Source: Somniosus microcephalus (lineage: Eukaryota). From it: a stretch of 64,000 nt of DNA. Of the stretch, positions 1-64,000 are shown one piece after another. The stretch covers positions 11,904,001 through 11,968,000 of the forward strand of contig CM126225.1 of assembly GCA_052327205.1 (NCBI GenBank). The letters run 5' to 3'. The notes under the pieces are model-generated. The model saw nothing but the letters and a program-made list of their open reading frames with translations, made no database searches and was not told the origin of the DNA. Position 1 is the first letter of the stretch. Each line of letters begins with the position of its first letter. A program made the translations under genes and the position numbers.

Positions 1-243
1 AGGGGCTGATACCCCTCTCCCCTGTACCTGATTCCCCCTCTCTCCACAAGGTCTCATCTCCCCCTCCACTCAAAGTCTGATTCCCCCTCCACTCAAAGTC
101 TGATTCCTCGACCCCTCACTCGTCGATATCTGGTTCCCTCTCTTTCCTCAGTTTCCAGGGTCTTGTTCTCATTCTCTCTCAGTCCTGATTCTCTCCTCAA
201 TATTAGAGCACCCCTTCTCCAAGGTGTCTGGTTTCAATTCTTT

Positions 244-780
244 CCCAGGGTCTGATCCCACATCCCCCCAGGGACAGACCCCACCTGCCCCCAGGGTCTG
301 ACCCCACCAACCCCAGGGTTTGATCTCACCTCCCCCCAGGGTCTGATCCCACCTCCCCAGGGTCTAATCCCACCTCCCCAGGGCCTGATCCCACCTCCCC
401 CAGGGTCTGATCCCACCAACCCCAGGGTCTGATCCCACCTCCCCAGGGCCTGATCCCACCTCCCCTCAGGGTCTGATCCCACCAACCCCAGGGTCTGATC
501 CCACCTCCCCCAAGGTCTGACCCCACATCCCCCCAGGGTCTGACCCCACATTCCCACAGGGTCTGACCCCACATCCCTCCAGGGTCTGATCCCACCTCCC
601 CCCAGGGTCTGATCCCACCAATCCCAGGGTCTGATCCCACCTTCCCCCAGGGACAGACCCCACCTGCCCCCAGGGTCTGATCCCACCAACCCCAGGGACA
701 GACCCCACCTCCCCCAGGGTCTGATCCCACCTCCCCCAGGGTCTGATCCCACCTCCCCCAGGGTCTGTGTCACCTCCCCT
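244..780. repeat. ~22-23 bp C-rich minisatellite (CCCCCAGGGTCTGATCCCACCT)n, long allele
   Basis: Directly visible tandem repeat, embedded in a longer degenerate TCTGATTCCCC...CCTCAG repeat field. Confidence 0.95.
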
Positions 781-1476
781 CAATTTCATATTATCCTTCT
801 CCCCAGTTTTTCATTTCCTCTCCCCCTCAGTGTCTGAATTCCCCTCTTCACTCAGTTTTATGATTCCTCTTGCCCCTCCGTGTCTCATTCCCCATCCCCT
901 CAGTATCTGATTCCAGTTCGTCCTCAAATTTGATTCCCCCTCGCCTTAGTGTCTGAATCCCTCTCTCCCTGAGGCCTTGATTCCTTTCTCTCCCTCGTAG
1001 TCTGATACCCGCTCCCCTCAGTATAAGATTATCCCTCTCTTCAGTCTCTCATTTCCTTTCTCCGCTTAGAACCAGATTCTCCTCTCGCTCAGAATAGTTT
1101 CTTTCGCCACGCACTGCCTGATCCCAGCTCTCCCCTCAGCATCAGATTCCCCCTCTCCCCTCAGTATTGATTTCCCACTCTAGTCAGCCCCTGATTCCGC
1201 CTATCCCCTGTACCTGATTCTCTCTGTCCCATCAGGGATGAATTACCCCTCTAGGGTTCAGAGAACTTTTGCTGTTACACAGTCTCAGGGAATGATACCA
1301 AGAGTTACAGAAGAGAGTCACGCTAACAATTAATACCGTCAAATCAATACTGATCGACCAGTGACTATTAATTGCACAAGTAATATACAACTTCAAACTA
1401 TTTCTCCAGACATGAGTTATCACAACAAACAGACCATGCGCATTTCGAACCGACTCGGGATGCAGGTTAAACTCAC

Positions 1477-1608
1477 CATTTCATTCAGTTTGCTGAGAGT
1501 CTCTGTGTTGAGAGCTTGCTGTAACTGCAGCCTCTCACAGCCCAGACTCAGGGTCCCGGGCAACAAGACCAAAACAATCCAACATCTCCAAACACTCGCC
1601 AAAGCCAT
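1477..1608 (-). pseudogene. Orphan IFN exon 1 (1B): partial paralog or alternative first exon
   Basis: Encodes MALASVWRCWIVLVLLPGTLSLGCERLQLQQALNTETLSKLNEM followed by a GTGAGT donor. 4 nt differences from exon 1A. Only a decayed exon-2 relic (~1245-1305) follows it. Its partner gene would lie left of the window. Confidence 0.8.
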
Positions 1609-1814
1609 GCTGGACCGAGCCGGGGTAAAGCACCGATCTGAAAATTGGGAAACCGATCGGATCCGAGTTCAGCCCAGAAAACGGTTCTTGTTCACCGAAT
1701 GAAACTCTGGAAGTGGAAATGCAGCCGCTTGTGATCCGGGAGCGACCGCCTGTGTTGCCGAGTGATGTGGGTGTGCGGCTCGACACTGTGGGAGCTCTCA
1801 CTGCCATGGTGCCG

Positions 1815-1965
1815 GCTTTAAGGTGGGGCATTACATTCGAAAAGTGAAATCGGGCCGCAGGAGTTTTGGCACAGCCGCTGGAGACCAATGATTTGTGCGG
1901 TTTCTTTCTGGGGTAAGGAATGGAAAAGCTGGAGATTCCTGAACCAGCGAGTGGGAAATCTCCGA
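1815..1965 (-). promoter_or_regulatory. Proximal promoter of exon 1B: TATA-like, IRF-E and NF-kB-like sites (repeated in every unit)
   Basis: TTTAA(G/A) at ~1817-1822; GAAAAGTGAAA at 1839-1849 (resembles IFN-beta PRDI/III); GGGAAATCTCC at 1953-1963 (resembles PRDII GGGAAATTCC). Confidence 0.65.
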
Positions 1966-2264
1966 CAGAAGATCCCAACCAGCGCCCGGTTCCAGCTCCG
2001 TGTTGTGTGGACTCGGATCACCGGGGCACTGAGCTGGTGTAGAGGGAGGCTCTGTATTGGGGGAGTGTGGACATTGCAGAGACCCCGCCTCACAGCCCAG
2101 GGGCACCGCTTCATGCCGACTGACTCCGCTCGGATTCACCTGTCGGAGACTCTGCTTCTTAAGGTTGTCGTTTCCGGGTTATTTTCTGGAGTCATTTTCA
2201 GACATTGTTTTTAAAGAATATTTAATCCGTTTCGACTCTGAGTCCGAAGGGGATCCCGCTGCCT

Positions 2265-2405
2265 TTTCTTTCATCGTTTCTTTCTCGACCCTCTCCCGGG
2301 AAAGTGTCCGTGTCAGTTTCTCTGTGGAAATGAACCTTGTGTCAATTTCACCGAAAGCGAAAGTGTCTCAGGGAAAGTGACGAGTTTTGTCATTTCCGAA
2401 AGTGC
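2265..2405. promoter_or_regulatory. Distal cluster of IRF/ISRE-type GAAA motifs upstream of exon 1B (copies at ~12163, 22088, 31986, 41884, 61681; truncated in unit 6)
   Basis: GGGAAAGT at 2298, GGAAATGAA at 2326, a perfect GAAAGCGAAAGT at 2353-2364, GGGAAAGTGA at 2371, TTTCCGAAAGT at 2393, plus TTTCTTTC tracts at 2265-2286. Confidence 0.65.
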
Positions 2406-2530
2406 GGAGTGATTGTAAACAGAACGGGTCAGACTGAGAGGGCTGAGGGGGAGCTGGGAAAAGGTTTGGGATCTCCGGGATAGCCCCGGTTACACAGGGA
2501 ATGTCGCAAAATCACTCTCAGCTGCAACTG

Positions 2531-3266
2531 ATCACCTCTCATTTTTCTAAACTCCAGAGAGTATAGGCCCATTCTACACAATCTCTCATCATAGGACAAC
2601 CCTCTCATCCCAGGAATCAATCTGGTGAACCTTCATTGCACCGCCTCCAAGGCAAGTATATCCTTCCTTAGATAAGGAGACCAAAACTGTGCCCAGTACT
2701 CCAGGTGTGGTCTCACCAAGGCCCTGTACAATTGTAGCAAGACTTCCTTACTCTTATACTCTGACCCGCTTACAATAAAGGCCAACATGCCATTTCCCTT
2801 CCTTATTGCTTGCTGTACCTGCATGCGAGCTTTCTGTGTTTCTTCCCCAAGGACACCCAAATCTCTCTGAACACCAACACTTGAAAGTTTCTCACCATTT
2901 AAAAAATATTCTGTTTTTCTATTCTTTATACCAAAGTGAATAACCTCACATTTCCGTACATTATACTCTGTCTGCCACCTTACTTCCCACTCACTTAGTC
3001 TATCTATATCCCTTTGAAGATTCTTTGTGTTCTCCTCACAGCTTACTGTCCCACCTAGCTTTGTATCATCAGCAAACTTGGATGCATTACACTTGGTCCC
3101 TTCATCTGGGTCATTAATATAGATTGTAAATAGCTGAGGCCCCAACACTGACACTTGCGGCACACCAATATTTACAGCCTGCCAACCTGAAAAAGATTTG
3201 TTTATCCCTACTCTCTGTTTTCTGTCCGTTAACCAATCCTCTATCCATGCTACTATATTACCCCAG
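2531..3266 (-). mobile_element. CR1-clade LINE ORF2 (reverse transcriptase) fragment
   Basis: ORF 2633-3295 contains WIEDWLTDRKQRV, GVPQxSVLGPQLFTIYIND, KFADDTKL and LYRALVRPHLEY, typical CR1 RT motifs. Truncated at both ends. Confidence 0.92.
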
Positions 3267-3439
3267 CAGTTAGACAACATAAAGGGAAATAGCAAGGAAT
3301 CTTATCAGCACATTAATCTACAATATATAATAATCTTACATTCGTGCACAAATCCTTCTGCATAACTTGACTTCCCGATTTCACCTTTTTGTCACACATT
3401 TGTTGTAGCGCTTCCGTGTTGTAGGACTTCATGAGGAGG

Positions 3440-4090
3440 GCAAATTGGTCAATTTATCCCCATTTTTGCCTCCTTTGCCTCCGCTACCATCCCACTACCA
3501 AAACTGTGGCAGTTTTAAGAAGCATTTTTTTCTCGAGTTTCGGCTCAAACTCATTTGCAAATCGTCCAAAGCAGAACCTGCCATGAACCAGCGCAATCGG
3601 GCAACGTTTGAAAATGTATTTTTTTTTAAACTGCCTTAAAACTATTCATTGATATGTTGAAGAGCGGTAACTGGGCGCAGTTTGATTAATACAGCTGAAA
3701 ATGGGGTTATCACGATAAATAAACATTTTGAATCACAGTGTCAATCCAGCACCTGTGAGGAACATGGTTTTAAATAATTGAAAATTACTTTTATATAATA
3801 TACAGAAACATTCGTTCGTTATATAGGGGTACAGTAGTCAGCTCCTTATTAAATTAAAACAAAATTATATTGAAAAGTTTTTAATATGTGCTGATTAGTG
3901 TCCTTGTGCCAAAAAGAATCAGTTCAATTTTTGGAGCCTCCTTGAAAGTCAGCAAACGAGTGCAATAAGCAGAAAATCCCGATGGTGATTAATTCGACCT
4001 GGGGACCAGGCCAGTTTTGTGGGCGGGGCCAGCTACCACCGCGATGTTTTTTTAAGTGGCGCAAAAAATAGCAGCAACTCGATTTGCGCT
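3440..4090. mobile_element. Possible degenerate MITE / non-autonomous DNA transposon
   Basis: Imperfect inverted matches: gggcaaattgg...atttttgcc...ccaaaactg (3440-3510) versus cagttttgtgg...ggcgcaaaaaat...cgatttgcgc (4012-4089), with an AT-rich interior. Confidence 0.3.
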
Positions 4091-4547
4091 GGGCGTAATT
4101 TCCACTTAAAATTCCGTGACTTTTTCTGCAGGTTTCGTCGATTTAAGGTGAATTGCACTGAAAAAACCAGCACAACCGAGCGGCAACTCCAGTTTACTGT
4201 TGCCAATTATAAATTCCTATGTCGATATTTATTATGGGTCTTGTTTACGTGAACTTGACAGTCTGGTTGCAGAAACTAGCCACGTAGTTCAAATGAAAAG
4301 AGGTAGGGATTGTGATGCGAGTAAGTGGGTGGGACAAAGAGGAATGAATAGTGGGAAGATGAAATAGTAGGGAATGCAAAGGGGGCAAATGTGGGGATAA
4401 ACTGACCCATGTGCCCTCCCCGTGAAAGATCATGGGAAGATGGAATCATATTTTAGGCCACAAACCTTCCTTCCTGAGAGTGTACTTGAGTTTGAATAAG
4501 TGGTAAAGATCCTTAATCTGTGACATGCCTCAGTTAGAAAGAGAGAC

Positions 4548-4981
4548 TTGCATTTATATATCGCCTTTCACAACCACCGGACATCCCGAAGTGTTTACAG
4601 CCAATGAAGTACTTTTAAAGTGTAGCCACTGGTGTACTGTAGGAAACTCGGCACACAAATTGCGCAGAGCAAGCTCCCACAAACAGCAATGTGATAATGA
4701 CCAGATAATCCGCTTTTGAGTGATGTTGATTGAGGGATAATTATTGGTCAGGACACCGGGGATAACTCCCGTGCGCTTCTTCGAAATAGCACCATGGGAT
4801 CTTTTACATCCACCTGAGAAAGCAAATAGGCCCTTGGTTTAACATTTCATCAGAAAGACTGCACCTCTGACAGTGCAGCACTCCTTCATTCAGCCTGGAT
4901 GTTGTGCTCGAGTCATTGGAGTGGGACTTGAACCACACAATCTCCTGACTCACAGGCAAGAGTGTTTACCACTGAGACACA
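4548..4981 (-). mobile_element. tRNA-derived SINE, Deu-domain (SacSINE1/DeuSINE)-like; copies at ~14446, 24371, 34269, 44167, 54065 and partial at 63964
   Basis: Minus-strand head TGTGTCTCAGTGGTAAACACTC (A-box-like) ... GGTTCAAGTCCCACTC (B box). Internal segment ttcttcgaaatagcaccatgggatcttttacatccacctgag and tail ending TATATAAATGCAAG. Family assignment is from recall, not a search. Confidence 0.75.
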
Positions 4982-5257
4982 GTTACTGAAGAAGGTGAAA
5001 ATGGAAACTCAGGGGAATGTAGAATAAAACTATGGAGATAAATATACAGAAGCAAGGATGAAGGGAGTAACAAGGGAGCAAAGGGGAAGGGAGGATAAAA
5101 AAAGAAAGTGCGACTGAATGTAGGAAGTAGAAAATTCACCAGGTCCAGTTCATATGCAGTGCAAGGAAGTGAGAAATAGGGTAAATGAGAGAAAGAAGAA
5201 ACCATCACATTCCACTCAACTTTGAAAACAAGTATCATGGCAAAGGATTGAAGGGTG

Positions 5258-5515
5258 GGAAAAATTATAACCCTTTTAGTCTTACCTCAGCTGTGGGTAA
5301 ACATATGGACTCCATAGTATGGGATGAAATTAGTGAACAGTTGGAAAAATATGGGCTCATTAGGGGCAGTCACCATGAATCTGTAAAGAACACATTGTGC
5401 TTGAATAATTCTACTGAATTTTTCAGGAAGCTCACATACATAGCTAAAGGAATGCAGTCAGTGTTAAGTATACAGCTTTTCAGAAGGTGCAGGATAAAAT
5501 GCCATATAAGAGATT
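5258..5515 (+). mobile_element. Degenerate CR1 ORF2 fragment (N-terminal part of RT); present in each unit
   Basis: NYNPFSLTSAVGKHMDSIVWDEISEQLEKYGLIRGSHHESVKNTLCLNNSTEFF resembles the CR1 consensus NYRPVSLTSVVGK...SQHGF.KG.SCLTNL.EFF. Confidence 0.8.
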
Positions 5516-5749
5516 TTCAGTCCCACTCTCCACTCATTCCGCTCCCCTAGAATATCGAGCCAATTGGGTTCAAAATGAATTCACAGTTTTGACAGGCGAG
5601 GAAATATCAGACAGTGGAGAATCGAGCGGTGAGGGTGTACCAGTCACAGGCAGCAGATAGAGGAATCCAGAGCATTTACAGTGAGTATGGAAAACTGACA
5701 GATGTAAATGAGAAATAAATATTACTCCAATAAAAATGTAATATTGCAA

Positions 5750-6872
5750 ACAATTTATTTACACCAACATGTTCTCAATCAGTACAAAAAGTGTAGACAA
5801 ACAATGTCTATTCCCCAAATCTTAGTAAATATCAATAAATTAACAGTGCTTTCTGAACTTATTTACACATTGCATAAAACTGTAACTTTTCATTACATGA
5901 AGACGTCACAATGATAAATATCAATACATTAGGAATACACGGGACGAGTTGGAGTGTTGGCCGCTGGGAGAGCAGAAATGTAAAGGTCAGTGCAGGTCAG
6001 GGATCAGGTCATGGGTCATTGTTCCGCAACCCTACCATTGAGAGCCAATCAGTGCCATGAAAGCTAGTGACAGAGCCGAGTATTGGCCGGGCATTCCCAG
6101 TGCAGGGAGTTGTCACTGGAAGTTCAGCAACTGGAATAAGGAGCCTCATAAAGTTAATTAAATGGAAATAAAAGAGTTAATTTGGGAATGGGGTTTGGAC
6201 CCACAACCTACTGACTTAGAGTATTACCTCTGAGCCAAGCTGACAACAGTGTAAAATTAGCAATACGTTACATTTACTTATAAAATATATATATTTTTAA
6301 TTCGGGGTCTTTAAAATAGCTCATCGTTCGCAGTCTGTATTAAACATGTCATTGAGAAATCTTCTGTTCCTTCTCATTTTTGACTTTACACGTTGTGAAA
6401 AATCTGCAACATTTTATTGTGTCAAGCAATAAACTTGACTCAATCCTGATGAGATGAGGAGGAAATGGTAGCGCCAGCCGGGTGGGGCAGCCCAGAGAGC
6501 TGACACTGGGAAAGCAGCGAGTGGAATAAGGTGTCCCACTGAGAGAACCTGAGATGAAACTTTTCATTGTCGCAGCTGCCAGTCCCTGAAGGAAGGGACA
6601 GAGGCAGGATTTTCCTCAGACTCGCCCCAGTCAAAGCTCTAACATTTCATCACAGGCAACTGTCACAGCAATAACTATCAATAAATTAAAATAAATGATC
6701 AAACACGGATCAATATCAAAACATTCCTTGTTCTCCATCAGTCACCTTGCACCCAATCGCGATATTACAATACAATATAATATATTAAAATATAATTAAA
6801 AAAAAAAAATGCGGTCTTTTAAATAAATATTCTTTGATCCCAGTCTGTACGAAATATGCCTTTGGAAAGTCT
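5750..6872 (-). other. Probable IFN 3' UTR region with AU-rich elements and candidate polyA signals
   Basis: Minus-strand ATTTA/ATTTATTTA motifs around 6680-6830 and 5825-5920. Minus-strand AATAAA at 6413-6418 and 5754-5759. True 3' end unknown. Confidence 0.55.
6183..6245 (-). mobile_element. Degenerate SINE head fragment
   Basis: gggaatggggtttggacccacaacctactgacttagag...ctgagccaagctgaca resembles the SINE head at 4918-4981. Confidence 0.45.
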
Positions 6873-9001
6873 TCAGTTTTTTCTTCTTCTGATTTGTGCC
6901 GTTATGAAAAGGATCTGTTGTAATCGGGCCCTAGTTTCAGCGCGGATTATTTCCCAGGCGCAGTCACTGAATCTCTGAGAAAGAGAAATATTCAGGAAAA
7001 TCCATTAGAAAATGAACAGGTTTGAATTGGGTAAACGAAAACGGTCAGTAATCTCAGTAAAATATCAATTTTCCCACCTTCTGTTTGAGAAACTTTCTCA
7101 GTTTCCTAAAGTATTTGTGAATTGAGGCGTTTCTCCTCGGCCTGGACTCTGAGCCTGGTTTCCTGACACATTCTTCCAGCTCCTCGAGCTGCCGATCCAG
7201 GAGAAGACGGAAGTTTTCCACCTTGTCCCGGGGCCATGTGACTGAGCCCAGGTTCATGCTGTAGATCTTGGTGAGGTGACGCAGTGTTTGATGGACAATC
7301 TGGATCCTGTCCTGGGTCTGTGCACAATACACACAAGGACGTTAGAGGGGACCTGTTCCTTTTTAGGTTTCGAGTAGTTATGGAAAAGGACAAGCATCAA
7401 TCACAAGTGAATATAGTCAACTGGTGTATTGGAATCTAAGATTTGCAGGTGAAACAGTAAATTTGCAATGGAAAGCCTTCAAAGAGGAAATCGTTTGGTG
7501 CAGTCTAGACACATCCGCACCAGGGGGAAAGGAAGGGCATGCAAAGCTATCTCTCCCCGGATCACTGAAGATGGAGATTTCAATGAAACAGCAAAAGGAG
7601 GCTTATGATAAACGTTAAGCTTATAATACAGTAGAGAACCAAGCTGAATGCAGAAGGTGCGAACTGAAAAAGGAAATGAGACGCAAAGAGAATGTATGAG
7701 AATAGATTAGTGGGTGATATTAAAGGGCTCCCAAATGTGTTTTAGAAGCATTAAAAAATTGTGGCTTTCCAAAGGGAATTGGTTAAGTACCTGAAAAAAA
7801 ATGGCATGGCTCCGGGGAAAGGGCGGGGAGTGGGACTGGCTGAAGTGCTCTTGCAGAGAGCCGGCACGGGCTCGACGGGCCGAATGGCCTCCTTATGTGC
7901 TGTAACCATTCTATGATTCTATGAAATAGTAAAAGGATATTCAAAGGATGGGTGGGATCATCTAGGAACCAGAATGGAAGATTAGAGGGGCTTCAATGAA
8001 TAGAGGGTGCGAGATGATTAGAGGGAGTTAGATAGTTAAAGGGAGTGAGATAATAGGTGAGATAGAGAGAGAGAGCTAGTTAGAGAGAGTGAGCTAGTTA
8101 CAGAGAGTGAGCTAGTTAGAGAGAGTGAGCTAGTTAGAGAGTGAGCTAGTTACAGAGAGTGAGCTAGTTGGAGAGAGTGAGCTAGTTACAGAGAGTGAGC
8201 TAGTTAGAGAGAGTGAGCTAGTTAGAGAGTGAGCTAGTTACAGAGAGTGAGCTAGTTACAGAGAGTGAGCTAGTTGGAGAGAGTGAGCTAGTTACAGAGA
8301 GTGAGCTAGTTAGAGAGAGTGAGCTAGTTAGAGAGTGAGCTAGTTACAGAGAGTGAGCTAGTTAGAGAGAGTGAGCTAGTTAGAGAGTGAGCTAGTTAGA
8401 GAGAGTGAGCTAGTTAGAGAGAGTGAGCTAGTTAGAGAGAGTGACATGGAGTGAGTGAATGGCTCTTCTGGCACTTTCACCTCAATGGGCGGCTAACACT
8501 GGATTTAAATTTCCTGATTAAAATTCTGATCCGTGTGTTTATCTTACTCATGCTTTCTATAAAACTTTTGCTTGAATAAAGTGAAATAAAATAGAGTTCA
8601 CTCACCTGTAATCCCTCTGAAAGTTTCACCAGATTCAAGGACTTGGTTTTCAGCGAGAGGCTCTCTCTTACACACTGTCGGGGAAAGGGGCCGCCCTGAG
8701 AGGAGAAGGCAATCAGTGTTACAATCAGTTCCCTTGAAATACTGGAGAATCGCTGCCTATTAATTGCGTAAAATTACAAACACATCAAACATTTTCTCCT
8801 GATATAACTTTCCACAACAAGCACAGAGTATATGGTTCGGATCCGGCTCTGAATGCAGGTTAAACTCACCATTTCATTCAGTTTGCTCAGAGTCTCTGTG
8901 TTGAGAACTTGCTGTAACTGCAGCTTCTCACAGCCCAGACTCAGGGTCCCGGGCAACAAGACCAACACAATCCAACATCTCCAAACACTCGCCAAAGCCA
9001 T
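6873..9001 (-). CDS. IFN: Type I interferon, 4 coding exons, 187 aa (copy 1; Ser56 variant)
   Basis: Exons: 9001-8870 (MALASVWRCWIVLVLLPGTLSLGCEKLQLQQVLNTETLSKLNEM), 8695-8606 (GGPFPRQCVRESLSLKTKSLNLVKLSEGLQ), 7317-7078 (TQDRIQIVHQTLRHL...ELEECVRK...HKYFRKLRKFLKQK), 6974-6873 (RFSDCAWEIIRAETRARLQQILFITAQIRRRKN*). All junctions are GT-AG and phase 0. Hydrophobic signal peptide; Cys at 24, 52, 124, 159; YFxKL...L...CAWExIRxE is the type I IFN signature. Confidence 0.93.
7410..7980 (+). mobile_element. Intron-2 CR1 ORF2 fragment with a nested CR1 3' tail (~7760-7923); present in each unit
   Basis: Translation QWKAFKEEI...KQQKEAYDKR. 3' tail ...gggccgaatggcctcct...tgtaaccATTCTATGATTCTATGA. Confidence 0.8.
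8063..8443. repeat. 16/18-bp intronic minisatellite (GAGAGTGAGCTAGTTA[C/G]A)n; copies at ~17961-18323 (one unit shorter), 27886, 37784, 47682, 57581
   Basis: Directly visible tandem repeat in IFN intron 2. Confidence 0.95.
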
Positions 9002-9184
9002 GCTGGACCGAGCCAAGGCAAAGCACCGATCTGAAGGATAAGAAACCGAGCGGATTCGAGTTCAGCTCAGAAAACGGTTCTTGTTCACTGAATGAAACTC
9101 TGGAAGTCGAAATGCAGCCGCTTGTGATCCCGGAGTGACCAGTTGTGTTGTCGAGTGTGGGTGTGCGGCTGGACACTGTGGGAG

Positions 9185-9370
9185 CTGTCACTTTAGGAGG
9201 AGGGACTGGCGATGTGGGCCATTACAATCCAAAAGTGAAAGCGGGCTGCAGGAGTGTTGGAAGAGCTGCAGGAGAGCAATAGTTTGTGCGGTTCCTTTCT
9301 GAGGTAAGGAATTCAAAAGCTGGAGATTCCTGAACCAGCGACTGGAAAATCCCCGAGAGAAGGTCCTAAC
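9185..9370 (-). promoter_or_regulatory. Proximal promoter of the intact IFN gene (exon 1A) with IRF-E and NF-kB sites (repeated in every unit)
   Basis: AAAAGTGAAA at 9231-9240; GGAAAATCCCC at 9344-9354 (minus strand GGGGATTTTCC, fits the kB consensus GGGRNNYYCC). Positions are homologous to the promoter B sites. Confidence 0.7.
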
Positions 9371-9445
9371 CATAGATTCATTGAAACAGAGAATGGTTAC
9401 AGCGCAGAAACAGGCCACTCGGCCCGTCGAGCCCGCGTCAGCTCA
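9371..9445 (-). mobile_element. Short CR1 3'-end fragment bounding promoter A; present in each unit
   Basis: catagattcattgaaacagagaatggttacagcgcagaaacaggccactcggcccgtcgagccc is the reverse complement of the tail type seen at 7865-7923. Confidence 0.75.
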
Positions 9446-10185
9446 ATGTCCCGTACATTTGTATCAATACTATCAATATGGATTTTGAAAATCTTTATTG
9501 GTTTCTCCAACATGTATGGACTCGCATCACGGGGGCACTAAGGGGGCAGACGGGTAGATTGATTGATGGTGGACTCTAATACCCCTTTCCCCTCTCAGCT
9601 CACATTCCCCCACTTTCCTCGGTGTCTCCTTGTCCTTCTTCCCTCAGTTTCTGATCCCCACCCTTCAGTTTATAATTTCCCCTCTCCACAGTGTCTGGTT
9701 CGCATTCTCCCCTCACACACTATTCGCGGATTCAGAGTCTGATCCCACCTCCCACCAGGGTCTGGTTCCCTCTCTCCCCTCAGTAGCTCATATGTTCTCC
9801 GCTCGCTGTTTGATTTCTGTCTACCCTCAAGATCTGATTCCGCACTTCCCTCACCATCACATTCTGCCTTTTCCCACAGTATTGCTTCCCCTCTGCCCTC
9901 AGACTCTCATTTCCCCTTTAATATCAGGGCACATCTCTCCTCAGGGGCTGATACCCCTCTCCCCTGTACCTGATTCCCCCTCTCTCCACAAGGTCTCATC
10001 TCCCCCTCCACTCAAAGTCTGATTCCCCCTCCACTCAAAGTCTGATTCCTCGACCCCTCACTCGTCGATATCTGGTTCCCTCTCTTTCCTCAGTTTCCAG
10101 GGTCTTGTTCTCATTCTCTCTCAGTCCTGATTCTCTCCTCAATATTAGAGCACCCCTTCTCCAAGGTGTCTGGTTTCAATTCTTC

Positions 10186-10678
10186 CCCAGGGTCTGATCC
10201 CACATCCCCCCAGGGACAGACCCCACCTGCCCCCAGGGTCTGACCCCACCAACCCCAGGGTTTGATCTCACCTCCCCCCAGGGTCTGATCCCACCTCCCC
10301 AGGGTCTAATCCCACCTCCCCAGGGCCTGATCCCACCTCCCCCAGGGTCTGATCCCACCAACCCCAGGGTCTGATCCCACCTCCCCAGGGCCTGATCCCA
10401 CCTCCCCTCAGGGTCTGATCCCACCAACCCCAGGGTCTGATCCCACCTCCCCCAAGGTCTGACCCCACATCCCCCCAGGGTCTGACCCCACATTCCCACA
10501 GGGTCTGACCCCACATCCCTCCAGGGTCTGATCCCACCTCCCCCCAGGGTCTGATCCCACCTGCCCCCAGGGTCTGATCCCACCTTCCCCCAGGGACAGA
10601 CCCCACCTCCCCCAGGGTCTGATCCCACCTCCCCCAGGGTCTGATCCCACCTCCCCCAGGGTCTGTGTCACCTCCCCT
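10186..10678. repeat. C-rich minisatellite, short allele
   Basis: 44 bp shorter than in unit 1. Confidence 0.95.
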
Positions 10679-11374
10679 CAATTTCATATTATCCTTCTCC
10701 CCAGTTTTTCATTTCCTCTCCCCCTCAGTGTCTGAATTCCCCTCTTCACTCAGTTTTATGATTCCTCTTGCCCCTCCGTGTCTCATTCCCCATCCCCTCA
10801 GTATCTGATTCCAGTTCGTCCTCAAATTTGATTCCCCCTCGCCTTAGGGTCTGAATCCCTCTCTCCCTGAGGCTTTGATTCCTTTCTCTCCCTCGGAGTC
10901 TGATACCCGCTCGCCTCAGTATAAGATTACCCCTTTCTTCAGTCTCTCATTTCCTTTCTCCGCTTAGAGCCAGATTCTCCTCTCGCTCAGAATAGTTTCT
11001 TTCGCCACGCACTGCCTGATCCCAGCTCTCCCCTCAGCATCAGATTCTTCTTCTCCCCTCAGTATTGATTTCCCACTCTAGTCAGCCCCTGATTCCGCCT
11101 ATCCCCTGTACCTGATTCTCTCTGTCCCATCAGGGATGAATTACCCCTCTAGGGTTCAGAGAACTTTTGCTGTTACACAGTCTCAGGGAATGATACCAAG
11201 AGTTACAGAAGAGAGTCACGCTAACAATTAATACCGTCAAATCAATACTGATCGACCAGTGACTATTAATTGCACAAGTAATATACAACTTCAAACTATT
11301 TCTCCAGACATGAGTTATCACAACAAACAGACCATGCGCATTTCGAACCGACTCGGGATGCAGGTTAAACTCAC

Positions 11375-11506
11375 CATTTCATTCAGTTTGCTGAGAGTCT
11401 CTGTGTTGAGAGCTTGCTGTAACTGCAGCCTCTCACAGCCCAGACTCAGGGTCCCGGGCAACAAGACCAAAACAATCCAACATCTCCAAACACTCGCCAA
11501 AGCCAT
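11375..11506 (-). pseudogene. Orphan IFN exon 1B (upstream of gene copy 1)
   Basis: Same 44-codon exon with intact ATG and phase-0 GTGAGT donor. Confidence 0.8.
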
Positions 11507-12428
11507 GCTGGACCGAGCCGGGGTAAAGCACCGATCTGAAAATTGGGAAACCGATCGGATCCGAGTTCAGCCCAGAAAACGGTTCTTGTTCACCGAATGA
11601 AACTCTGGAAGTGGAAATGCAGCCGCTTGTGATCCGGGAGCGACCGCCTGTGTTGCCGAGTGATGTGGGTGTGCGGCTCGACACTGTGGGAGCTCTCACT
11701 GCCATGGTGCCGGCTTTAAAGTGGGGCATTACATTCGAAAAGTGAAATCGGGCCGCAGGAGTTTTGGCACAGCCGCTGGAGACCAATGATTTGTGCGGTT
11801 TCTTTCTGGGGTAAGGAATGGAAAAGCTGGAGATTCCTGAACCAGCGAGTGGGAAATCTCCGACAGAAGATCCCAACCAGCGCCCGGTTCCAGCTCCGTG
11901 TTGTGTGGACTCGGATCACCGGGGCACTGAGCTGGTGTAGAGGGAGGCTCTGTATTGGGGGAGTGTGGACATTGCAGAGACCCCGCCTCACAGCCCAGGG
12001 GCACCGCTTCATGCCGACTGACTCCGCTCGGATTCACCTGTCGGAGACTCTGCTTCTTAAGGTTGTCGTTTCCGGGTTATTTTCTGGAGTCATTTTCAGA
12101 CATTGTTTTTAAAGAATATTTAATCCGTTTCGACTCTGAGTCCGAAGGGGATCCCGCTGCCTTTTCTTTCATCGTTTCTTTCTCGACCCTCTCCCGGGAA
12201 AGTGTCCGTGTCAGTTTCTCTGTGGAAATGAACCTTGTGTCAATTTCACCGAAAGCGAAAGTGTCTCAGGGAAAGTGACGAGTTTTGTCATTTCCGAAAG
12301 TGCGGAGTGATTGTAAACAGAACGGGTCAGACTGAGAGGGCTGAGGGGGAGCTGGGAAAAGGTTTGGGATCTCCGGGATAGCCCCGGTTACACAGGGAAT
12401 GTCGCAAAATCACTCTCAGCTGCAACTG

Positions 12429-13164
12429 ATCACCTCTCATTTTTCTAAACTCCAGAGAGTATAGGCCCATTCTACACAATCTCTCATCATAGGACAACCC
12501 TCTCATCCCAGGAATCAATCTAGTGAACCTTCATTGCACCGCCTCCAAGGCAAGTATATCCTTCCTTAGATAAGGAGACCAAAACTGTGCCCAGTACTCC
12601 AGGTGTGGTCTCACCAAGGCCCTGTACAATTGTAGCAAGACTTCCTTACTCTTATACTCTGACCCCCTTACAATAAAGGCCAACATGCCATTTCCCTTCC
12701 TTATTGCTTGCTGTACCTGCATGCGAGCTTTCTGTGTTTCTTCCCCAAGGACACCCAAATCTCTCTGAACACCAACACTTGAAAGTTTCTCACCATTTAA
12801 AAAATATTCTGTTTTTCTATTCTTTATACCAAAGTGAATAACCTCACATTTCCGTACATTATACTCTGTCTGCCACCTTACTTCCCACTCACTTAGTCTA
12901 TCTATATCCCTTTGAAGATTCTTTGTGTTCTCCTCACAGCTTACTGTCCCACCTAGCTTTGTATCATCAGCAAACTTGGATGCATTACACTTGGTCCCTT
13001 CATCTGGGTCATTAATATAGATTGTAAATAGCTGAGGCCCCAACACTGACACTTGCGGCACACCAATATTTACAGCCTGCCAACCTGAAAAAGATTTGTT
13101 TATCCCTACTCTCTGTTTTCTGTCCGTTAACCAATCCTCTATCCATGCTACTATATTACCCCAG
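12429..13164 (-). mobile_element. CR1 LINE RT fragment (unit 2 copy)
   Basis: Same RT motifs, ORF 12531-13193. Confidence 0.92.
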
Positions 13165-16100
13165 CAGTTAGACAACATAAAGAGAAATAGCAAGGAATCT
13201 TATCAGCACATTAATCTACAATATATAATAATCTTACATTCGTGCACAAATCCTTCTGCATAACTTGACTTCCCGATTTCACCTTTTTGTCACACATTTG
13301 TTGTAGCGCTTCCGTGTTGTAGGACTTCATGAGGAGGGCAAATTGGTCAATTTATCCCCATTTTTGCCTCCTTTGCCTCCGCTACCATCCCACTACCAAA
13401 ACTGTGGCAGTTTTAAGAAGCATTTTTTTCCCGAGTTTCGGCTCAAACTCATTTGCAAATCGTCCAAAGCAGAACCTGCCATGAACCAACGCAATCGGGC
13501 AACGTTTGAAAATGTATTTTTTTTAAAACTGCCTTAAAACTATTCATTGATATGTTGAAGAGCGGTAACTGGGCGCAGTTTGATTAATACAGCTGAAAAT
13601 GGGGTTATCACGATAAATAAACATTTTGAATCACAGTGTCAATCCAGCACCTGTGAGGAACATGGTTTTAAATAATTGAAAATTACTTTTATATAATATA
13701 CAGAAACATTCGTTCGTTATATAGGGGTACAGTAGTCAGCTCCTTATTAAATTAAAACAAAATTATATTGAAAAGTTTTTAATATGTGCTGATTAGTGTC
13801 CTTGTGCCAAAAAGAATCAGTTCAATTTTTGGAGCCTCCTTGAAAGTCAGCAAACGAGTGCAATAAGCAGAAAATCCCGATGGTGATTAATTCGACCTGG
13901 GGACCAGGCCAGTTTTGTGGGCGGGGCCAGCTACCACCGCGATGTTTTTTTAAGTGGCGCAAAAAATAGCAGCAACTCGATTTGCGCTGGGCGTAATTTC
14001 CACTTAAAATTCCGTGACTTTTTCTGCAGGTTTCGTCGATTTAAGGTGAATTGCACTGAAAAAACCAGCACAACCGAGCGGCAACTCCAGTTTACTGTTG
14101 CCAATTATAAATTCCTATGTCGATATTTATTATGGGTCTTGTTTACGTGAACTTGACAGTCTGGTTGCAGAAACTAGCCACGTAGTTCAAATGAAAAGAG
14201 GTAGGGATTGTGATGCGAGTAAGTGGGTGGGACAAAGAGGAATGAATAGTGGGAAGATGAAATAGTAGGGAATGCAAAGGGGGCAAATGTGGGGATAAAC
14301 TGACCCATGTGCCCTCCCCGTGAAAGATCATGGGAAGATGGAATCATATTTTAGGCCACAAACCTTCCTTCCTGAGAGTGTACTTGAGTTTGAATAAGTG
14401 GTAAAGATCCTTAATCTGTGACATGCCTCAGTTAGAAAGAGAGACTTGCATTTATATATCGCCTTTCACAACCACCGGACATCCCGAAGTGTTTACAGCC
14501 AATGAAGTACTTTTAAAGTGTAGCCACTGGTGTACTGTAGGAAACTCGGCACACAAATTGCGCAGAGCAAGCTCCCACAAACAGCAATGTGATAATGACC
14601 AGATAATCCGCTTTTGAGTGATGTTGATTGAGGGATAATTATTGGTCAGGACACCGGGGATAACTCCCGTGCGCTTCTTCGAAATAGCACCATGGGATCT
14701 TTTACATCCACCTGAGAAAGCAAATAGGCCCTTGGTTTAACATTTCATCAGAAAGACTGCACCTCTGACAGTGCAGCACTCCTTCATTCAGCCTGGATGT
14801 TGTGCTCGAGTCATTGGAGTGGGACTTGAACCACACAATCTCCTGACTCACAGGCAAGAGTGTTTACCACTGAGACACAGTTACTGAAGAAGGTGAAAAT
14901 GGAAACTCAGGGGAATGTAGAATAAAACTATGGAGATAAATATACAGAAGCAAGGATGAAGGGAGTAACAAGGGAGCAAAGGGGAAGGGAGGATAAAAAA
15001 AGAAAGTGCGACTGAATGTAGGAAGTAGAAAATTCACCAGGTCCAGTTCATATGCAGTGCAAGGAAGTGAGAAATAGGGTAAATGAGAGAAAGAAGAAAC
15101 CATCACATTCCACTCAACTTTGAAAACAAGTATCATGGCAAAGGATTGAAGGGTGGGAAAAATTATAACCCTTTTAGTCTTACCTCAGCTGTGGGTAAAC
15201 ATATGGACTCCATAGTATGGGATGAAATTAGTGAACAGTTGGAAAAATATGGGCTCATTAGGGGCAGTCACCATGAATCTGTAAAGAACACATTGTGCTT
15301 GAATAATTCTACTGAATTTTTCAGGAAGCTCACATACATAGCTAAAGGAATGCAGTCAGTGTTAAGTATACAGCTTTTCAGAAGGTGCAGGATAAAATGC
15401 CATATAAGAGATTTTCAGTCCCACTCTCCACTCATTCCGCTCCCCTAGAATATCGAGCCAATTGGGTTCAAAATGAATTCACAGTTTTGACAGGCGAGGA
15501 AATATCAGACAGTGGAGAATCGAGCGGTGAGGGTGTACCAGTCACAGGCAGCAGATAGAGGAATCCAGAGCATTTACAGTGAGTATGGAAAACTGACAGA
15601 TGTAAATGAGAAATAAATATTACTCCAATAAAAATGTAATATTGCAAACAATTTATTTACACCAACATGTTCTCAATCAGTACAAAAAGTGTAGACAAAC
15701 AATGTCTATTCCCCAAATCTTAGTAAATATCAATAAATTAACAGTGCTTTCTGAACTTATTTACACATTGCATAAAACTGTAACTTTTCATTACATGAAG
15801 ACGTCACAATGATAAATATCAATACATTAGGAATACACGGGACGAGTTGGAGTGTTGGCCGCTGGGAGAGCAGAAATGTAAAGGTCAGTGCAGGTCAGGG
15901 ATCAGGTCATGGGTCATTGTTCCGCAACCCTACCATTGAGAGCCAATCAGTGCCATGAAAGCTAGTGACAGAGCCGAGTATTGGCCGGGCATTCCCAGTG
16001 CAGGGAGTTGTCACTGGAAGTTCAGCAACTGGAATAAGGAGCCTCATAAAGTTAATTAAATGGAAATAAAAGAGTTAATTTGGGAATGGGGTTTGGACCC

Positions 16101-16770
16101 ACAACCTACTGACTTAGAGTATTACCTCTGAGCCAAGCTGACAACAGTGTAAAATTAGCAATACGTTACATTTACTTATAAAATATATATATTTTTAATT
16201 CGGGGTCTTTAAAATAGCTCATCGTTCGCAGTCTGTATTAAACATGTCATTGAGAAATCTTCTGTTCCTTCTCATTTTTGACTTTACACGTTGTGAAAAA
16301 TCTGCAACATTTTATTGTGTCAAGCAATAAACTTGACTCAATCCTGATGAGATGAGGAGGAAATGGTAGCGCCAGCCGGGTGGGGCAGCCCAGAGAGCTG
16401 ACACTGGGAAAGCAGCGAGTGGAATAAGGTGTCCCACTGAGAGAACCTGAGATGAAACTTTTCATTGTCGCAGCTGCCAGTCCCTGAAGGAAGGGACAGA
16501 GGCAGGATTTTCCTCAGACTCGCCCCAGTCAAAGCTCTAACATTTCATCACAGGCAACTGTCACAGCAATAACTATCAATAAATTAAAATAAATGATCAA
16601 ACACGGATCAATATCAAAACATTCCTTGTTCTCCATCAGTCACCTTGCACCCAATCGCGATATTACAATACAATATAATATATTAAAATATAATTTAAAA
16701 AAAAAAATGCGGTCTTTTAAATAAATATTCTTTGATCCCAGTCTGTACGAAATATGCCTTTGGAAAGTCT

Positions 16771-18881
16771 TCAGTTTTTTCTTCTTCTGATTTGTGCCGT
16801 TATGAAAAGGATCTGTTGTAATCGGGCCCTAGTTTCAGCGCGGATTATTTCCCAGGCGCAGTCACTGAATCTCTGAGAAAGAGAAATATTCAGGAAAATC
16901 CATTAGAAAATGAACAGGTTTGAATTGGGTAAACGAAAACGGTCAGTAATCTCAGTAAAATATCAATTTTCCCACCTTCTGTTTGAGAAACTTTCTCAGT
17001 TTCCTAAAGTATTTGTGAATTGAGGCGTTTCTCCTCGGCCTGGACTCTGAGCCTGGTTTCCTGACACATTCTTCCAGCTCCTCGAGCTGCCGATCCAGGA
17101 GAAGACGGAAGTTTTCCACCTTGTCCCGGGGCCATGTGACTGAGCCCAGGTTCATGCTGTCGATCTTGGTGAGGTGACGCAGTGTTTGATGGACAATCTG
17201 GATCCTGTCCTGGGTCTGTGCACAATACACACAAGGACGTTAGAGGGGACCTGTTCCTTTTTAGGTTTCGAGTAGTTATGGAAAAGGACAAGCATCAATC
17301 ACAAGTGAATATAGTCAACTGGTGTATTGGAATCTAAGATTTGCAGGTGAAACAGTAAATTTGCAATGGAAAGCCTTCAAAGAGGAAATCGTTTGGTGCA
17401 GTCTAGACACATCCGCACCAGGGGGAAAGGAAGGGCATGCAAAGCTATCTCTCCCCGGATCACTGAAGATGGAGATTTCAATGAAACAGCAAAAGGAGGC
17501 TTATGATAAACGTTAAGCTTATAATACAGTAGAGAACCAAGCTGAATGCAGAAGGTGCGAACTGAAAAAGGAAATGAGACGCAAAGAGAATGTATGAGAA
17601 TAGATTAGTGGGTGATATTAAAGGGCTCCCAAATGTGTTTTAGAAGCATTAAAAAATTGTGGTTTTCCAAAGGGAATTGGTTAAGTACCTGAAAAAAAAT
17701 GGCATGGCTCCGGGGAAAGGGCGGGGAGTGGGACTGGCTGAAGTGCTCTTGCAGAGAGCCGGCACGGGCTCGACGGGCCGAATGGCCTCCTTATGTGCTG
17801 TAACCATTCTATGATTCTATGAAATAGTAAAAGGATATTCAAAGGATGGGTGGGATCATCTAGGAACCAGAATGGAAGATTAGAGGGGCTTCAATGAATA
17901 GAGGGTGCGAGATGATTAGAGGGAGTTAGATAGTTAAAGGGAGTGAGATAATAGGTGAGATAGAGAGAGAGAGCTAGTTAGAGAGAGTGAGCTAGTTACA
18001 GAGAGTGAGCTAGTTAGAGAGAGTGAGCTAGTTAGAGAGTGAGCTAGTTACAGAGAGTGAGCTAGTTGGAGAGAGTGAGCTAGTTACAGAGAGTGAGCTA
18101 GTTAGAGAGAGTGAGCTAGTTAGAGAGTGAGCTAGTTACAGAGAGTGAGCTAGTTACAGAGAGTGAGCTAGTTGGAGAGAGTGAGCTAGTTACAGAGAGT
18201 GAGCTAGTTAGAGAGAGTGAGCTAGTTAGAGAGTGAGCTAGTTACAGAGAGTGAGCTAGTTAGAGAGAGTGAGCTAGTTAGAGAGTGAGCTAGTTAGAGA
18301 GAGTGAGCTAGTTAGAGAGAGTGACATGGAGTGAGTGAATGGCTCTCCTGGCACTTTCACCTCAATGGGCGGCTAACACTGGATTTAAATTTCCTGATTA
18401 AAATTCTGATCCGCGTGTTTATCTTACTCATGCTTTCTATAAAACTTTTGCTTGAATAAAGTGAAATAAAATAGAGTTCACTCACCTGTAATCCCTCTGA
18501 AAGTTTCACCAGATTCAAGGACTTGGTTTTCAGCGAGAGCCTCTCTCTTACACACTGTCGGGGAAAGGGGCCGCCCTGAGAGGAGAAGGCAATCAGTGTT
18601 ACAATCAGTTCCCTTGAAATACTGGAGAATCGCTGCCTATTAATTGCGTAAAATTACAAACACATCAAACATTTTCTCCTGATATAACTTTCCACAACAA
18701 GCACAGAGTATATGGTTCGGATCCGGCTCTGAATGCAGGTTAAACTCACCATTTCATTCAGTTTGCTCAGAGTCTCTGTGTTGAGAACTTGCTGTAACTG
18801 CAGCTTCTCACAGCCCAGACTCAGGGTCCCGCGCAACAAGACCAACACAATCCAACATCTCCAAACACTCGCCAAAGCCAT
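16771..18881 (-). CDS. IFN: Type I interferon, 4 exons, 187 aa (copy 2; P17R and Y93D)
   Basis: Exons 18881-18750, 18575-18486, 17215-16976, 16872-16771. Splice sites intact; substitutions at 18832 and 17161. Confidence 0.9.
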
Positions 18882-20065
18882 GCTGGACCGAGCCAGGGCA
18901 AAGCACCGATCTGAAGGATCAGAAACCGAGCGGATTCGAGTTCAGCTCAGAAAACGGTTCTTGTTCACTGAATGAAACTCTGGAAGTCGAAATGCAGCCG
19001 CTTGTGATCCCGGAGCGACCAGTTGTGTTGTCGAGTGTGGGTGTGCGGCTGGACACTGTGGGAGCTGTCACTTTAGGAGGAGGGACTGGCGATGTGGGCC
19101 ATTACAATCCAAAAGTGAAATCGGGCTGCAGGAGTGTTGGAAGAGCTGCAGGAGAGCAATAGTTTGTGCGGTTCCTTTCTGAGGTAAGGAATTCAAAAGC
19201 TGGAGATTCCTGAACCAGCGACTGGAAAATCCCCGAGAGAAGGTCCTAACCATAGATTCATTGAAACAGAGAATGGTTACAGCGCAGAAACAGGCCACTC
19301 GGCCCGTCGAGCCCGCGTCAGCTCAATGTCCCGTACATTTGTATCAATATTATCAATATGGATTTTGAAAATCTTTATTGGTTTCTCCAACATGTATGGA
19401 CTCGCATCACGGGGGCACTAAGGGGGCAGACGGGTAGATTGATTGATGGTGGACTCTAATACCCCTTTCCCCTCTCAGCTCACATTCCCCCACTTTCCTC
19501 GGTGTCTCCTTGTCCTTCTTCCCTCAGTTTCTGATCCCCACCCTTCAGTTTATAATTTCCCCTCTCCACAGTGTCTGGTTCGCATTCTCCCCTCACACAC
19601 TATTCGCGGATTCAGAGTCTGATCCCACCTCCCACCAGGGTCTGGTTCCCTCTCTCCCCTCAGTAGCTCATATGTTCTCCGCTCGCTGTTTGATTTCTGT
19701 CTACCCTCAAGATCTGATTCCGCACTTCCCTCACCATCACATTCTGCCTTTTCCCACAGTATTGCTTCCCCTCTGCCCTCAGACTCTCATTTCCCCTTTA
19801 ATATCAGGGCACATCTCTCCTCAGGGGCTGATACCCCTCTCCCCTGTACCTGATTCCCCCTCTCTCCACAAGGTCTCATCTCCCCCTCCACTCAAAGTCT
19901 GATTCCCCCTCCACTCAAAGTCTGATTCCTCGACCCCTCACTCGTCGATATCTGGTTCCCTCTCTTTCCTCAGTTTCCAGGGTCTTGTTCTCATTCTCTC
20001 TCAGTCCTGATTCTCTCCTCAATATTAGAGCACCCCTTCTCCAAGGTGTCTGGTTTCAATTCTTT

Positions 20066-20603
20066 CCCAGGGTCTGATCCCACATCCCCCCAGGGACAGA
20101 CCCCACCTGCCCCCAGGGTCTGACCCCACCAACCCCAGGGTTTGATCTCACCTCCCCCCAGGGTCTGATCCCACCTCCCCAGGGTCTAATCCCACCTCCC
20201 CAGGGCCTGATCCCACCTCCCCCAGGGTCTGATCCCACCAACCCCAGGGTCTGATCCCACCTCCCCAGGGCCTGATCCCACCTCCCCTCAGGGTCTGATC
20301 CCACCAACCCCAGGGTCTGATCCCACCTCCCCCAAGGTCTGACCCCACATCCCCCCAGGGTCTGACCCCACATTCCCACAGGGTCTGACCCCACATCCCT
20401 CCAGGGTCTGATCCCACCTCCCCCCAGGGTCTGATCCCACCTGCCCCCAGGGTCTGATCCCACCTTCCCCCAGGGACAGACCCCACCTGCCCCCAGGGTC
20501 TGATCCCACCAACCCCAGGGACAGACCCCACCTCCCCCAGGGTCTGATCCCACCTCCCCCAGGGTCTGATCCCACCTCCCCCAGGGTCTGTGTCACCTCC
20601 CCT
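20066..20603. repeat. C-rich minisatellite, long allele
   Basis: 45 bp longer than the short allele. Confidence 0.95.
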
Positions 20604-21299
20604 CAATTTCATATTATCCTTCTCCCCAGTTTTTCATTTCCTCTCCCCCTCAGTGTCTGAATTCCCCTCTTCACTCAGTTTTATGATTCCTCTTGCCCCT
20701 CCGTGTCTCATTCCCTATCCCCTCAGTATCTGATTCCAGTTCGTCCTCAAATTTGATTCCCCCTCGCCTTAGTGTCTGAATCCCTCTCTCCCTGAGGCCT
20801 TGATTCCTTTCTCTCCCTCGTAGTCTGATACCCGCTCCCCTCAGTATAAGATTATCCCTCTCTTCAGTCTCTCATTTCCTTTCTCCGCTTAGAACCAGAT
20901 TCTCCTCTCGCTCAGAATAGTTTCTTTCGCCACGCACTGCCTGATCCCAGCTCTCCCCTCAGCATCAGATTCCCCCTCTCCCCTCAGTATTGATTTCCCA
21001 CTCTAGTCAGCCCCTGATTCCGCCTATCCCCTGTACCTGATTCTCTCTGTCCCATCAGGGATGAATTACCCCTCTAGGGTTCAGAGAACTTTTGCTGTTA
21101 CACAGTCTCAGGGAATGATACCAAGAGTTACAGAAGAGAGTCACGCTAACAATTAATACCGTCAAATCAATACTGATCGACCAGTGACTATTAATTGCAC
21201 AAGTAATATACAACTTCAAACTATTTCTCCAGACATGAGTTATCACAACAAACAGACCATGCGCATTTCGAACCGACTCGGGATGCAGGTTAAACTCAC

Positions 21300-21431
21300 C
21301 ATTTCATTCAGTTTGCTGAGAGTCTCTGTGTTGAGAGCTTGCTGTAACTGCAGCCTCTCACAGCCCAGACTCAGGGTCCCGGGCAACAAGACCAAAACAA
21401 TCCAACATCTCCAAACACTCGCCAAAGCCAT
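21300..21431 (-). pseudogene. Orphan IFN exon 1B (upstream of gene copy 2)
   Basis: Repeat-unit copy of 1477-1608. Confidence 0.8.
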
Positions 21432-22353
21432 GCTGGACCGAGCCGGGGTAAAGCACCGATCTGAAAATTGGGAAACCGATCGGATCCGAGTTCAGCCCAG
21501 AAAACGGTTCTTGTTCACCGAATGAAACTCTGGAAGTGGAAATGCAGCCGCTTGTGATCCGGGAGCGACCGCCTGTGTTGCCGAGTGATGTGGGTGTGCG
21601 GCTCGACACTGTGGGAGCTCTCACTGCCATGGTGCCGGCTTTAAGGTGGGGCATTACATTCGAAAAGTGAAATCGGGCCGCAGGAGTTTTGGCACAGCCG
21701 CTGGAGACCAATGATTTGTGCGGTTTCTTTCTGGGGTAAGGAATGGAAAAGCTGGAGATTCCTGAACCAGCGAGTGGGAAATCTCCGACAGAAGATCCCA
21801 ACCAGCGCCCGGTTCCAGCTCCGTGTTGTGTGGACTCGGATCACCGGGGCACTGAGCTGGTGTAGAGGGAGGCTCTGTATTGGGGGAGTGTGGACATTGC
21901 AGAGACCCCGCCTCACAGCCCAGGGGCACCGCTTCATGCCGACTGACTCCGCTCGGATTCACCTGTCGGAGACTCTGCTTCTTAAGGTTGTCGTTTCCGG
22001 GTTATTTTCTGGAGTCATTTTCAGACATTGTTTTTAAAGAATATTTAATCCGTTTCGACTCTGAGTCCGAAGGGGATCCCGCTGCCTTTTCTTTCATCGT
22101 TTCTTTCTCGACCCTCTCCCGGGAAAGTGTCCGTGTCAGTTTCTCTGTGGAAATGAACCTTGTGTCAATTTCACCGAAAGCGAAAGTGTCTCAGGGAAAG
22201 TGACGAGTTTTGTCATTTCCGAAAGTGCGGAGTGATTGTAAACAGAACGGGTCAGACTGAGAGGGCTGAGGGGGAGCTGGGAAAAGGTTTGGGATCTCCG
22301 GGATAGCCCCGGTTACACAGGGAATGTCGCAAAATCACTCTCAGCTGCAACTG

Positions 22354-23089
22354 ATCACCTCTCATTTTTCTAAACTCCAGAGAGTATAGGCCCATTCTAC
22401 ACAATCTCTCATCATAGGACAACCCTCTCATCCCAGGAATCAATCTGGTGAACCTTCATTGCACCGCCTCCAAGGCAAGTATATCCTTCCTTAGATAAGG
22501 AGACCAAAACTGTGCCCAGTACTCCAGGTGTGGTCTCACCAAGGCCCTGTACAATTGTAGCAAGACTTCCTTACTCTTATACTCTGACCCCCTTACAATA
22601 AAGGCCAACATGCCATTTCCCTTCCTTATTGCTTGCTGTACCTGCATGCGAGCTTTCTGTGTTTCTTCCCCAAGGACACCCAAATCTCTCTGAACACCAA
22701 CACTTGAAAGTTTCTCACCATTTAAAAAATATTCTGTTTTTCTATTCTTTATACCAAAGTGAATAACCTCACATTTCCGTACATTATACTCTGTCTGCCA
22801 CCTTACTTCCCACTCACTTAGTCTATCTATATCCCTTTGAAGATTCTTTGTGTTCTCCTCACAGCTTACTGTCCCACCTAGCTTTGTATCATCAGCAAAC
22901 TTGGATGCATTACACTTGGTCCCTTCATCTGGGTCATTAATATAGATTGTAAATAGCTGAGGCCCCAACACTGACACTTGCGGCACACCAATATTTACAG
23001 CCTGCCAACCTGAAAAAGATTTGTTTATCCCTACTCTCTGTTTTCTGTCCGTTAACCAATCCTCTATCCATGCTACTATATTACCCCAG
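22354..23089 (-). mobile_element. CR1 LINE RT fragment (unit 3 copy)
   Basis: ORF 22456-23118. Confidence 0.92.
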
Positions 23090-26000
23090 CAGTTAGACAA
23101 CATAAAGGGAAATAGCAAGGAATCTTATCAGCACATTAATCTACAATATATAATAATCTTACATTCGTGCACAAATCCTTCTGCATAACTTGACTTCCCG
23201 ATTTCACCTTTTTGTCACACATTTGTTGTAGCGCTTCCGTGTTGTAGGACTTCATGAGGAGGGCAAATTGGTCAATTTATCCCCATTTTTGCCTCCTTTG
23301 CCTCCGCTACCATCCCACTACCAAAACTGTGGCAGTTTTAAGAAGCATTTTTTTCTCGAGTTTCGGCTCAAACTCATTTGCAAATCGTCCAAAGCAGAAC
23401 CTGCCATGAACCAGCGCAATCGGGCAACGTTTGAAAATGTATTTTTTTAAAAACTGCCTTAAAACTATTCATTGATATGTTGAAGAGCGGTAACTGGGCG
23501 CAGTTTGATTAATACAGCTGAAAATGGGGTTATCACGATAAATAAACATTTTGAATCACAGTGTCAATCCAGCACCTGTGAGGAACATGGTTTTAAATAA
23601 TTGAAAATTACTTTTATATAATATACAGAAACATTCGTTCGTTATATAGGGGTACAGTAGTCAGCTCCTTATTAAATTAAAACAAAATTATATTGAAAAG
23701 TTTTTAATATGTGCTGATTAGTGTCCTTGTGCCAAAAAGAATCAGTTCAATTTTTGGAGCCTCCTTGAAAGTCAGCAAACGAGTGCAATAAGCAGAAAAT
23801 CCCGATGGTGATTAATTCGACCTGGGGACCAGGCCAGTTTTGTGGGCGGGGCCAGCTACCACCGCGATGTTTTTTTAAGTGGCGCAAAAAATAGCAGCAA
23901 CTCGATTTGCGCTGGGCGTAATTTCCACTTAAAATTCCGTGACTTTTTCTGCAGGTTTCGTCGATTTAAGGTGAATTGCACTGAAAAAACCAGCACAACC
24001 GAGCGGCAACTCCAGTTTACTGTTGCCAATTATAAATTCCTATGTCGATATTTATTATGGGTCTTGTTTACGTGAACTTGACAGTCTGGTTGCAGAAACT
24101 AGCCACGTAGTTCAAATGAAAAGAGGTAGGGATTGTGATGCGAGTAAGTGGGTGGGACAAAGAGGAATGAATAGTGGGAAGATGAAATAGTAGGGAATGC
24201 AAAGGGGGCAAATGTGGGGATAAACTGACCCATGTGCCCTCCCCGTGAAAGATCATGGGAAGATGGAATCATATTTTAGGCCACAAACCTTCCTTCCTGA
24301 GAGTGTACTTGAGTTTGAATAAGTGGTAAAGATCCTTAATCTGTGACATGCCTCAGTTAGAAAGAGAGACTTGCATTTATATATCGCCTTTCACAACCAC
24401 CGGACATCCCGAAGTGTTTACAGCCAATGAAGTACTTTTAAAGTGTAGCCACTGGTGTACTGTAGGAAACTCGGCACACAAATTGCGCAGAGCAAGCTCC
24501 CACAAACAGCAATGTGATAATGACCAGATAATCCGCTTTTGAGTGATGTTGATTGAGGGATAATTATTGGTCAGGACACCGGGGATAACTCCCGTGCGCT
24601 TCTTCGAAATAGCACCATGGGATCTTTTACATCCACCTGAGAAAGCAAATAGGCCCTTGGTTTAACATTTCATCAGAAAGACTGCACCTCTGACAGTGCA
24701 GCACTCCTTCATTCAGCCTGGATGTTGTGCTCGAGTCATTGGAGTGGGACTTGAACCACACAATCTCCTGACTCACAGGCAAGAGTGTTTACCACTGAGA
24801 CACAGTTACTGAAGAAGGTGAAAATGGAAACTCAGGGGAATGTAGAATAAAACTATGGAGATAAATATACAGAAGCAAGGATGAAGGGAGTAACAAGGGA
24901 GCAAAGGGGAAGGGAGGATAAAAAAAGAAAGTGCGACTGAATGTAGGAAGTAGAAAATTCACCAGGTCCAGTTCATATGCAGTGCAAGGAAGTGAGAAAT
25001 AGGGTAAATGAGAGAAAGAAGAAACCATCACATTCCACTCAACTTTGAAAACAAGTATCATGGCAAAGGATTGAAGGGTGGGAAAAATTATAACCCTTTT
25101 AGTCTTACCTCAGCTGTGGGTAAACATATGGACTCCATAGTATGGGATGAAATTAGTGAACAGTTGGAAAAATATGGGCTCATTAGGGGCAGTCACCATG
25201 AATCTGTAAAGAACACATTGTGCTTGAATAATTCTACTGAATTTTTCAGGAAGCTCACATACATAGCTAAAGGAATGCAGTCAGTGTTAAGTATACAGCT
25301 TTTCAGAAGGTGCAGGATAAAATGCCATATAAGAGATTTTCAGTCCCACTCTCCACTCATTCCGCTCCCCTAGAATATCGAGCCAATTGGGTTCAAAATG
25401 AATTCACAGTTTTGACAGGCGAGGAAATATCAGACAGTGGAGAATCGAGCGGTGAGGGTGTACCAGTCACAGGCAGCAGATAGAGGAATCCAGAGCATTT
25501 ACAGTGAGTATGGAAAACTGACAGATGTAAATGAGAAATAAATATTACTCCAATAAAAATGTAATATTGCAAACAATTTATTTACACCAACATGTTCTCA
25601 ATCAGTACAAAAAGTGTAGACAAACAATGTCTATTCCCCAAATCTTAGTAAATATCAATAAATTAACAGTGCTTTCTGAACTTATTTACACATTGCATAA
25701 AACTGTAACTTTTCATTACATGAAGACGTCACAATTATAAATATCAATACATTAGGAATACACGGGACGAGTTGGAGTGTTGGCCGCTGGGAGAGCAGAA
25801 ATGTAAAGGTCAGTGCAGGTCAGGGATCAGGTCATGGGTCATTGTTCCGCAACCCTACCATTGAGAGCCAATCAGTGCCATGAAAGCTAGTGACAGAGCC
25901 GAGTATTGGCCGGGCATTCCCAGTGCAGGGAGTTGTCACTGGAAGTTCAGCAACTGGAATAAGGAGCCTCATAAAGTTAATTAAATGGAAATAAAAGAGT

Positions 26001-26695
26001 TAATTTGGGAATGGGGTTTGGACCCACAACCTACTGACTTAGAGTATTACCTCTGAGCCAAGCTGACAACAGTGTAAAATTAGCAATACGTTACATTTAC
26101 TTATAAAATATATATATTTTTAATTCGGGGTCTTTAAAATAGCTCATCGTTCGCAGTCTGTATTAAACATGTCATTGAGAAATCTTCTGTTCCTTCTCAT
26201 TTTTGACTTTACACGTTGTGAAAAATCTGCAACATTTTATTGTGTCAAGCAATAAACTTGACTCAATCCTGATGAGATGAGGAGGAAATGGTAGCGCCAG
26301 CCGGGTGGGGCAGCCCAGAGAGCTGACACTGGGAAAGCAGCGAGTGGAATAAGGTGTCCCACTGAGAGAACCTGAGATGAAACTTTTCATTGTCGCAGCT
26401 GCCAGTCCCTGAAGGAAGGGACAGAGGCAGGATTTTCCTCAGACTCGCCCCAGTCAAAGCTCTAACATTTCATCACAGGCAACTGTCACAGCAATAACTA
26501 TCAATAAATTAAAATAAATGATCAAACACGGATCAATATCAAAACATTCCTTGTTCTCCATCAGTCACCTTGCACCCAATCGCGATATTACAATACAATA
26601 TAATATATTAAAATATAATTTAAAAAAAAAAATGCGGTCTTTTAAATAAATATTCTTTGATCCCAGTCTGTACGAAATATGCCTTTGGAAAGTCT

Positions 26696-28824
26696 TCAGT
26701 TTTTTCTTCTTCTGATTTGTGCCGTTATGAAAAGGATCTGTTGTAATCGGGCCCTAGTTTCAGCGCGGATTATTTCCCAGGCGCAGTCACTGAATCTCTG
26801 AGAAAGAGAAATATTCAGGAAAATCCATTAGAAAATGAACAGGTTTGAATTGGGTAAACGAAAACGGTCAGTAATCTCAGTAAAATATCAATTTTCCCAC
26901 CTTCTGTTTGAGAAACTTTCTCAGTTTCCTAAAGTATTTGTGAATTGAGGCGTTTCTCCTCGGCCTGGACTCTGAGCCTGGTTTCCTGACACATTCTTCC
27001 AGCTCCTCGAGCTGCCGATCCAGGAGAAGACGGAAGTTTTCCACCTTGTCCCGGGGCCATGTGACTGAGCCCAGGTTCATGCTGTAGATCTTGGTGAGGT
27101 GACGCAGTGTTTGATGGACAATCTGGATCCTGTCCTGGGTCTGTGCACAATACACACAAGGACGTTAGAGGGGACCTGTTCCTTTTTAGGTTTCGAGTAG
27201 TTATGGAAAAGGACAAGCATCAATCACAAGTGAATATAGTCAACTGGTGTATTGGAATCTAAGATTTGCAGGTGAAACAGTAAATTTGCAATGGAAAGCC
27301 TTCAAAGAGGAAATCGTTTGGTGCAGTCTAGACACATCCGCACCAGGGGGAAAGGAAGGGCATGCAAAGCTATCTCTCCCCGGATCACTGAAGATGGAGA
27401 TTTCAATGAAACAGCAAAAGGAGGCTTATGATAAACGTTAAGCTTATAATACAGTAGAGAACCAAGCTGAATGCAGAAGGTGCGAACTGAAAAAGGAAAT
27501 GAGACGCAAAGAGAATGTATGAGAATAGATTAGTGGGTGATATTAAAGGGCTCCCAAATGTGTTTTAGAAGCATTAAAAAATTGTGGCTTTCCAAAGGGA
27601 ATTGGTTAAGTACCTGAAAAAAAATGGCATGGCTCCGGGGAAAGGGCGGGGAGTGGGACTGGCTGAAGTGCTCTTGCAGAGAGCCGGCACGGGCTCGACG
27701 GGCCGAATGGCCTCCTTATGTGCTGTAACCATTCTATGATTCTATGAAATAGTAAAAGGATATTCAAAGGATGGGTGGGATCATCTAGGAACCAGAATGG
27801 AAGATTAGAGGGGCTTCAATGAATAGAGGGTGCGAGATGATTAGAGGGAGTTAGATAGTTAAAGGGAGTGAGATAATAGGTGAGATAGAGAGAGAGAGCT
27901 AGTTAGAGAGAGTGAGCTAGTTACAGAGAGTGAGCTAGTTAGAGAGAGTGAGCTAGTTAGAGAGTGAGCTAGTTACAGAGAGTGAGCTAGTTGGAGAGAG
28001 TGAGCTAGTTACAGAGAGTGAGCTAGTTAGAGAGAGTGAGCTAGTTAGAGAGTGAGCTAGTTACAGAGAGTGAGCTAGTTACAGAGAGTGAGCTAGTTGG
28101 AGAGAGTGAGCTAGTTACAGAGAGTGAGCTAGTTAGAGAGAGTGAGCTAGTTAGAGAGTGAGCTAGTTACAGAGAGTGAGCTAGTTAGAGAGAGTGAGCT
28201 AGTTAGAGAGTGAGCTAGTTAGAGAGAGTGAGCTAGTTAGAGAGAGTGAGCTAGTTAGAGAGAGTGACATGGAGTGAGTGAATGGCTCTTCTGGCACTTT
28301 CACCTCAATGGGCGGCTAACACTGGATTTAAATTTCCTGATTAAAATTCTGATCCGTGTGTTTATCTTACTCATGCTTTCTATAAAACTTTTGCTTGAAT
28401 AAAGTGAAATAAAATAGAGTTCACTCACCTGTAATCCCTCTGAAAGTTTCACCAGATTCAAGGACTTGGTTTTCAGCGAGAGCCTCTCTCTTACACACTG
28501 TCGGGGAAAGGGGCCGCCCTGAGAGGAGAAGGCAATCAGTGTTACAATCAGTTCCCTTGAAATACTGGAGAATCGCTGCCTATTAATTGCGTAAAATTAC
28601 AAACACATCAAACATTTTCTCCTGATATAACTTTCCACAACAAGCACAGAGTATATGGTTCGGATCCGGCTCTGAATGCAGGTTAAACTCACCATTTCAT
28701 TCAGTTTGCTCAGAGTCTCTGTGTTGAGAACTTGCTGTAACTGCAGCTTCTCACAGCCCAGACTCAGGGTCCCGGGCAACAAGACCAACACAATCCAACA
28801 TCTCCAAACACTCGCCAAAGCCAT
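26696..28824 (-). CDS. IFN: Type I interferon, 4 exons, 187 aa (copy 3; consensus)
   Basis: Exons 28824-28693, 28518-28429, 27140-26901, 26797-26696. Intact frame and splice sites, CAWE motif. Confidence 0.93.
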
Positions 28825-30008
28825 GCTGGACCGAGCCAAGGCAAAGCACCGATCTGAAGGATAAGAAACCGAGCGGATTCGAGTTCAGCTCAGAAAACGG
28901 TTCTTGTTCACTGAATGAAACTCTGGAAGTCGAAATGCAGCCGCTTGTGATCCCGGAGCGACCAGTTGTGTTGTCGAGTGTGGGTGTGCGGCTGGACACT
29001 GTGGGAGCTGTCACTTTAGGAGGAGGGACTGGCGATGTGGGCCATTACAATCCAAAAGTGAAATCGGGCTGCAGGAGTGTTGGAAGAGCTGCAGGAGAGC
29101 AATAGTTTGTGCGGTTCCTTTCTGAGGTAAGGAATTCAAAAGCTGGAGATTCCTGAACCAGCGACTGGAAAATCCCCGAGAGAAGGTCCTAACCATAGAT
29201 TCATTGAAACAGAGAATGGTTACAGCGCAGAAACAGGCCACTCGGCCCGTCGAGCCCGCGTCAGCTCAATGTCCCGTACATTTGTATCAATACTATCAAT
29301 ATGGATTTTGAAAATCTTTATTGGTTTCTCCAACATGTATGGACTCGCATCACGGGGGCACTAAGGGGGCAGACGGGTAGATTGATTGATGGTGGACTCT
29401 AATACCCCTTTCCCCTCTCAGCTCACATTCCCCCACTTTCCTCGGTGTCTCCTTGTCCTTCTTCCCTCAGTTTCTGATCCCCACCCTTCAGTTTATAATT
29501 TCCCCTCTCCACAGTGTCTGGTTCGCATTCTCCCCTCACACACTATTCGCGGATTCAGAGTCTGATCCCACCTCCCACCAGGGTCTGGTTCCCTCTCTCC
29601 CCTCAGTAGCTCATATGTTCTCCGCTCGCTGTTTGATTTCTGTCTACCCTCAAGATCTGATTCCGCACTTCCCTCACCATCACATTCTGCCTTTTCCCAC
29701 AGTATTGCTTCCCCTCTGCCCTCAGACTCTCATTTCCCCTTTAATATCAGGGCACATCTCTCCTCAGGGGCTGATACCCCTCTCCCCTGTACCTGATTCC
29801 CCCTCTCTCCACAAGGTCTCATCTCCCCCTCCACTCAAAGTCTGATTCCCCCTCCACTCAAAGTCTGATTCCTCGACCCCTCACTCGTCGATATCTGGTT
29901 CCCTCTCTTTCCTCAGTTTCCAGGGTCTTGTTCTCATTCTCTCTCAGTCCTGATTCTCTCCTCAATATTAGAGCACCCCTTCTCCAAGGTGTCTGGTTTC
30001 AATTCTTC

Positions 30009-30501
30009 CCCAGGGTCTGATCCCATATCCCCCCAGGGACAGACCCCACCTGCCCCCAGGGTCTGACCCCACCAACCCCAGGGTTTGATCTCACCTCCCC
30101 CCAGGGTCTGATCCCACCTCCCCAGGGTCTAATCCCACCTCCCCAGGGCCTGATCCCACCTCCCCCAGGGTCTGATCCCACCAACCCCAGGGTCTGATCC
30201 CACCTCCCCAGGGCCTGATCCCACCTCCCCTCAGGGTCTGATCCCACCAACCCCAGGGTCTGATCCCACCTCCCCCAAGGTCTGACCCCACATCCCCCCA
30301 GGGTCTGACCCCACATTCCCACAGGGTCTGACCCCACATCCCTCCAGGGTCTGATCCCACCTCCCCCCAGGGTCTGATCCCACCTGCCCCCAGGGTCTGA
30401 TCCCACCTTCCCCCAGGGACAGACCCCACCTCCCCCAGGGTCTGATCCCACCTCCCCCAGGGTCTGATCCCACCTCCCCCAGGGTCTGTGTCACCTCCCC
30501 T
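30009..30501. repeat. C-rich minisatellite, short allele
   Basis: Tandem repeat visible. Confidence 0.95.
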
Positions 30502-31197
30502 CAATTTCATATTATCCTTCTCCCCAGTTTTTCATTTCCTCTCCCCCTCAGTGTCTGAATTCCCCTCTTCACTCAGTTTTATGATTCCTCTTGCCCCTCC
30601 GTGTCTCATTCCCCATCCCCTCAGTATCTGATTCCAGTTCGTCCTCAAATTTGATTCCCCCTCGCCTTAGGGTCTGAATCCCTCTCTCCCTGAGGCTTTG
30701 ATTCCTTTCTCTCCCTCGGAGTCTGATACCCGCTCGCCTCAGTATAAGATTACCCCTTTCTTCAGTCTCTCATTTCCTTTCTCCGCTTAGAGCCAGATTC
30801 TCCTCTCGCTCAGAATAGTTTCTTTCGCCACGCACTGCCTGATCCCAGCTCTCCCCTCAGCATCAGATTCTTCTTCTCCCCTCAGTATTGATTTCCCACT
30901 CTAGTCAGCCCCTGATTCCGCCTATCCCCTGTACCTGATTCTCTCTGTCCCATCAGGGATGAATTACCCCTCTAGGGTTCAGAGAACTTTTGCTGTTACA
31001 CAGTCTCAGGGAATGATACCAAGAGTTACAGAAGAGAGTCACGCTAACAATTAATACCGTCAAATCAATACTGATCGACCAGTGACTATTAATTGCACAA
31101 GTAATATACAACTTCAAACTATTTCTCCAGACATGAGTTATCACAACAAACAGACCATGCGCATTTCGAACCGACTCGGGATGCAGGTTAAACTCAC

Positions 31198-31329
31198 CAT
31201 TTCATTCAGTTTGCTGAGAGTCTCTGTGTTGAGAGCTTGCTGTAACTGCAGCCTCTCACAGCCCAGACTCAGGGTCCCGGGCAACAAGACCAAAACAATC
31301 CAACATCTCCAAACACTCGCCAAAGCCAT
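31198..31329 (-). pseudogene. Orphan IFN exon 1B (upstream of gene copy 3)
   Basis: Repeat-unit copy of 1477-1608. Confidence 0.8.
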
Positions 31330-32251
31330 GCTGGACCGAGCCGGGGTAAAGCACCGATCTGAAAATTGGGAAACCGATCGGATCCGAGTTCAGCCCAGAA
31401 AACGGTTCTTGTTCACCGAATGAAACTCTGGAAGTGGAAATGCAGCCGCTTGTGATCCGGGAGCGACCGCCTGTGTTGCCGAGTGATGTGGGTGTGCGGC
31501 TCGACACTGTGGGAGCTCTCACTGCCATGGTGCCGGCTTTAAGGTGGGGCATTACATTCGAAAAGTGAAATCGGGCCGCAGGAGTTTTGGCACAGCCGCT
31601 GGAGACCAATGATTTGTGCGGTTTCTTTCTGGGGTAAGGAATGGAAAAGCTGGAGATTCCTGAACCAGCGAGTGGGAAATCTCCGACAGAAGATCCCAAC
31701 CAGCGCCCGGTTCCAGCTCCGTGTTGTGTGGACTCGGATCACCGGGGCACTGAGCTGGTGTAGAGGGAGGCTCTGTATTGGGGGAGTGTGGACATTGCAG
31801 AGACCCCGCCTCACAGCCCAGGGGCACCGCTTCATGCCGACTGACTCCGCTCGGATTCACCTGTCGGAGACTCTGCTTCTTAAGGTTGTCGTTTCCGGGT
31901 TATTTTCTGGAGTCATTTTCAGACATTGTTTTTAAAGAATATTTAATCCGTTTCGACTCTGAGTCCGAAGGGGATCCCGCTGCCTTTTCTTTCATCGTTT
32001 CTTTCTCGACCCTCTCCCGGGAAAGTGTCCGTGTCAGTTTCTCTGTGGAAATGAACCTTGTGTCAATTTCACCGAAAGCGAAAGTGTCTCAGGGAAAGTG
32101 ACGAGTTTTGTCATTTCCGAAAGTGCGGAGTGATTGTAAACAGAACGGGTCAGACTGAGAGGGCTGAGGGGGAGCTGGGAAAAGGTTTGGGATCTCCGGG
32201 ATAGCCCCGGTTACACAGGGAATGTCGCAAAATCACTCTCAGCTGCAACTG

Positions 32252-32987
32252 ATCACCTCTCATTTTTCTAAACTCCAGAGAGTATAGGCCCATTCTACAC
32301 AATCTCTCATCATAGGACAACCCTCTCATCCCAGGAATCAATCTAGTGAACCTTCATTGCACCGCCTCCAAGGCAAGTATATCCTTCCTTAGATAAGGAG
32401 ACCAAAACTGTGCCCAGTACTCCAGGTGTGGTCTCACCAAGGCCCTGTACAATTGTAGCAAGACTTCCTTACTCTTATACTCTGACCCCCTTACAATAAA
32501 GGCCAACATGCCATTTCCCTTCCTTATTGCTTGCTGTACCTGCATGCGAGCTTTCTGTGTTTCTTCCCCAAGGACACCCAAATCTCTCTGAACACCAACA
32601 CTTGAAAGTTTCTCACCATTTAAAAAATATTCTGTTTTTCTATTCTTTATACCAAAGTGAATAACCTCACATTTCCGTACATTATACTCTGTCTGCCACC
32701 TTACTTCCCACTCACTTAGTCTATCTATATCCCTTTGAAGATTCTTTGTGTTCTCCTCACAGCTTACTGTCCCACCTAGCTTTGTATCATCAGCAAACTT
32801 GGATGCATTACACTTGGTCCCTTCATCTGGGTCATTAATATAGATTGTAAATAGCTGAGGCCCCAACACTGACACTTGCGGCACACCAATATTTACAGCC
32901 TGCCAACCTGAAAAAGATTTGTTTATCCCTACTCTCTGTTTTCTGTCCGTTAACCAATCCTCTATCCATGCTACTATATTACCCCAG
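32252..32987 (-). mobile_element. CR1 LINE RT fragment (unit 4 copy)
   Basis: ORF 32354-33016. Confidence 0.92.
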
Positions 32988-35900
32988 CAGTTAGACAACA
33001 TAAAGGGAAATAGCAAGGAATCTTATCAGCACATTAATCTACAATATATAATAATCTTACATTCGTGCACAAATCCTTCTGCATAACTTGACTTCCCGAT
33101 TTCACCTTTTTGTCACACATTTGTTGTAGCGCTTCCGTGTTGTAGGACTTCATGAGGAGGGCAAATTGGTCAATTTATCCCCATTTTTGCCTCCTTTGCC
33201 TCCGCTACCATCCCACTACCAAAACTGTGGCAGTTTTAAGAAGCATTTTTTTCTCGAGTTTCGGCTCAAACTCATTTGCAAATCGTCCAAAGCAGAACCT
33301 GCCATGAACCAACGCAATCGGGCAACGTTTGAAAATGTATTTTTTTTAAAACTGCCTTAAAACTATTCATTGATATGTTGAAGAGCGGTAACTGGGCGCA
33401 GTTTGATTAATACAGCTGAAAATGGGGTTATCACGATAAATAAACATTTTGAATCACAGTGTCAATCCAGCACCTGTGAGGAACATGGTTTTAAATAATT
33501 GAAAATTACTTTTATATAATATACAGAAACATTCGTTCGTTATATAGGGGTACAGTAGTCAGCTCCTTATTAAATTAAAACAAAATTATATTGAAAAGTT
33601 TTTAATATGTGCTGATTAGTGTCCTTGTGCCAAAAAGAATCAGTTCAATTTTTGGAGCCTCCTTGAAAGTCAGCAAACGAGTGCAATAAGCAGAAAATCC
33701 CGATGGTGATTAATTCGACCTGGGGACCAGGCCAGTTTTGTGGGCGGGGCCAGCTACCACCGCGATGTTTTTTTAAGTGGCGCAAAAAATAGCAGCAACT
33801 CGATTTGCGCTGGGCGTAATTTCCACTTAAAATTCCGTGACTTTTTCTGCAGGTTTCGTCGATTTAAGGTGAATTGCACTGAAAAAACCAGCACAACCGA
33901 GCGGCAACTCCAGTTTACTGTTGCCAATTATAAATTCCTATGTCGATATTTATTATGGGTCTTGTTTACGTGAACTTGACAGTCTGGTTGCAGAAACTAG
34001 CCACGTAGTTCAAATGAAAAGAGGTAGGGATTGTGATGCGAGTAAGTGGGTGGGACAAAGAGGAATGAATAGTGGGAAGATGAAATAGTAGGGAATGCAA
34101 AGGGGGCAAATGTGGGGATAAACTGACCCATGTGCCCTCCCCGTGAAAGATCATGGGAAGATGGAATCATATTTTAGGCCACAAACCTTCCTTCCTGAGA
34201 GTGTACTTGAGTTTGAATAAGTGGTAAAGATCCTTAATCTGTGACATGCCTCAGTTAGAAAGAGAGACTTGCATTTATATATCGCCTTTCACAACCACCG
34301 GACATCCCGAAGTGTTTACAGCCAATGAAGTACTTTTAAAGTGTAGCCACTGGTGTACTGTAGGAAACTCGGCACACAAATTGCGCAGAGCAAGCTCCCA
34401 CAAACAGCAATGTGATAATGACCAGATAATCCGCTTTTGAGTGATGTTGATTGAGGGATAATTATTGGTCAGGACACCGGGGATAACTCCCGTGCGCTTC
34501 TTCGAAATAGCACCATGGGATCTTTTACATCCACCTGAGAAAGCAAATAGGCCCTTGGTTTAACATTTCATCAGAAAGACTGCACCTCTGACAGTGCAGC
34601 ACTCCTTCATTCAGCCTGGATGTTGTGCTCGAGTCATTGGAGTGGGACTTGAACCACACAATCTCCTGACTCACAGGCAAGAGTGTTTACCACTGAGACA
34701 CAGTTACTGAAGAAGGTGAAAATGGAAACTCAGGGGAATGTAGAATAAAACTATGGAGATAAATATACAGAAGCAAGGATGAAGGGAGTAACAAGGGAGC
34801 AAAGGGGAAGGGAGGATAAAAAACGAAAGTGCGACTGAATGTAGGAAGTAGAAAATTCACCAGGTCCAGTTCATATGCAGTGCAAGGAAGTGAGAAATAG
34901 GGTAAATGAGAGAAAGAAGAAACCATCACATTCCACTCAACTTTGAAAACAAGTATCATGGCAAAGGATTGAAGGGTGGGAAAAATTATAACCCTTTTAG
35001 TCTTACCTCAGCTGTGGGTAAACATATGGACTCCATAGTATGGGATGAAATTAGTGAACAGTTGGAAAAATATGGGCTCATTAGGGGCAGTCACCATGAA
35101 TCTGTAAAGAACACATTGTGCTTGAATAATTCTACTGAATTTTTCAGGAAGCTCACATACATAGCTAAAGGAATGCAGTCAGTGTTAAGTATACAGCTTT
35201 TCAGAAGGTGCAGGATAAAATGCCATATAAGAGATTTTCAGTCCCACTCTCCACTCATTCCGCTCCCCTAGAATATCGAGCCAATTGGGTTCAAAATGAA
35301 TTCACAGTTTTGACAGGCGAGGAAATATCAGACAGTGGAGAATCGAGCGGTGAGGGTGTACCAGTCACAGGCAGCAGATAGAGGAATCCAGAGCATTTAC
35401 AGTGAGTATGGAAAACTGACAGATGTAAATGAGAAATAAATATTACTCCAATAAAAATGTAATATTGCAAACAATTTATTTACACCAACATGTTCTCAAT
35501 CAGTACAAAAAGTGTAGACAAACAATGTCTATTCCCCAAATCTTAGTAAATATCAATAAATTAACAGTGCTTTCTGAACTTATTTACACATTGCATAAAA
35601 CTGTAACTTTTCATTACATGAAGACGTCACAATTATAAATATCAATACATTAGGAATACACGGGACGAGTTGGAGTGTTGGCCGCTGGGAGAGCAGAAAT
35701 GTAAAGGTCAGTGCAGGTCAGGGATCAGGTCATGGGTCATTGTTCCGCAACCCTACCATTGAGAGCCAATCAGTGCCATGAAAGCTAGTGACAGAGCCGA
35801 GTATTGGCCGGGCATTCCCAGTGCAGGGAGTTGTCACTGGAAGTTCAGCAACTGGAATAAGGAGCCTCATAAAGTTAATTAAATGGAAATAAAAGAGTTA

Positions 35901-36593
35901 ATTTGGGAATGGGGTTTGGACCCACAACCTACTGACTTAGAGTATTACCTCTGAGCCAAGCTGACAACAGTGTAAAATTAGCAATACGTTACATTTACTT
36001 ATAAAATATATATATTTTTAATTCGGGGTCTTTAAAATAGCTCATCGTTCGCAGTCTGTATTAAACATGTCATTGAGAAATCTTCTGTTCCTTCTCATTT
36101 TTGACTTTACACGTTGTGAAAAATCTGCAACATTTTATTGTGTCAAGCAATAAACTTGACTCAATCCTGATGAGATGAGGAGGAAATGGTAGCGCCAGCC
36201 GGGTGGGGCAGCCCAGAGAGCTGACACTGGGAAAGCAGCGAGTGGAATAAGGTGTCCCACTGAGAGAACCTGAGATGAAACTTTTCATTGTCGCAGCTGC
36301 CAGTCCCTGAAGGAAGGGACAGAGGCAGGATTTTCCTCAGACTCGCCCCAGTCAAAGCTCTAACATTTCATCACAGGCAACTGTCACAGCAATAACTATC
36401 AATAAATTAAAATAAATGATCAAACACGGATCAATATCAAAACATTCCTTGTTCTCCATCAGTCACCTTGCACCCAATCGCGATATTACAATACAATATA
36501 ATATATTAAAATATAATTTAAAAAAAAAAATGCGGTCTTTTAAATAAATATTCTTTGATCCCAGTCTGTACGAAATATGCCTTTGGAAAGTCT

Positions 36594-38722
36594 TCAGTTT
36601 TTTCTTCTTCTGATTTGTGCCGTTATGAAAAGGATCTGTTGTAATCGGGCCCTAGTTTCAGCGCGGATTATTTCCCAGGCGCAGTCACTGAATCTCTGAG
36701 AAAGAGAAATATTCAGGAAAATCCATTAGAAAATGAACAGGTTTGAATTGGGTAAACGAAAACGGTCAGTAATCTCAGTAAAATATCAATTTTCCCACCT
36801 TCTGTTTGAGAAACTTTCTCAGTTTCCTAAAGTATTTGTGAATTGAGGCGTTTCTCCTCGGCCTGGACTCTGAGCCTGGTTTCCTGACACATTCTTCCAG
36901 CTCCTCGAGCTGCCGATCCAGGAGAAGACGGAAGTTTTCCACCTTGTCCCGGGGCCATGTGACTGAGCCCAGGTTCATGCTGTAGATCTTGGTGAGGTGA
37001 CGCAGTGTTTGATGGACAATCTGGATCCTGTCCTGGGTCTGTGCACAATACACACAAGGACGTTAGAGGGGACCTGTTCCTTTATAGGTTTCGAGTAGTT
37101 ATGGAAAAGGACAAGCATCAATCACAAGTGAATATAGTCAACTGGTGTATTGGAATCTAAGATTTGCAGGTGAAACAGTAAATTTGCAATGGAAAGCCTT
37201 CAAAGAGGAAATCGTTTGGTGCAGTCTAGACACATCCGCACCAGGGGGAAAGGAAGGGCATGCAAAGCTATCTCTCCCCGGATCACTGAAGATGGAGATT
37301 TCAATGAAACAGCAAAAGGAGGCTTATGATAAACGTTAAGCTTATAATACAGTAGAGAACCAAGCTGAATGCAGAAGGTGCGAACTGAAAAAGGAAATGA
37401 GACGCAAAGAGAATGTATGAGAATAGATTAGTGGGTGATATTAAAGGGCTCCCAAATGTGTTTTAGAAGCATTAAAAAATTGTGGCTTTCCAAAGGGAAT
37501 TGGTTAAGTACCTGAAAAAAAATGGCATGGCTCCGGGGAAAGGGCGGGGAGTGGGACTGGCTGAAGTGCTCTTGCAGAGAGCCGGCACGGGCTCGACGGG
37601 CCGAATGGCCTCCTTATGTGCTGTAACCATTCTATGATTCTATGAAATAGTAAAAGGATATTCAAAGGATGGGTGGGATCATCTAGGAACCAGAATGGAA
37701 GATTAGAGGGGCTTCAATGAATAGAGGGTGCGAGATGATTAGAGGGAGTTAGATAGTTAAAGGGAGTGAGATAATAGGTGAGATAGAGAGAGAGAGCTAG
37801 TTAGAGAGAGTGAGCTAGTTACAGAGAGTGAGCTAGTTAGAGAGAGTGAGCTAGTTAGAGAGTGAGCTAGTTACAGAGAGTGAGCTAGTTGGAGAGAGTG
37901 AGCTAGTTACAGAGAGTGAGCTAGTTAGAGAGAGTGAGCTAGTTAGAGAGTGAGCTAGTTACAGAGAGTGAGCTAGTTACAGAGAGTGAGCTAGTTGGAG
38001 AGAGTGAGCTAGTTACAGAGAGTGAGCTAGTTAGAGAGAGTGAGCTAGTTAGAGAGTGAGCTAGTTACAGAGAGTGAGCTAGTTAGAGAGAGTGAGCTAG
38101 TTAGAGAGTGAGCTAGTTAGAGAGAGTGAGCTAGTTAGAGAGAGTGAGCTAGTTAGAGAGAGTGACATGGAGTGAGTGAATGGCTCTTCTGGCACTTTCA
38201 CCTCAATGGGCGGCTAACACTGGATTTAAATTTCCTGATTAAAATTCTGATCCGTGTGTTTATCTTACTCATGCTTTCTATAAAACTTTTGCTTGAATAA
38301 AGTGAAATAAAATAGAGTTCACTCACCTGTAATCCCTCTGAAAGTTTCACCAGATTCAAGGACTTGGTTTTCAGCGAGAGCCTCTCTCTTACACACTGTC
38401 GGGGAAAGGGGCCGCCCTGAGAGGAGAAGGCAATCAGTGTTACAATCAGTTCCCTTGAAATACTGGAGAATCGCTGCCTATTAATTGCGTAAAATTACAA
38501 ACACATCAAACATTTTCTCCTGATATAACTTTCCACAACAAGCACAGAGTATATGGTTCGGATCCGGCTCTGAATGCAGGTTAAACTCACCATTTCATTC
38601 AGTTTGCTCAGAGTCTCTGTGTTGAGAACTTGCTGTAACTGCAGCTTCTCACAGCCCAGACTCAGGGTCCCGGGCAACAAGACCAACACAATCCAACATC
38701 TCCAAACACTCGCCAAAGCCAT
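36594..38722 (-). CDS. IFN: Type I interferon, 4 exons, 187 aa (copy 4; consensus)
   Basis: Exons 38722-38591, 38416-38327, 37038-36799, 36695-36594. Intact. Confidence 0.93.
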
Positions 38723-39906
38723 GCTGGACCGAGCCAAGGCAAAGCACCGATCTGAAGGATAAGAAACCGAGCGGATTCGAGTTCAGCTCAGAAAACGGTT
38801 CTTGTTCACTGAATGAAACTCTGGAAGTCGAAATGCAGCCGCTTGTGATCCCGGAGCGACCAGTTGTGTTGTCGAGTGTGGGTGTGCGGCTGGACACTGT
38901 GGGAGCTGTCACTTTAGGAGGAGGGACTGGCGATGTGGGCCATTACAATCCAAAAGTGAAATCGGGCTGCAGGAGTGTTGGAAGAGCTGCAGGAGAGCAA
39001 TAGTTTGTGCGGTTCCTTTCTGAGGTAAGGAATTCAAAAGCTGGAGATTCCTGAACCAGCGACTGGAAAATCCCCGAGAGAAGGTCCTAACCATAGATTC
39101 ATTGAAACAGAGAATGGTTACAGCGCAGAAACAGGCCACTCGGCCCGTCGAGCCCGCGTCAGCTCAATGTCCCGTACATTTGTATCAATACTATCAATAT
39201 GGATTTTGAAAATCTTTATTGGTTTCTCCAACATGTATGGACTCGCATCACGGGGGCACTAAGGGGGCAGACGGGTAGATTGATTGATGGTGGACTCTAA
39301 TACCCCTTTCCCCTCTCAGCTCACATTCCCCCACTTTCCTCGGTGTCTCCTTGTCCTTCTTCCCTCAGTTTCTGATCCCCACCCTTCAGTTTATAATTTC
39401 CCCTCTCCACAGTGTCTGGTTCGCATTCTCCCCTCACACACTATTCGCGGATTCAGAGTCTGATCCCACCTCCCACCAGGGTCTGGTTCCCTCTCTCCCC
39501 TCAGTAGCTCATATGTTCTCCCGCTCGCTGTTTGATTTCTGTCTACCCTCAAGATCTGATTCCGCACTTCCCTCACCATCACATTCTGCCTTTTCCCACA
39601 GTATTGCTTCCCCTCTGCCCTCAGACTCTCATTTCCCTTTAATATCAGGGCACATCTCTCCTCAGGGGCTGATACCCCTCTCCCCTGTACCTGATTCCCC
39701 CTCTCTCCACAAGGTCTCATCTCCCCCTCCACTCAAAGTCTGATTCCCCCTCCACTCAAAGTCTGATTCCTCGACCCCTCACTCGTCGATATCTGGTTCC
39801 CTCTCTTTCCTCAGTTTCCAGGGTCTTGTTCTCATTCTCTCTCAGTCCTGATTCTCTCCTCAATATTAGAGCACCCCTTCTCCAAGGTGTCTGGTTTCAA
39901 TTCTTC

Positions 39907-40399
39907 CCCAGGGTCTGATCCCACATCCCCCCAGGGACAGACCCCACCTGCCCCCAGGGTCTGACCCCACCAACCCCAGGGTTTGATCTCACCTCCCCCC
40001 AGGGTCTGATCCCACCTCCCCAGGGTCTAATCCCACCTCCCCAGGGCCTGATCCCACCTCCCCCAGGGTCTGATCCCACCAACCCCAGGGTCTGATCCCA
40101 CCTCCCCAGGGCCTGATCCCACCTCCCCTCAGGGTCTGATCCCACCAACCCCAGGGTCTGATCCCACCTCCCCCAAGGTCTGACCCCACATCCCCCCAGG
40201 GTCTGACCCCACATTCCCACAGGGTCTGACCCCACATCCCTCCAGGGTCTGATCCCACCTCCCCCCAGGGTCTGATCCCACCTGCCCCCAGGGTCTGATC
40301 CCACCTTCCCCCAGGGACAGACCCCACCTCCCCCAGGGTCTGATCCCACCTCCCCCAGGGTCTGATCCCACCTCCCCCAGGGTCTGTGTCACCTCCCCT
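39907..40399. repeat. C-rich minisatellite, short allele
   Basis: Tandem repeat visible. Confidence 0.95.
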
Positions 40400-41095
40400 C
40401 AATTTCATATTATCCTTCTCCCCAGTTTTTCATTTCCTCTCCCCCTCAGTGTCTGAATTCCCCTCTTCACTCAGTTTTATGATTCCTCTTGCCCCTCCGT
40501 GTCTCATTCCCCATCCCCTCAGTATCTGATTCCAGTTCGTCCTCAAATTTGATTCCCCCTCGCCTTAGGGTCTGAATCCCTCTCTCCCTGAGGCTTTGAT
40601 TCCTTTCTCTCCCTCGGAGTCTGATACCCGCTCGCCTCAGTATAAGATTACCCCTTTCTTCAGTCTCTCATTTCCTTTCTCCGCTTAGAGCCAGATTCTC
40701 CTCTCGCTCAGAATAGTTTCTTTCGCCACGCACTGCCTGATCCCAGCTCTCCCCTCAGCATCAGATTCTTCTTCTCCCCTCAGTATTGATTTCCCACTCT
40801 AGTCAGCCCCTGATTCCGCCTATCCCCTGTACCTGATTCTCTCTGTCCCATCAGGGATGAATTACCCCTCTAGGGTTCAGAGAACTTTTGCTGTTACACA
40901 GTCTCAGGGAATGATACCAAGAGTTACAGAAGAGAGTCACGCTAACAATTAATACCGTCAAATCAATACTGATCGACCAGTGACTATTAATTGCACAAGT
41001 AATATACAACTTCAAACTATTTCTCCAGACATGAGTTATCACAACAAACAGACCATGCGCATTTCGAACCGACTCGGGATGCAGGTTAAACTCAC

Positions 41096-41227
41096 CATTT
41101 CATTCAGTTTGCTGAGAGTCTCTGTGTTGAGAGCTTGCTGTAACTGCAGCCTCTCACAGCCCAGACTCAGGGTCCCGGGCAACAAGACCAAAACAATCCA
41201 ACATCTCCAAACACTCGCCAAAGCCAT
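41096..41227 (-). pseudogene. Orphan IFN exon 1B (upstream of gene copy 4)
   Basis: Repeat-unit copy of 1477-1608. Confidence 0.8.
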
Positions 41228-42149
41228 GCTGGACCGAGCCGGGGTAAAGCACCGATCTGAAAATTGGGAAACCGATCGGATCCGAGTTCAGCCCAGAAAA
41301 CGGTTCTTGTTCACCGAATGAAACTCTGGAAGTGGAAATGCAGCCGCTTGTGATCCGGGAGCGACCGCCTGTGTTGCCGAGTGATGTGGGTGTGCGGCTC
41401 GACACTGTGGGAGCTCTCACTGCCATGGTGCCGGCTTTAAAGTGGGGCATTACATTCGAAAAGTGAAATCGGGCCGCAGGAGTTTTGGCACAGCCGCTGG
41501 AGACCAATGATTTGTGCGGTTTCTTTCTGGGGTAAGGAATGGAAAAGCTGGAGATTCCTGAACCAGCGAGTGGGAAATCTCCGACAGAAGATCCCAACCA
41601 GCGCCCGGTTCCAGCTCCGTGTTGTGTGGACTCGGATCACCGGGGCACTGAGCTGGTGTAGAGGGAGGCTCTGTATTGGGGGAGTGTGGACATTGCAGAG
41701 ACCCCGCCTCACAGCCCAGGGGCACCGCTTCATGCCGACTGACTCCGCTCGGATTCACCTGTCGGAGACTCTGCTTCTTAAGGTTGTCGTTTCCGGGTTA
41801 TTTTCTGGAGTCATTTTCAGACATTGTTTTTAAAGAATATTTAATCCGTTTCGACTCTGAGTCCGAAGGGGATCCCGCTGCCTTTTCTTTCATCGTTTCT
41901 TTCTCGACCCTCTCCCGGGAAAGTGTCCGTGTCAGTTTCTCTGTGGAAATGAACCTTGTGTCAATTTCACCGAAAGCGAAAGTGTCTCAGGGAAAGTGAC
42001 GAGTTTTGTCATTTCCGAAAGTGCGGAGTGATTGTAAACAGAACGGGTCAGACTGAGAGGGCTGAGGGGGAGCTGGGAAAAGGTTTGGGATCTCCGGGAT
42101 AGCCCCGGTTACACAGGGAATGTCGCAAAATCACTCTCAGCTGCAACTG

Positions 42150-42885
42150 ATCACCTCTCATTTTTCTAAACTCCAGAGAGTATAGGCCCATTCTACACAA
42201 TCTCTCATCATAGGACAACCCTCTCATCCCAGGAATCAATCTAGTGAACCTTCATTGCACCGCCTCCAAGGCAAGTATATCCTTCCTTAGATAAGGAGAC
42301 CAAAACTGTGCCCAGTACTCCAGGTGTGGTCTCACCAAGGCCCTGTACAATTGTAGCAAGACTTCCTTACTCTTATACTCTGACCCCCTTACAATAAAGG
42401 CCAACATGCCATTTCCCTTCCTTATTGCTTGCTGTACCTGCATGCGAGCTTTCTGTGTTTCTTCCCCAAGGACACCCAAATCTCTCTGAACACCAACACT
42501 TGAAAGTTTCTCACCATTTAAAAAATATTCTGTTTTTCTATTCTTTATACCAAAGTGAATAACCTCACATTTCCGTACATTATACTCTGTCTGCCACCTT
42601 ACTTCCCACTCACTTAGTCTATCTATATCCCTTTGAAGATTCTTTGTGTTCTCCTCACAGCTTACTGTCCCACCTAGCTTTGTATCATCAGCAAACTTGG
42701 ATGCATTACACTTGGTCCCTTCATCTGGGTCATTAATATAGATTGTAAATAGCTGAGGCCCCAACACTGACACTTGCGGCACACCAATATTTACAGCCTG
42801 CCAACCTGAAAAAGATTTGTTTATCCCTACTCTCTGTTTTCTGTCCGTTAACCAATCCTCTATCCATGCTACTATATTACCCCAG
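42150..42885 (-). mobile_element. CR1 LINE RT fragment (unit 5 copy)
   Basis: ORF 42252-42914. Confidence 0.92.
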
Positions 42886-45800
42886 CAGTTAGACAACATA
42901 AAGGGAAATAGCAAGGAATCTTATCAGCACATTAATCTACAATATATAATAATCTTACATTCGTGCACAAATCCTTCTGCATAACTTGACTTCCCGATTT
43001 CACCTTTTTGTCACACATTTGTTGTAGCGCTTCCGTGTTGTAGGACTTCATGAGGAGGGCAAATTGGTCAATTTATCCCCATTTTTGCCTCCTTTGCCTC
43101 CGCTACCATCCCACTACCAAAACTGTGGCAGTTTTAAGAAGCATTTTTTTCTCGAGTTTCGGCTCAAACTCATTTGCAAATCGTCCAAAGCAGAACCTGC
43201 CATGAACCAGCGCAATCGGGCAACGTTTGAAAATGTATTTTTTTTAAAACTGCCTTAAAACTATTCATTGATATGTTGAAGAGCGGTAACTGGGCGCAGT
43301 TTGATTAATACAGCTGAAAATGGGGTTATCACGATAAATAAACATTTTGAATCACAGTGTCAATCCAGCACCTGTGAGGAACATGGTTTTAAATAATTGA
43401 AAATTACTTTTATATAATATACAGAAACATTCGTTCGTTATATAGGGGTACAGTAGTCAGCTCCTTATTAAATTAAAACAAAATTATATTGAAAAGTTTT
43501 TAATATGTGCTGATTAGTGTCCTTGTGCCAAAAAGAATCAGTTCAATTTTTGGAGCCTCCTTGAAAGTCAGCAAACGAGTGCAATAAGCAGAAAATCCCG
43601 ATGGTGATTAATTCGACCTGGGGACCAGGCCAGTTTTGTGGGCGGGGCCAGCTACCACCGCGATGTTTTTTTAAGTGGCGCAAAAAATAGCAGCAACTCG
43701 ATTTGCGCTGGGCGTAATTTCCACTTAAAATTCCGTGACTTTTTCTGCAGGTTTCGTCGATTTAAGGTGAATTGCACTGAAAAAACCAGCACAACCGAGC
43801 GGCAACTCCAGTTTACTGTTGCCAATTATAAATTCCTATGTCGATATTTATTATGGGTCTTGTTTACGTGAACTTGACAGTCTGGTTGCAGAAACTAGCC
43901 ACGTAGTTCAAATGAAAAGAGGTAGGGATTGTGATGCGAGTAAGTGGGTGGGACAAAGAGGAATGAATAGTGGGAAGATGAAATAGTAGGGAATGCAAAG
44001 GGGGCAAATGTGGGGATAAACTGACCCATGTGCCCTCCCCGTGAAAGATCATGGGAAGATGGAATCATATTTTAGGCCACAAACCTTCCTTCCTGAGAGT
44101 GTACTTGAGTTTGAATAAGTGGTAAAGATCCTTAATCTGTGACATGCCTCAGTTAGAAAGAGAGACTTGCATTTATATATCGCCTTTCACAACCACCGGA
44201 CATCCCGAAGTGTTTACAGCCAATGAAGTACTTTTAAAGTGTAGCCACTGGTGTACTGTAGGAAACTCGGCACACAAATTGCGCAGAGCAAGCTCCCACA
44301 AACAGCAATGTGATAATGACCAGATAATCCGCTTTTGAGTGATGTTGATTGAGGGATAATTATTGGTCAGGACACCGGGGATAACTCCCGTGCGCTTCTT
44401 CGAAATAGCACCATGGGATCTTTTACATCCACCTGAGAAAGCAAATAGGCCCTTGGTTTAACATTTCATCAGAAAGACTGCACCTCTGACAGTGCAGCAC
44501 TCCTTCATTCAGCCTGGATGTTGTGCTCGAGTCATTGGAGTGGGACTTGAACCACACAATCTCCTGACTCACAGGCAAGAGTGTTTACCACTGAGACACA
44601 GTTACTGAAGAAGGTGAAAATGGAAACTCAGGGGAATGTAGAATAAAACTATGGAGATAAATATACAGAAGCAAGGATGAAGGGAGTAACAAGGGAGCAA
44701 AGGGGAAGGGAGGATAAAAAAAGAAAGTGCGACTGAATGTAGGAAGTAGAAAATTCACCAGGTCCAGTTCATATGCAGTGCAAGGAAGTGAGAAATAGGG
44801 TAAATGAGAGAAAGAAGAAACCATCACATTCCACTCAACTTTGAAAACAAGTATCATGGCAAAGGATTGAAGGGTGGGAAAAATTATAACCCTTTTAGTC
44901 TTACCTCAGCTGTGGGTAAACATATGGACTCCATAGTATGGGATGAAATTAGTGAACAGTTGGAAAAATATGGGCTCATTAGGGGCAGTCACCATGAATC
45001 TGTAAAGAACACATTGTGCTTGAATAATTCTACTGAATTTTTCAGGAAGCTCACATACATAGCTAAAGGAATGCAGTCAGTGTTAAGTATACAGCTTTTC
45101 AGAAGGTGCAGGATAAAATGCCATATAAGAGATTTTCAGTCCCACTCTCCACTCATTCCGCTCCCCTAGAATATCGAGCCAATTGGGTTCAAAATGAATT
45201 CACAGTTTTGACAGGCGAGGAAATATCAGACAGTGGAGAATCGAGCGGTGAGGGTGTACCAGTCACAGGCAGCAGATAGAGGAATCCAGAGCATTTACAG
45301 TGAGTATGGAAAACTGACAGATGTAAATGAGAAATAAATATTACTCCAATAAAAATGTAATATTGCAAACAATTTATTTACACCAACATGTTCTCAATCA
45401 GTACAAAAAGTGTAGACAAACAATGTCTATTCCCCAAATCTTAGTAAATATCAATAAATTAACAGTGCTTTCTGAACTTATTTACACATTGCATAAAACT
45501 GTAACTTTTCATTACATGAAGACGTCACAATTATAAATATCAATACATTAGGAATACACGGGACGAGTTGGAGTGTTGGCCGCTGGGAGAGCAGAAATGT
45601 AAAGGTCAGTGCAGGTCAGGGATCAGGTCATGGGTCATTGTTCCGCAACCCTACCATTGAGAGCCAATCAGTGCCATGAAAGCTAGTGACAGAGCCGAGT
45701 ATTGGCCGGGCATTCCCAGTGCAGGGAGTTGTCACTGGAAGTTCAGCAACTGGAATAAGGAGCCTCATAAAGTTAATTAAATGGAAATAAAAGAGTTAAT

Positions 45801-46491
45801 TTGGGAATGGGGTTTGGACCCACAACCTACTGACTTAGAGTATTACCTCTGAGCCAAGCTGACAACAGTGTAAAATTAGCAATACGTTACATTTACTTAT
45901 AAAATATATATATTTTTAATTCGGGGTCTTTAAAATAGCTCATCGTTCGCAGTCTGTATTAAACATGTCATTGAGAAATCTTCTGTTCCTTCTCATTTTT
46001 GACTTTACACGTTGTGAAAAATCTGCAACATTTTATTGTGTCAAGCAATAAACTTGACTCAATCCTGATGAGATGAGGAGGAAATGGTAGCGCCAGCCGG
46101 GTGGGGCAGCCCAGAGAGCTGACACTGGGAAAGCAGCGAGTGGAATAAGGTGTCCCACTGAGAGAACCTGAGATGAAACTTTTCATTGTCGCAGCTGCCA
46201 GTCCCTGAAGGAAGGGACAGAGGCAGGATTTTCCTCAGACTCGCCCCAGTCAAAGCTCTAACATTTCATCACAGGCAACTGTCACAGCAATAACTATCAA
46301 TAAATTAAAATAAATGATCAAACACGGATCAATATCAAAACATTCCTTGTTCTCCATCAGTCACCTTGCACCCAATCGCGATATTACAATACAATATAAT
46401 ATATTAAAATATAATTTAAAAAAAAAAATGCGGTCTTTTAAATAAATATTCTTTGATCCCAGTCTGTACGAAATATGCCTTTGGAAAGTCT

Positions 46492-48620
46492 TCAGTTTTT
46501 TCTTCTTCTGATTTGTGCCGTTATGAAAAGGATCTGTTGTAATCGGGCCCTAGTTTCAGCGCGGATTATTTCCCAGGCGCAGTCACTGAATCTCTGAGAA
46601 AGAGAAATATTCAGGAAAATCCATTAGAAAATGAACAGGTTTGAATTGGGTAAACGAAAACGGTCAGTAATCTCAGTAAAATATCAATTTTCCCACCTTC
46701 TGTTTGAGAAACTTTCTCAGTTTCCTAAAGTATTTGTGAATTGAGGCGTTTCTCCTCGGCCTGGACTCTGAGCCTGGTTTCCTGACACATTCTTCCAGCT
46801 CCTCGAGCTGCCGATCCAGGAGAAGACGGAAGTTTTCCACCTTGTCCCGGGGCCATGTGACTGAGCCCAGGTTCATGCTGTAGATCTTGGTGAGGTGACG
46901 CAGTGTTTGATGGACAATCTGGATCCTGTCCTGGGTCTGTGCACAATACACACAAGGACGTTAGAGGGGACCTGTTCCTTTTTAGGTTTCGAGTAGTTAT
47001 GGAAAAGGACAAGCATCAATCACAAGTGAATATAGTCAACTGGTGTATTGGAATCTAAGATTTGCAGGTGAAACAGTAAATTTGCAATGGAAAGCCTTCA
47101 AAGAGGAAATCGTTTGGTGCAGTCTAGACACATCCGCACCAGGGGGAAAGGAAGGGCATGCAAAGCTATCTCTCCCCGGATCACTGAAGATGGAGATTTC
47201 AATGAAACAGCAAAAGGAGGCTTATGATAAACGTTAAGCTTATAATACAGTAGAGAACCAAGCTGAATGCAGAAGGTGCGAACTGAAAAAGGAAATGAGA
47301 CGCAAAGAGAATGTATGAGAATAGATTAGTGGGTGATATTAAAGGGCTCCCAAATGTGTTTTAGAAGCATTAAAAAATTGTGGCTTTCCAAAGGGAATTG
47401 GTTAAGTACCTGAAAAAAAATGGCATGGCTCCGGGGAAAGGGCGGGGAGTGGGACTGGCTGAAGTGCTCTTGCAGAGAGCCGGCACGGGCTCGACGGGCC
47501 GAATGGCCTCCTTATGTGCTGTAACCATTCTATGATTCTATGAAATAGTAAAAGGATATTCAAAGGATGGGTGGGATCATCTAGGAACCAGAATGGAAGA
47601 TTAGAGGGGCTTCAATGAATAGAGGGTGCGAGATGATTAGAGGGAGTTAGATAGTTAAAGGGAGTGAGATAATAGGTGAGATAGAGAGAGAGAGCTAGTT
47701 AGAGAGAGTGAGCTAGTTACAGAGAGTGAGCTAGTTAGAGAGAGTGAGCTAGTTAGAGAGTGAGCTAGTTACAGAGAGTGAGCTAGTTGGAGAGAGTGAG
47801 CTAGTTACAGAGAGTGAGCTAGTTAGAGAGAGTGAGCTAGTTAGAGAGTGAGCTAGTTACAGAGAGTGAGCTAGTTACAGAGAGTGAGCTAGTTGGAGAG
47901 AGTGAGCTAGTTACAGAGAGTGAGCTAGTTAGAGAGAGTGAGCTAGTTAGAGAGTGAGCTAGTTACAGAGAGTGAGCTAGTTAGAGAGAGTGAGCTAGTT
48001 AGAGAGTGAGCTAGTTAGAGAGAGTGAGCTAGTTAGAGAGAGTGAGCTAGTTAGAGAGAGTGACATGGAGTGAGTGAATGGCTCTTCTGGCACTTTCACC
48101 TCAATGGGCGGCTAACACTGGATTTAAATTTCCTGATTAAAATTCTGATCCGTGTGTTTATCTTACTCATGCTTTCTATAAAACTTTTGCTTGAATAAAG
48201 TGAAATAAAATAGAGTTCACTCACCTGTAATCCCTCTGAAAGTTTCACCAGATTCAAGGACTTGGTTTTCAGCGAGAGCCTCTCTCTTACACACTGTCGG
48301 GGAAAGGGGCTGCCCTGAGAGGAGAAGGCAATCAGTGTTACAATCAGTTCCCTTGAAATACTGGAGAATCGCTGCCTATTAATTGCGTAAAATTACAAAC
48401 ACATCAAACATTTTCTCCTGATATAACTTTCCACAACAAGCACAGAGTATATGGTTCGGATCCGGCTCTGAATGCAGGTTAAACTCACCATTTCATTCAG
48501 TTTGCTCAGAGTCTCTGTGTTGAGAACTTGCTGTAACTGCAGCTTCTCACAGCCCAGACTCAGGGTCCCGGGCAACAAGACCAACACAATCCAACATCTC
48601 CAAACACTCGCCAAAGCCAT
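46492..48620 (-). CDS. IFN: Type I interferon, 4 exons, 187 aa (copy 5; G46S)
   Basis: Exons 48620-48489, 48314-48225, 46936-46697, 46593-46492. C>T at 48311 gives GGC>AGC in exon 2. Confidence 0.92.
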
Positions 48621-49804
48621 GCTGGACCGAGCCAAGGCAAAGCACCGATCTGAAGGATAAGAAACCGAGCGGATTCGAGTTCAGCTCAGAAAACGGTTCT
48701 TGTTCACTGAATGAAACTCTGGAAGTCGAAATGCAGCCGCTTGTGATCCCGGAGCGACCAGTTGTGTTGTCGAGTGTGGGTGTGCGGCTGGACACTGTGG
48801 GAGCTGTCACTTTAGGAGGAGGGACTGGCGATGTGGGCCATTACAATCCAAAAGTGAAATCGGGCTGCAGGAGTGTTGGAAGAGCTGCAGGAGAGCAATA
48901 GTTTGTGCGGTTCCTTTCTGAGGTAAGGAATTCAAAAGCTGGAGATTCCTGAACCAGCGACTGGAAAATCCCCGAGAGAAGGTCCTAACCATAGATTCAT
49001 TGAAACAGAGAATGGTTACAGCGCAGAAACAGGCCACTCGGCCCGTCGAGCCCGCGTCAGCTCAATGTCCCGTACATTTGTATCAATACTATCAATATGG
49101 ATTTTGAAAATCTTTATTGGTTTCTCCAACATGTATGGACTCGCATCACGGGGGCACTAAGGGGGCAGACGGGTAGATTGATTGATGGTGGACTCTAATA
49201 CCCCTTTCCCCTCTCAGCTCACATTCCCCCACTTTCCTCGGTGTCTCCTTGTCCTTCTTCCCTCAGTTTCTGATCCCCACCCTTCAGTTTATAATTTCCC
49301 CTCTCCACAGTGTCTGGTTCGCATTCTCCCCTCACACACTATTCGCGGATTCAGAGTCTGATCCCACCTCCCACCAGGGTCTGGTTCCCTCTCTCCCCTC
49401 AGTAGCTCATATGTTCTCCGCTCGCTGTTTGATTTCTGTCTACCCTCAAGATCTGATTCCGCACTTCCCTCACCATCACATTCTGCCTTTTCCCACAGTA
49501 TTGCTTCCCCTCTGCCCTCAGACTCTCATTTCCCCTTTAATATCAGGGCACATCTCTCCTCAGGGGCTGATACCCCTCTCCCCTGTACCTGATTCCCCCT
49601 CTCTCCACAAGGTCTCATCTCCCCCTCCACTCAAAGTCTGATTCCCCCTCCACTCAAAGTCTGATTCCTCGACCCCTCACTCGTCGATATCTGGTTCCCT
49701 CTCTTTCCTCAGTTTCCAGGGTCTTGTTCTCATTCTCTCTCAGTCCTGATTCTCTCCTCAATATTAGAGCACCCCTTCTCCAAGGTGTCTGGTTTCAATT
49801 CTTC

Positions 49805-50297
49805 CCCAGGGTCTGATCCCACATCCCCCCAGGGACAGACCCCACCTGCCCCCAGGGTCTGACCCCACCAACCCCAGGGTTTGATCTCACCTCCCCCCAG
49901 GGTCTGATCCCACCTCCCCAGGGTCTAATCCCACCTCCCCAGGGCCTGATCCCACCTCCCCCAGGGTCTGATCCCACCAACCCCAGGGTCTGATCCCACC
50001 TCCCCAGGGCCTGATCCCACCTCCCCTCAGGGTCTGATCCCACCAACCCCAGGGTCTGATCCCACCTCCCCCAAGGTCTGACCCCACATCCCCCCAGGGT
50101 CTGACCCCACATTCCCACAGGGTCTGACCCCACATCCCTCCAGGGTCTGATCCCACCTCCCCCCAGGGTCTGATCCCACCTGCCCCCAGGGTCTGATCCC
50201 ACCTTCCCCCAGGGACAGACCCCACCTCCCCCAGGGTCTGATCCCACCTCCCCCAGGGTCTGATCCCACCTCCCCCAGGGTCTGTGTCACCTCCCCT
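49805..50297. repeat. C-rich minisatellite, short allele
   Basis: Tandem repeat visible. Confidence 0.95.
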
Positions 50298-50993
50298 CAA
50301 TTTCATATTATCCTTCTCCCCAGTTTTTCATTTCCTCTCCCCCTCAGTGTCTGAATTCCCCTCTTCACTCAGTTTTATGATTCCTCTTGCCCCTCCGTGT
50401 CTCATTCCCCATCCCCTCAGTATCTGATTCCAGTTCGTCCTCAAATTTGATTCCCCCTCGCCTTAGGGTCTGAATCCCTCTCTCCTTGAGGCTTTGATTC
50501 CTTTCTCTCCCTCGGAGTCTGATACCCGCTCGCCTCAGTATAAGATTACCCCTTTCTTCAGTCTCTCATTTCCTTTCTCCGCTTAGAGCCAGATTCTCCT
50601 CTCGCTCAGAATAGTTTCTTTCGCCACGCACTGCCTGATCCCAGCTCTCCCCTCAGCATCAGATTCTTCTTCTCCCCTCAGTATTGATTTCCCACTCTAG
50701 TCAGCCCCTGATTCCGCCTATCCCCTGTACCTGATTCTCTCTGTCCCATCAGGGATGAATTACCCCTCTAGGGTTCAGAGAACTTTTGCTGTTACACAGT
50801 CTCAGGGAATGATACCAAGAGTTACAGAAGAGAGTCACGCTAACAATTAATACCGTCAAATCAATACTGATCGACCAGTGACTATTAATTGCACAAGTAA
50901 TATACAACTTCAAACTATTTCTCCAGACATGAGTTATCACAACAAACAGACCATGCGCATTTCGAACCGACTCGGGATGCAGGTTAAACTCAC

Positions 50994-51125
50994 CATTTCA
51001 TTCAGTTTGCTGAGAGTCTCTGTGTTGAGAGCTTGCTGTAACTGCAGCCTCTCACAGCCCAGACTCAGGGTCCCGGGCAACAAGACCAAAACAATCCAAC
51101 ATCTCCAAACACTCGCCAAAGCCAT
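50994..51125 (-). pseudogene. Orphan IFN exon 1B (upstream of gene copy 5)
   Basis: Repeat-unit copy of 1477-1608. Confidence 0.8.
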
Positions 51126-51881
51126 GCTGGACCGAGCCGGGGTAAAGCACCGATCTGAAAATTGGGAAACCGATCGGATCCGAGTTCAGCCCAGAAAACG
51201 GTTCTTGTTCACCGAATGAAACTCTGGAAGTGGAAATGCAGCCGCTTGTGATCCGGGAGCGACCGCCTGTGTTGCCGAGTGATGTGGGTGTGCGGCTCGA
51301 CACTGTGGGAGCTCTCACTGCCATGGTGCCGGCTTTAAAGTGGGGCATTACATTCGAAAAGTGAAATCGGGCCGCAGGAGTTTTGGCACAGCCGCTGGAG
51401 ACCAATGATTTGTGCGGTTTCTTTCTGGGGTAAGGAATGGAAAAGCTGGAGATTCCTGAACCAGCGAGTGGGAAATCTCCGACAGAAGATCCCAACCAGC
51501 GCCCGGTTCCAGCTCCGTGTTGTGTGGACTCGGATCACCGGGGCACTGAGCTGGTGTAGAGGGAGGCTCTGTATTGGGGGAGTGTGGACATTGCAGAGAC
51601 CCCGCCTCACAGCCCAGGGGCACCGCTTCATGCCGACTGACTCCGCTCGGATTCACCTGTCGGAGACTCTGCTTCTTAAGGTTGTCGTTTCCGGGTTATT
51701 TTCTGGAGTCATTTTCAGACATTGTTTTTAAAGAATATTTAATCCGTTTCGACTCTGAGTCCGAAGGGGATCCCGCTGCCTTTTCTTTCATCGTTTCTTT
51801 CTCGACCCTCTCCCGGGAAAGTGTCCGTGTCAGTTTCTCTGTGGAAATGAACCTTGTGTCAATTTCACCGAAAGCGAAAGT

Positions 51882-52783
51882 AGAGAATTACAAATATTCA
51901 CAACCATCTGAGTGAAGAAATCCCTCCTCATCTCAGTCTTAAATGGCTTACCCCTTATCCTGAGACTATGTCCCCTAGTGACAGACACTCCAGCCAGGGG
52001 AAACATCCTCTCAGCCTCTACCCTTTCAAACCCCTTCAAAATCTTGTAAGTTTCAATGAGATCACCACTGATTTTTCTAAACTACAGAGAGTATAGGCCA
52101 ATTGTAAACAATCTCTCATCATAGGACAGATCTCTAATCCAAGGAATCAATCTAGTGAACCTTCGTTGCACTGCCCGAAGGTAAGTGTATCCTTGCTTAG
52201 AATTGGACACCAAAACTGTGCACAGTACTCCAGGTGTGGTCTCACCAAGGCACTGTACATTTGTAGCAAGACTTCCTTACTCTTGTACACCAACCCCCTT
52301 GCAATAAAGGCCAACATGCCAATTGCTTGCTGTACCTGCATGCGAGCTTTCTGTGTTTCTTCCCCAAGGACACCCAAATCTCTCTGAACACCAACACTTG
52401 AAAGTTTCTCACCATTTAAAAAATATTCTGTTTTTCTATTCTTTATACCAAAGTGAATAACCTCACATTTCCGTACATTATACTCTGTCTGCCACCTTAC
52501 TTCCCACTCACTTAGTCTATCTATATCCCTTTGAAGATTCTTTGTGTTCTCCTCACAGCTTACTGTCCCACCTAGCTTTGTATCATCAGCAAACTTGGAT
52601 GCATTACACTTGGTCCCTTCATCTGGGTCATTAATATAGATTGTAAATAGCTGAGGCCCCAACACTGACACTTGCGGCACACCAATATTTACAGCCTGCC
52701 AACCTGAAAAAGATTTGTTTATCCCTACTCTCTGTTTTCTGTCCGTTAACCAATCCTCTATCCATGCTACTATATTACCCCAG
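51882..52783 (-). mobile_element. Chimeric CR1 LINE fragment (unit 6), extended toward the ORF2 C-terminus by a different CR1 sequence
   Basis: 52322-52783 matches the other units. 51882-52321 is a diverged CR1 (GMLAFIARGLVYKSKEVLLQMYSALVRPHLEYC...; TRGHSLRIRGKPFKTEMRRDFFTQMVVNICNSL). Confidence 0.9.
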
Positions 52784-55700
52784 CAGTTAGACAACATAAA
52801 GGGAAATAGCAAGGAATCTTATCAGCACATTAATCTACAATATATAATAATCTTACATTCGTGCACAAATCCTTCTGCATAACTTGACTTCCCGATTTCA
52901 CCTTTTTGTCACACATTTGTTGTAGCGCTTCCGTGTTGTAGGACTTCATGAGGAGGGCAAATTGGTCAATTTATCCCCATTTTTGCCTCCTTTGCCTCCG
53001 CTACCATCCCACTACCAAAACTGTGGCAGTTTTAAGAAGCATTTTTTTCTCGAGTTTCGGCTCAAACTCATTTGCAAATCGTCCAAAGCAGAACCTGCCA
53101 TGAACCAGCGCAATCGGGCAACGTTTGAAAATGTATTTTTTTTAAAACTGCCTTAAAACTATTCATTGATATGTTGAAGAGCGGTAACTGGGCGCAGTTT
53201 GATTAATACAGCTGAAAATGGGGTTATCACGATAAATAAACATTTTGAATCACAGTGTCAATCCAGCACCTGTGAGGAACATGGTTTTAAATAATTGAAA
53301 ATTACTTTTATATAATATACAGAAACATTCGTTCGTTATATAGGGGTACAGTAGTCAGCTCCTTATTAAATTAAAACAAAATTATATTGAAAAGTTTTTA
53401 ATATGTGCTGATTAGTGTCCTTGTGCCAAAAAGAATCAGTTCAATTTTTGGAGCCTCCTTGAAAGTCAGCAAACGAGTGCAATAAGCAGAAAATCCCGAT
53501 GGTGATTAATTCGACCTGGGGACCAGGCCAGTTTTGTGGGCGGGGCCAGCTACCACCGCGATGTTTTTTTAAGTGGCGCAAAAAATAGCAGCAACTCGAT
53601 TTGCGCTGGGCGTAATTTCCACTTAAAATTCCGTGACTTTTTCTGCAGGTTTCGTCGATTTAAGGTGAATTGCACTGAAAAAACCAGCACAACCGAGCGG
53701 CAACTCCAGTTTACTGTTGCCAATTATAAATTCCTATGTCGATATTTATTATGGGTCTTGTTTACGTGAACTTGACAGTCTGGTTGCAGAAACTAGCCAC
53801 GTAGTTCAAATGAAAAGAGGTAGGGATTGTGATGCGAGTAAGTGGGTGGGATAAAGAGGAATGAATAGTGGGAAGATGAAATAGTAGGGAATGCAAAGGG
53901 GGCAAATGTGGGGATAAACTGACCCATGTGCCCTCCCCGTGAAAGATCATGGGAAGATGGAATCATATTTTAGGCCACAAACCTTCCTTCCTGAGAGTGT
54001 ACTTGAGTTTGAATAAGTGGTAAAGATCCTTAATCTGTGACATGCCTCAGTTAGAAAGAGAGACTTGCATTTATATATCGCCTTTCACAACCACCGGACA
54101 TCCCGAAGTGTTTACAGCCAATGAAGTACTTTTAAAGTGTAGCCACTGGTGTACTGTAGGAAACTCGGCACACAAATTGCGCAGAGCAAGCTCCCACAAA
54201 CAGCAATGTGATAATGACCAGATAATCCGCTTTTGAGTGATGTTGATTGAGGGATAATTATTGGTCAGGACACCGGGGATAACTCCCGTGCGCTTCTTCG
54301 AAATAGCACCATGGGATCTTTTACATCCACCTGAGAAAGCAAATAGGCCCTTGGTTTAACATTTCATCAGAAAGACTGCACCTCTGACAGTGCAGCACTC
54401 CTTCATTCAGCCTGGATGTTGTGCTCGAGTCATTGGAGTGGGACTTGAACCACACAATCTCCTGACTCACAGGCAAGAGTGTTTACCACTGAGACACAGT
54501 TACTGAAGAAGGTGAAAATGGAAACTCAGGGGAATGTAGAATAAAACTATGGAGATAAATATACAGAAGCAAGGATGAAGGGAGTAACAAGGGAGCAAAG
54601 GGGAAGGGAGGATAAAAAAAAGAAAGTGCGACTGAATGTAGGAAGTAGAAAATTCACCAGGTCCAGTTCATATGCAGTGCAAGGAAGTGAGAAATAGGGT
54701 AAATGAGAGAAAGAAGAAACCATCACATTCCACTCAACTTTGAAAACAAGTATCATGGCAAAGGATTGAAGGGTGGGAAAAATTATAACCCTTTTAGTCT
54801 TACCTCAGCTGTGGGTAAACATATGGACTCCATAGTATGGGATGAAATTAGTGAACAGTTGGAAAAATATGGGCTCATTAGGGGCAGTCACCATGAATCT
54901 GTAAAGAACACATTGTGCTTGAATAATTCTACTGAATTTTTCAGGAAGCTCACATACATAGCTAAAGGAATGCAGTCAGTGTTAAGTATACAGCTTTTCA
55001 GAAGGTGCAGGATAAAATGCCATATAAGAGATTTTCAGTCCCACTCTCCACTCATTCCGCTCCCCTAGAATATCGAGCCAATTGGGTTCAAAATGAATTC
55101 ACAGTTTTGACAGGCGAGGAAATATCAGACAGTGGAGAATCGAGCGGTGAGGGTGTACCAGTCACAGGCAGCAGATAGAGGAATCCAGAGCATTTACAGT
55201 GAGTATGGAAAACTGACAGATGTAAATGAGAAATAAATATTACTCCAATAAAAATGTAATATTGCAAACAATTTATTTACACCAACATGTTCTCAATCAG
55301 TACAAAAAGTGTAGACAAACAATGTCTATTCCCCAAATCTTAGTAAATATCAATAAATTAACAGTGCTTTCTGAACTTATTTACACATTGCATAAAACTG
55401 TAACTTTTCATTACATGAAGACGTCACAATTATAAATATCAATACATTAGGAATACACGGGACGAGTTGGAGTGTTGGCCGCTGGGAGAGCAGAAATGTA
55501 AAGGTCAGTGCAGGTCAGGGATCAGGTCATGGGTCATTGTTCCGCAACCCTACCATTGAGAGCCAATCAGTGCCATGAAAGCTAGTGACAGAGCCGAGTA
55601 TTGGCCGGGCATTCCCAGTGCAGGGAGTTGTCACTGGAAGTTCAGCAACTGGAATAAGGAGCCTCATAAAGTTAATTAAATGGAAATAAAAGAGTTAATT

Positions 55701-56390
55701 TGGGAATGGGGTTTGGACCCACAACCTACTGACTTAGAGTATTACCTCTGAGCCAAGCTGACAACAGTGTAAAATTAGCAATACGTTACATTTACTTATA
55801 AAATATATATATTTTTAATTCGGGGTCTTTAAAATAGCTCATCGTTCGCAGTCTGTATTAAACATGTCATTGAGAAATCTTCTGTTCCTTCTCATTTTTG
55901 ACTTTACACGTTGTGAAAAATCTGCAACATTTTATTGTGTCAAGCAATAAACTTGACTCAATCCTGATGAGATGAGGAGGAAATGGTAGCGCCAGCCGGG
56001 TGGGGCAGCCCAGAGAGCTGACACTGGGAAAGCAGCGAGTGGAATAAGGTGTCCCACTGAGAGAACCTGAGATGAAACTTTTCATTGTCGCAGCTGCCAG
56101 TCCCTGAAGGAAGGGACAGAGGCAGGATTTTCCTCAGACTCGCCCCAGTCAAAGCTCTAACATTTCATCACAGGCAACTGTCACAGCAATAACTATCAAT
56201 AAATTAAAATAAATGATCAAACACGGATCAATATCAAAACATTCCTTGTTCTCCATCAGTCACCTTGCACCCAATCGCGATATTACAATACAATATAATA
56301 TATTAAAATATAATTTAAAAAAAAAAATGCGGTCTTTTAAATAAATATTCTTTGATCCCAGTCTGTACGAAATATGCCTTTGGAAAGTCT

Positions 56391-58519
56391 TCAGTTTTTT
56401 CTTCTTCTGATTTGTGCCGTTATGAAAAGGATCTGTTGTAATCGGGCCCTAGTTTCAGCGCGGATTATTTCCCAGGCGCAGTCACTGAATCTCTGAGAAA
56501 GAGAAATATTCAGGAAAATCCATTAGAAAATGAACAGGTTTGAATTGGGTAAACGAAAACGGTCAGTAATCTCAGTAAAATATCAATTTTCCCACCTTCT
56601 GTTTGAGAAACTTTCTCAGTTTCCTAAAGTATTTGTGAATTGAGGCGTTTCTCCTCGGCCTGGACTCTGAGCCTGGTTTCCTGACACATTCTTCCAGCTC
56701 CTCGAGCTGCCGATCCAGGAGAAGACGGAAGTTTTCCACCTTGTCCCGGGGCCATGTGACTGAGCCCAGGTTCATGCTGTAGATCTTGGTGAGGTGACGC
56801 AGTGTTTGATGGACAATCTGGATCCTGTCCTGGGTCTGTGCACAATACACACAAGGACGTTAGAGGGGACCTGTTCCTTTTTAGGTTTCGAGTAGTTATG
56901 GAAAAGGACAAGCATCAATCACAAGTGAATATAGTCAACTGGTGTATTGGAATCTAAGATTTGCAGGTGAAACAGTAAATTTGCAATGGAAAGCCTTCAA
57001 AGAGGAAATCGTTTGGTGCAGTCTAGACACATCCGCACCAGGGGGAAAGGAAGGGCATGCAAAGCTATCTCTCCCCGGATCACTGAAGATGGAGATTTCA
57101 ATGAAACAGCAAAAGGAGGCTTATGATAAACGTTAAGCTTATAATACAGTAGAGAACCAAGCTGAATGCAGAAGGTGCGAACTGAAAAAGGAAATGAGAC
57201 GCAAAGAGAATGTATGAGAATAGATTAGTGGGTGATATTAAAGGGCTCCCAAATGTGTTTTAGAAGCATTAAAAAATTGTGGCTTTCCAAAGGGAATTGG
57301 TTAAGTACCTGAAAAAAAATGGCATGGCTCCGGGGAAAGGGCGGGGAGTGGGACTGGCTGAAGTGCTCTTGCAGAGAGCCGGCACGGGCTCGACGGGCCG
57401 AATGGCCTCCTTATGTGCTGTAACCATTCTATGATTCTATGAAATAGTAAAAGGATATTCAAAGGATGGGTGGGATCATCTAGGAACCAGAATGGAAGAT
57501 TAGAGGGGCTTCAATGAATAGAGGGTGCGAGATGATTAGAGGGAGTTAGATAGTTAAAGGGAGTGAGATAATAGGTGAGATAGAGAGAGAGAGCTAGTTA
57601 GAGAGAGTGAGCTAGTTACAGAGAGTGAGCTAGTTAGAGAGAGTGAGCTAGTTAGAGAGTGAGCTAGTTACAGAGAGTGAGCTAGTTGGAGAGAGTGAGC
57701 TAGTTACAGAGAGTGAGCTAGTTAGAGAGAGTGAGCTAGTTAGAGAGTGAGCTAGTTACAGAGAGTGAGCTAGTTACAGAGAGTGAGCTAGTTGGAGAGA
57801 GTGAGCTAGTTACAGAGAGTGAGCTAGTTAGAGAGAGTGAGCTAGTTAGAGAGTGAGCTAGTTACAGAGAGTGAGCTAGTTAGAGAGAGTGAGCTAGTTA
57901 GAGAGTGAGCTAGTTAGAGAGAGTGAGCTAGTTAGAGAGAGTGAGCTAGTTAGAGAGAGTGACATGGAGTGAGTGAATGGCTCTTCTGGCACTTTCACCT
58001 CAATGGGCGGCTAACACTGGATTTAAATTTCCTGATTAAAATTCTGATCCGTGTGTTTATCTTACTCATGCTTTCTATAAAACTTTTGCTTGAATAAAGT
58101 GAAATAAAATAGAGTTCACTCACCTGTAATCCCTCTGAAAGTTTCACCAGATTCAAGGACTTGGTTTTCAGCGAGAGCCTCTCTCTTACACACTGTCGGG
58201 GAAAGGGGCCGCCCTGAGAGGAGAAGGCAATCAGTGTTACAATCAGTTCCCTTGAAATACTGGAGAATCGCTGCCTATTAATTGCGTAAAATTACAAACA
58301 CATCAAACATTTTCTCCTGATATAACTTTCCACAACAAGCACAGAGTATATGGTTCGGATCCGGCTCTGAATGCAGGTTAAACTCACCATTTCATTCAGT
58401 TTGCTCAGAGTCTCTGTGTTGAGAACTTGCTGTAACTGCAGCTTCTCACAGCCCAGACTCAGGGTCCCGGGCAACAAGACCAACACAATCCAACATCTCC
58501 AAACACTCGCCAAAGCCAT
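56391..58519 (-). CDS. IFN: Type I interferon, 4 exons, 187 aa (copy 6; consensus)
   Basis: Exons 58519-58388, 58213-58124, 56835-56596, 56492-56391. Intact. Confidence 0.93.
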
Positions 58520-59703
58520 GCTGGACCGAGCCAAGGCAAAGCACCGATCTGAAGGATAAGAAACCGAGCGGATTCGAGTTCAGCTCAGAAAACGGTTCTT
58601 GTTCACTGAATGAAACTCTGGAAGTCGAAATGCAGCCGCTTGTGATCCCGGAGCGACCAGTTGTGTTGTCGAGTGTGGGTGTGCGGCTGGACACTGTGGG
58701 AGCTGTCACTTTAGGAGGAGGGACTGGCGATGTGGGCCATTACAATCCAAAAGTGAAATCGGGCTGCAGGAGTGTTGGAAGAGCTGCAGGAGAGCAATAG
58801 TTTGTGCGGTTCCTTTCTGAGGTAAGGAATTCAAAAGCTGGAGATTCCTGAACCAGCGACTGGAAAATCCCCGAGAGAAGGTCCTAACCATAGATTCATT
58901 GAAACAGAGAATGGTTACAGCGCAGAAACAGGCCACTCGGCCCGTCGAGCCCGCGTCAGCTCAATGTCCCGTACATTTGTATCAATACTATCAATATGGA
59001 TTTTGAAAATCTTTATTGGTTTCTCCAACATGTATGGACTCGCATCACGGGGGCACTAAGGGGGCAGACGGGTAGATTGATTGATGGTGGACTCTAATAC
59101 CCCTTTCCCCTCTCAGCTCACATTCCCCCACTTTCCTCGGTGTCTCCTTGTCCTTCTTCCCTCAGTTTCTGATCCCCACCCTTCAGTTTATAATTTCCCC
59201 TCTCCACAGTGTCTGGTTCGCATTCTCCCCTCACACACTATTCGCGGATTCAGAGTCTGATCCCACCTCCCACCAGGGTCTGGTTCCCTCTCTCCCCTCA
59301 GTAGCTCATATGTTCTCCGCTCGCTGTTTGATTTCTGTCTACCCTCAAGATCTGATTCCGCACTTCCCTCACCATCACATTCTGCCTTTTCCCACAGTAT
59401 TGCTTCCCCTCTGCCCTCAGACTCTCATTTCCCCTTTAATATCAGGGCACATCTCTCCTCAGGGGCTGATACCCCTCTCCCCTGTACCTGATTCCCCCTC
59501 TCTCCACAAGGTCTCATCTCCCCCTCCACTCAAAGTCTGATTCCCCCTCCACTCAAAGTCTGATTCCTCGACCCCTCACTCGTCGATATCTGGTTCCCTC
59601 TCTTTCCTCAGTTTCCAGGGTCTTGTTCTCATTCTCTCTCAGTCCTGATTCTCTCCTCAATATTAGAGCACCCCTTCTCCAAGGTGTCTGGTTTCAATTC
59701 TTC

Positions 59704-60196
59704 CCCAGGGTCTGATCCCACATCCCCCCAGGGACAGACCCCACCTGCCCCCAGGGTCTGACCCCACCAACCCCAGGGTTTGATCTCACCTCCCCCCAGG
59801 GTCTGATCCCACCTCCCCAGGGTCTAATCCCACCTCCCCAGGGCCTGATCCCACCTCCCCCAGGGTCTGATCCCACCAACCCCAGGGTCTGATCCCACCT
59901 CCCCAGGGCCTGATCCCACCTCCCCTCAGGGTCTGATCCCACCAACCCCAGGGTCTGATCCCACCTCCCCCAAGGTCTGACCCCACATCCCCCCAGGGTC
60001 TGACCCCACATTCCCACAGGGTCTGACCCCACATCCCTCCAGGGTCTGATCCCACCTCCCCCCAGGGTCTGATCCCACCTGCCCCCAGGGTCTGATCCCA
60101 CCTTCCCCCAGGGACAGACCCCACCTCCCCCAGGGTCTGATCCCACCTCCCCCAGGGTCTGATCCCACCTCCCCCAGGGTCTGTGTCACCTCCCCT
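59704..60196. repeat. C-rich minisatellite, short allele
   Basis: Tandem repeat visible. Confidence 0.95.
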
Positions 60197-60892
60197 CAAT
60201 TTCATATTATCCTTCTCCCCAGTTTTTCATTTCCTCTCCCCCTCAGTGTCTGAATTCCCCTCTTCACTCAGTTTTATGATTCCTCTTGCCCCTCCGTGTC
60301 TCATTCCCCATCCCCTCAGTATCTGATTCCAGTTCGTCCTCAAATTTGATTCCCCCTCGCCTTAGGGTCTGAATCCCTCTCTCCCTGAGGCTTTGATTCC
60401 TTTCTCTCCCTCGGAGTCTGATACCCGCTCGCCTCAGTATAAGATTACCCCTTTCTTCAGTCTCTCATTTCCTTTCTCCGCTTAGAGCCAGATTCTCCTC
60501 TCGCTCAGAATAGTTTCTTTCGCCACGCACTGCCTGATCCCAGCTCTCCCCTCAGCATCAGATTCTTCTTCTCCCCTCAGTATTGATTTCCCACTCTAGT
60601 CAGCCCCTGATTCCGCCTATCCCCTGTACCTGATTCTCTCTGTCCCATCAGGGATGAATTACCCCTCTAGGGTTCAGAGAACTTTTGCTGTTACACAGTC
60701 TCAGGGAATGATACCAAGAGTTACAGAAGAGAGTCACGCTAACAATTAATACCGTCAAATCAATACTGATCGACCAGTGACTATTAATTGCACAAGTAAT
60801 ATACAACTTCAAACTATTTCTCCAGACATGAGTTATCACAACAAACAGACCATGCGCATTTCGAACCGACTCGGGATGCAGGTTAAACTCAC

Positions 60893-61024
60893 CATTTCAT
60901 TCAGTTTGCTGAGAGTCTCTGTGTTGAGAGCTTGCTGTAACTGCAGCCTCTCACAGCCCAGACTCAGGGTCCCGGGCAACAAGACCAAAACAATCCAACA
61001 TCTCCAAACACTCGCCAAAGCCAT
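60893..61024 (-). pseudogene. Orphan IFN exon 1B (upstream of gene copy 6)
   Basis: Repeat-unit copy of 1477-1608. Confidence 0.8.
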
Positions 61025-61946
61025 GCTGGACCGAGCCGGGGTAAAGCACCGATCTGAAAATTGGGAAACCGATCGGATCCGATTTCAGCCCAGAAAACGG
61101 TTCTTGTTCACCGAATGAAACTCTGGAAGTGGAAATGCAGCCGCTTGTGATCCGGGAGCGACCGCCTGTGTTGCCGAGTGATGTGGGTGTGCGGCTCGAC
61201 ACTGTGGGAGCTCTCACTGCCATGGTGCCGGCTTTAAAGTGGGGCATTACATTCGAAAAGTGAAATCGGGCCGCAGGAGTTTTGGCACAGCCGCTGGAGA
61301 CCAATGATTTGTGCGGTTTCTTTCTGGGGTAAGGAATGGAAAAGCTGGAGATTCCTGAACCAGCGAGTGGGAAATCTCCGACAGAAGATCCCAACCAGCG
61401 CCCGGTTCCAGCTCCGTGTTGTGTGGACTCGGATCACCGGGGCACTGAGCTGGTGTAGAGGGAGGCTCTGTATTGGGGGAGTGTGGACATTGCAGAGACC
61501 CCGCCTCACAGCCCAGGGGCACCGCTTCATGCCGACTGACTCCGCTCGGATTCACCTGTCGGAGACTCTGCTTCTTAAGGTTGTCGTTTCCGGGTTATTT
61601 TCTGGAGTCATTTTCAGACATTGTTTTTAAAGAATATTTAATCCGTTTCGACTCTGAGTCCGAAGGGGATCCCGCTGCCTTTTCTTTCATCGTTTCTTTC
61701 TCGACCCTCTCCCGGGAAAGTGTCCGTGTCAGTTTCTCTGTGGAAATGAACCTTGTGTCAATTTCACCGAAAGCGAAAGTGTCTCAGGGAAAGTGACGAG
61801 TTTTGTCATTTCCGAAAGTGCGGAGTGATTGTAAACAGAACGGGTCAGACTGAGAGGGCTGAGGGGGAGCTGGGAAAAGGTTTGGGATCTCCGGGATAGC
61901 CCCGGTTACACAGGGAATGTCGCAAAATCACTCTCAGCTGCAACTG

Positions 61947-62682
61947 ATCACCTCTCATTTTTCTAAACTCCAGAGAGTATAGGCCCATTCTACACAATCT
62001 CTCATCATAGGACAACCCTCTCATCCCAGGAATCAATCTAGTGAACCTTCATTGCACCGCCTCCAAGGCAAGTATATCCTTCCTTAGATAAGGAGACCAA
62101 AACTGTGCCCAGTACTCCAGGTGTGGTCTCACCAAGGCCCTGTACAATTGTAGCAAGACTTCCTTACTCTTATACTCTGACCCCCTTACAATAAAGGCCA
62201 ACATGCCATTTCCCTTCCTTATTGCTTGCTGTACCTGCATGCGAGCTTTCTGTGTTTCTTCCCCAAGGACACCCAAATCTCTCTGAACACCAACACTTGA
62301 AAGTTTCTCACCATTTAAAAAATATTCTGTTTTTCTATTCTTTATACCAAAGTGAATAACCTCACATTTCCGTACATTATACTCTGTCTGCCACCTTACT
62401 TCCCACTCACTTAGTCTATCTATATCCCTTTGAAGATTCTTTGTGTTCTCCTCACAGCTTACTGTCCCACCTAGCTTTGTATCATCAGCAAACTTGGATG
62501 CATTACACTTGGTCCCTTCATCTGGGTCATTAATATAGATTGTAAATAGCTGAGGCCCCAACACTGACACTTGCGGCACACCAATATTTACAGCCTGCCA
62601 ACCTGAAAAAGATTTGTTTATCCCTACTCTCTGTTTTCTGTCCGTTAACCAATCCTCTATCCATGCTACTATATTACCCCAG
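61947..62682 (-). mobile_element. CR1 LINE RT fragment (unit 7 copy)
   Basis: ORF 62049-62711. Confidence 0.92.
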
Positions 62683-64000
62683 CAGTTAGACAACATAAAG
62701 GGAAATAGCAAGGAATCTTATCAGCACATTAATCTACAATATATAATAATCTTACATTCGTGCACAAATCCTTCTGCATAACTTGACTTCCCGATTTCAC
62801 CTTTTTGTCACACATTTGTTGTAGCGCTTCCGTGTTGTAGGACTTCATGAGGAGGGCAAATTGGTCAATTTATCCCCATTTTTGCCTCCTTTGCCTCCGC
62901 TACCATCCCACTACCAAAACTGTGGCAGTTTTAAGAAGCATTTTTTTCTCGAGTTTCGGCTCAAACTCATTTGCAAATCGTCCAAAGCAGAACCTGCCAT
63001 GAACCAACGCAATCGGGCAACGTTTGAAAATGTATTTTTTTTAAAACTGCCTTAAAACTATTCATTGATATGTTGAAGAGCGGTAACTGGGCGCAGTTTG
63101 ATTAATACAGCTGAAAATGGGGTTATCACGATAAATAAACATTTTGAATCACAGTGTCAATCCAGCACCTGTGAGGAACATGGTTTTAAATAATTGAAAA
63201 TTACTTTTATATAATATACAGAAACATTCGTTCGTTATATAGGGGTACAGTAGTCAGCTCCTTATTAAATTAAAACAAAATTATATTGAAAAGTTTTTAA
63301 TATGTGCTGATTAGTGTCCTTGTGCCAAAAAGAATCAGTTCAATTTTTGGAGCCTCCTTGAAAGTCAGCAAACGAGTGCAATAAGCAGAAAATCCCGATG
63401 GTGATTAATTCGACCTGGGGACCAGGCCAGTTTTGTGGGCGGGGCCAGCTACCACCGCGATGTTTTTTTAAGTGGCGCAAAAAATAGCAGCAACTCGATT
63501 TGCGCTGGGCGTAATTTCCACTTAAAATTCCGTGACTTTTTCTGCAGGTTTCGTCGATTTAAGGTGAATTGCACTGAAAAAACCAGCACAACCGAGCGGC
63601 AACTCCAGTTTACTGTTGCCAATTATAAATTCCTATGTCGATATTTATTATGGGTCTTGTTTACGTGAACTTGACAGTCTGGTTGCAGAAACTAGCCACG
63701 TAGTTCAAATGAAAAGAGGTAGGGATTGTGATGCGAGTAAGTGGGTGGGACAAAGAGGAATGAATAGTGGGAAGATGAAATAGTAGGGAATGCAAAGGGG
63801 GCAAATGTGGGGATAAACTGACCCATGTGCCCTCCCCGTGAAAGATCATGGGAAGATGGAATCATATTTTAGGCCACAAACCTTCCTTCCTGAGAGTGTA
63901 CTTGAGTTTGAATAAGTGGTAAAGATCCTTAATCTGTGACATGCCTCAGTTAGAAAGAGAGACTTGCATTTATATATCGCCTTTCACAACCACCGGACAT

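Follow-up and report, generated by a model that had tools for sequence, protein, structure and literature searches.

The stretch of DNA analysed here (the window; 64,000 bp) is filled from end to end, as self-alignment revealed, by a tandem unit of 9.9 kb that carries a type I interferon (IFN) gene. The six full units, measured from anchor to anchor, are 9898, 9925, 9898, 9898, 9898 and 9899 bp in length and lie head to tail, providing at least six almost identical IFN gene copies in the assembled sequence. The array leaves the window at both ends: on the left, positions 1-4000 can be aligned with the unit, and on the right, the final 584 bp are the same as in five of the six units; there are no flanking genes inside the window, whose 64,000 bp the array fills. 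An earlier interpretation made from the letters alone (the sequence-only reading) had proposed a tandem amplification of at least six intact, intron-containing IFN genes that exceeds the window at both ends and in which introns, transposon relics and spacers are nearly identical. This is borne out by self-alignment and by six open frames of 187 codons; the partial unit at each end matches the array, and near identity extends to introns, spacers, a LINE relic and minisatellites, full units differing pairwise by 0.04-0.31%. In one unit (9,898 of the 64,000 bases), a scan at Rfam gathering thresholds gave no structured-RNA matches, and ARAGORN found no tRNA genes in the whole window. The LINE relic of the unit is, judging from its C-terminal motifs, presumably CR1-like. 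The array and its genes comprise:

1..64000, no strand assigned: whole array, six full 9.9-kb units and a partial unit at each end
6873..9001, minus strand: IFN copy 1, with exons 9001-8870, 8695-8606, 7317-7078 and 6974-6873; private change R56S
16771..18881, minus strand: IFN copy 2, whose unit is the most diverged; private changes Y93D and, in the putative signal peptide, P17R
26696..28824, minus strand: IFN copy 3, majority coding sequence
36594..38722, minus strand: IFN copy 4, majority coding sequence
46492..48620, minus strand: IFN copy 5; private change G46S
56391..58519, minus strand: IFN copy 6, majority coding sequence
26236..26695, minus strand: probable 3' UTR; the stop is followed within 190 nt by four AU-rich pentamers and, at 455 nt, by a polyadenylation hexamer
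29167..29176, minus strand: NF-kB consensus match, a candidate element 352 nt upstream of the proximal ATG and the sole match in the unit
27819..28271, no strand assigned: intron-2 minisatellite of 18/52 bp, from which unit 2 lacks one 18-bp repeat
30008..30635, no strand assigned: C-rich 23-bp minisatellite between two exon-1 cassettes, extended by ~45 bp in both unit 2 and the left partial unit
32357..33022, minus strand: LINE reverse-transcriptase relic, present in every unit (Pfam RVT_1, E 1.6e-7)

Each of the six minus-strand genes consists of exons of 132, 90, 240 and 102 nt (44, 30, 80 and 33 codons) separated by three GT-AG introns, all of phase 0, and has 187 codons with no internal stop. 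The putative mature chain contains four cysteines (C24, C52, C124 and C159) that may pair as disulphides, and a hydrophobic stretch N-terminal to C24, recognised by eye and matched in relatives, is consistent with a signal peptide and secretion. Counted by hand against sequences in Table S2 of PMC6640115, the protein is identical, without gaps, at 147/186 residues to dogfish IFN2_sqac, at 135/186 to skate IFN1_leer and at 58/78 to a catshark fragment (Scca_1); the four mature cysteines lie, by eye, at matching positions in the dogfish and skate sequences. Cartilaginous-fish type I IFN genes have four exons and three introns, the ancestral third intron having been lost (PMC5332411), and the four exons found here, with a long fused third exon, show that pattern. 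Gene structure and hand comparison thus agree with the sequence-only reading in pointing to a type I IFN of a shark or ray, and because the protein matches published dogfish and skate type I interferons, its placement in a known elasmobranch lineage is supported at the level of sequence.

The published elasmobranch four-exon IFNs (dogfish IFN1_sqac and IFN2_sqac, skate IFN1_leer, catshark Scca_1; PMC6640115 Table S2) are alike in length, in the four mature cysteines and in exon boundaries, and by hand count are 73-79% identical to the array protein. Exons 3-4 of dogfish IFN2 are identical to the array gene at 103/112 residues, whereas exons 1-2 of the array gene match dogfish at only 44/74 and skate at 55/74. 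Neither a homogeneous genomic array nor a second exon 1 is described for these genes in the accessible part of PMC6640115. The shark and skate sequences compared may correspond to the starred expansion of the IFN-f-related clade (Redmond 2019), a clade with weak support (PP 0.53; PMC6640115, accessible part). The little skate IFN1 expansion, for which the same portion of that source gives 47 numbered contig entries, two of them under one accession, and two other rows, likewise represents many same-lineage copies in one elasmobranch, but five skate fragments in the alignments are clearly diverged among themselves, whereas the array units are 99.7-99.96% identical. The elephant shark, also a cartilaginous fish, likewise has type I IFN genes with introns in tandem, but only three of them, near GH and CD79 (PMC5332411). 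The gene family is known, and an elasmobranch and skate interferon expansion with diverged copies is already in print (PMC6640115, as far as available); the homogeneous array would appear to be unlike that diverged expansion. No paper on a homogeneous interferon array in sharks came up in our literature search, which covered subscription-journal fish immunology thinly.

While the near identity of copies claimed earlier holds for whole units, the coding sequences are identical in only three of the six (units 3, 4 and 6). All four coding differences among the copies (P17R, G46S, R56S and Y93D) are non-synonymous (P 0.36 under neutrality, in a test on four sites that has almost no power), and variable coding sites number 4 against 2.2 expected; positive selection is unsupported by these changes at that P value. 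G46, R56 and Y93 are invariant across the sequences compared from dogfish, skate (IFN1) and catshark, and P17R places an arginine in the putative signal peptide. Amplification for dosage, as the sequence-only reading had suggested, finds no backing here, there being no sign of purifying selection on individual copies in the six coding sequences. That four of four changes alter amino acids, three of them at residues fixed in relatives, fits redundancy, and the copies may have begun to gather amino-acid changes.

In every unit, another intact exon 1 accompanied by promoter-like DNA lies 2.5 kb upstream of the gene. This was absent from the sequence-only reading, whose description of a single amplified gene is right for the one working gene per unit but overlooks the second exon-1 cassette. 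The window contains seven distal and six proximal cassettes:

1477..1608, minus strand: distal exon 1 of a seventh gene beyond the left end
11375..11506, minus strand: distal exon 1, with intact ATG, putative signal peptide and GT donor; 128/132 nt identical to the proximal exon 1
21300-21431, 31198-31329, 41096-41227, 50994-51125 and 60893-61024, minus strand: other copies of the distal exon 1
11260..11879, minus strand: distal 620-bp cassette (5' region, exon 1 and start of intron 1), ~85% identical to the proximal cassette 8754-9372
30978..31013 (unit 3, approximate), minus strand: relic of a decayed exon 2 that follows the distal exon 1; its local score of 29 was reached in 2/1000 shuffles
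31560..31570, minus strand: candidate IRF element by consensus match, located 241 nt 5' of the distal ATG; another is at 32074-32083

The distal exon 1 sequence is identical in 7 of 7 copies. Identity between the distal and proximal cassettes amounts to 316/368 upstream, 128/132 in exon 1 and 193/289 beyond it; the intron-1 homology behind the distal exon scores 76 against a shuffle maximum of 40 (0/1000), and the exon-2 relic is interrupted by an in-frame stop and lacks the AG expected at the corresponding acceptor site. That another complete gene follows the distal exon was ruled out by a translated four-exon search of one unit, which recovered only the unit's own exons and the distal exon 1 (all else at E 0.07 or worse). 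An older paralogue left the distal exon 1 behind as a relic, apparently refreshed by gene conversion. With the IRF-element consensus, the only two perfect matches near the gene sit at the distal cassette; by alignment, the proximal cassette has a version of the match with one mismatch.

These matches would also suit a distal exon 1 that still works as an alternative first exon, its promoter firing and its donor splicing to exon 2 to give a second secreted isoform different at two conservative residues. We regard this as possible though doubtful. The ATG, putative signal peptide and donor are intact in all seven identical copies, the exon joins exon 2 in frame to give 187 codons, and two-promoter IFN genes occur in salmon, trout and zebrafish (PMC5127012, accessible part); but two other pyrimidine-rich AG sites (29361 and 28854) precede exon 2, use of the one 30 nt before the proximal ATG would, worked out by hand, shift the frame, an out-of-frame ATG at -199 opens 90 codons over the distal start, and recent conversion alone accounts for the intact exon. 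The teleost IFNa and IFNphi1 genes with two promoter regions resemble this locus in that a type I IFN gene with introns has an additional 5' module upstream, but their long transcript lacks a signal peptide and yields an intracellular IFN (PMC5127012 and PMC5332411, as far as available), whereas the upstream module here duplicates coding exon 1, complete putative signal peptide included, any use of it being hypothetical. Distal and proximal exon 1 encode the same putative signal peptide, so an upstream transcript without one, as for an intracellular IFN, is not what this unit would produce.

Across the six full units there are 37 substitution sites, 23 of them transitions, and three 1-bp indels in total; every full unit has private substitutions (6, 21, 1, 2, 2 and 2 in units 1-6), private variants lying for example at 8660, 17161, 34824, 48311 and 53852, and length varies in one of 15 long homopolymers. 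Long-read error typically looks unlike this excess of substitutions over indels with stable homopolymers. Units 3-6 differ at 4-5 bases in ~9,457 (99.95% alike) and have equal minisatellite lengths; differences this few are within reach of residual assembly error, a point against a real array. Positions 8000-9499 of unit 1 occur in four distinct types, two of which are 3 and 6 changes from the majority, which indicates more than two templates. On a scale set by the epaulette shark mutation rate (PMC10587355), the closest units split ~3.5e5 generations ago and unit 2 ~1.9e6; recent amplification or homogenisation, as proposed earlier, stands, but "very recent" has to be read on that scale of ~3.5e5-1.9e6 generations.

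A set of 11 substitutions and the 45-bp minisatellite gain are common to unit 2 and the left partial unit but missing from unit 1, which lies between them, and 21 of the 24 differences between units 2 and 3 lie in 38% of the unit, a tract picked after looking; in a four-gamete test, one of 78 site pairs was incompatible. A strict dimer repeat was ruled out, the unit-2 type returning two units away once and units 3-6 showing no alternation. Homogeneous dosage arrays (rDNA, histone repeats and fish antifreeze-protein arrays) consist of near-identical head-to-tail units and spacers, like this array; for the present array, long-term cross-species homogenisation and copy-number selection would be hypothetical. 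The comparison to rDNA in the sequence-only reading is apt for near identity that includes spacers (0.04-0.31%), but the one window fits a recent burst of unequal crossing-over equally. In the human IFNA and IFNL clusters paralogues swap sequence by gene conversion, as the paralogues here may do, but human IFNA genes are intronless, and the conversion recorded there took the form of variants scattered over distinct genes, not of whole-unit identity (PMC3244034, accessible part). The contrast drawn earlier with known type I IFN clusters was overstated, because gene conversion among IFN paralogues (PMC3244034) and a cartilaginous-fish expansion (PMC6640115) are already in print.

The tandem array is probably genuine and repeats a single elasmobranch type I interferon gene; it would have arisen in two stages. 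In an old stage, a tandem duplicate upstream of the gene would have decayed until exon 1, intron 1 and a wrecked exon 2 remained, and gene conversion would later have re-homogenised the relic exon 1 and 5' region with the working gene. In a recent stage, the 9.9-kb block of relic and working gene would have been amplified by unequal crossing-over, its units exchanging sequence. Every copy, if expressed, would give the same secreted four-cysteine cytokine under IRF/NF-kB control, so that copies would raise dose and not specificity, and redundant copies would begin to gather amino-acid changes. Both the substitutions, private as well as shared, and the minisatellite changes speak against an assembler having multiplied a one-copy locus. 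Over-expansion in the assembly of a smaller cluster, made up of two to four real types or of a pair of interleaved haplotypes, with units 3-6 partly the same molecule repeated, is an alternative that we consider unlikely: it would suit the 99.95% likeness and equal minisatellite lengths of units 3-6, the two 1-bp indels of unit 4 that sit in short C runs, the equal-length 440-bp patch in unit 5 (below) and the copy-number uncertainty that is ubiquitous in phased antifreeze-gene arrays, but the region of exons 1-2 demands at least three templates, substitutions exceed indels, and graph processing of the antifreeze arrays was biased to fewer copies, with no switch errors found (PMC13032017, as far as available).

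Compatible with a real array, if unlikely, is its maintenance by selection for IFN dose, with continuous homogenisation like that of rDNA and histone repeats. All six genes are open with intact splice sites, there are signs of exchange among units, and two published dogfish sequences differ at only 4/186 residues by hand count, hinting at near-identical copies or alleles elsewhere; yet open frames are expected without selection at 0.05-0.3% divergence, the four coding changes all alter residues (three fixed in relatives, the fourth the signal-peptide arginine), five other skate fragments are mutually diverged, and the field's model is one of birth and death (PMC6640115, accessible part). Quite improbable, in our estimate, is a unit with two promoters and two first exons in which a dead paralogue's promoter and exon 1 have been captured as an alternative secreted start, conversion keeping the two in step, and a long, copy-number-variable array sets the antiviral IFN dose; were it true, amplification would serve dose and not diversification, and in assemblies of other sharks and rays made from short reads, such arrays would be collapsed and out of sight. 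Vertebrate type I IFN clusters are usually read as diversifying birth-and-death families, and a real near-identical array would be the birth phase caught, making dose selection versus neutral redundancy testable; IFN counts in short-read shark and ray assemblies may be too low, and the second exon 1 is a possible new promoter born from a pseudogene. Should over-expansion be true, the value of the locus falls to an assembly caution and a relic exon.

A local anomaly distinguishes unit 5:

51882..52321, no strand assigned: 440-bp patch from a different LINE copy, in the place of exactly 440 bp made up of distal upstream sequence and LINE

The patch and the LINE of the unit align in the same orientation (88.6% over 263 bp), which rules out inversion as the origin of the patch, and its remaining 178 bp match nothing else in the window. 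Together with the single recombinant pair among 78, it counts against a real array. The patch is exactly as long as the DNA it replaces and is out of homologous register at both ends, a pattern suggestive of a local assembly patch.

In a self-alignment of the window, long diagonals recur every 9.9 kb or so, showing the whole of it to be a single tandem array. Six full units, measured from fixed anchor to anchor, have lengths of 9898, 9925, 9898, 9898, 9898 and 9899 bp (units 1 to 6, left to right); the partial units at the left and right ends both match the array, which therefore extends beyond the window in both directions. On the minus strand of each full unit lies one gene of four exons (132, 90, 240 and 102 nt), whose GT-AG introns are all in phase 0 and whose frame of 187 codons is uninterrupted by a stop. 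The sequence-only reading had described six complete 187-residue interferon genes about 9.9 kb apart in near-identical units; self-alignment, anchor lengths and gene models show that description to be accurate, and the matching partial units bear out its claim of an array passing off both ends. Features referred to individually are as follows.

About 4520-4990 and about 7790-7920, with equivalents in other units: what we take to be shark SINE and LINE-tail repeats
16771-18881, minus strand: interferon gene copy 2
26696-28824, minus strand: interferon gene copy 3
32357-33022: LINE relic with a 222-codon stop-free stretch and a reverse-transcriptase match, amplified along with the unit
51882-52321: patch in unit 5, a different LINE copy in place of 440 bp

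The predicted protein was compared by eye, without gaps, with shark and skate sequences from Table S2 of PMC6640115. Identities were 147/186 to dogfish IFN2_sqac (by exon 25/44, 19/30, 73/80 and 30/32), 135/186 to skate IFN1_leer (33/44, 22/30, 58/80 and 22/32) and 58/78 to a catshark fragment, and the four cysteines of the mature protein (24, 52, 124 and 159) all align with those of the published relatives. Because of this level of identity there is little doubt that the genes would encode a type I interferon of the cartilaginous-fish kind; they share with such genes, as described in PMC5332411, a four-exon pattern in which the third intron is lost. Over exons 3-4 the protein is 92% identical to dogfish (hand count), which points to a shark as the probable source, narrowing the shark or ray originally proposed. 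By the same counts exons 1-2 (e.g. 28429-28824) are nearer skate than dogfish (55 vs 44 of 74), and exons 3-4 (e.g. 26696-27140) much nearer dogfish (103 vs 80 of 112), which suggests that shark interferons include paralogues whose N-terminal halves vary, or that they have exchanged sequence exon by exon. The two dogfish sequences in that table are the same, by hand count, at all but 4 of 186 residues, and may be either alleles or near-identical paralogues like the copies seen here.

Amplification of this family is expected. An expansion in cartilaginous fish is already published (PMC6640115), with 47 numbered skate contig entries in one table, and gene conversion among human interferon paralogues is documented (PMC3244034). 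The five skate fragments compared are diverged, whereas the window presents what looks like a real array of a known gene, of unusual homogeneity. A literature search, lying for the most part outside subscription journals, turned up neither a homogeneous array of intron-containing interferon genes nor a coding exon 1 present in duplicate.

Of all the array's features this second exon 1 is the most original. It lies 2.5 kb upstream of the working (proximal) exon 1 in each unit, has an intact ATG, putative signal peptide and donor, is identical in 7/7 copies, and differs from the proximal exon at 4/132 bases (two silent and two conservative changes). Alignment of the two cassettes (5' region, exon 1 and start of intron 1) gave identities of 316/368 upstream, 128/132 in the exon and 193/289 beyond it; the intron-1 homology is far above chance (reached in 0/1000 shuffles). 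Behind the distal exon lies a weak exon-2 relic (2/1000 shuffles), which lacks an acceptor and is interrupted by a stop; exons 3-4 have left no trace there that the search could find. We interpret distal exon 1, intron 1 and the exon-2 relic as the remnant of an older paralogue, its exon probably re-homogenised by gene conversion, the best explanation for an exon that is 97% identical, and has no more than two silent changes, next to an intron at about 67% identity. The distal exon is also a candidate alternative first exon: spliced to exon 2 it keeps an open frame of 187 codons, and its cassette has both of the perfect matches to the IRF element that lie near the gene (the one NF-kB match is at the proximal), but two other acceptor-like sites precede exon 2 and an upstream out-of-frame ATG overlaps the distal start. 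Teleost interferon genes with two promoter regions, as reported in PMC5127012, produce a long form without a signal peptide, in contrast to the intact putative signal peptide here. A pyrimidine-rich AG at 28854 (unit 3), 30 nt before the proximal ATG and matched by a comparable site in the distal one's cassette, could mark a 5' UTR intron or be a competing acceptor.

For the observed unit anatomy, gene model, divergence pattern and relic, we propose an old duplication followed by decay of the duplicate, conversion of the relic's exon 1, and then unequal crossing-over that amplified the 9.9-kb block, with some exchange between units; many templates would thereby yield a single secreted four-cysteine interferon. 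As signs of such exchange, 21/24 of the differences between units 2 and 3 fall within 38% of the unit (a tract picked after inspection), and 1/78 site pairs is incompatible in the four-gamete test.

With the patch masked (about 9,457 columns), units 3-6 differ mutually by 4-5 substitutions (0.04-0.05%), unit 1 from these by 9-10, and unit 2 from every other unit by 24-29; 23 of the 37 variable sites are transitions. At the epaulette shark mutation rate (7e-10 per base per generation; nucleotide diversity 0.002; PMC10587355), units 3-6 would have diverged about 3.5e5 generations ago (between 1.7e5 and 1.8e6 over the interval of the rate) and unit 2 about 1.9e6 generations ago, on a rate borrowed from another species, with conversion resetting the clock and any errors inflating the estimate. 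The copies are therefore as alike as alleles or more so, yet need not be young in years. At position 13489, in unit 1, and the equivalent sites the alleles are, in array order, G,A,G,A,G,G,A, possibly a trace of an earlier two-unit duplication.

The six coding sequences contain four differing bases, all residue-changing (R56S, P17R, Y93D and G46S), a pattern compatible with neutrality (4 variable sites against 2.2 expected, P 0.36, in a test of very little power). There is no sign of selection for the antiviral dose once suggested as the reason for amplification. The dogfish, skate IFN1 and catshark sequences compared (PMC6640115 Table S2) all have G46, R56 and Y93, so the changes at these residues look like errors or like damage that redundancy lets pass. 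Two of the changes, P17R and Y93D, are radical and both fall in copy 2, which may be a pseudogene at an early stage, its frame still open.

Some of units 3-6 could be assembly duplicates, being near enough to one another. Yet private substitutions occur in all six full units (6, 21, 1, 2, 2 and 2), and around exons 1-2 there are four sequence types, two of them 3 and 6 changes off the majority, so that two haplotypes of a single-copy gene are insufficient. Long-read error consists mostly of indels; the presence of only three 1-bp indels among the full units, and length variation in 1/15 homopolymers of at least 6 bases, therefore count for real copies. Unit 2 and the left partial unit also have in common 11 substitutions and a 45-bp minisatellite gain absent from unit 1. 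Copy-number uncertainty is common in near-identical arrays (PMC13032017). Six or more copies are probably real, and a count of at least three is more probable still.

The patch in unit 5 bears on the same question. Its LINE copy is 88.6% identical over 263 bp, and the remainder has no other match anywhere in the window; one end shows a 12-base offset and the other no homology. Natural one-sided ectopic conversion could have produced it, but its length equals the replaced 440 bp exactly, as would be expected of a patching step in assembly. In the distal cassette, the start of the patch directly follows the IRF-like motif that lies upstream.

Follow-up and report, generated by a model that had tools for sequence, protein, structure and literature searches.

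We tentatively explain the 1B module, which sits 2.5 kb upstream of an intact type I interferon (IFN) gene on the same strand, as a converted stump with unproductive read-through; this is the best explanation we have found, if by no means a secure one. Exon 1B would be the 5' stump (promoter, ATG exon and dead exon 2) of a long-broken IFN paralogue, kept intact-looking by gene conversion and not by selection. Its transcripts would probably splice into the acceptor predicted 29 nt ahead of the 1A ATG, and the frameshifted 1B-1A RNA would be removed by nonsense-mediated decay (NMD). On this view the 1A-started gene would be the source of secreted IFN, and the stump cassette would have multiplied as a passenger through unequal crossing-over. 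The stump anatomy, a second and older remnant ahead of the terminal gene, an acceptor-like site whose use would shift the frame, and the patchwork exchange among paralogues are all present in the genome. With splicing as predicted, a second productive first exon, the role that an initial annotation had given to 1B, is not the most likely outcome.

The array unit and its upstream stump

The window (the whole 64,000-nt stretch of DNA analyzed) carries units of a type I IFN array that comprises 11 units of 9.9 kb, ~99.5% identical to one another, and lies 31 Mb from the 180-kb main IFN cluster. Amplification of such near-identical units is one event. The features of one unit are as follows.

12319-12191, minus strand: distal cluster of IRF sites in the 1B module, with a perfect IRF-E/ISRE at 12251-12262
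12122-12038, minus strand: TATA-like boxes (12122-12106) and a predicted, candidate short non-coding exon that ends at base 12038 with a donor-like CAG/GTGAAT
11880-11507, minus strand: proximal promoter of 1B, containing the next four features
11861-11852, minus strand: one-mismatch kB-like site
11747-11738, minus strand: IRF-like site
11720-11714, minus strand: TATA-like box, variant in 5/11 units
11535, minus strand: exon start preceded by an acceptor-like AG
11506-11375, minus strand: exon 1B, 132 nt, 44 codons, with ATG, hydrophobic N-terminus and phase-0 GTGAGT donor
11374-11110, minus strand: intron 1 of the stump gene and its decayed exon 2, which has stops and no longer has an acceptor
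11109-9560, minus strand: spacer rich in purines (G makes up 41% of the sense strand), including a tandem array of 23-bp repeats from 10185 to 10677
9537-9494, minus strand: AATAAA at 9499-9494, preceded by a weak acceptor-like site that scores 6.4 (exon start 9537)
9372-9031, minus strand: truncated promoter of 1A, with a consensus kB site (9354-9344), an IRF-like site (9240-9231) and the TATA region replaced
9045-9002, minus strand: 3' splice site predicted to be strong, with its AG at 9032-9031 and the exon starting at 9030, followed by the 29-nt leader of the 1A ATG
9001-8870, minus strand: exon 1A, coding part, 132 nt, with ATG, hydrophobic N-terminus and phase-0 GTGAGT donor
8695-8606, minus strand: exon 2 of the intact gene, 90 nt
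7317-7078, minus strand: exon 3 of the intact gene, the fused exon of the four-exon form, 240 nt, PF00143
6974-6873, minus strand: exon 4, coding part through the stop codon

The four-exon open reading frame of the intact gene encodes 187 aa, with phase-0 introns and exon lengths of 132, 90 and 240 nt. The Pfam Interferon domain (PF00143) is recovered from exon 3 above its cut-off, at 40-45 bits, in 11/11 array genes, and cysteines at 1A codon 24, exon 2 codon 8, exon 3 codon 50 and exon 4 codon 5 make up a four-cysteine mature-region pattern. The gene has four exons and three introns, intron 3 being lost, as in the cartilaginous-fish four-exon IFN1 form. Cartilaginous-fish type I IFN genes are described, in the available part of the source, as having four coding exons, a fused third exon and four mature-region cysteines, and as lying in tandem clusters (Secombes and Zou 2017, PMC5332411). 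The array gene shares the fused exon, the cysteines, the tandem arrangement and PF00143; unlike the clusters covered there, it stands in a remote array of 11 near-identical units with a stump in each.

Exon 1B differs from 1A at 4/132 nt (K26R, V32A and two silent changes), and its reading frame and donor are intact in 11/11 units; the signal peptides of both exons were assessed by eye from the hydrophobic N-terminus. K26R and the codon-38 change of 1B also occur in M genes, while codon 12 GTT and codon 32 GCT are private to 1B. Excess similarity between 1A and 1B was rejected as an explanation of 1B, the private exon-1 changes being star-like (B 2, A 2, M 3). The exon-2 remnant that follows (about 11200-11110) has stops and no acceptor AG; measured against shuffles, it reaches z 3.1-4.1 for four A/M-type exon 2s and z 1.4-2.1 for five distant ones. 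A second stump remnant, in the terminal spacer, has the same lost acceptor and TGA at just 72% identity over 134 nt, so the death of exon 2 is old. Pseudogene C24:43332163 was considered as the nearest relative of the stump's intron and set aside as E-type.

The initial annotation had read this anatomy correctly: the coordinates of exon 1B, the exon 2 start at 8695, the ATG and phase-0 GTGAGT donor, the decayed exon 2 behind 1B, and the frame of a 1B-2-3-4 mRNA, a 187-aa ORF changed by K26R and V32A, are all borne out. Its statement that the cassette is repeated in every unit stands for exon 1B; the repetition nevertheless comes from a single amplification, and one unit lacks the upstream half of the IRF cluster while the top unit has a decayed distal region.

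Donor-like sites are many and acceptor-like sites few in the spacer between the stump and 1A, and a search of it for the canonical G-quadruplex pattern gave 0 matches. The site at 9537 with its AATAAA is a possible premature end for 1B transcripts. Spacer-related repeats also occur on C35. Stump pieces in contig run X3 (labelled organism B) are the sole hint of the cassette from outside this genome.

Promoter remnants and the predicted acceptor

The promoters of 1B and 1A are complementary remnants, and unequal ones: 1B has the IRF cluster and TATA-like boxes, 1A the kB site. Homology to M genes ends at -371 in the 1A promoter, whereas the 1B module runs to -922 and includes the perfect IRF-E. 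Perfect IRF-E/ISRE matches number seven in the window, one per unit, against 0.20 expected; the distal IRF cluster is common to main-cluster M genes, missing before 1A, and identical to one M gene at 133/140 nt. The donor-like site at 12038 scores 8.8 and has a homologue scoring 8.4 in 7/8 M genes, though not in the top-unit copy, and only a transcription start below 12093 would keep two upstream ATGs out of the candidate non-coding exon. At 0.77-0.92, the CpG o/e of the 1B promoter is similar to that of M promoters; the spacer has 0.23.

Erosion of the 1B promoter shows in several places: neither of the two consensus kB sites of M genes survives, ~170 nt including a TATAAA have been deleted as a block, the TATA-like box is variant in some units, and the upstream half of the IRF cluster is lost or replaced in one unit; the top unit's distal region is decayed. 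Scanning 1.2 kb upstream for the strict kB consensus returned 0 sites before the window's 1B and 1 before 1A. The claim that 1B has IRF and kB sites of its own therefore survives for IRF and fails for kB, which is present only in the one-mismatch version at 11861-11852. As for the proposed two promoters, both regions do carry promoter motifs, as complementary remnants rather than equal units.

The next intact IFN acceptor after 1B had been taken to be exon 2. By our splice matrix, a crude one that gives the true exon-3 acceptor just 3.6, the exon start at 9030 scores 12.0 versus 12.2 for exon 2, and the next best among the 248 AGs from the 1B donor to exon 2 scores 8.5. Acceptor-like sites scoring at least 12 occur at 0.044 per kb across the main cluster, and 9030 has the strongest acceptor of the IFN family by the matrix used. 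A pre-ATG acceptor ranks among the four best of the 1.1 kb upstream in 16/20 paralogue starts, a tally that counts the mis-anchored F1 and F2 (no ATG at the coordinate used) as misses. A 9.8-scoring donor lies 161 nt downstream of 9030, an ordinary internal-exon size, and use of 9030 would turn 1A into a 161-nt internal exon. If 1B and 1A were both included, the reading frame would close after 73 codons, with 74 nt still to go to the 1A/exon 2 junction. Because so strong a predicted acceptor stands just before the 1A ATG, 1B transcripts would likely be trapped out of frame.

In three distant paralogues (E1, E2 and H) the pre-ATG acceptor pairs with a CAG/GTAAGA donor ~95-100 nt upstream, in what looks like a genuine 5'UTR intron. 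The proximal 5'UTR donor is gone from the A, B and M genes, and their pre-ATG acceptor could therefore be vestigial. Raw RNA runs X4 and X5 (~24% and 31% read; tissue and induction not given) had zero depth on 1B, 1A and exon 2, and no joints.

Conversion, selection and the alternatives

Apparent exon-sized gene conversion is visible in the IFN family. Pseudogene C24:43332163 is a patchwork in which E-type exons 2 and 3 follow an A/M-like first exon (92%, with two stops), and D-type genes stand at 52-57% at the amino acid level in exons 1-2 versus 90-96% in exons 3-4. Such conversion means that the good state of 1B is no proof of its use. Silent sites of exon 1 are under-diverged as well (about one private change per lineage, versus 13-17% in intron 1), so protein selection alone is no explanation. 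Judged by its private changes, the 1B module is kept better than dead sequence should be: 2/132 in exon versus 17/98 in intron nucleotides (p 1e-5), and 3 per 112 nt of core promoter versus 23 in 1A (p 3e-5), a disparity by which 1A cannot be the conversion donor for the 1B core promoter. Compared with an M gene, the module differs at 7/140 nt in the IRF cluster versus 49/315 in the flanks (p 0.001), a contrast absent for the decayed top-unit copy (p 0.13). In a search of the genome, nothing came closer as a conversion donor than the M genes, which stand at 85-88% and lie at a distance of 31 Mb. Across nine units, 1B has 0/132 variable sites and 1A 1/132, which is sparse for a selection test.

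It is possible, if doubtful, that losses were complementary and that the 1B module serves the 1A gene as an IRF enhancer or as an upstream promoter, the 1A gene having been left without a distal IRF cluster and TATA box and the stump without a coding body. Looping over 2.5-3.3 kb would be one way for the module to act; the other would be a non-coding exon spliced from 12038 to 9030 that leaves the 1A protein normal. The longer M homology of the 1B promoter, its few core-promoter changes beside the many in 1A, the donor-like site behind the distal TATA-like boxes in 1B and most M genes, and the family-leading score of the predicted pre-1A acceptor are consistent with this. The stump-spacer-gene order is also older than the split between array gene and terminal gene (spacers 76-78%, best pieces), and teleost IFNa genes have two-region promoters with long and short transcripts, according to the available parts of two reports (PMC5127012, PMC3828176). 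However, the decayed top unit lacks the donor, 1A, which still has an IRF-like site and a consensus kB site, may be sufficient by itself, M-side selection alone can yield part of the cluster-versus-flank contrast, and the upstream ATGs burden the candidate exon. With similar reserve we can picture an IFN gene split by complementary decay, its 161-nt ATG exons used singly (through NMD) and the fused cassette amplified ~tenfold with varying copy number. The dead paralogue would then give the IRF enhancer, TATA box and non-coding leader exon and its neighbor the coding body, a division of labor that is conceivable but questionable. The same data predict that the family's ATG exon was ancestrally internal, behind a 5'UTR intron, and that the promoter was a teleost-like two-module one.

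Splicing of 1B straight to exon 2 with 1A skipped, giving a second promoter and a secreted K26R/V32A IFN, was the model of the initial annotation and seems to us unlikely. The junction is in frame, and the intact donor and reading frame in all 11 copies and the few private changes agree with it. It could rescue the terminal gene, which has a 2-nt loss in exon 1A and open exons 2-4 with intact splice sites; those exons carry no signal of purifying selection, however, with 4 silent and 18 replacement changes relative to the array gene. Decay of frameshifted RNA, in a point against the converted stump, would enrich any 1B-exon 2 product, and PEP1 offers a precedent in which a single exon 2 receives either copy of exon 1 (PMC3527215). 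Yet a well-defined 161-nt exon must be skipped, the spacer holds several weaker acceptors and an AATAAA, and the protein gains two conservative residues. It is very improbable that the repetition is partly assembly over-expansion, with fewer cassette copies than drawn. Unit-specific pieces in contig run X1 have a depth of ~40-45 versus ~11 for the top-unit allele at 11986, a hint of ~4 units in that sample (contig depth is not copy number), but the units differ by private SNPs and, in one, by a different LINE junction, and stump and spacer pieces are present in two independent-looking runs. Over-expansion concerns copy number only, not the adjacency of 1B and 1A.

Known systems and implications

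A stump before a gene is an architecture already known from Arabis PEP1. At PEP1a/PEP1b of Arabis alpina, a partial copy (promoter, exon 1 and part of intron 1) lies upstream of a full copy, and the available part of the study (Albani et al. 2012, PMC3527215) shows by cDNA that the upstream exon 1 splices to the shared exon 2. The IFN unit likewise has a duplicated promoter and exon 1, with an in-frame donor, upstream of a full gene, and the mechanism would match if 1B splices to exon 2. Unlike PEP1, the stump comes from a gene with a decayed exon 2 and the downstream exon has its own strong predicted acceptor at 9030, where our own definition of a PEP1-type arrangement has no competing acceptor.

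Teleost IFNa/ifnphi1 genes have two-region promoters, and their long forms lose the signal peptide (PMC5127012, PMC3828176, as far as available). Distal and proximal promoter modules, here as motifs, and possible 5' splicing from an upstream exon are shared; unlike the teleost long forms, transcripts that use the predicted acceptor would keep the signal peptide, as this site lies 29 nt upstream of the ATG. Such an acceptor goes without mention for type I genes in the available part of PMC5332411. Our search of titles and abstract openings (subscription journals mostly outside, no supplements) found no description of an orphan IFN first exon or of this array.

Tandem exon duplication can lead to mutually exclusive use that is enforced by NMD. 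The two 161-nt copies, with acceptor- and donor-like ends and a frame shift on joint inclusion, resemble such pairs at the sequence level only; their origin differs, as gene duplication plus decay and not duplication within a gene.

If the stump is dead, the array is an ordinary case of an IFN cluster evolving by birth and death, accompanied by conversion. If it drives or boosts the intact gene, a pseudogene promoter would have been recycled in an antiviral family and then amplified alongside it, and calling 1B junk, or 1A the first exon, would misplace the promoter. Across four-exon IFN genes, the predicted acceptor and 5'UTR intron bear on whether 5' splicing in fish IFN predates the teleosts.

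Structure and repetition of exon 1B

The window (G000:C24:11904001-11968000, in a 6.4-Gb genome) consists of 9.9-kb units repeated in tandem at about 99.5% identity. Across 164 kb around it, exon mapping placed a solitary ATG-exon copy ahead of each of 11 four-exon genes, and exon 3 exceeds the Pfam Interferon cut-off in all 11. With their fused third exon they resemble the four-exon type I IFN genes of cartilaginous fish, as these are described in the relevant portion of PMC5332411. A second, larger IFN cluster, of which we examined 200 kb (excepting 43.385-43.405 Mb), contains eight close relatives (M genes) and the more distant classes D, E, F and H. The features discussed here are as follows (bare numbers are window positions).

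11506-11375, minus strand: exon 1B, the isolated upstream ATG exon
9001-8870, minus strand: exon 1A, the ATG exon of the intact gene
8695-8606: exon 2 of the intact gene
C24 11891550-11895700: terminal gene of the array, whose spacer connects an array-type stump to the remnant of another, older one
C24 43.2-43.4 Mb: main IFN cluster

Units carry private coding changes, such as P17R with a Y-to-D change in exon 3 (gene with ATG 18881) and, in exon 2, G-to-S (ATG 48620) and R-to-S (ATG 9001). On a different contig there is an additional PF00143 match (G000:C35:66991288-66991416), and repeats akin to the purine-rich array spacer lie at C35 43.47 and 63.99 Mb.

The stump structure is real. The coordinates, frame, donor and two amino-acid differences from exon 1A that the initial annotation gave for exon 1B all agree with our analysis. 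Downstream of 1B lies an exon-2 remnant with stops and without its acceptor, similar to A/M-type exon 2 (A, intact array gene) above chance (z 3.1-4.1); 1B is therefore the stump of a whole gene rather than a single exon duplicated on its own. Ahead of the terminal gene, the spacer contains another intron-1/exon-2 remnant with the same lost acceptor and TGA, yet the two remnants are only 72% identical over 134 nt. The stump-spacer-gene order is thus old; the tenfold amplification is recent. The cassette claimed for every unit does precede all 11 genes, but after recent amplification such repetition is not independent evidence.

Stump and spacer pieces occur in both contig runs of sequencing data, X1 and X3, and the X3 stump piece carries all six terminal-unit alleles. 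Contig depth ratios, which do not equal copy number, hint at array copy-number variation, with units fewer than or different from those assembled. One X1 contig links 9598 to 10715 (depth 10.9), which points to a unit in that sample that lacks about 1.1 kb of spacer. At window 11412 (codon 32) all X1 depth is the Val allele and X3 has the Ala allele as well; V32A may be polymorphic, or else the contig was filtered out.

Splicing downstream of exon 1B

The proposal that 1B, with its own promoter, is spliced in frame to exon 2 has a precedent in Arabis alpina PEP1, where a single exon 2 receives both the original exon 1 and a duplicate that carries its own promoter copy (PMC3527215). It took exon 2 to be the next intact acceptor for 1B. 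When all 248 AGs from the 1B donor to exon 2 were scored with an approximate matrix of textbook frequencies, exon 2 reached 12.2, a site 29 nt upstream of the 1A ATG 12.0, and the third 8.5, so that a near-equal predicted acceptor comes first. Seven true paralogue acceptors score 5.4-12.2, and the main cluster has 0.044 sites per kb that reach a score of 12 or more. Because the matrix is crude, giving the genuine exon-3 acceptor just 3.6, use of the site before 1A is a prediction.

This acceptor-like site ranks in the top four upstream acceptors at 16 of 20 paralogue starts; of the 20, a pseudogene and two F starts, the latter mis-anchored, lack it, and in class H one lies, by eye, at -19 (relative to the ATG). 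A, B (the 1B stump module) and M resemble class E from about -35, exactly at this site. E1, E2 and H have a CAG/GTAAGA donor at -118 to -124, lost in A, B, M and D, and a 5' UTR intron of about 95-100 nt with a TTTCAG acceptor is likely in these three. The predicted introns sit upstream of ATGs 43352002, 43370561 and 43415807 (E and H classes, C24 43.34-43.42 Mb).

A 1B transcript would thus first encounter a well-defined 161-nt exon (1A plus leader). Its inclusion shifts the frame, with a stop after 73 codons, 74 nt ahead of the next junction, which under the usual 50-nt rule makes the 1A-including RNA a predicted NMD target. This weighs against a regular 1B-exon 2 mRNA, which we rank third and regard as improbable.

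The terminal gene has lost 2 nt close to the end of exon 1A and 10 nt upstream of the acceptor-like site. With exons 2-4 open, it seemed to offer a natural experiment on whether 1B can rescue a gene; those exons, which differ from the array gene by 4 silent and 18 replacement changes, show no sign of purifying selection. Two raw RNA runs under the same species label have zero depth and zero joints at 1B, 1A and exon 2. IFN genes are usually silent unless induced, so this null does not decide on 1B splicing.

Promoter loss and possible selection or gene conversion

M promoters can be aligned with the 1B module as far as -922, except for a deletion of about 170 nt in 1B that removes a TATAAA; the 1A alignment ends at -371. 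1B has a TATA-like box at -214 and a distal set of four IRF half-sites; a perfect IRF-E, present once per unit (0.20 expected per window), belongs to this set. 1A retains a kB consensus site and, proximally, an IRF-like one, with its TATA region replaced; private changes in 112 nt around that region number 23 in 1A against 3 in 1B. The two promoters claimed per gene are unequal, 1B having neither of the M genes' two consensus kB sites and 1A lacking the distal IRF cluster. This looks like complementary loss.

In the M genes (C24 43.22-43.31 Mb) a distal module (kB -1060, IRF cluster, TATA-like box, donor-like site about -703) accompanies a proximal one (kB -349, IRF, TATA -215). This is reminiscent of salmon IFNa; the promoters of teleost IFNa genes comprise two regions, and the long transcripts of these genes encode no signal peptide (PMC5127012 and PMC3828176). 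A literature search of limited coverage found the present arrangement for no IFN locus.

It is possible, though rather unlikely, that the stump provides the intact gene with a lost enhancer or upstream promoter, the reading we rank second. Private changes in 1B number 2 per 132 exon nt against 17 per 98 intron nt; compared with an M gene, its IRF cluster has differences at 7/140 nt and the flanks at 49/315; and a donor sequence closer than the M genes was sought and not found. This pattern favours function, at present or until recently. The top unit, whose distal region has decayed, shows no significant cluster-flank contrast there. The eroded promoter counts against function: the TATA-like box is variant in 5/11 units, and in one unit a different LINE piece has taken the place of half the IRF cluster. 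That LINE-like replacement (window ~51880-52320) lies upstream of the IRF-E and removes two half-sites.

Exon-sized exchange within the IFN family weighs against a functional 1B as well. In a pseudogene (C24 43332163) the exons 2 and 3 are E-type but exon 1 is A/M-like, and the genes of classes D and F (C24 43.33-43.38 Mb) are chimeric, with divergent exons 1-2 and near-identical exons 3-4. The silent sites of exon 1, which show too little divergence in all of A, B and M, count against function too. For IFN1, PMC6640115 discusses concerted evolution and conversion. Our leading, still tentative, reading is that exon 1B is a converted stump, read through unproductively, in a family whose members have exchanged exon-sized pieces.

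What the first reader, a model, noticed from the sequence alone, without database searches (positions are those of the whole stretch)
51882..52321. Unit 6 only: an exactly length-preserving 440-bp replacement by a foreign CR1 sequence that deletes half of the IRF cluster
Seen: unit 6 matches the consensus up to GAAAGCGAAAGT (51881) and again from attgcttgc (52322). The offset to unit 1 is 49517 on both sides, so 440 bp are swapped for 440 bp. The new sequence is a diverged CR1 that overlaps the resident CR1 in homology (shifted ~13 bp, with a 12-bp loss at the right junction) and continues toward the ORF2 C-terminus. It removes GGGAAAGTGA and TTTCCGAAAGT. Inference: ectopic gene conversion or templated repair from another CR1, altering one promoter. 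The exact length conservation equally suggests a polishing or assembly artefact.
Basis: partly seen in the sequence, partly recalled or inferred. Interest (0 to 1): 0.7.

Follow-up and report, generated by a model that had tools for sequence, protein, structure and literature searches.

The report
Probable assembly overwrite in shark interferon array
In one of seven near-identical shark interferon gene repeats, 440 bases are replaced by exactly 440 bases of a different copy of a common retrotransposon, which looks more like a data-processing error than a real mutation, though raw reads are needed to decide.

Summary
The swap is in the sequence as given. The window is a tandem array of 9.9-kb shark type I interferon units. 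In unit 6, 51882-52321 is a decayed CR1 LINE fragment: 262 bp at 88.6% identity to the resident CR1, plus 178 bp running further into ORF2. All seven units have exactly 440 bp between the same anchors.

The tandem IRF site and the proximal promoter survive. The cluster lies upstream of an extra first exon of the neighbouring gene. Other CR1 copies in public runs carry the same 12-bp deletion, so it is probably donor-encoded.

The right switch lies within about 24 bp of that deletion and net length change is zero. Both follow if a clipped repeat alignment was written over the coordinates in place; one-sided ectopic repair needs both by chance. Contigs matching the flank without a difference run past the left junction with other letters, but such contigs drop rare variants, so this does not decide it. 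I found no tool documented to do this. Artefact about 0.7, real templated repair about 0.3.

The parts
51882..52321 (-). 440-bp foreign CR1 ORF2 fragment replacing 440 bp of the array unit; decayed (one stop codon, one 1-bp frameshift)
51882..52059 (-). 178-bp part beyond the end of the resident CR1; stops about 37 codons before the ORF2 stop, so no CR1 3' end
52060..52321 (-). 262-bp part homologous to the resident CR1 (88.6%; 29 substitutions, one 1-bp deletion), off register by +13 then +12
52322..52345 (.). Block in which the right-hand switch must lie, directly after the 12-bp deletion; the first resident-derived change (52346) is kept in unit 6
   Evidence: records 5 and 13
52322..52780 (-). 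Retained part of the resident CR1 fragment (RVT_1 domain), identical to unit 5; right end approximate
51817..51881 (+). Retained part of the IRF-like cluster: 4 of 6 GAAA cores, including the only tandem GAAANNGAAA site (51870)
41984..42423 (+). Reference: the intact 440 bp in unit 5 (165 bp non-CR1 holding the two lost cores, then resident CR1)
51354..51480 (.). Proximal IRF-like and NF-kB-like motifs of promoter 1A, unchanged in unit 6 (the NF-kB-like motif read by eye, motif labels recalled)
50994..51125 (-). Extra interferon exon 1 (1A) with ATG and GT donor; no exon 2 of its own
46492..48620 (-). Four-exon type I interferon gene downstream of exon 1A (exon 1B 48620-48489, exon 2 48314-48225, exon 3 about 46936-46697, exon 4 46593-46492)

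Best explanation
A coordinate-preserving overwrite made during assembly, read correction, polishing, gap filling or later data handling. Sequence from another CR1 locus was anchored on the resident CR1 to the right of 52322. Its alignment ended at the donor's own 12-bp deletion, and 440 bases of its unaligned tail were written base for base over the unit. Shown: equal length, off-register homology, switch within about 24 bp of the deletion, other CR1 copies with that deletion. Inferred: that the donor itself carried the deletion, and that software did the writing. The tool is not identified.
For: Exactly 440 for 440 in 7 of 7 units. The right switch is confined to 52322-52345 of about 460 bp of available homology. 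Gap-free contigs bridge the deletion in 2 of 4 runs (X21 record 5, 74 nt, 4 differences, depth 119; X22 record 13, 75 of 78 nt laid, 4 differences, depth 72). In X21 and X23 (one sample) a 325-nt contig matches 51575-51881 with no difference and has 18 further letters past 51881 that do not fit unit 6; no listed piece bridges the left junction. No TSD, no CR1 3' end, at most 2 bp possible microhomology on the left. Unit 6 differs from unit 5 by only 3 substitutions elsewhere. Gap closers are reported to insert inaccurate sequence and to be misled by repeats (10.1101/2021.02.26.432990, passages). One-boundary filling with gap-length bookkeeping is described for LR_Gapcloser (PMC6324547, passages).
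Against: No tool that does exactly this was found: LR_Gapcloser pads with N rather than trimming, and the search on soft-clip polishing errors returned 0 papers. The array otherwise looks accurate (3-31 substitutions between units; three unit-private 1-bp indels), the window has no N, and there is no second large patch. The contig evidence cannot exclude a rare allele. With roughly 1e5 CR1 copies the shared 12-bp deletion could be an independent event.
Confidence: 0.7

Rival explanations
1. Real, very recent one-sided ectopic repair. A break in the unit was resected; the right end invaded another CR1 copy, copied about 440 bp through the donor's deletions and past the end of the resident's homology, and was end-joined to the left flank. 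Equal length is a coincidence.
For: One homologous and one non-homologous junction, which is the expected anatomy. The donor looks like a real decayed genomic copy, with 20 derived changes in 120 conserved columns. A 90-nt contig in X22 is within 3 differences of the foreign sequence at 52040-52129. Patches from distant loci at breaks are documented, 73-414 bp in cell lines (PMC5110952, passages). One-sided invasion is recalled; only its citation was seen (PMC4888836 reference list).
Against: Needs zero net length change (roughly 1 in 300 to 1 in 1000 if the two left breakpoints are independent; my estimate) and a switch within about 24 of about 460 bp (about 5%; my estimate). Junction not seen in 4 of 4 runs laid, which is weak evidence.
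Confidence: 0.22
2. Gene conversion from a paralogous interferon locus in which the IRF cluster already abuts a longer CR1 fragment, so that both junctions lie in homology.
For: Paralogous promoter contigs exist in the runs (records 2 and 4). Units show mosaic sharing of SNPs, as expected from exchange between units.
Against: Both switches would have to fall within a few bases of the indels, and equal length is still a coincidence. The 563-nt paralogous contig is laid only over 51575-51659, and no piece bridging 51881/51882 is listed.
Confidence: 0.04
3. Endonuclease-independent reverse transcription at a break: the left end primed cDNA synthesis on a CR1-containing RNA, and the cDNA annealed to the resident CR1.
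For: Orientation fits: priming from 51881 would copy the CR1 antisense strand towards the resident copy. Such events are described for L1 (PMC11702581 and PMC5110952, passages).
Against: The template would be a decayed internal fragment with a stop and a frameshift. Equal length is again unexplained.
Confidence: 0.04

Closest known systems
Repeat-induced misfill by gap-closing or polishing software (e.g. LR_Gapcloser one-boundary fill; benchmark in the DENTIST paper)
   Same: Sequence from another repeat locus anchored on one side only; length bookkeeping against the reference interval (passages).
   Different: The described procedure leaves N padding and needs a pre-existing gap; here there is no N and the fill is exact. 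No tool matched fully.
Class 2 templated sequence insertion (TSI/TSIP; PMC5110952)
   Same: Patch of a few hundred bases from a distant locus, no TSD, no poly(A), little or no microhomology at the left junction.
   Different: Here one junction lies in long homology with a resident copy of the same element, and the loss at the target is 440 bp and equals the patch length, not a microdeletion.
One-sided invasion / LINE-LINE ectopic gene conversion (recalled; only the citation of Belmaaza and Chartrand 1994 was seen)
   Same: One homologous junction, one end-joined junction, copying beyond the end of homology.
   Different: No known constraint on net length; the switch next to an indel is not expected.
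CR1-type LINE ORF2 (RVT_1, PF00078)
   Same: Resident scores 31.6 bits against a cut-off of 29.6. The foreign translation hits 41 proteins among 126 candidates, best 74% identical, several with RT and endonuclease domains.
   Different: Both copies are dead fragments; the clade name CR1 is from recall, no repeat library was on hand.
Intron-containing type I interferons of cartilaginous fish
   Same: Exon 3 matches PF00143 and shark interferons, best 91% (Heptranchias perlo) and 90% (Pristiophorus japonicus).
   Different: Here in a near-identical 9.9-kb tandem array with a duplicated promoter and first exon in each unit.

Membership tests
Coordinate-overwrite artefact | Net length change exactly zero | tested here: met
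   440 bp in 7 of 7 units
Coordinate-overwrite artefact | One boundary coincides with a point where an alignment would be clipped | tested here: met
   Switch within 52322-52345, adjacent to the 12-bp deletion
Coordinate-overwrite artefact | Junction absent from raw reads of the assembled individual | not testable with these tools
   Only simplified contigs of runs of unknown relation to the assembly were served
Coordinate-overwrite artefact | Similar patches elsewhere in the same assembly | not testable with these tools
   No whole genome held; no second patch in this window; no earlier notes
One-sided ectopic recombination | One junction in homology, the other non-homologous | tested here: met
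One-sided ectopic recombination | Near-identical donor elsewhere in the genome | tested here: inconclusive
   Best runs hold 0.56-0.59 of 91 words, 0.495 expected from the flanks alone; no long perfect piece listed, but none is listed for the resident CR1 either
One-sided ectopic recombination | Junction present in molecules | tested here: inconclusive
   Left junction not listed in 4 of 4 runs; contigs drop rare variants
Canonical TPRT insertion / class 1 TSIP | Element 3' end or tail present | tested here: not met
   Fragment ends about 37 codons before the ORF2 stop
Canonical TPRT insertion / class 1 TSIP | Target-site duplication | tested here: not met
   440 bp of target lost; none visible at the junctions
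Class 2 TSIP | No TSD or poly(A); end-joining features at both junctions with microdeletion | tested here: not met
   No TSD, but the right junction lies in long homology and the loss is 440 bp
Functional IRF enhancer | Non-random cluster of GAAA cores | tested here: met
   6 cores in about 105 bp; 0 of 300 shuffles reach 6; pattern chosen after seeing the sequence
Functional IRF enhancer | IRF binding and effect on transcription | not testable with these tools
   No assay or RNA data examined

The most novel reading that the evidence does not exclude
The patch is a real germline event and its zero net length is not chance: a single-strand gap beside an intact opposite strand was filled from an ectopic CR1 and rejoined at a position set by the gap length, a length-conserving form of templated repair that can rewrite regulatory DNA in one array unit.
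Probability: 0.03. Interest if true: 0.7.

Novelty: not a real feature. Interest (0 to 1): 0.15.

Why it matters
If it is an artefact, it shows that near-identical gene arrays in otherwise accurate assemblies can hold in-place overwrites by repeat sequence; these change no length and would be missed by length-based checks. If it is real, it is a fresh example of one-sided repair from a LINE trimming a candidate interferon enhancer in one copy. That is a known kind of event with a probably small effect, since the tandem IRF site, the proximal promoter and six other copies in this window are intact. Only a systematic excess of length-conserving events would be new biology.

Tried and rejected
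Whole-genome donor search: no genome held.

Donor inside the window: only the six resident copies match; nothing of note for the 178-bp part.

Column-wise mixing of donor and resident: 7 of 29 substituted letters equal the same-coordinate resident base, which is chance level.

Transversion excess as a sign of read error: 19 transversions and 10 transitions. This differs from inter-unit SNPs (15/25, p=0.029) but not from the paralogous promoters (38/42, p=0.13), nor at protein level from the resident's own decay (14/4 against 9/6, p=0.45). Not used as evidence.

Absence of donor words and long donor pieces in public runs: not used, because the resident CR1 also has no long perfect piece listed and its letter at 52362 is absent from the X23 contigs laid.

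Shark CR1 DNA for polarising changes: the metagenome scan gave 4 distant loci that look like bird CR1 by my recall. No match in genome contigs, viral contigs, phages or plasmids.

Earlier scan notes: 5 look-ups, all empty. Literature searches with 0 papers.

Full report
Context. The window is a tandem array of six full units of 9880-9943 bp and a partial seventh, with no N. Each full unit holds a four-exon gene on the minus strand. Exon 3 matches the interferon alpha/beta domain. The search returned 37 proteins among 106 candidates, best 91% identical in Heptranchias perlo and 90% in Pristiophorus japonicus, so the host is a shark, probably a squalomorph (inference). Each unit also has a second promoter and exon 1 (1A) 2.5 kb upstream of the ordinary exon 1B, with ATG and GT donor but no exon 2 of its own. 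Units differ by 3-31 substitutions outside the patch; units 5 and 6 differ by 3.

Observation. Confirmed. All 7 units have 440 bp between the two anchors. In unit 6 the stretch is 24.5% identical to unit 5 without gaps. Its right 262 bp align to the resident CR1 at 88.6%, off register by 13, by 12 after a 1-bp deletion, and by 0 after the 12-bp loss. Its left 178 bp continue ORF2: the translation hit 41 proteins among 126 candidates. In 23 of these that I examined, 17 show the terminal motif, and in 14 of the 17 the protein ends 41 residues after its start, so the fragment stops about 37 codons short of the stop. It has a stop codon and a frameshift. Against 24 of the 41 proteins it has 20 derived changes in 120 conserved columns; the resident has 20 in 189. 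It is therefore a decayed genomic copy without a 3' end or TSD, not a new insertion. The name CR1 is from recall.

Regulatory claim. The cluster has six GAAA cores in about 105 bp; 0 of 300 dinucleotide shuffles of a unit reached six (pattern chosen after the fact). Unit 6 keeps four, including the only tandem GAAANNGAAA site, and loses two. The cluster lies about 750 bp upstream of the ATG of exon 1A (51125). The proximal motifs are unchanged, since unit 6 equals unit 5 from 50487 to 51881. On the minus strand exon 1A leads into the gene at 48620-46492. No function was tested.

Junctions. Unit 6 equals unit 5 from 52322 to 53851 and keeps the resident's derived change at 52346, so the right switch lies within about 24 bp of the 12-bp deletion, out of about 460 bp of resident CR1 to the right. 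On the left, the family continues with Pro in 17 of 17 proteins. This fits the base at 51880 but not 51879, so microhomology is at most 2 bp and may be none.

Public runs. The search with 51400-52360 listed 24 runs; three hold 0.56-0.59 of 91 words, one 0.24, and twenty 0.09-0.14. The flanks alone predict 0.495. I laid 4 of the 24 at 94% likeness on 51500-52700. In X21 and X23 (one sample) a 325-nt contig matches 51575-51881 without a difference and has 18 more letters beyond 51881 that do not fit unit 6. In X22 the contig ends at 51850. X24 covers the flank only to 51717. No listed piece bridges the left junction; the tables are cut to the longest or best-supported rows. Gap-free pieces bridge the 12-bp deletion in X21 and X22, each with 4 differences, so other CR1 copies have this deletion. 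A 90-nt piece in X22 is within 3 differences of the foreign sequence. Against over-reading: the resident CR1 has no long perfect piece listed either, and summed CR1 depth reaches 2.9 million where lone contigs show about 30, so copies number roughly 1e5 (rough; the tool warns that depth is not copy number). These contigs therefore cannot show that the donor or a rare junction is absent, and the shared deletion could be independent. I do not know whether any run is the assembled individual.

Mechanism. Two features need explaining: zero net length, and a switch beside the deletion. An in-place overwrite gives both from one cause. A donor anchored in register on the right is clipped at its own deletion, and its tail is written over the same number of bases. 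One-sided ectopic repair explains the anatomy but needs the length by chance (about 1 in 300 to 1 in 1000) and the switch position by chance (about 5%), or a 12-bp deletion made at the junction; these are my estimates, not tool results. Against the artefact: I found no tool documented to do this. The LR_Gapcloser methods describe one-boundary filling with N padding to the gap length (PMC6324547, passages). The DENTIST paper reports inaccurate fills and repeat-induced misplacement (10.1101/2021.02.26.432990, passages). A search on soft-clip polishing errors found 0 papers. The rest of the array looks accurate and has no second patch. I put the artefact at 0.70, one-sided repair at 0.22, and paralogue conversion and RT-mediated patching at 0.04 each.

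Known comparisons. Class 2 templated insertions are patches from distant loci with end-joining features, 73-414 bp in cell lines (PMC5110952, passages); here one junction lies in long homology and the loss equals the gain. Endonuclease-independent RT at breaks is described for L1 (PMC11702581, passages). For one-sided invasion I saw only the citation in a reference list (PMC4888836); the rest is recalled. Lineage-specific expansion and birth-death evolution of cartilaginous-fish type I interferons are reported (PMC6640115, passages). Searches gave search listings, on LINE or Alu replacement precedents, found 0 papers. No supplements were read.

Verdict. The feature is in the sequence as given but is probably not in the animal. 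If real, it is a new instance of a known repair outcome with a likely small regulatory effect. Raw-read k-mer counts across the left junction would settle it.

Noticed in passing
window 1608-1477, 11506, 21431, 31329, 41227, 51125, 61024 (minus strand): Every unit has a second interferon promoter and exon 1 (1A), about 84.5% identical to the 1B region and 2.5 kb upstream of it, with intact ATG and GT donor in the same phase. It could be an alternative first exon with its own IRF-rich upstream cluster.
   Followed up: partly
window 1-64000: At least six complete, near-identical type I interferon genes in 9.9-kb tandem units, each with three introns; a very recent amplification.
   Followed up: partly
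window 48311, 8660, and exon 1B starting at 18881: Unit-private amino-acid changes: Gly to Ser in exon 2 of unit 5, Arg to Ser in exon 2 of unit 1, Pro to Arg in the signal peptide of unit 2.
   Followed up: no
window 645-689 and the matching place in unit 3; unit 2 near 18270: Units 1 and 3 share an extra 45 bp in the 23-bp minisatellite and many SNPs over about 1.1 kb, while unit 2 lacks 18 bp of the purine-rich repeat; mosaic pattern suggests conversion or unequal exchange.
   Followed up: no
window 51500-51881, runs X21-X23: The promoter contig has about 3-4.5 times the depth of a paralogous contig, whereas the window holds 7 copies; could be copy-number variation or an over-expanded assembly. 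Depth is a poor measure here.
   Followed up: no
window 51503-51659, records 2, 4, 10, 18, 20: Contigs with 3-4 differences show further paralogous promoters in the same runs, one of them deeper than this unit's own.
   Followed up: no
L001-L004: Four vertebrate-type CR1 fragments lie in contigs of one metagenome; probably host DNA, distant from the shark element.
   Followed up: no
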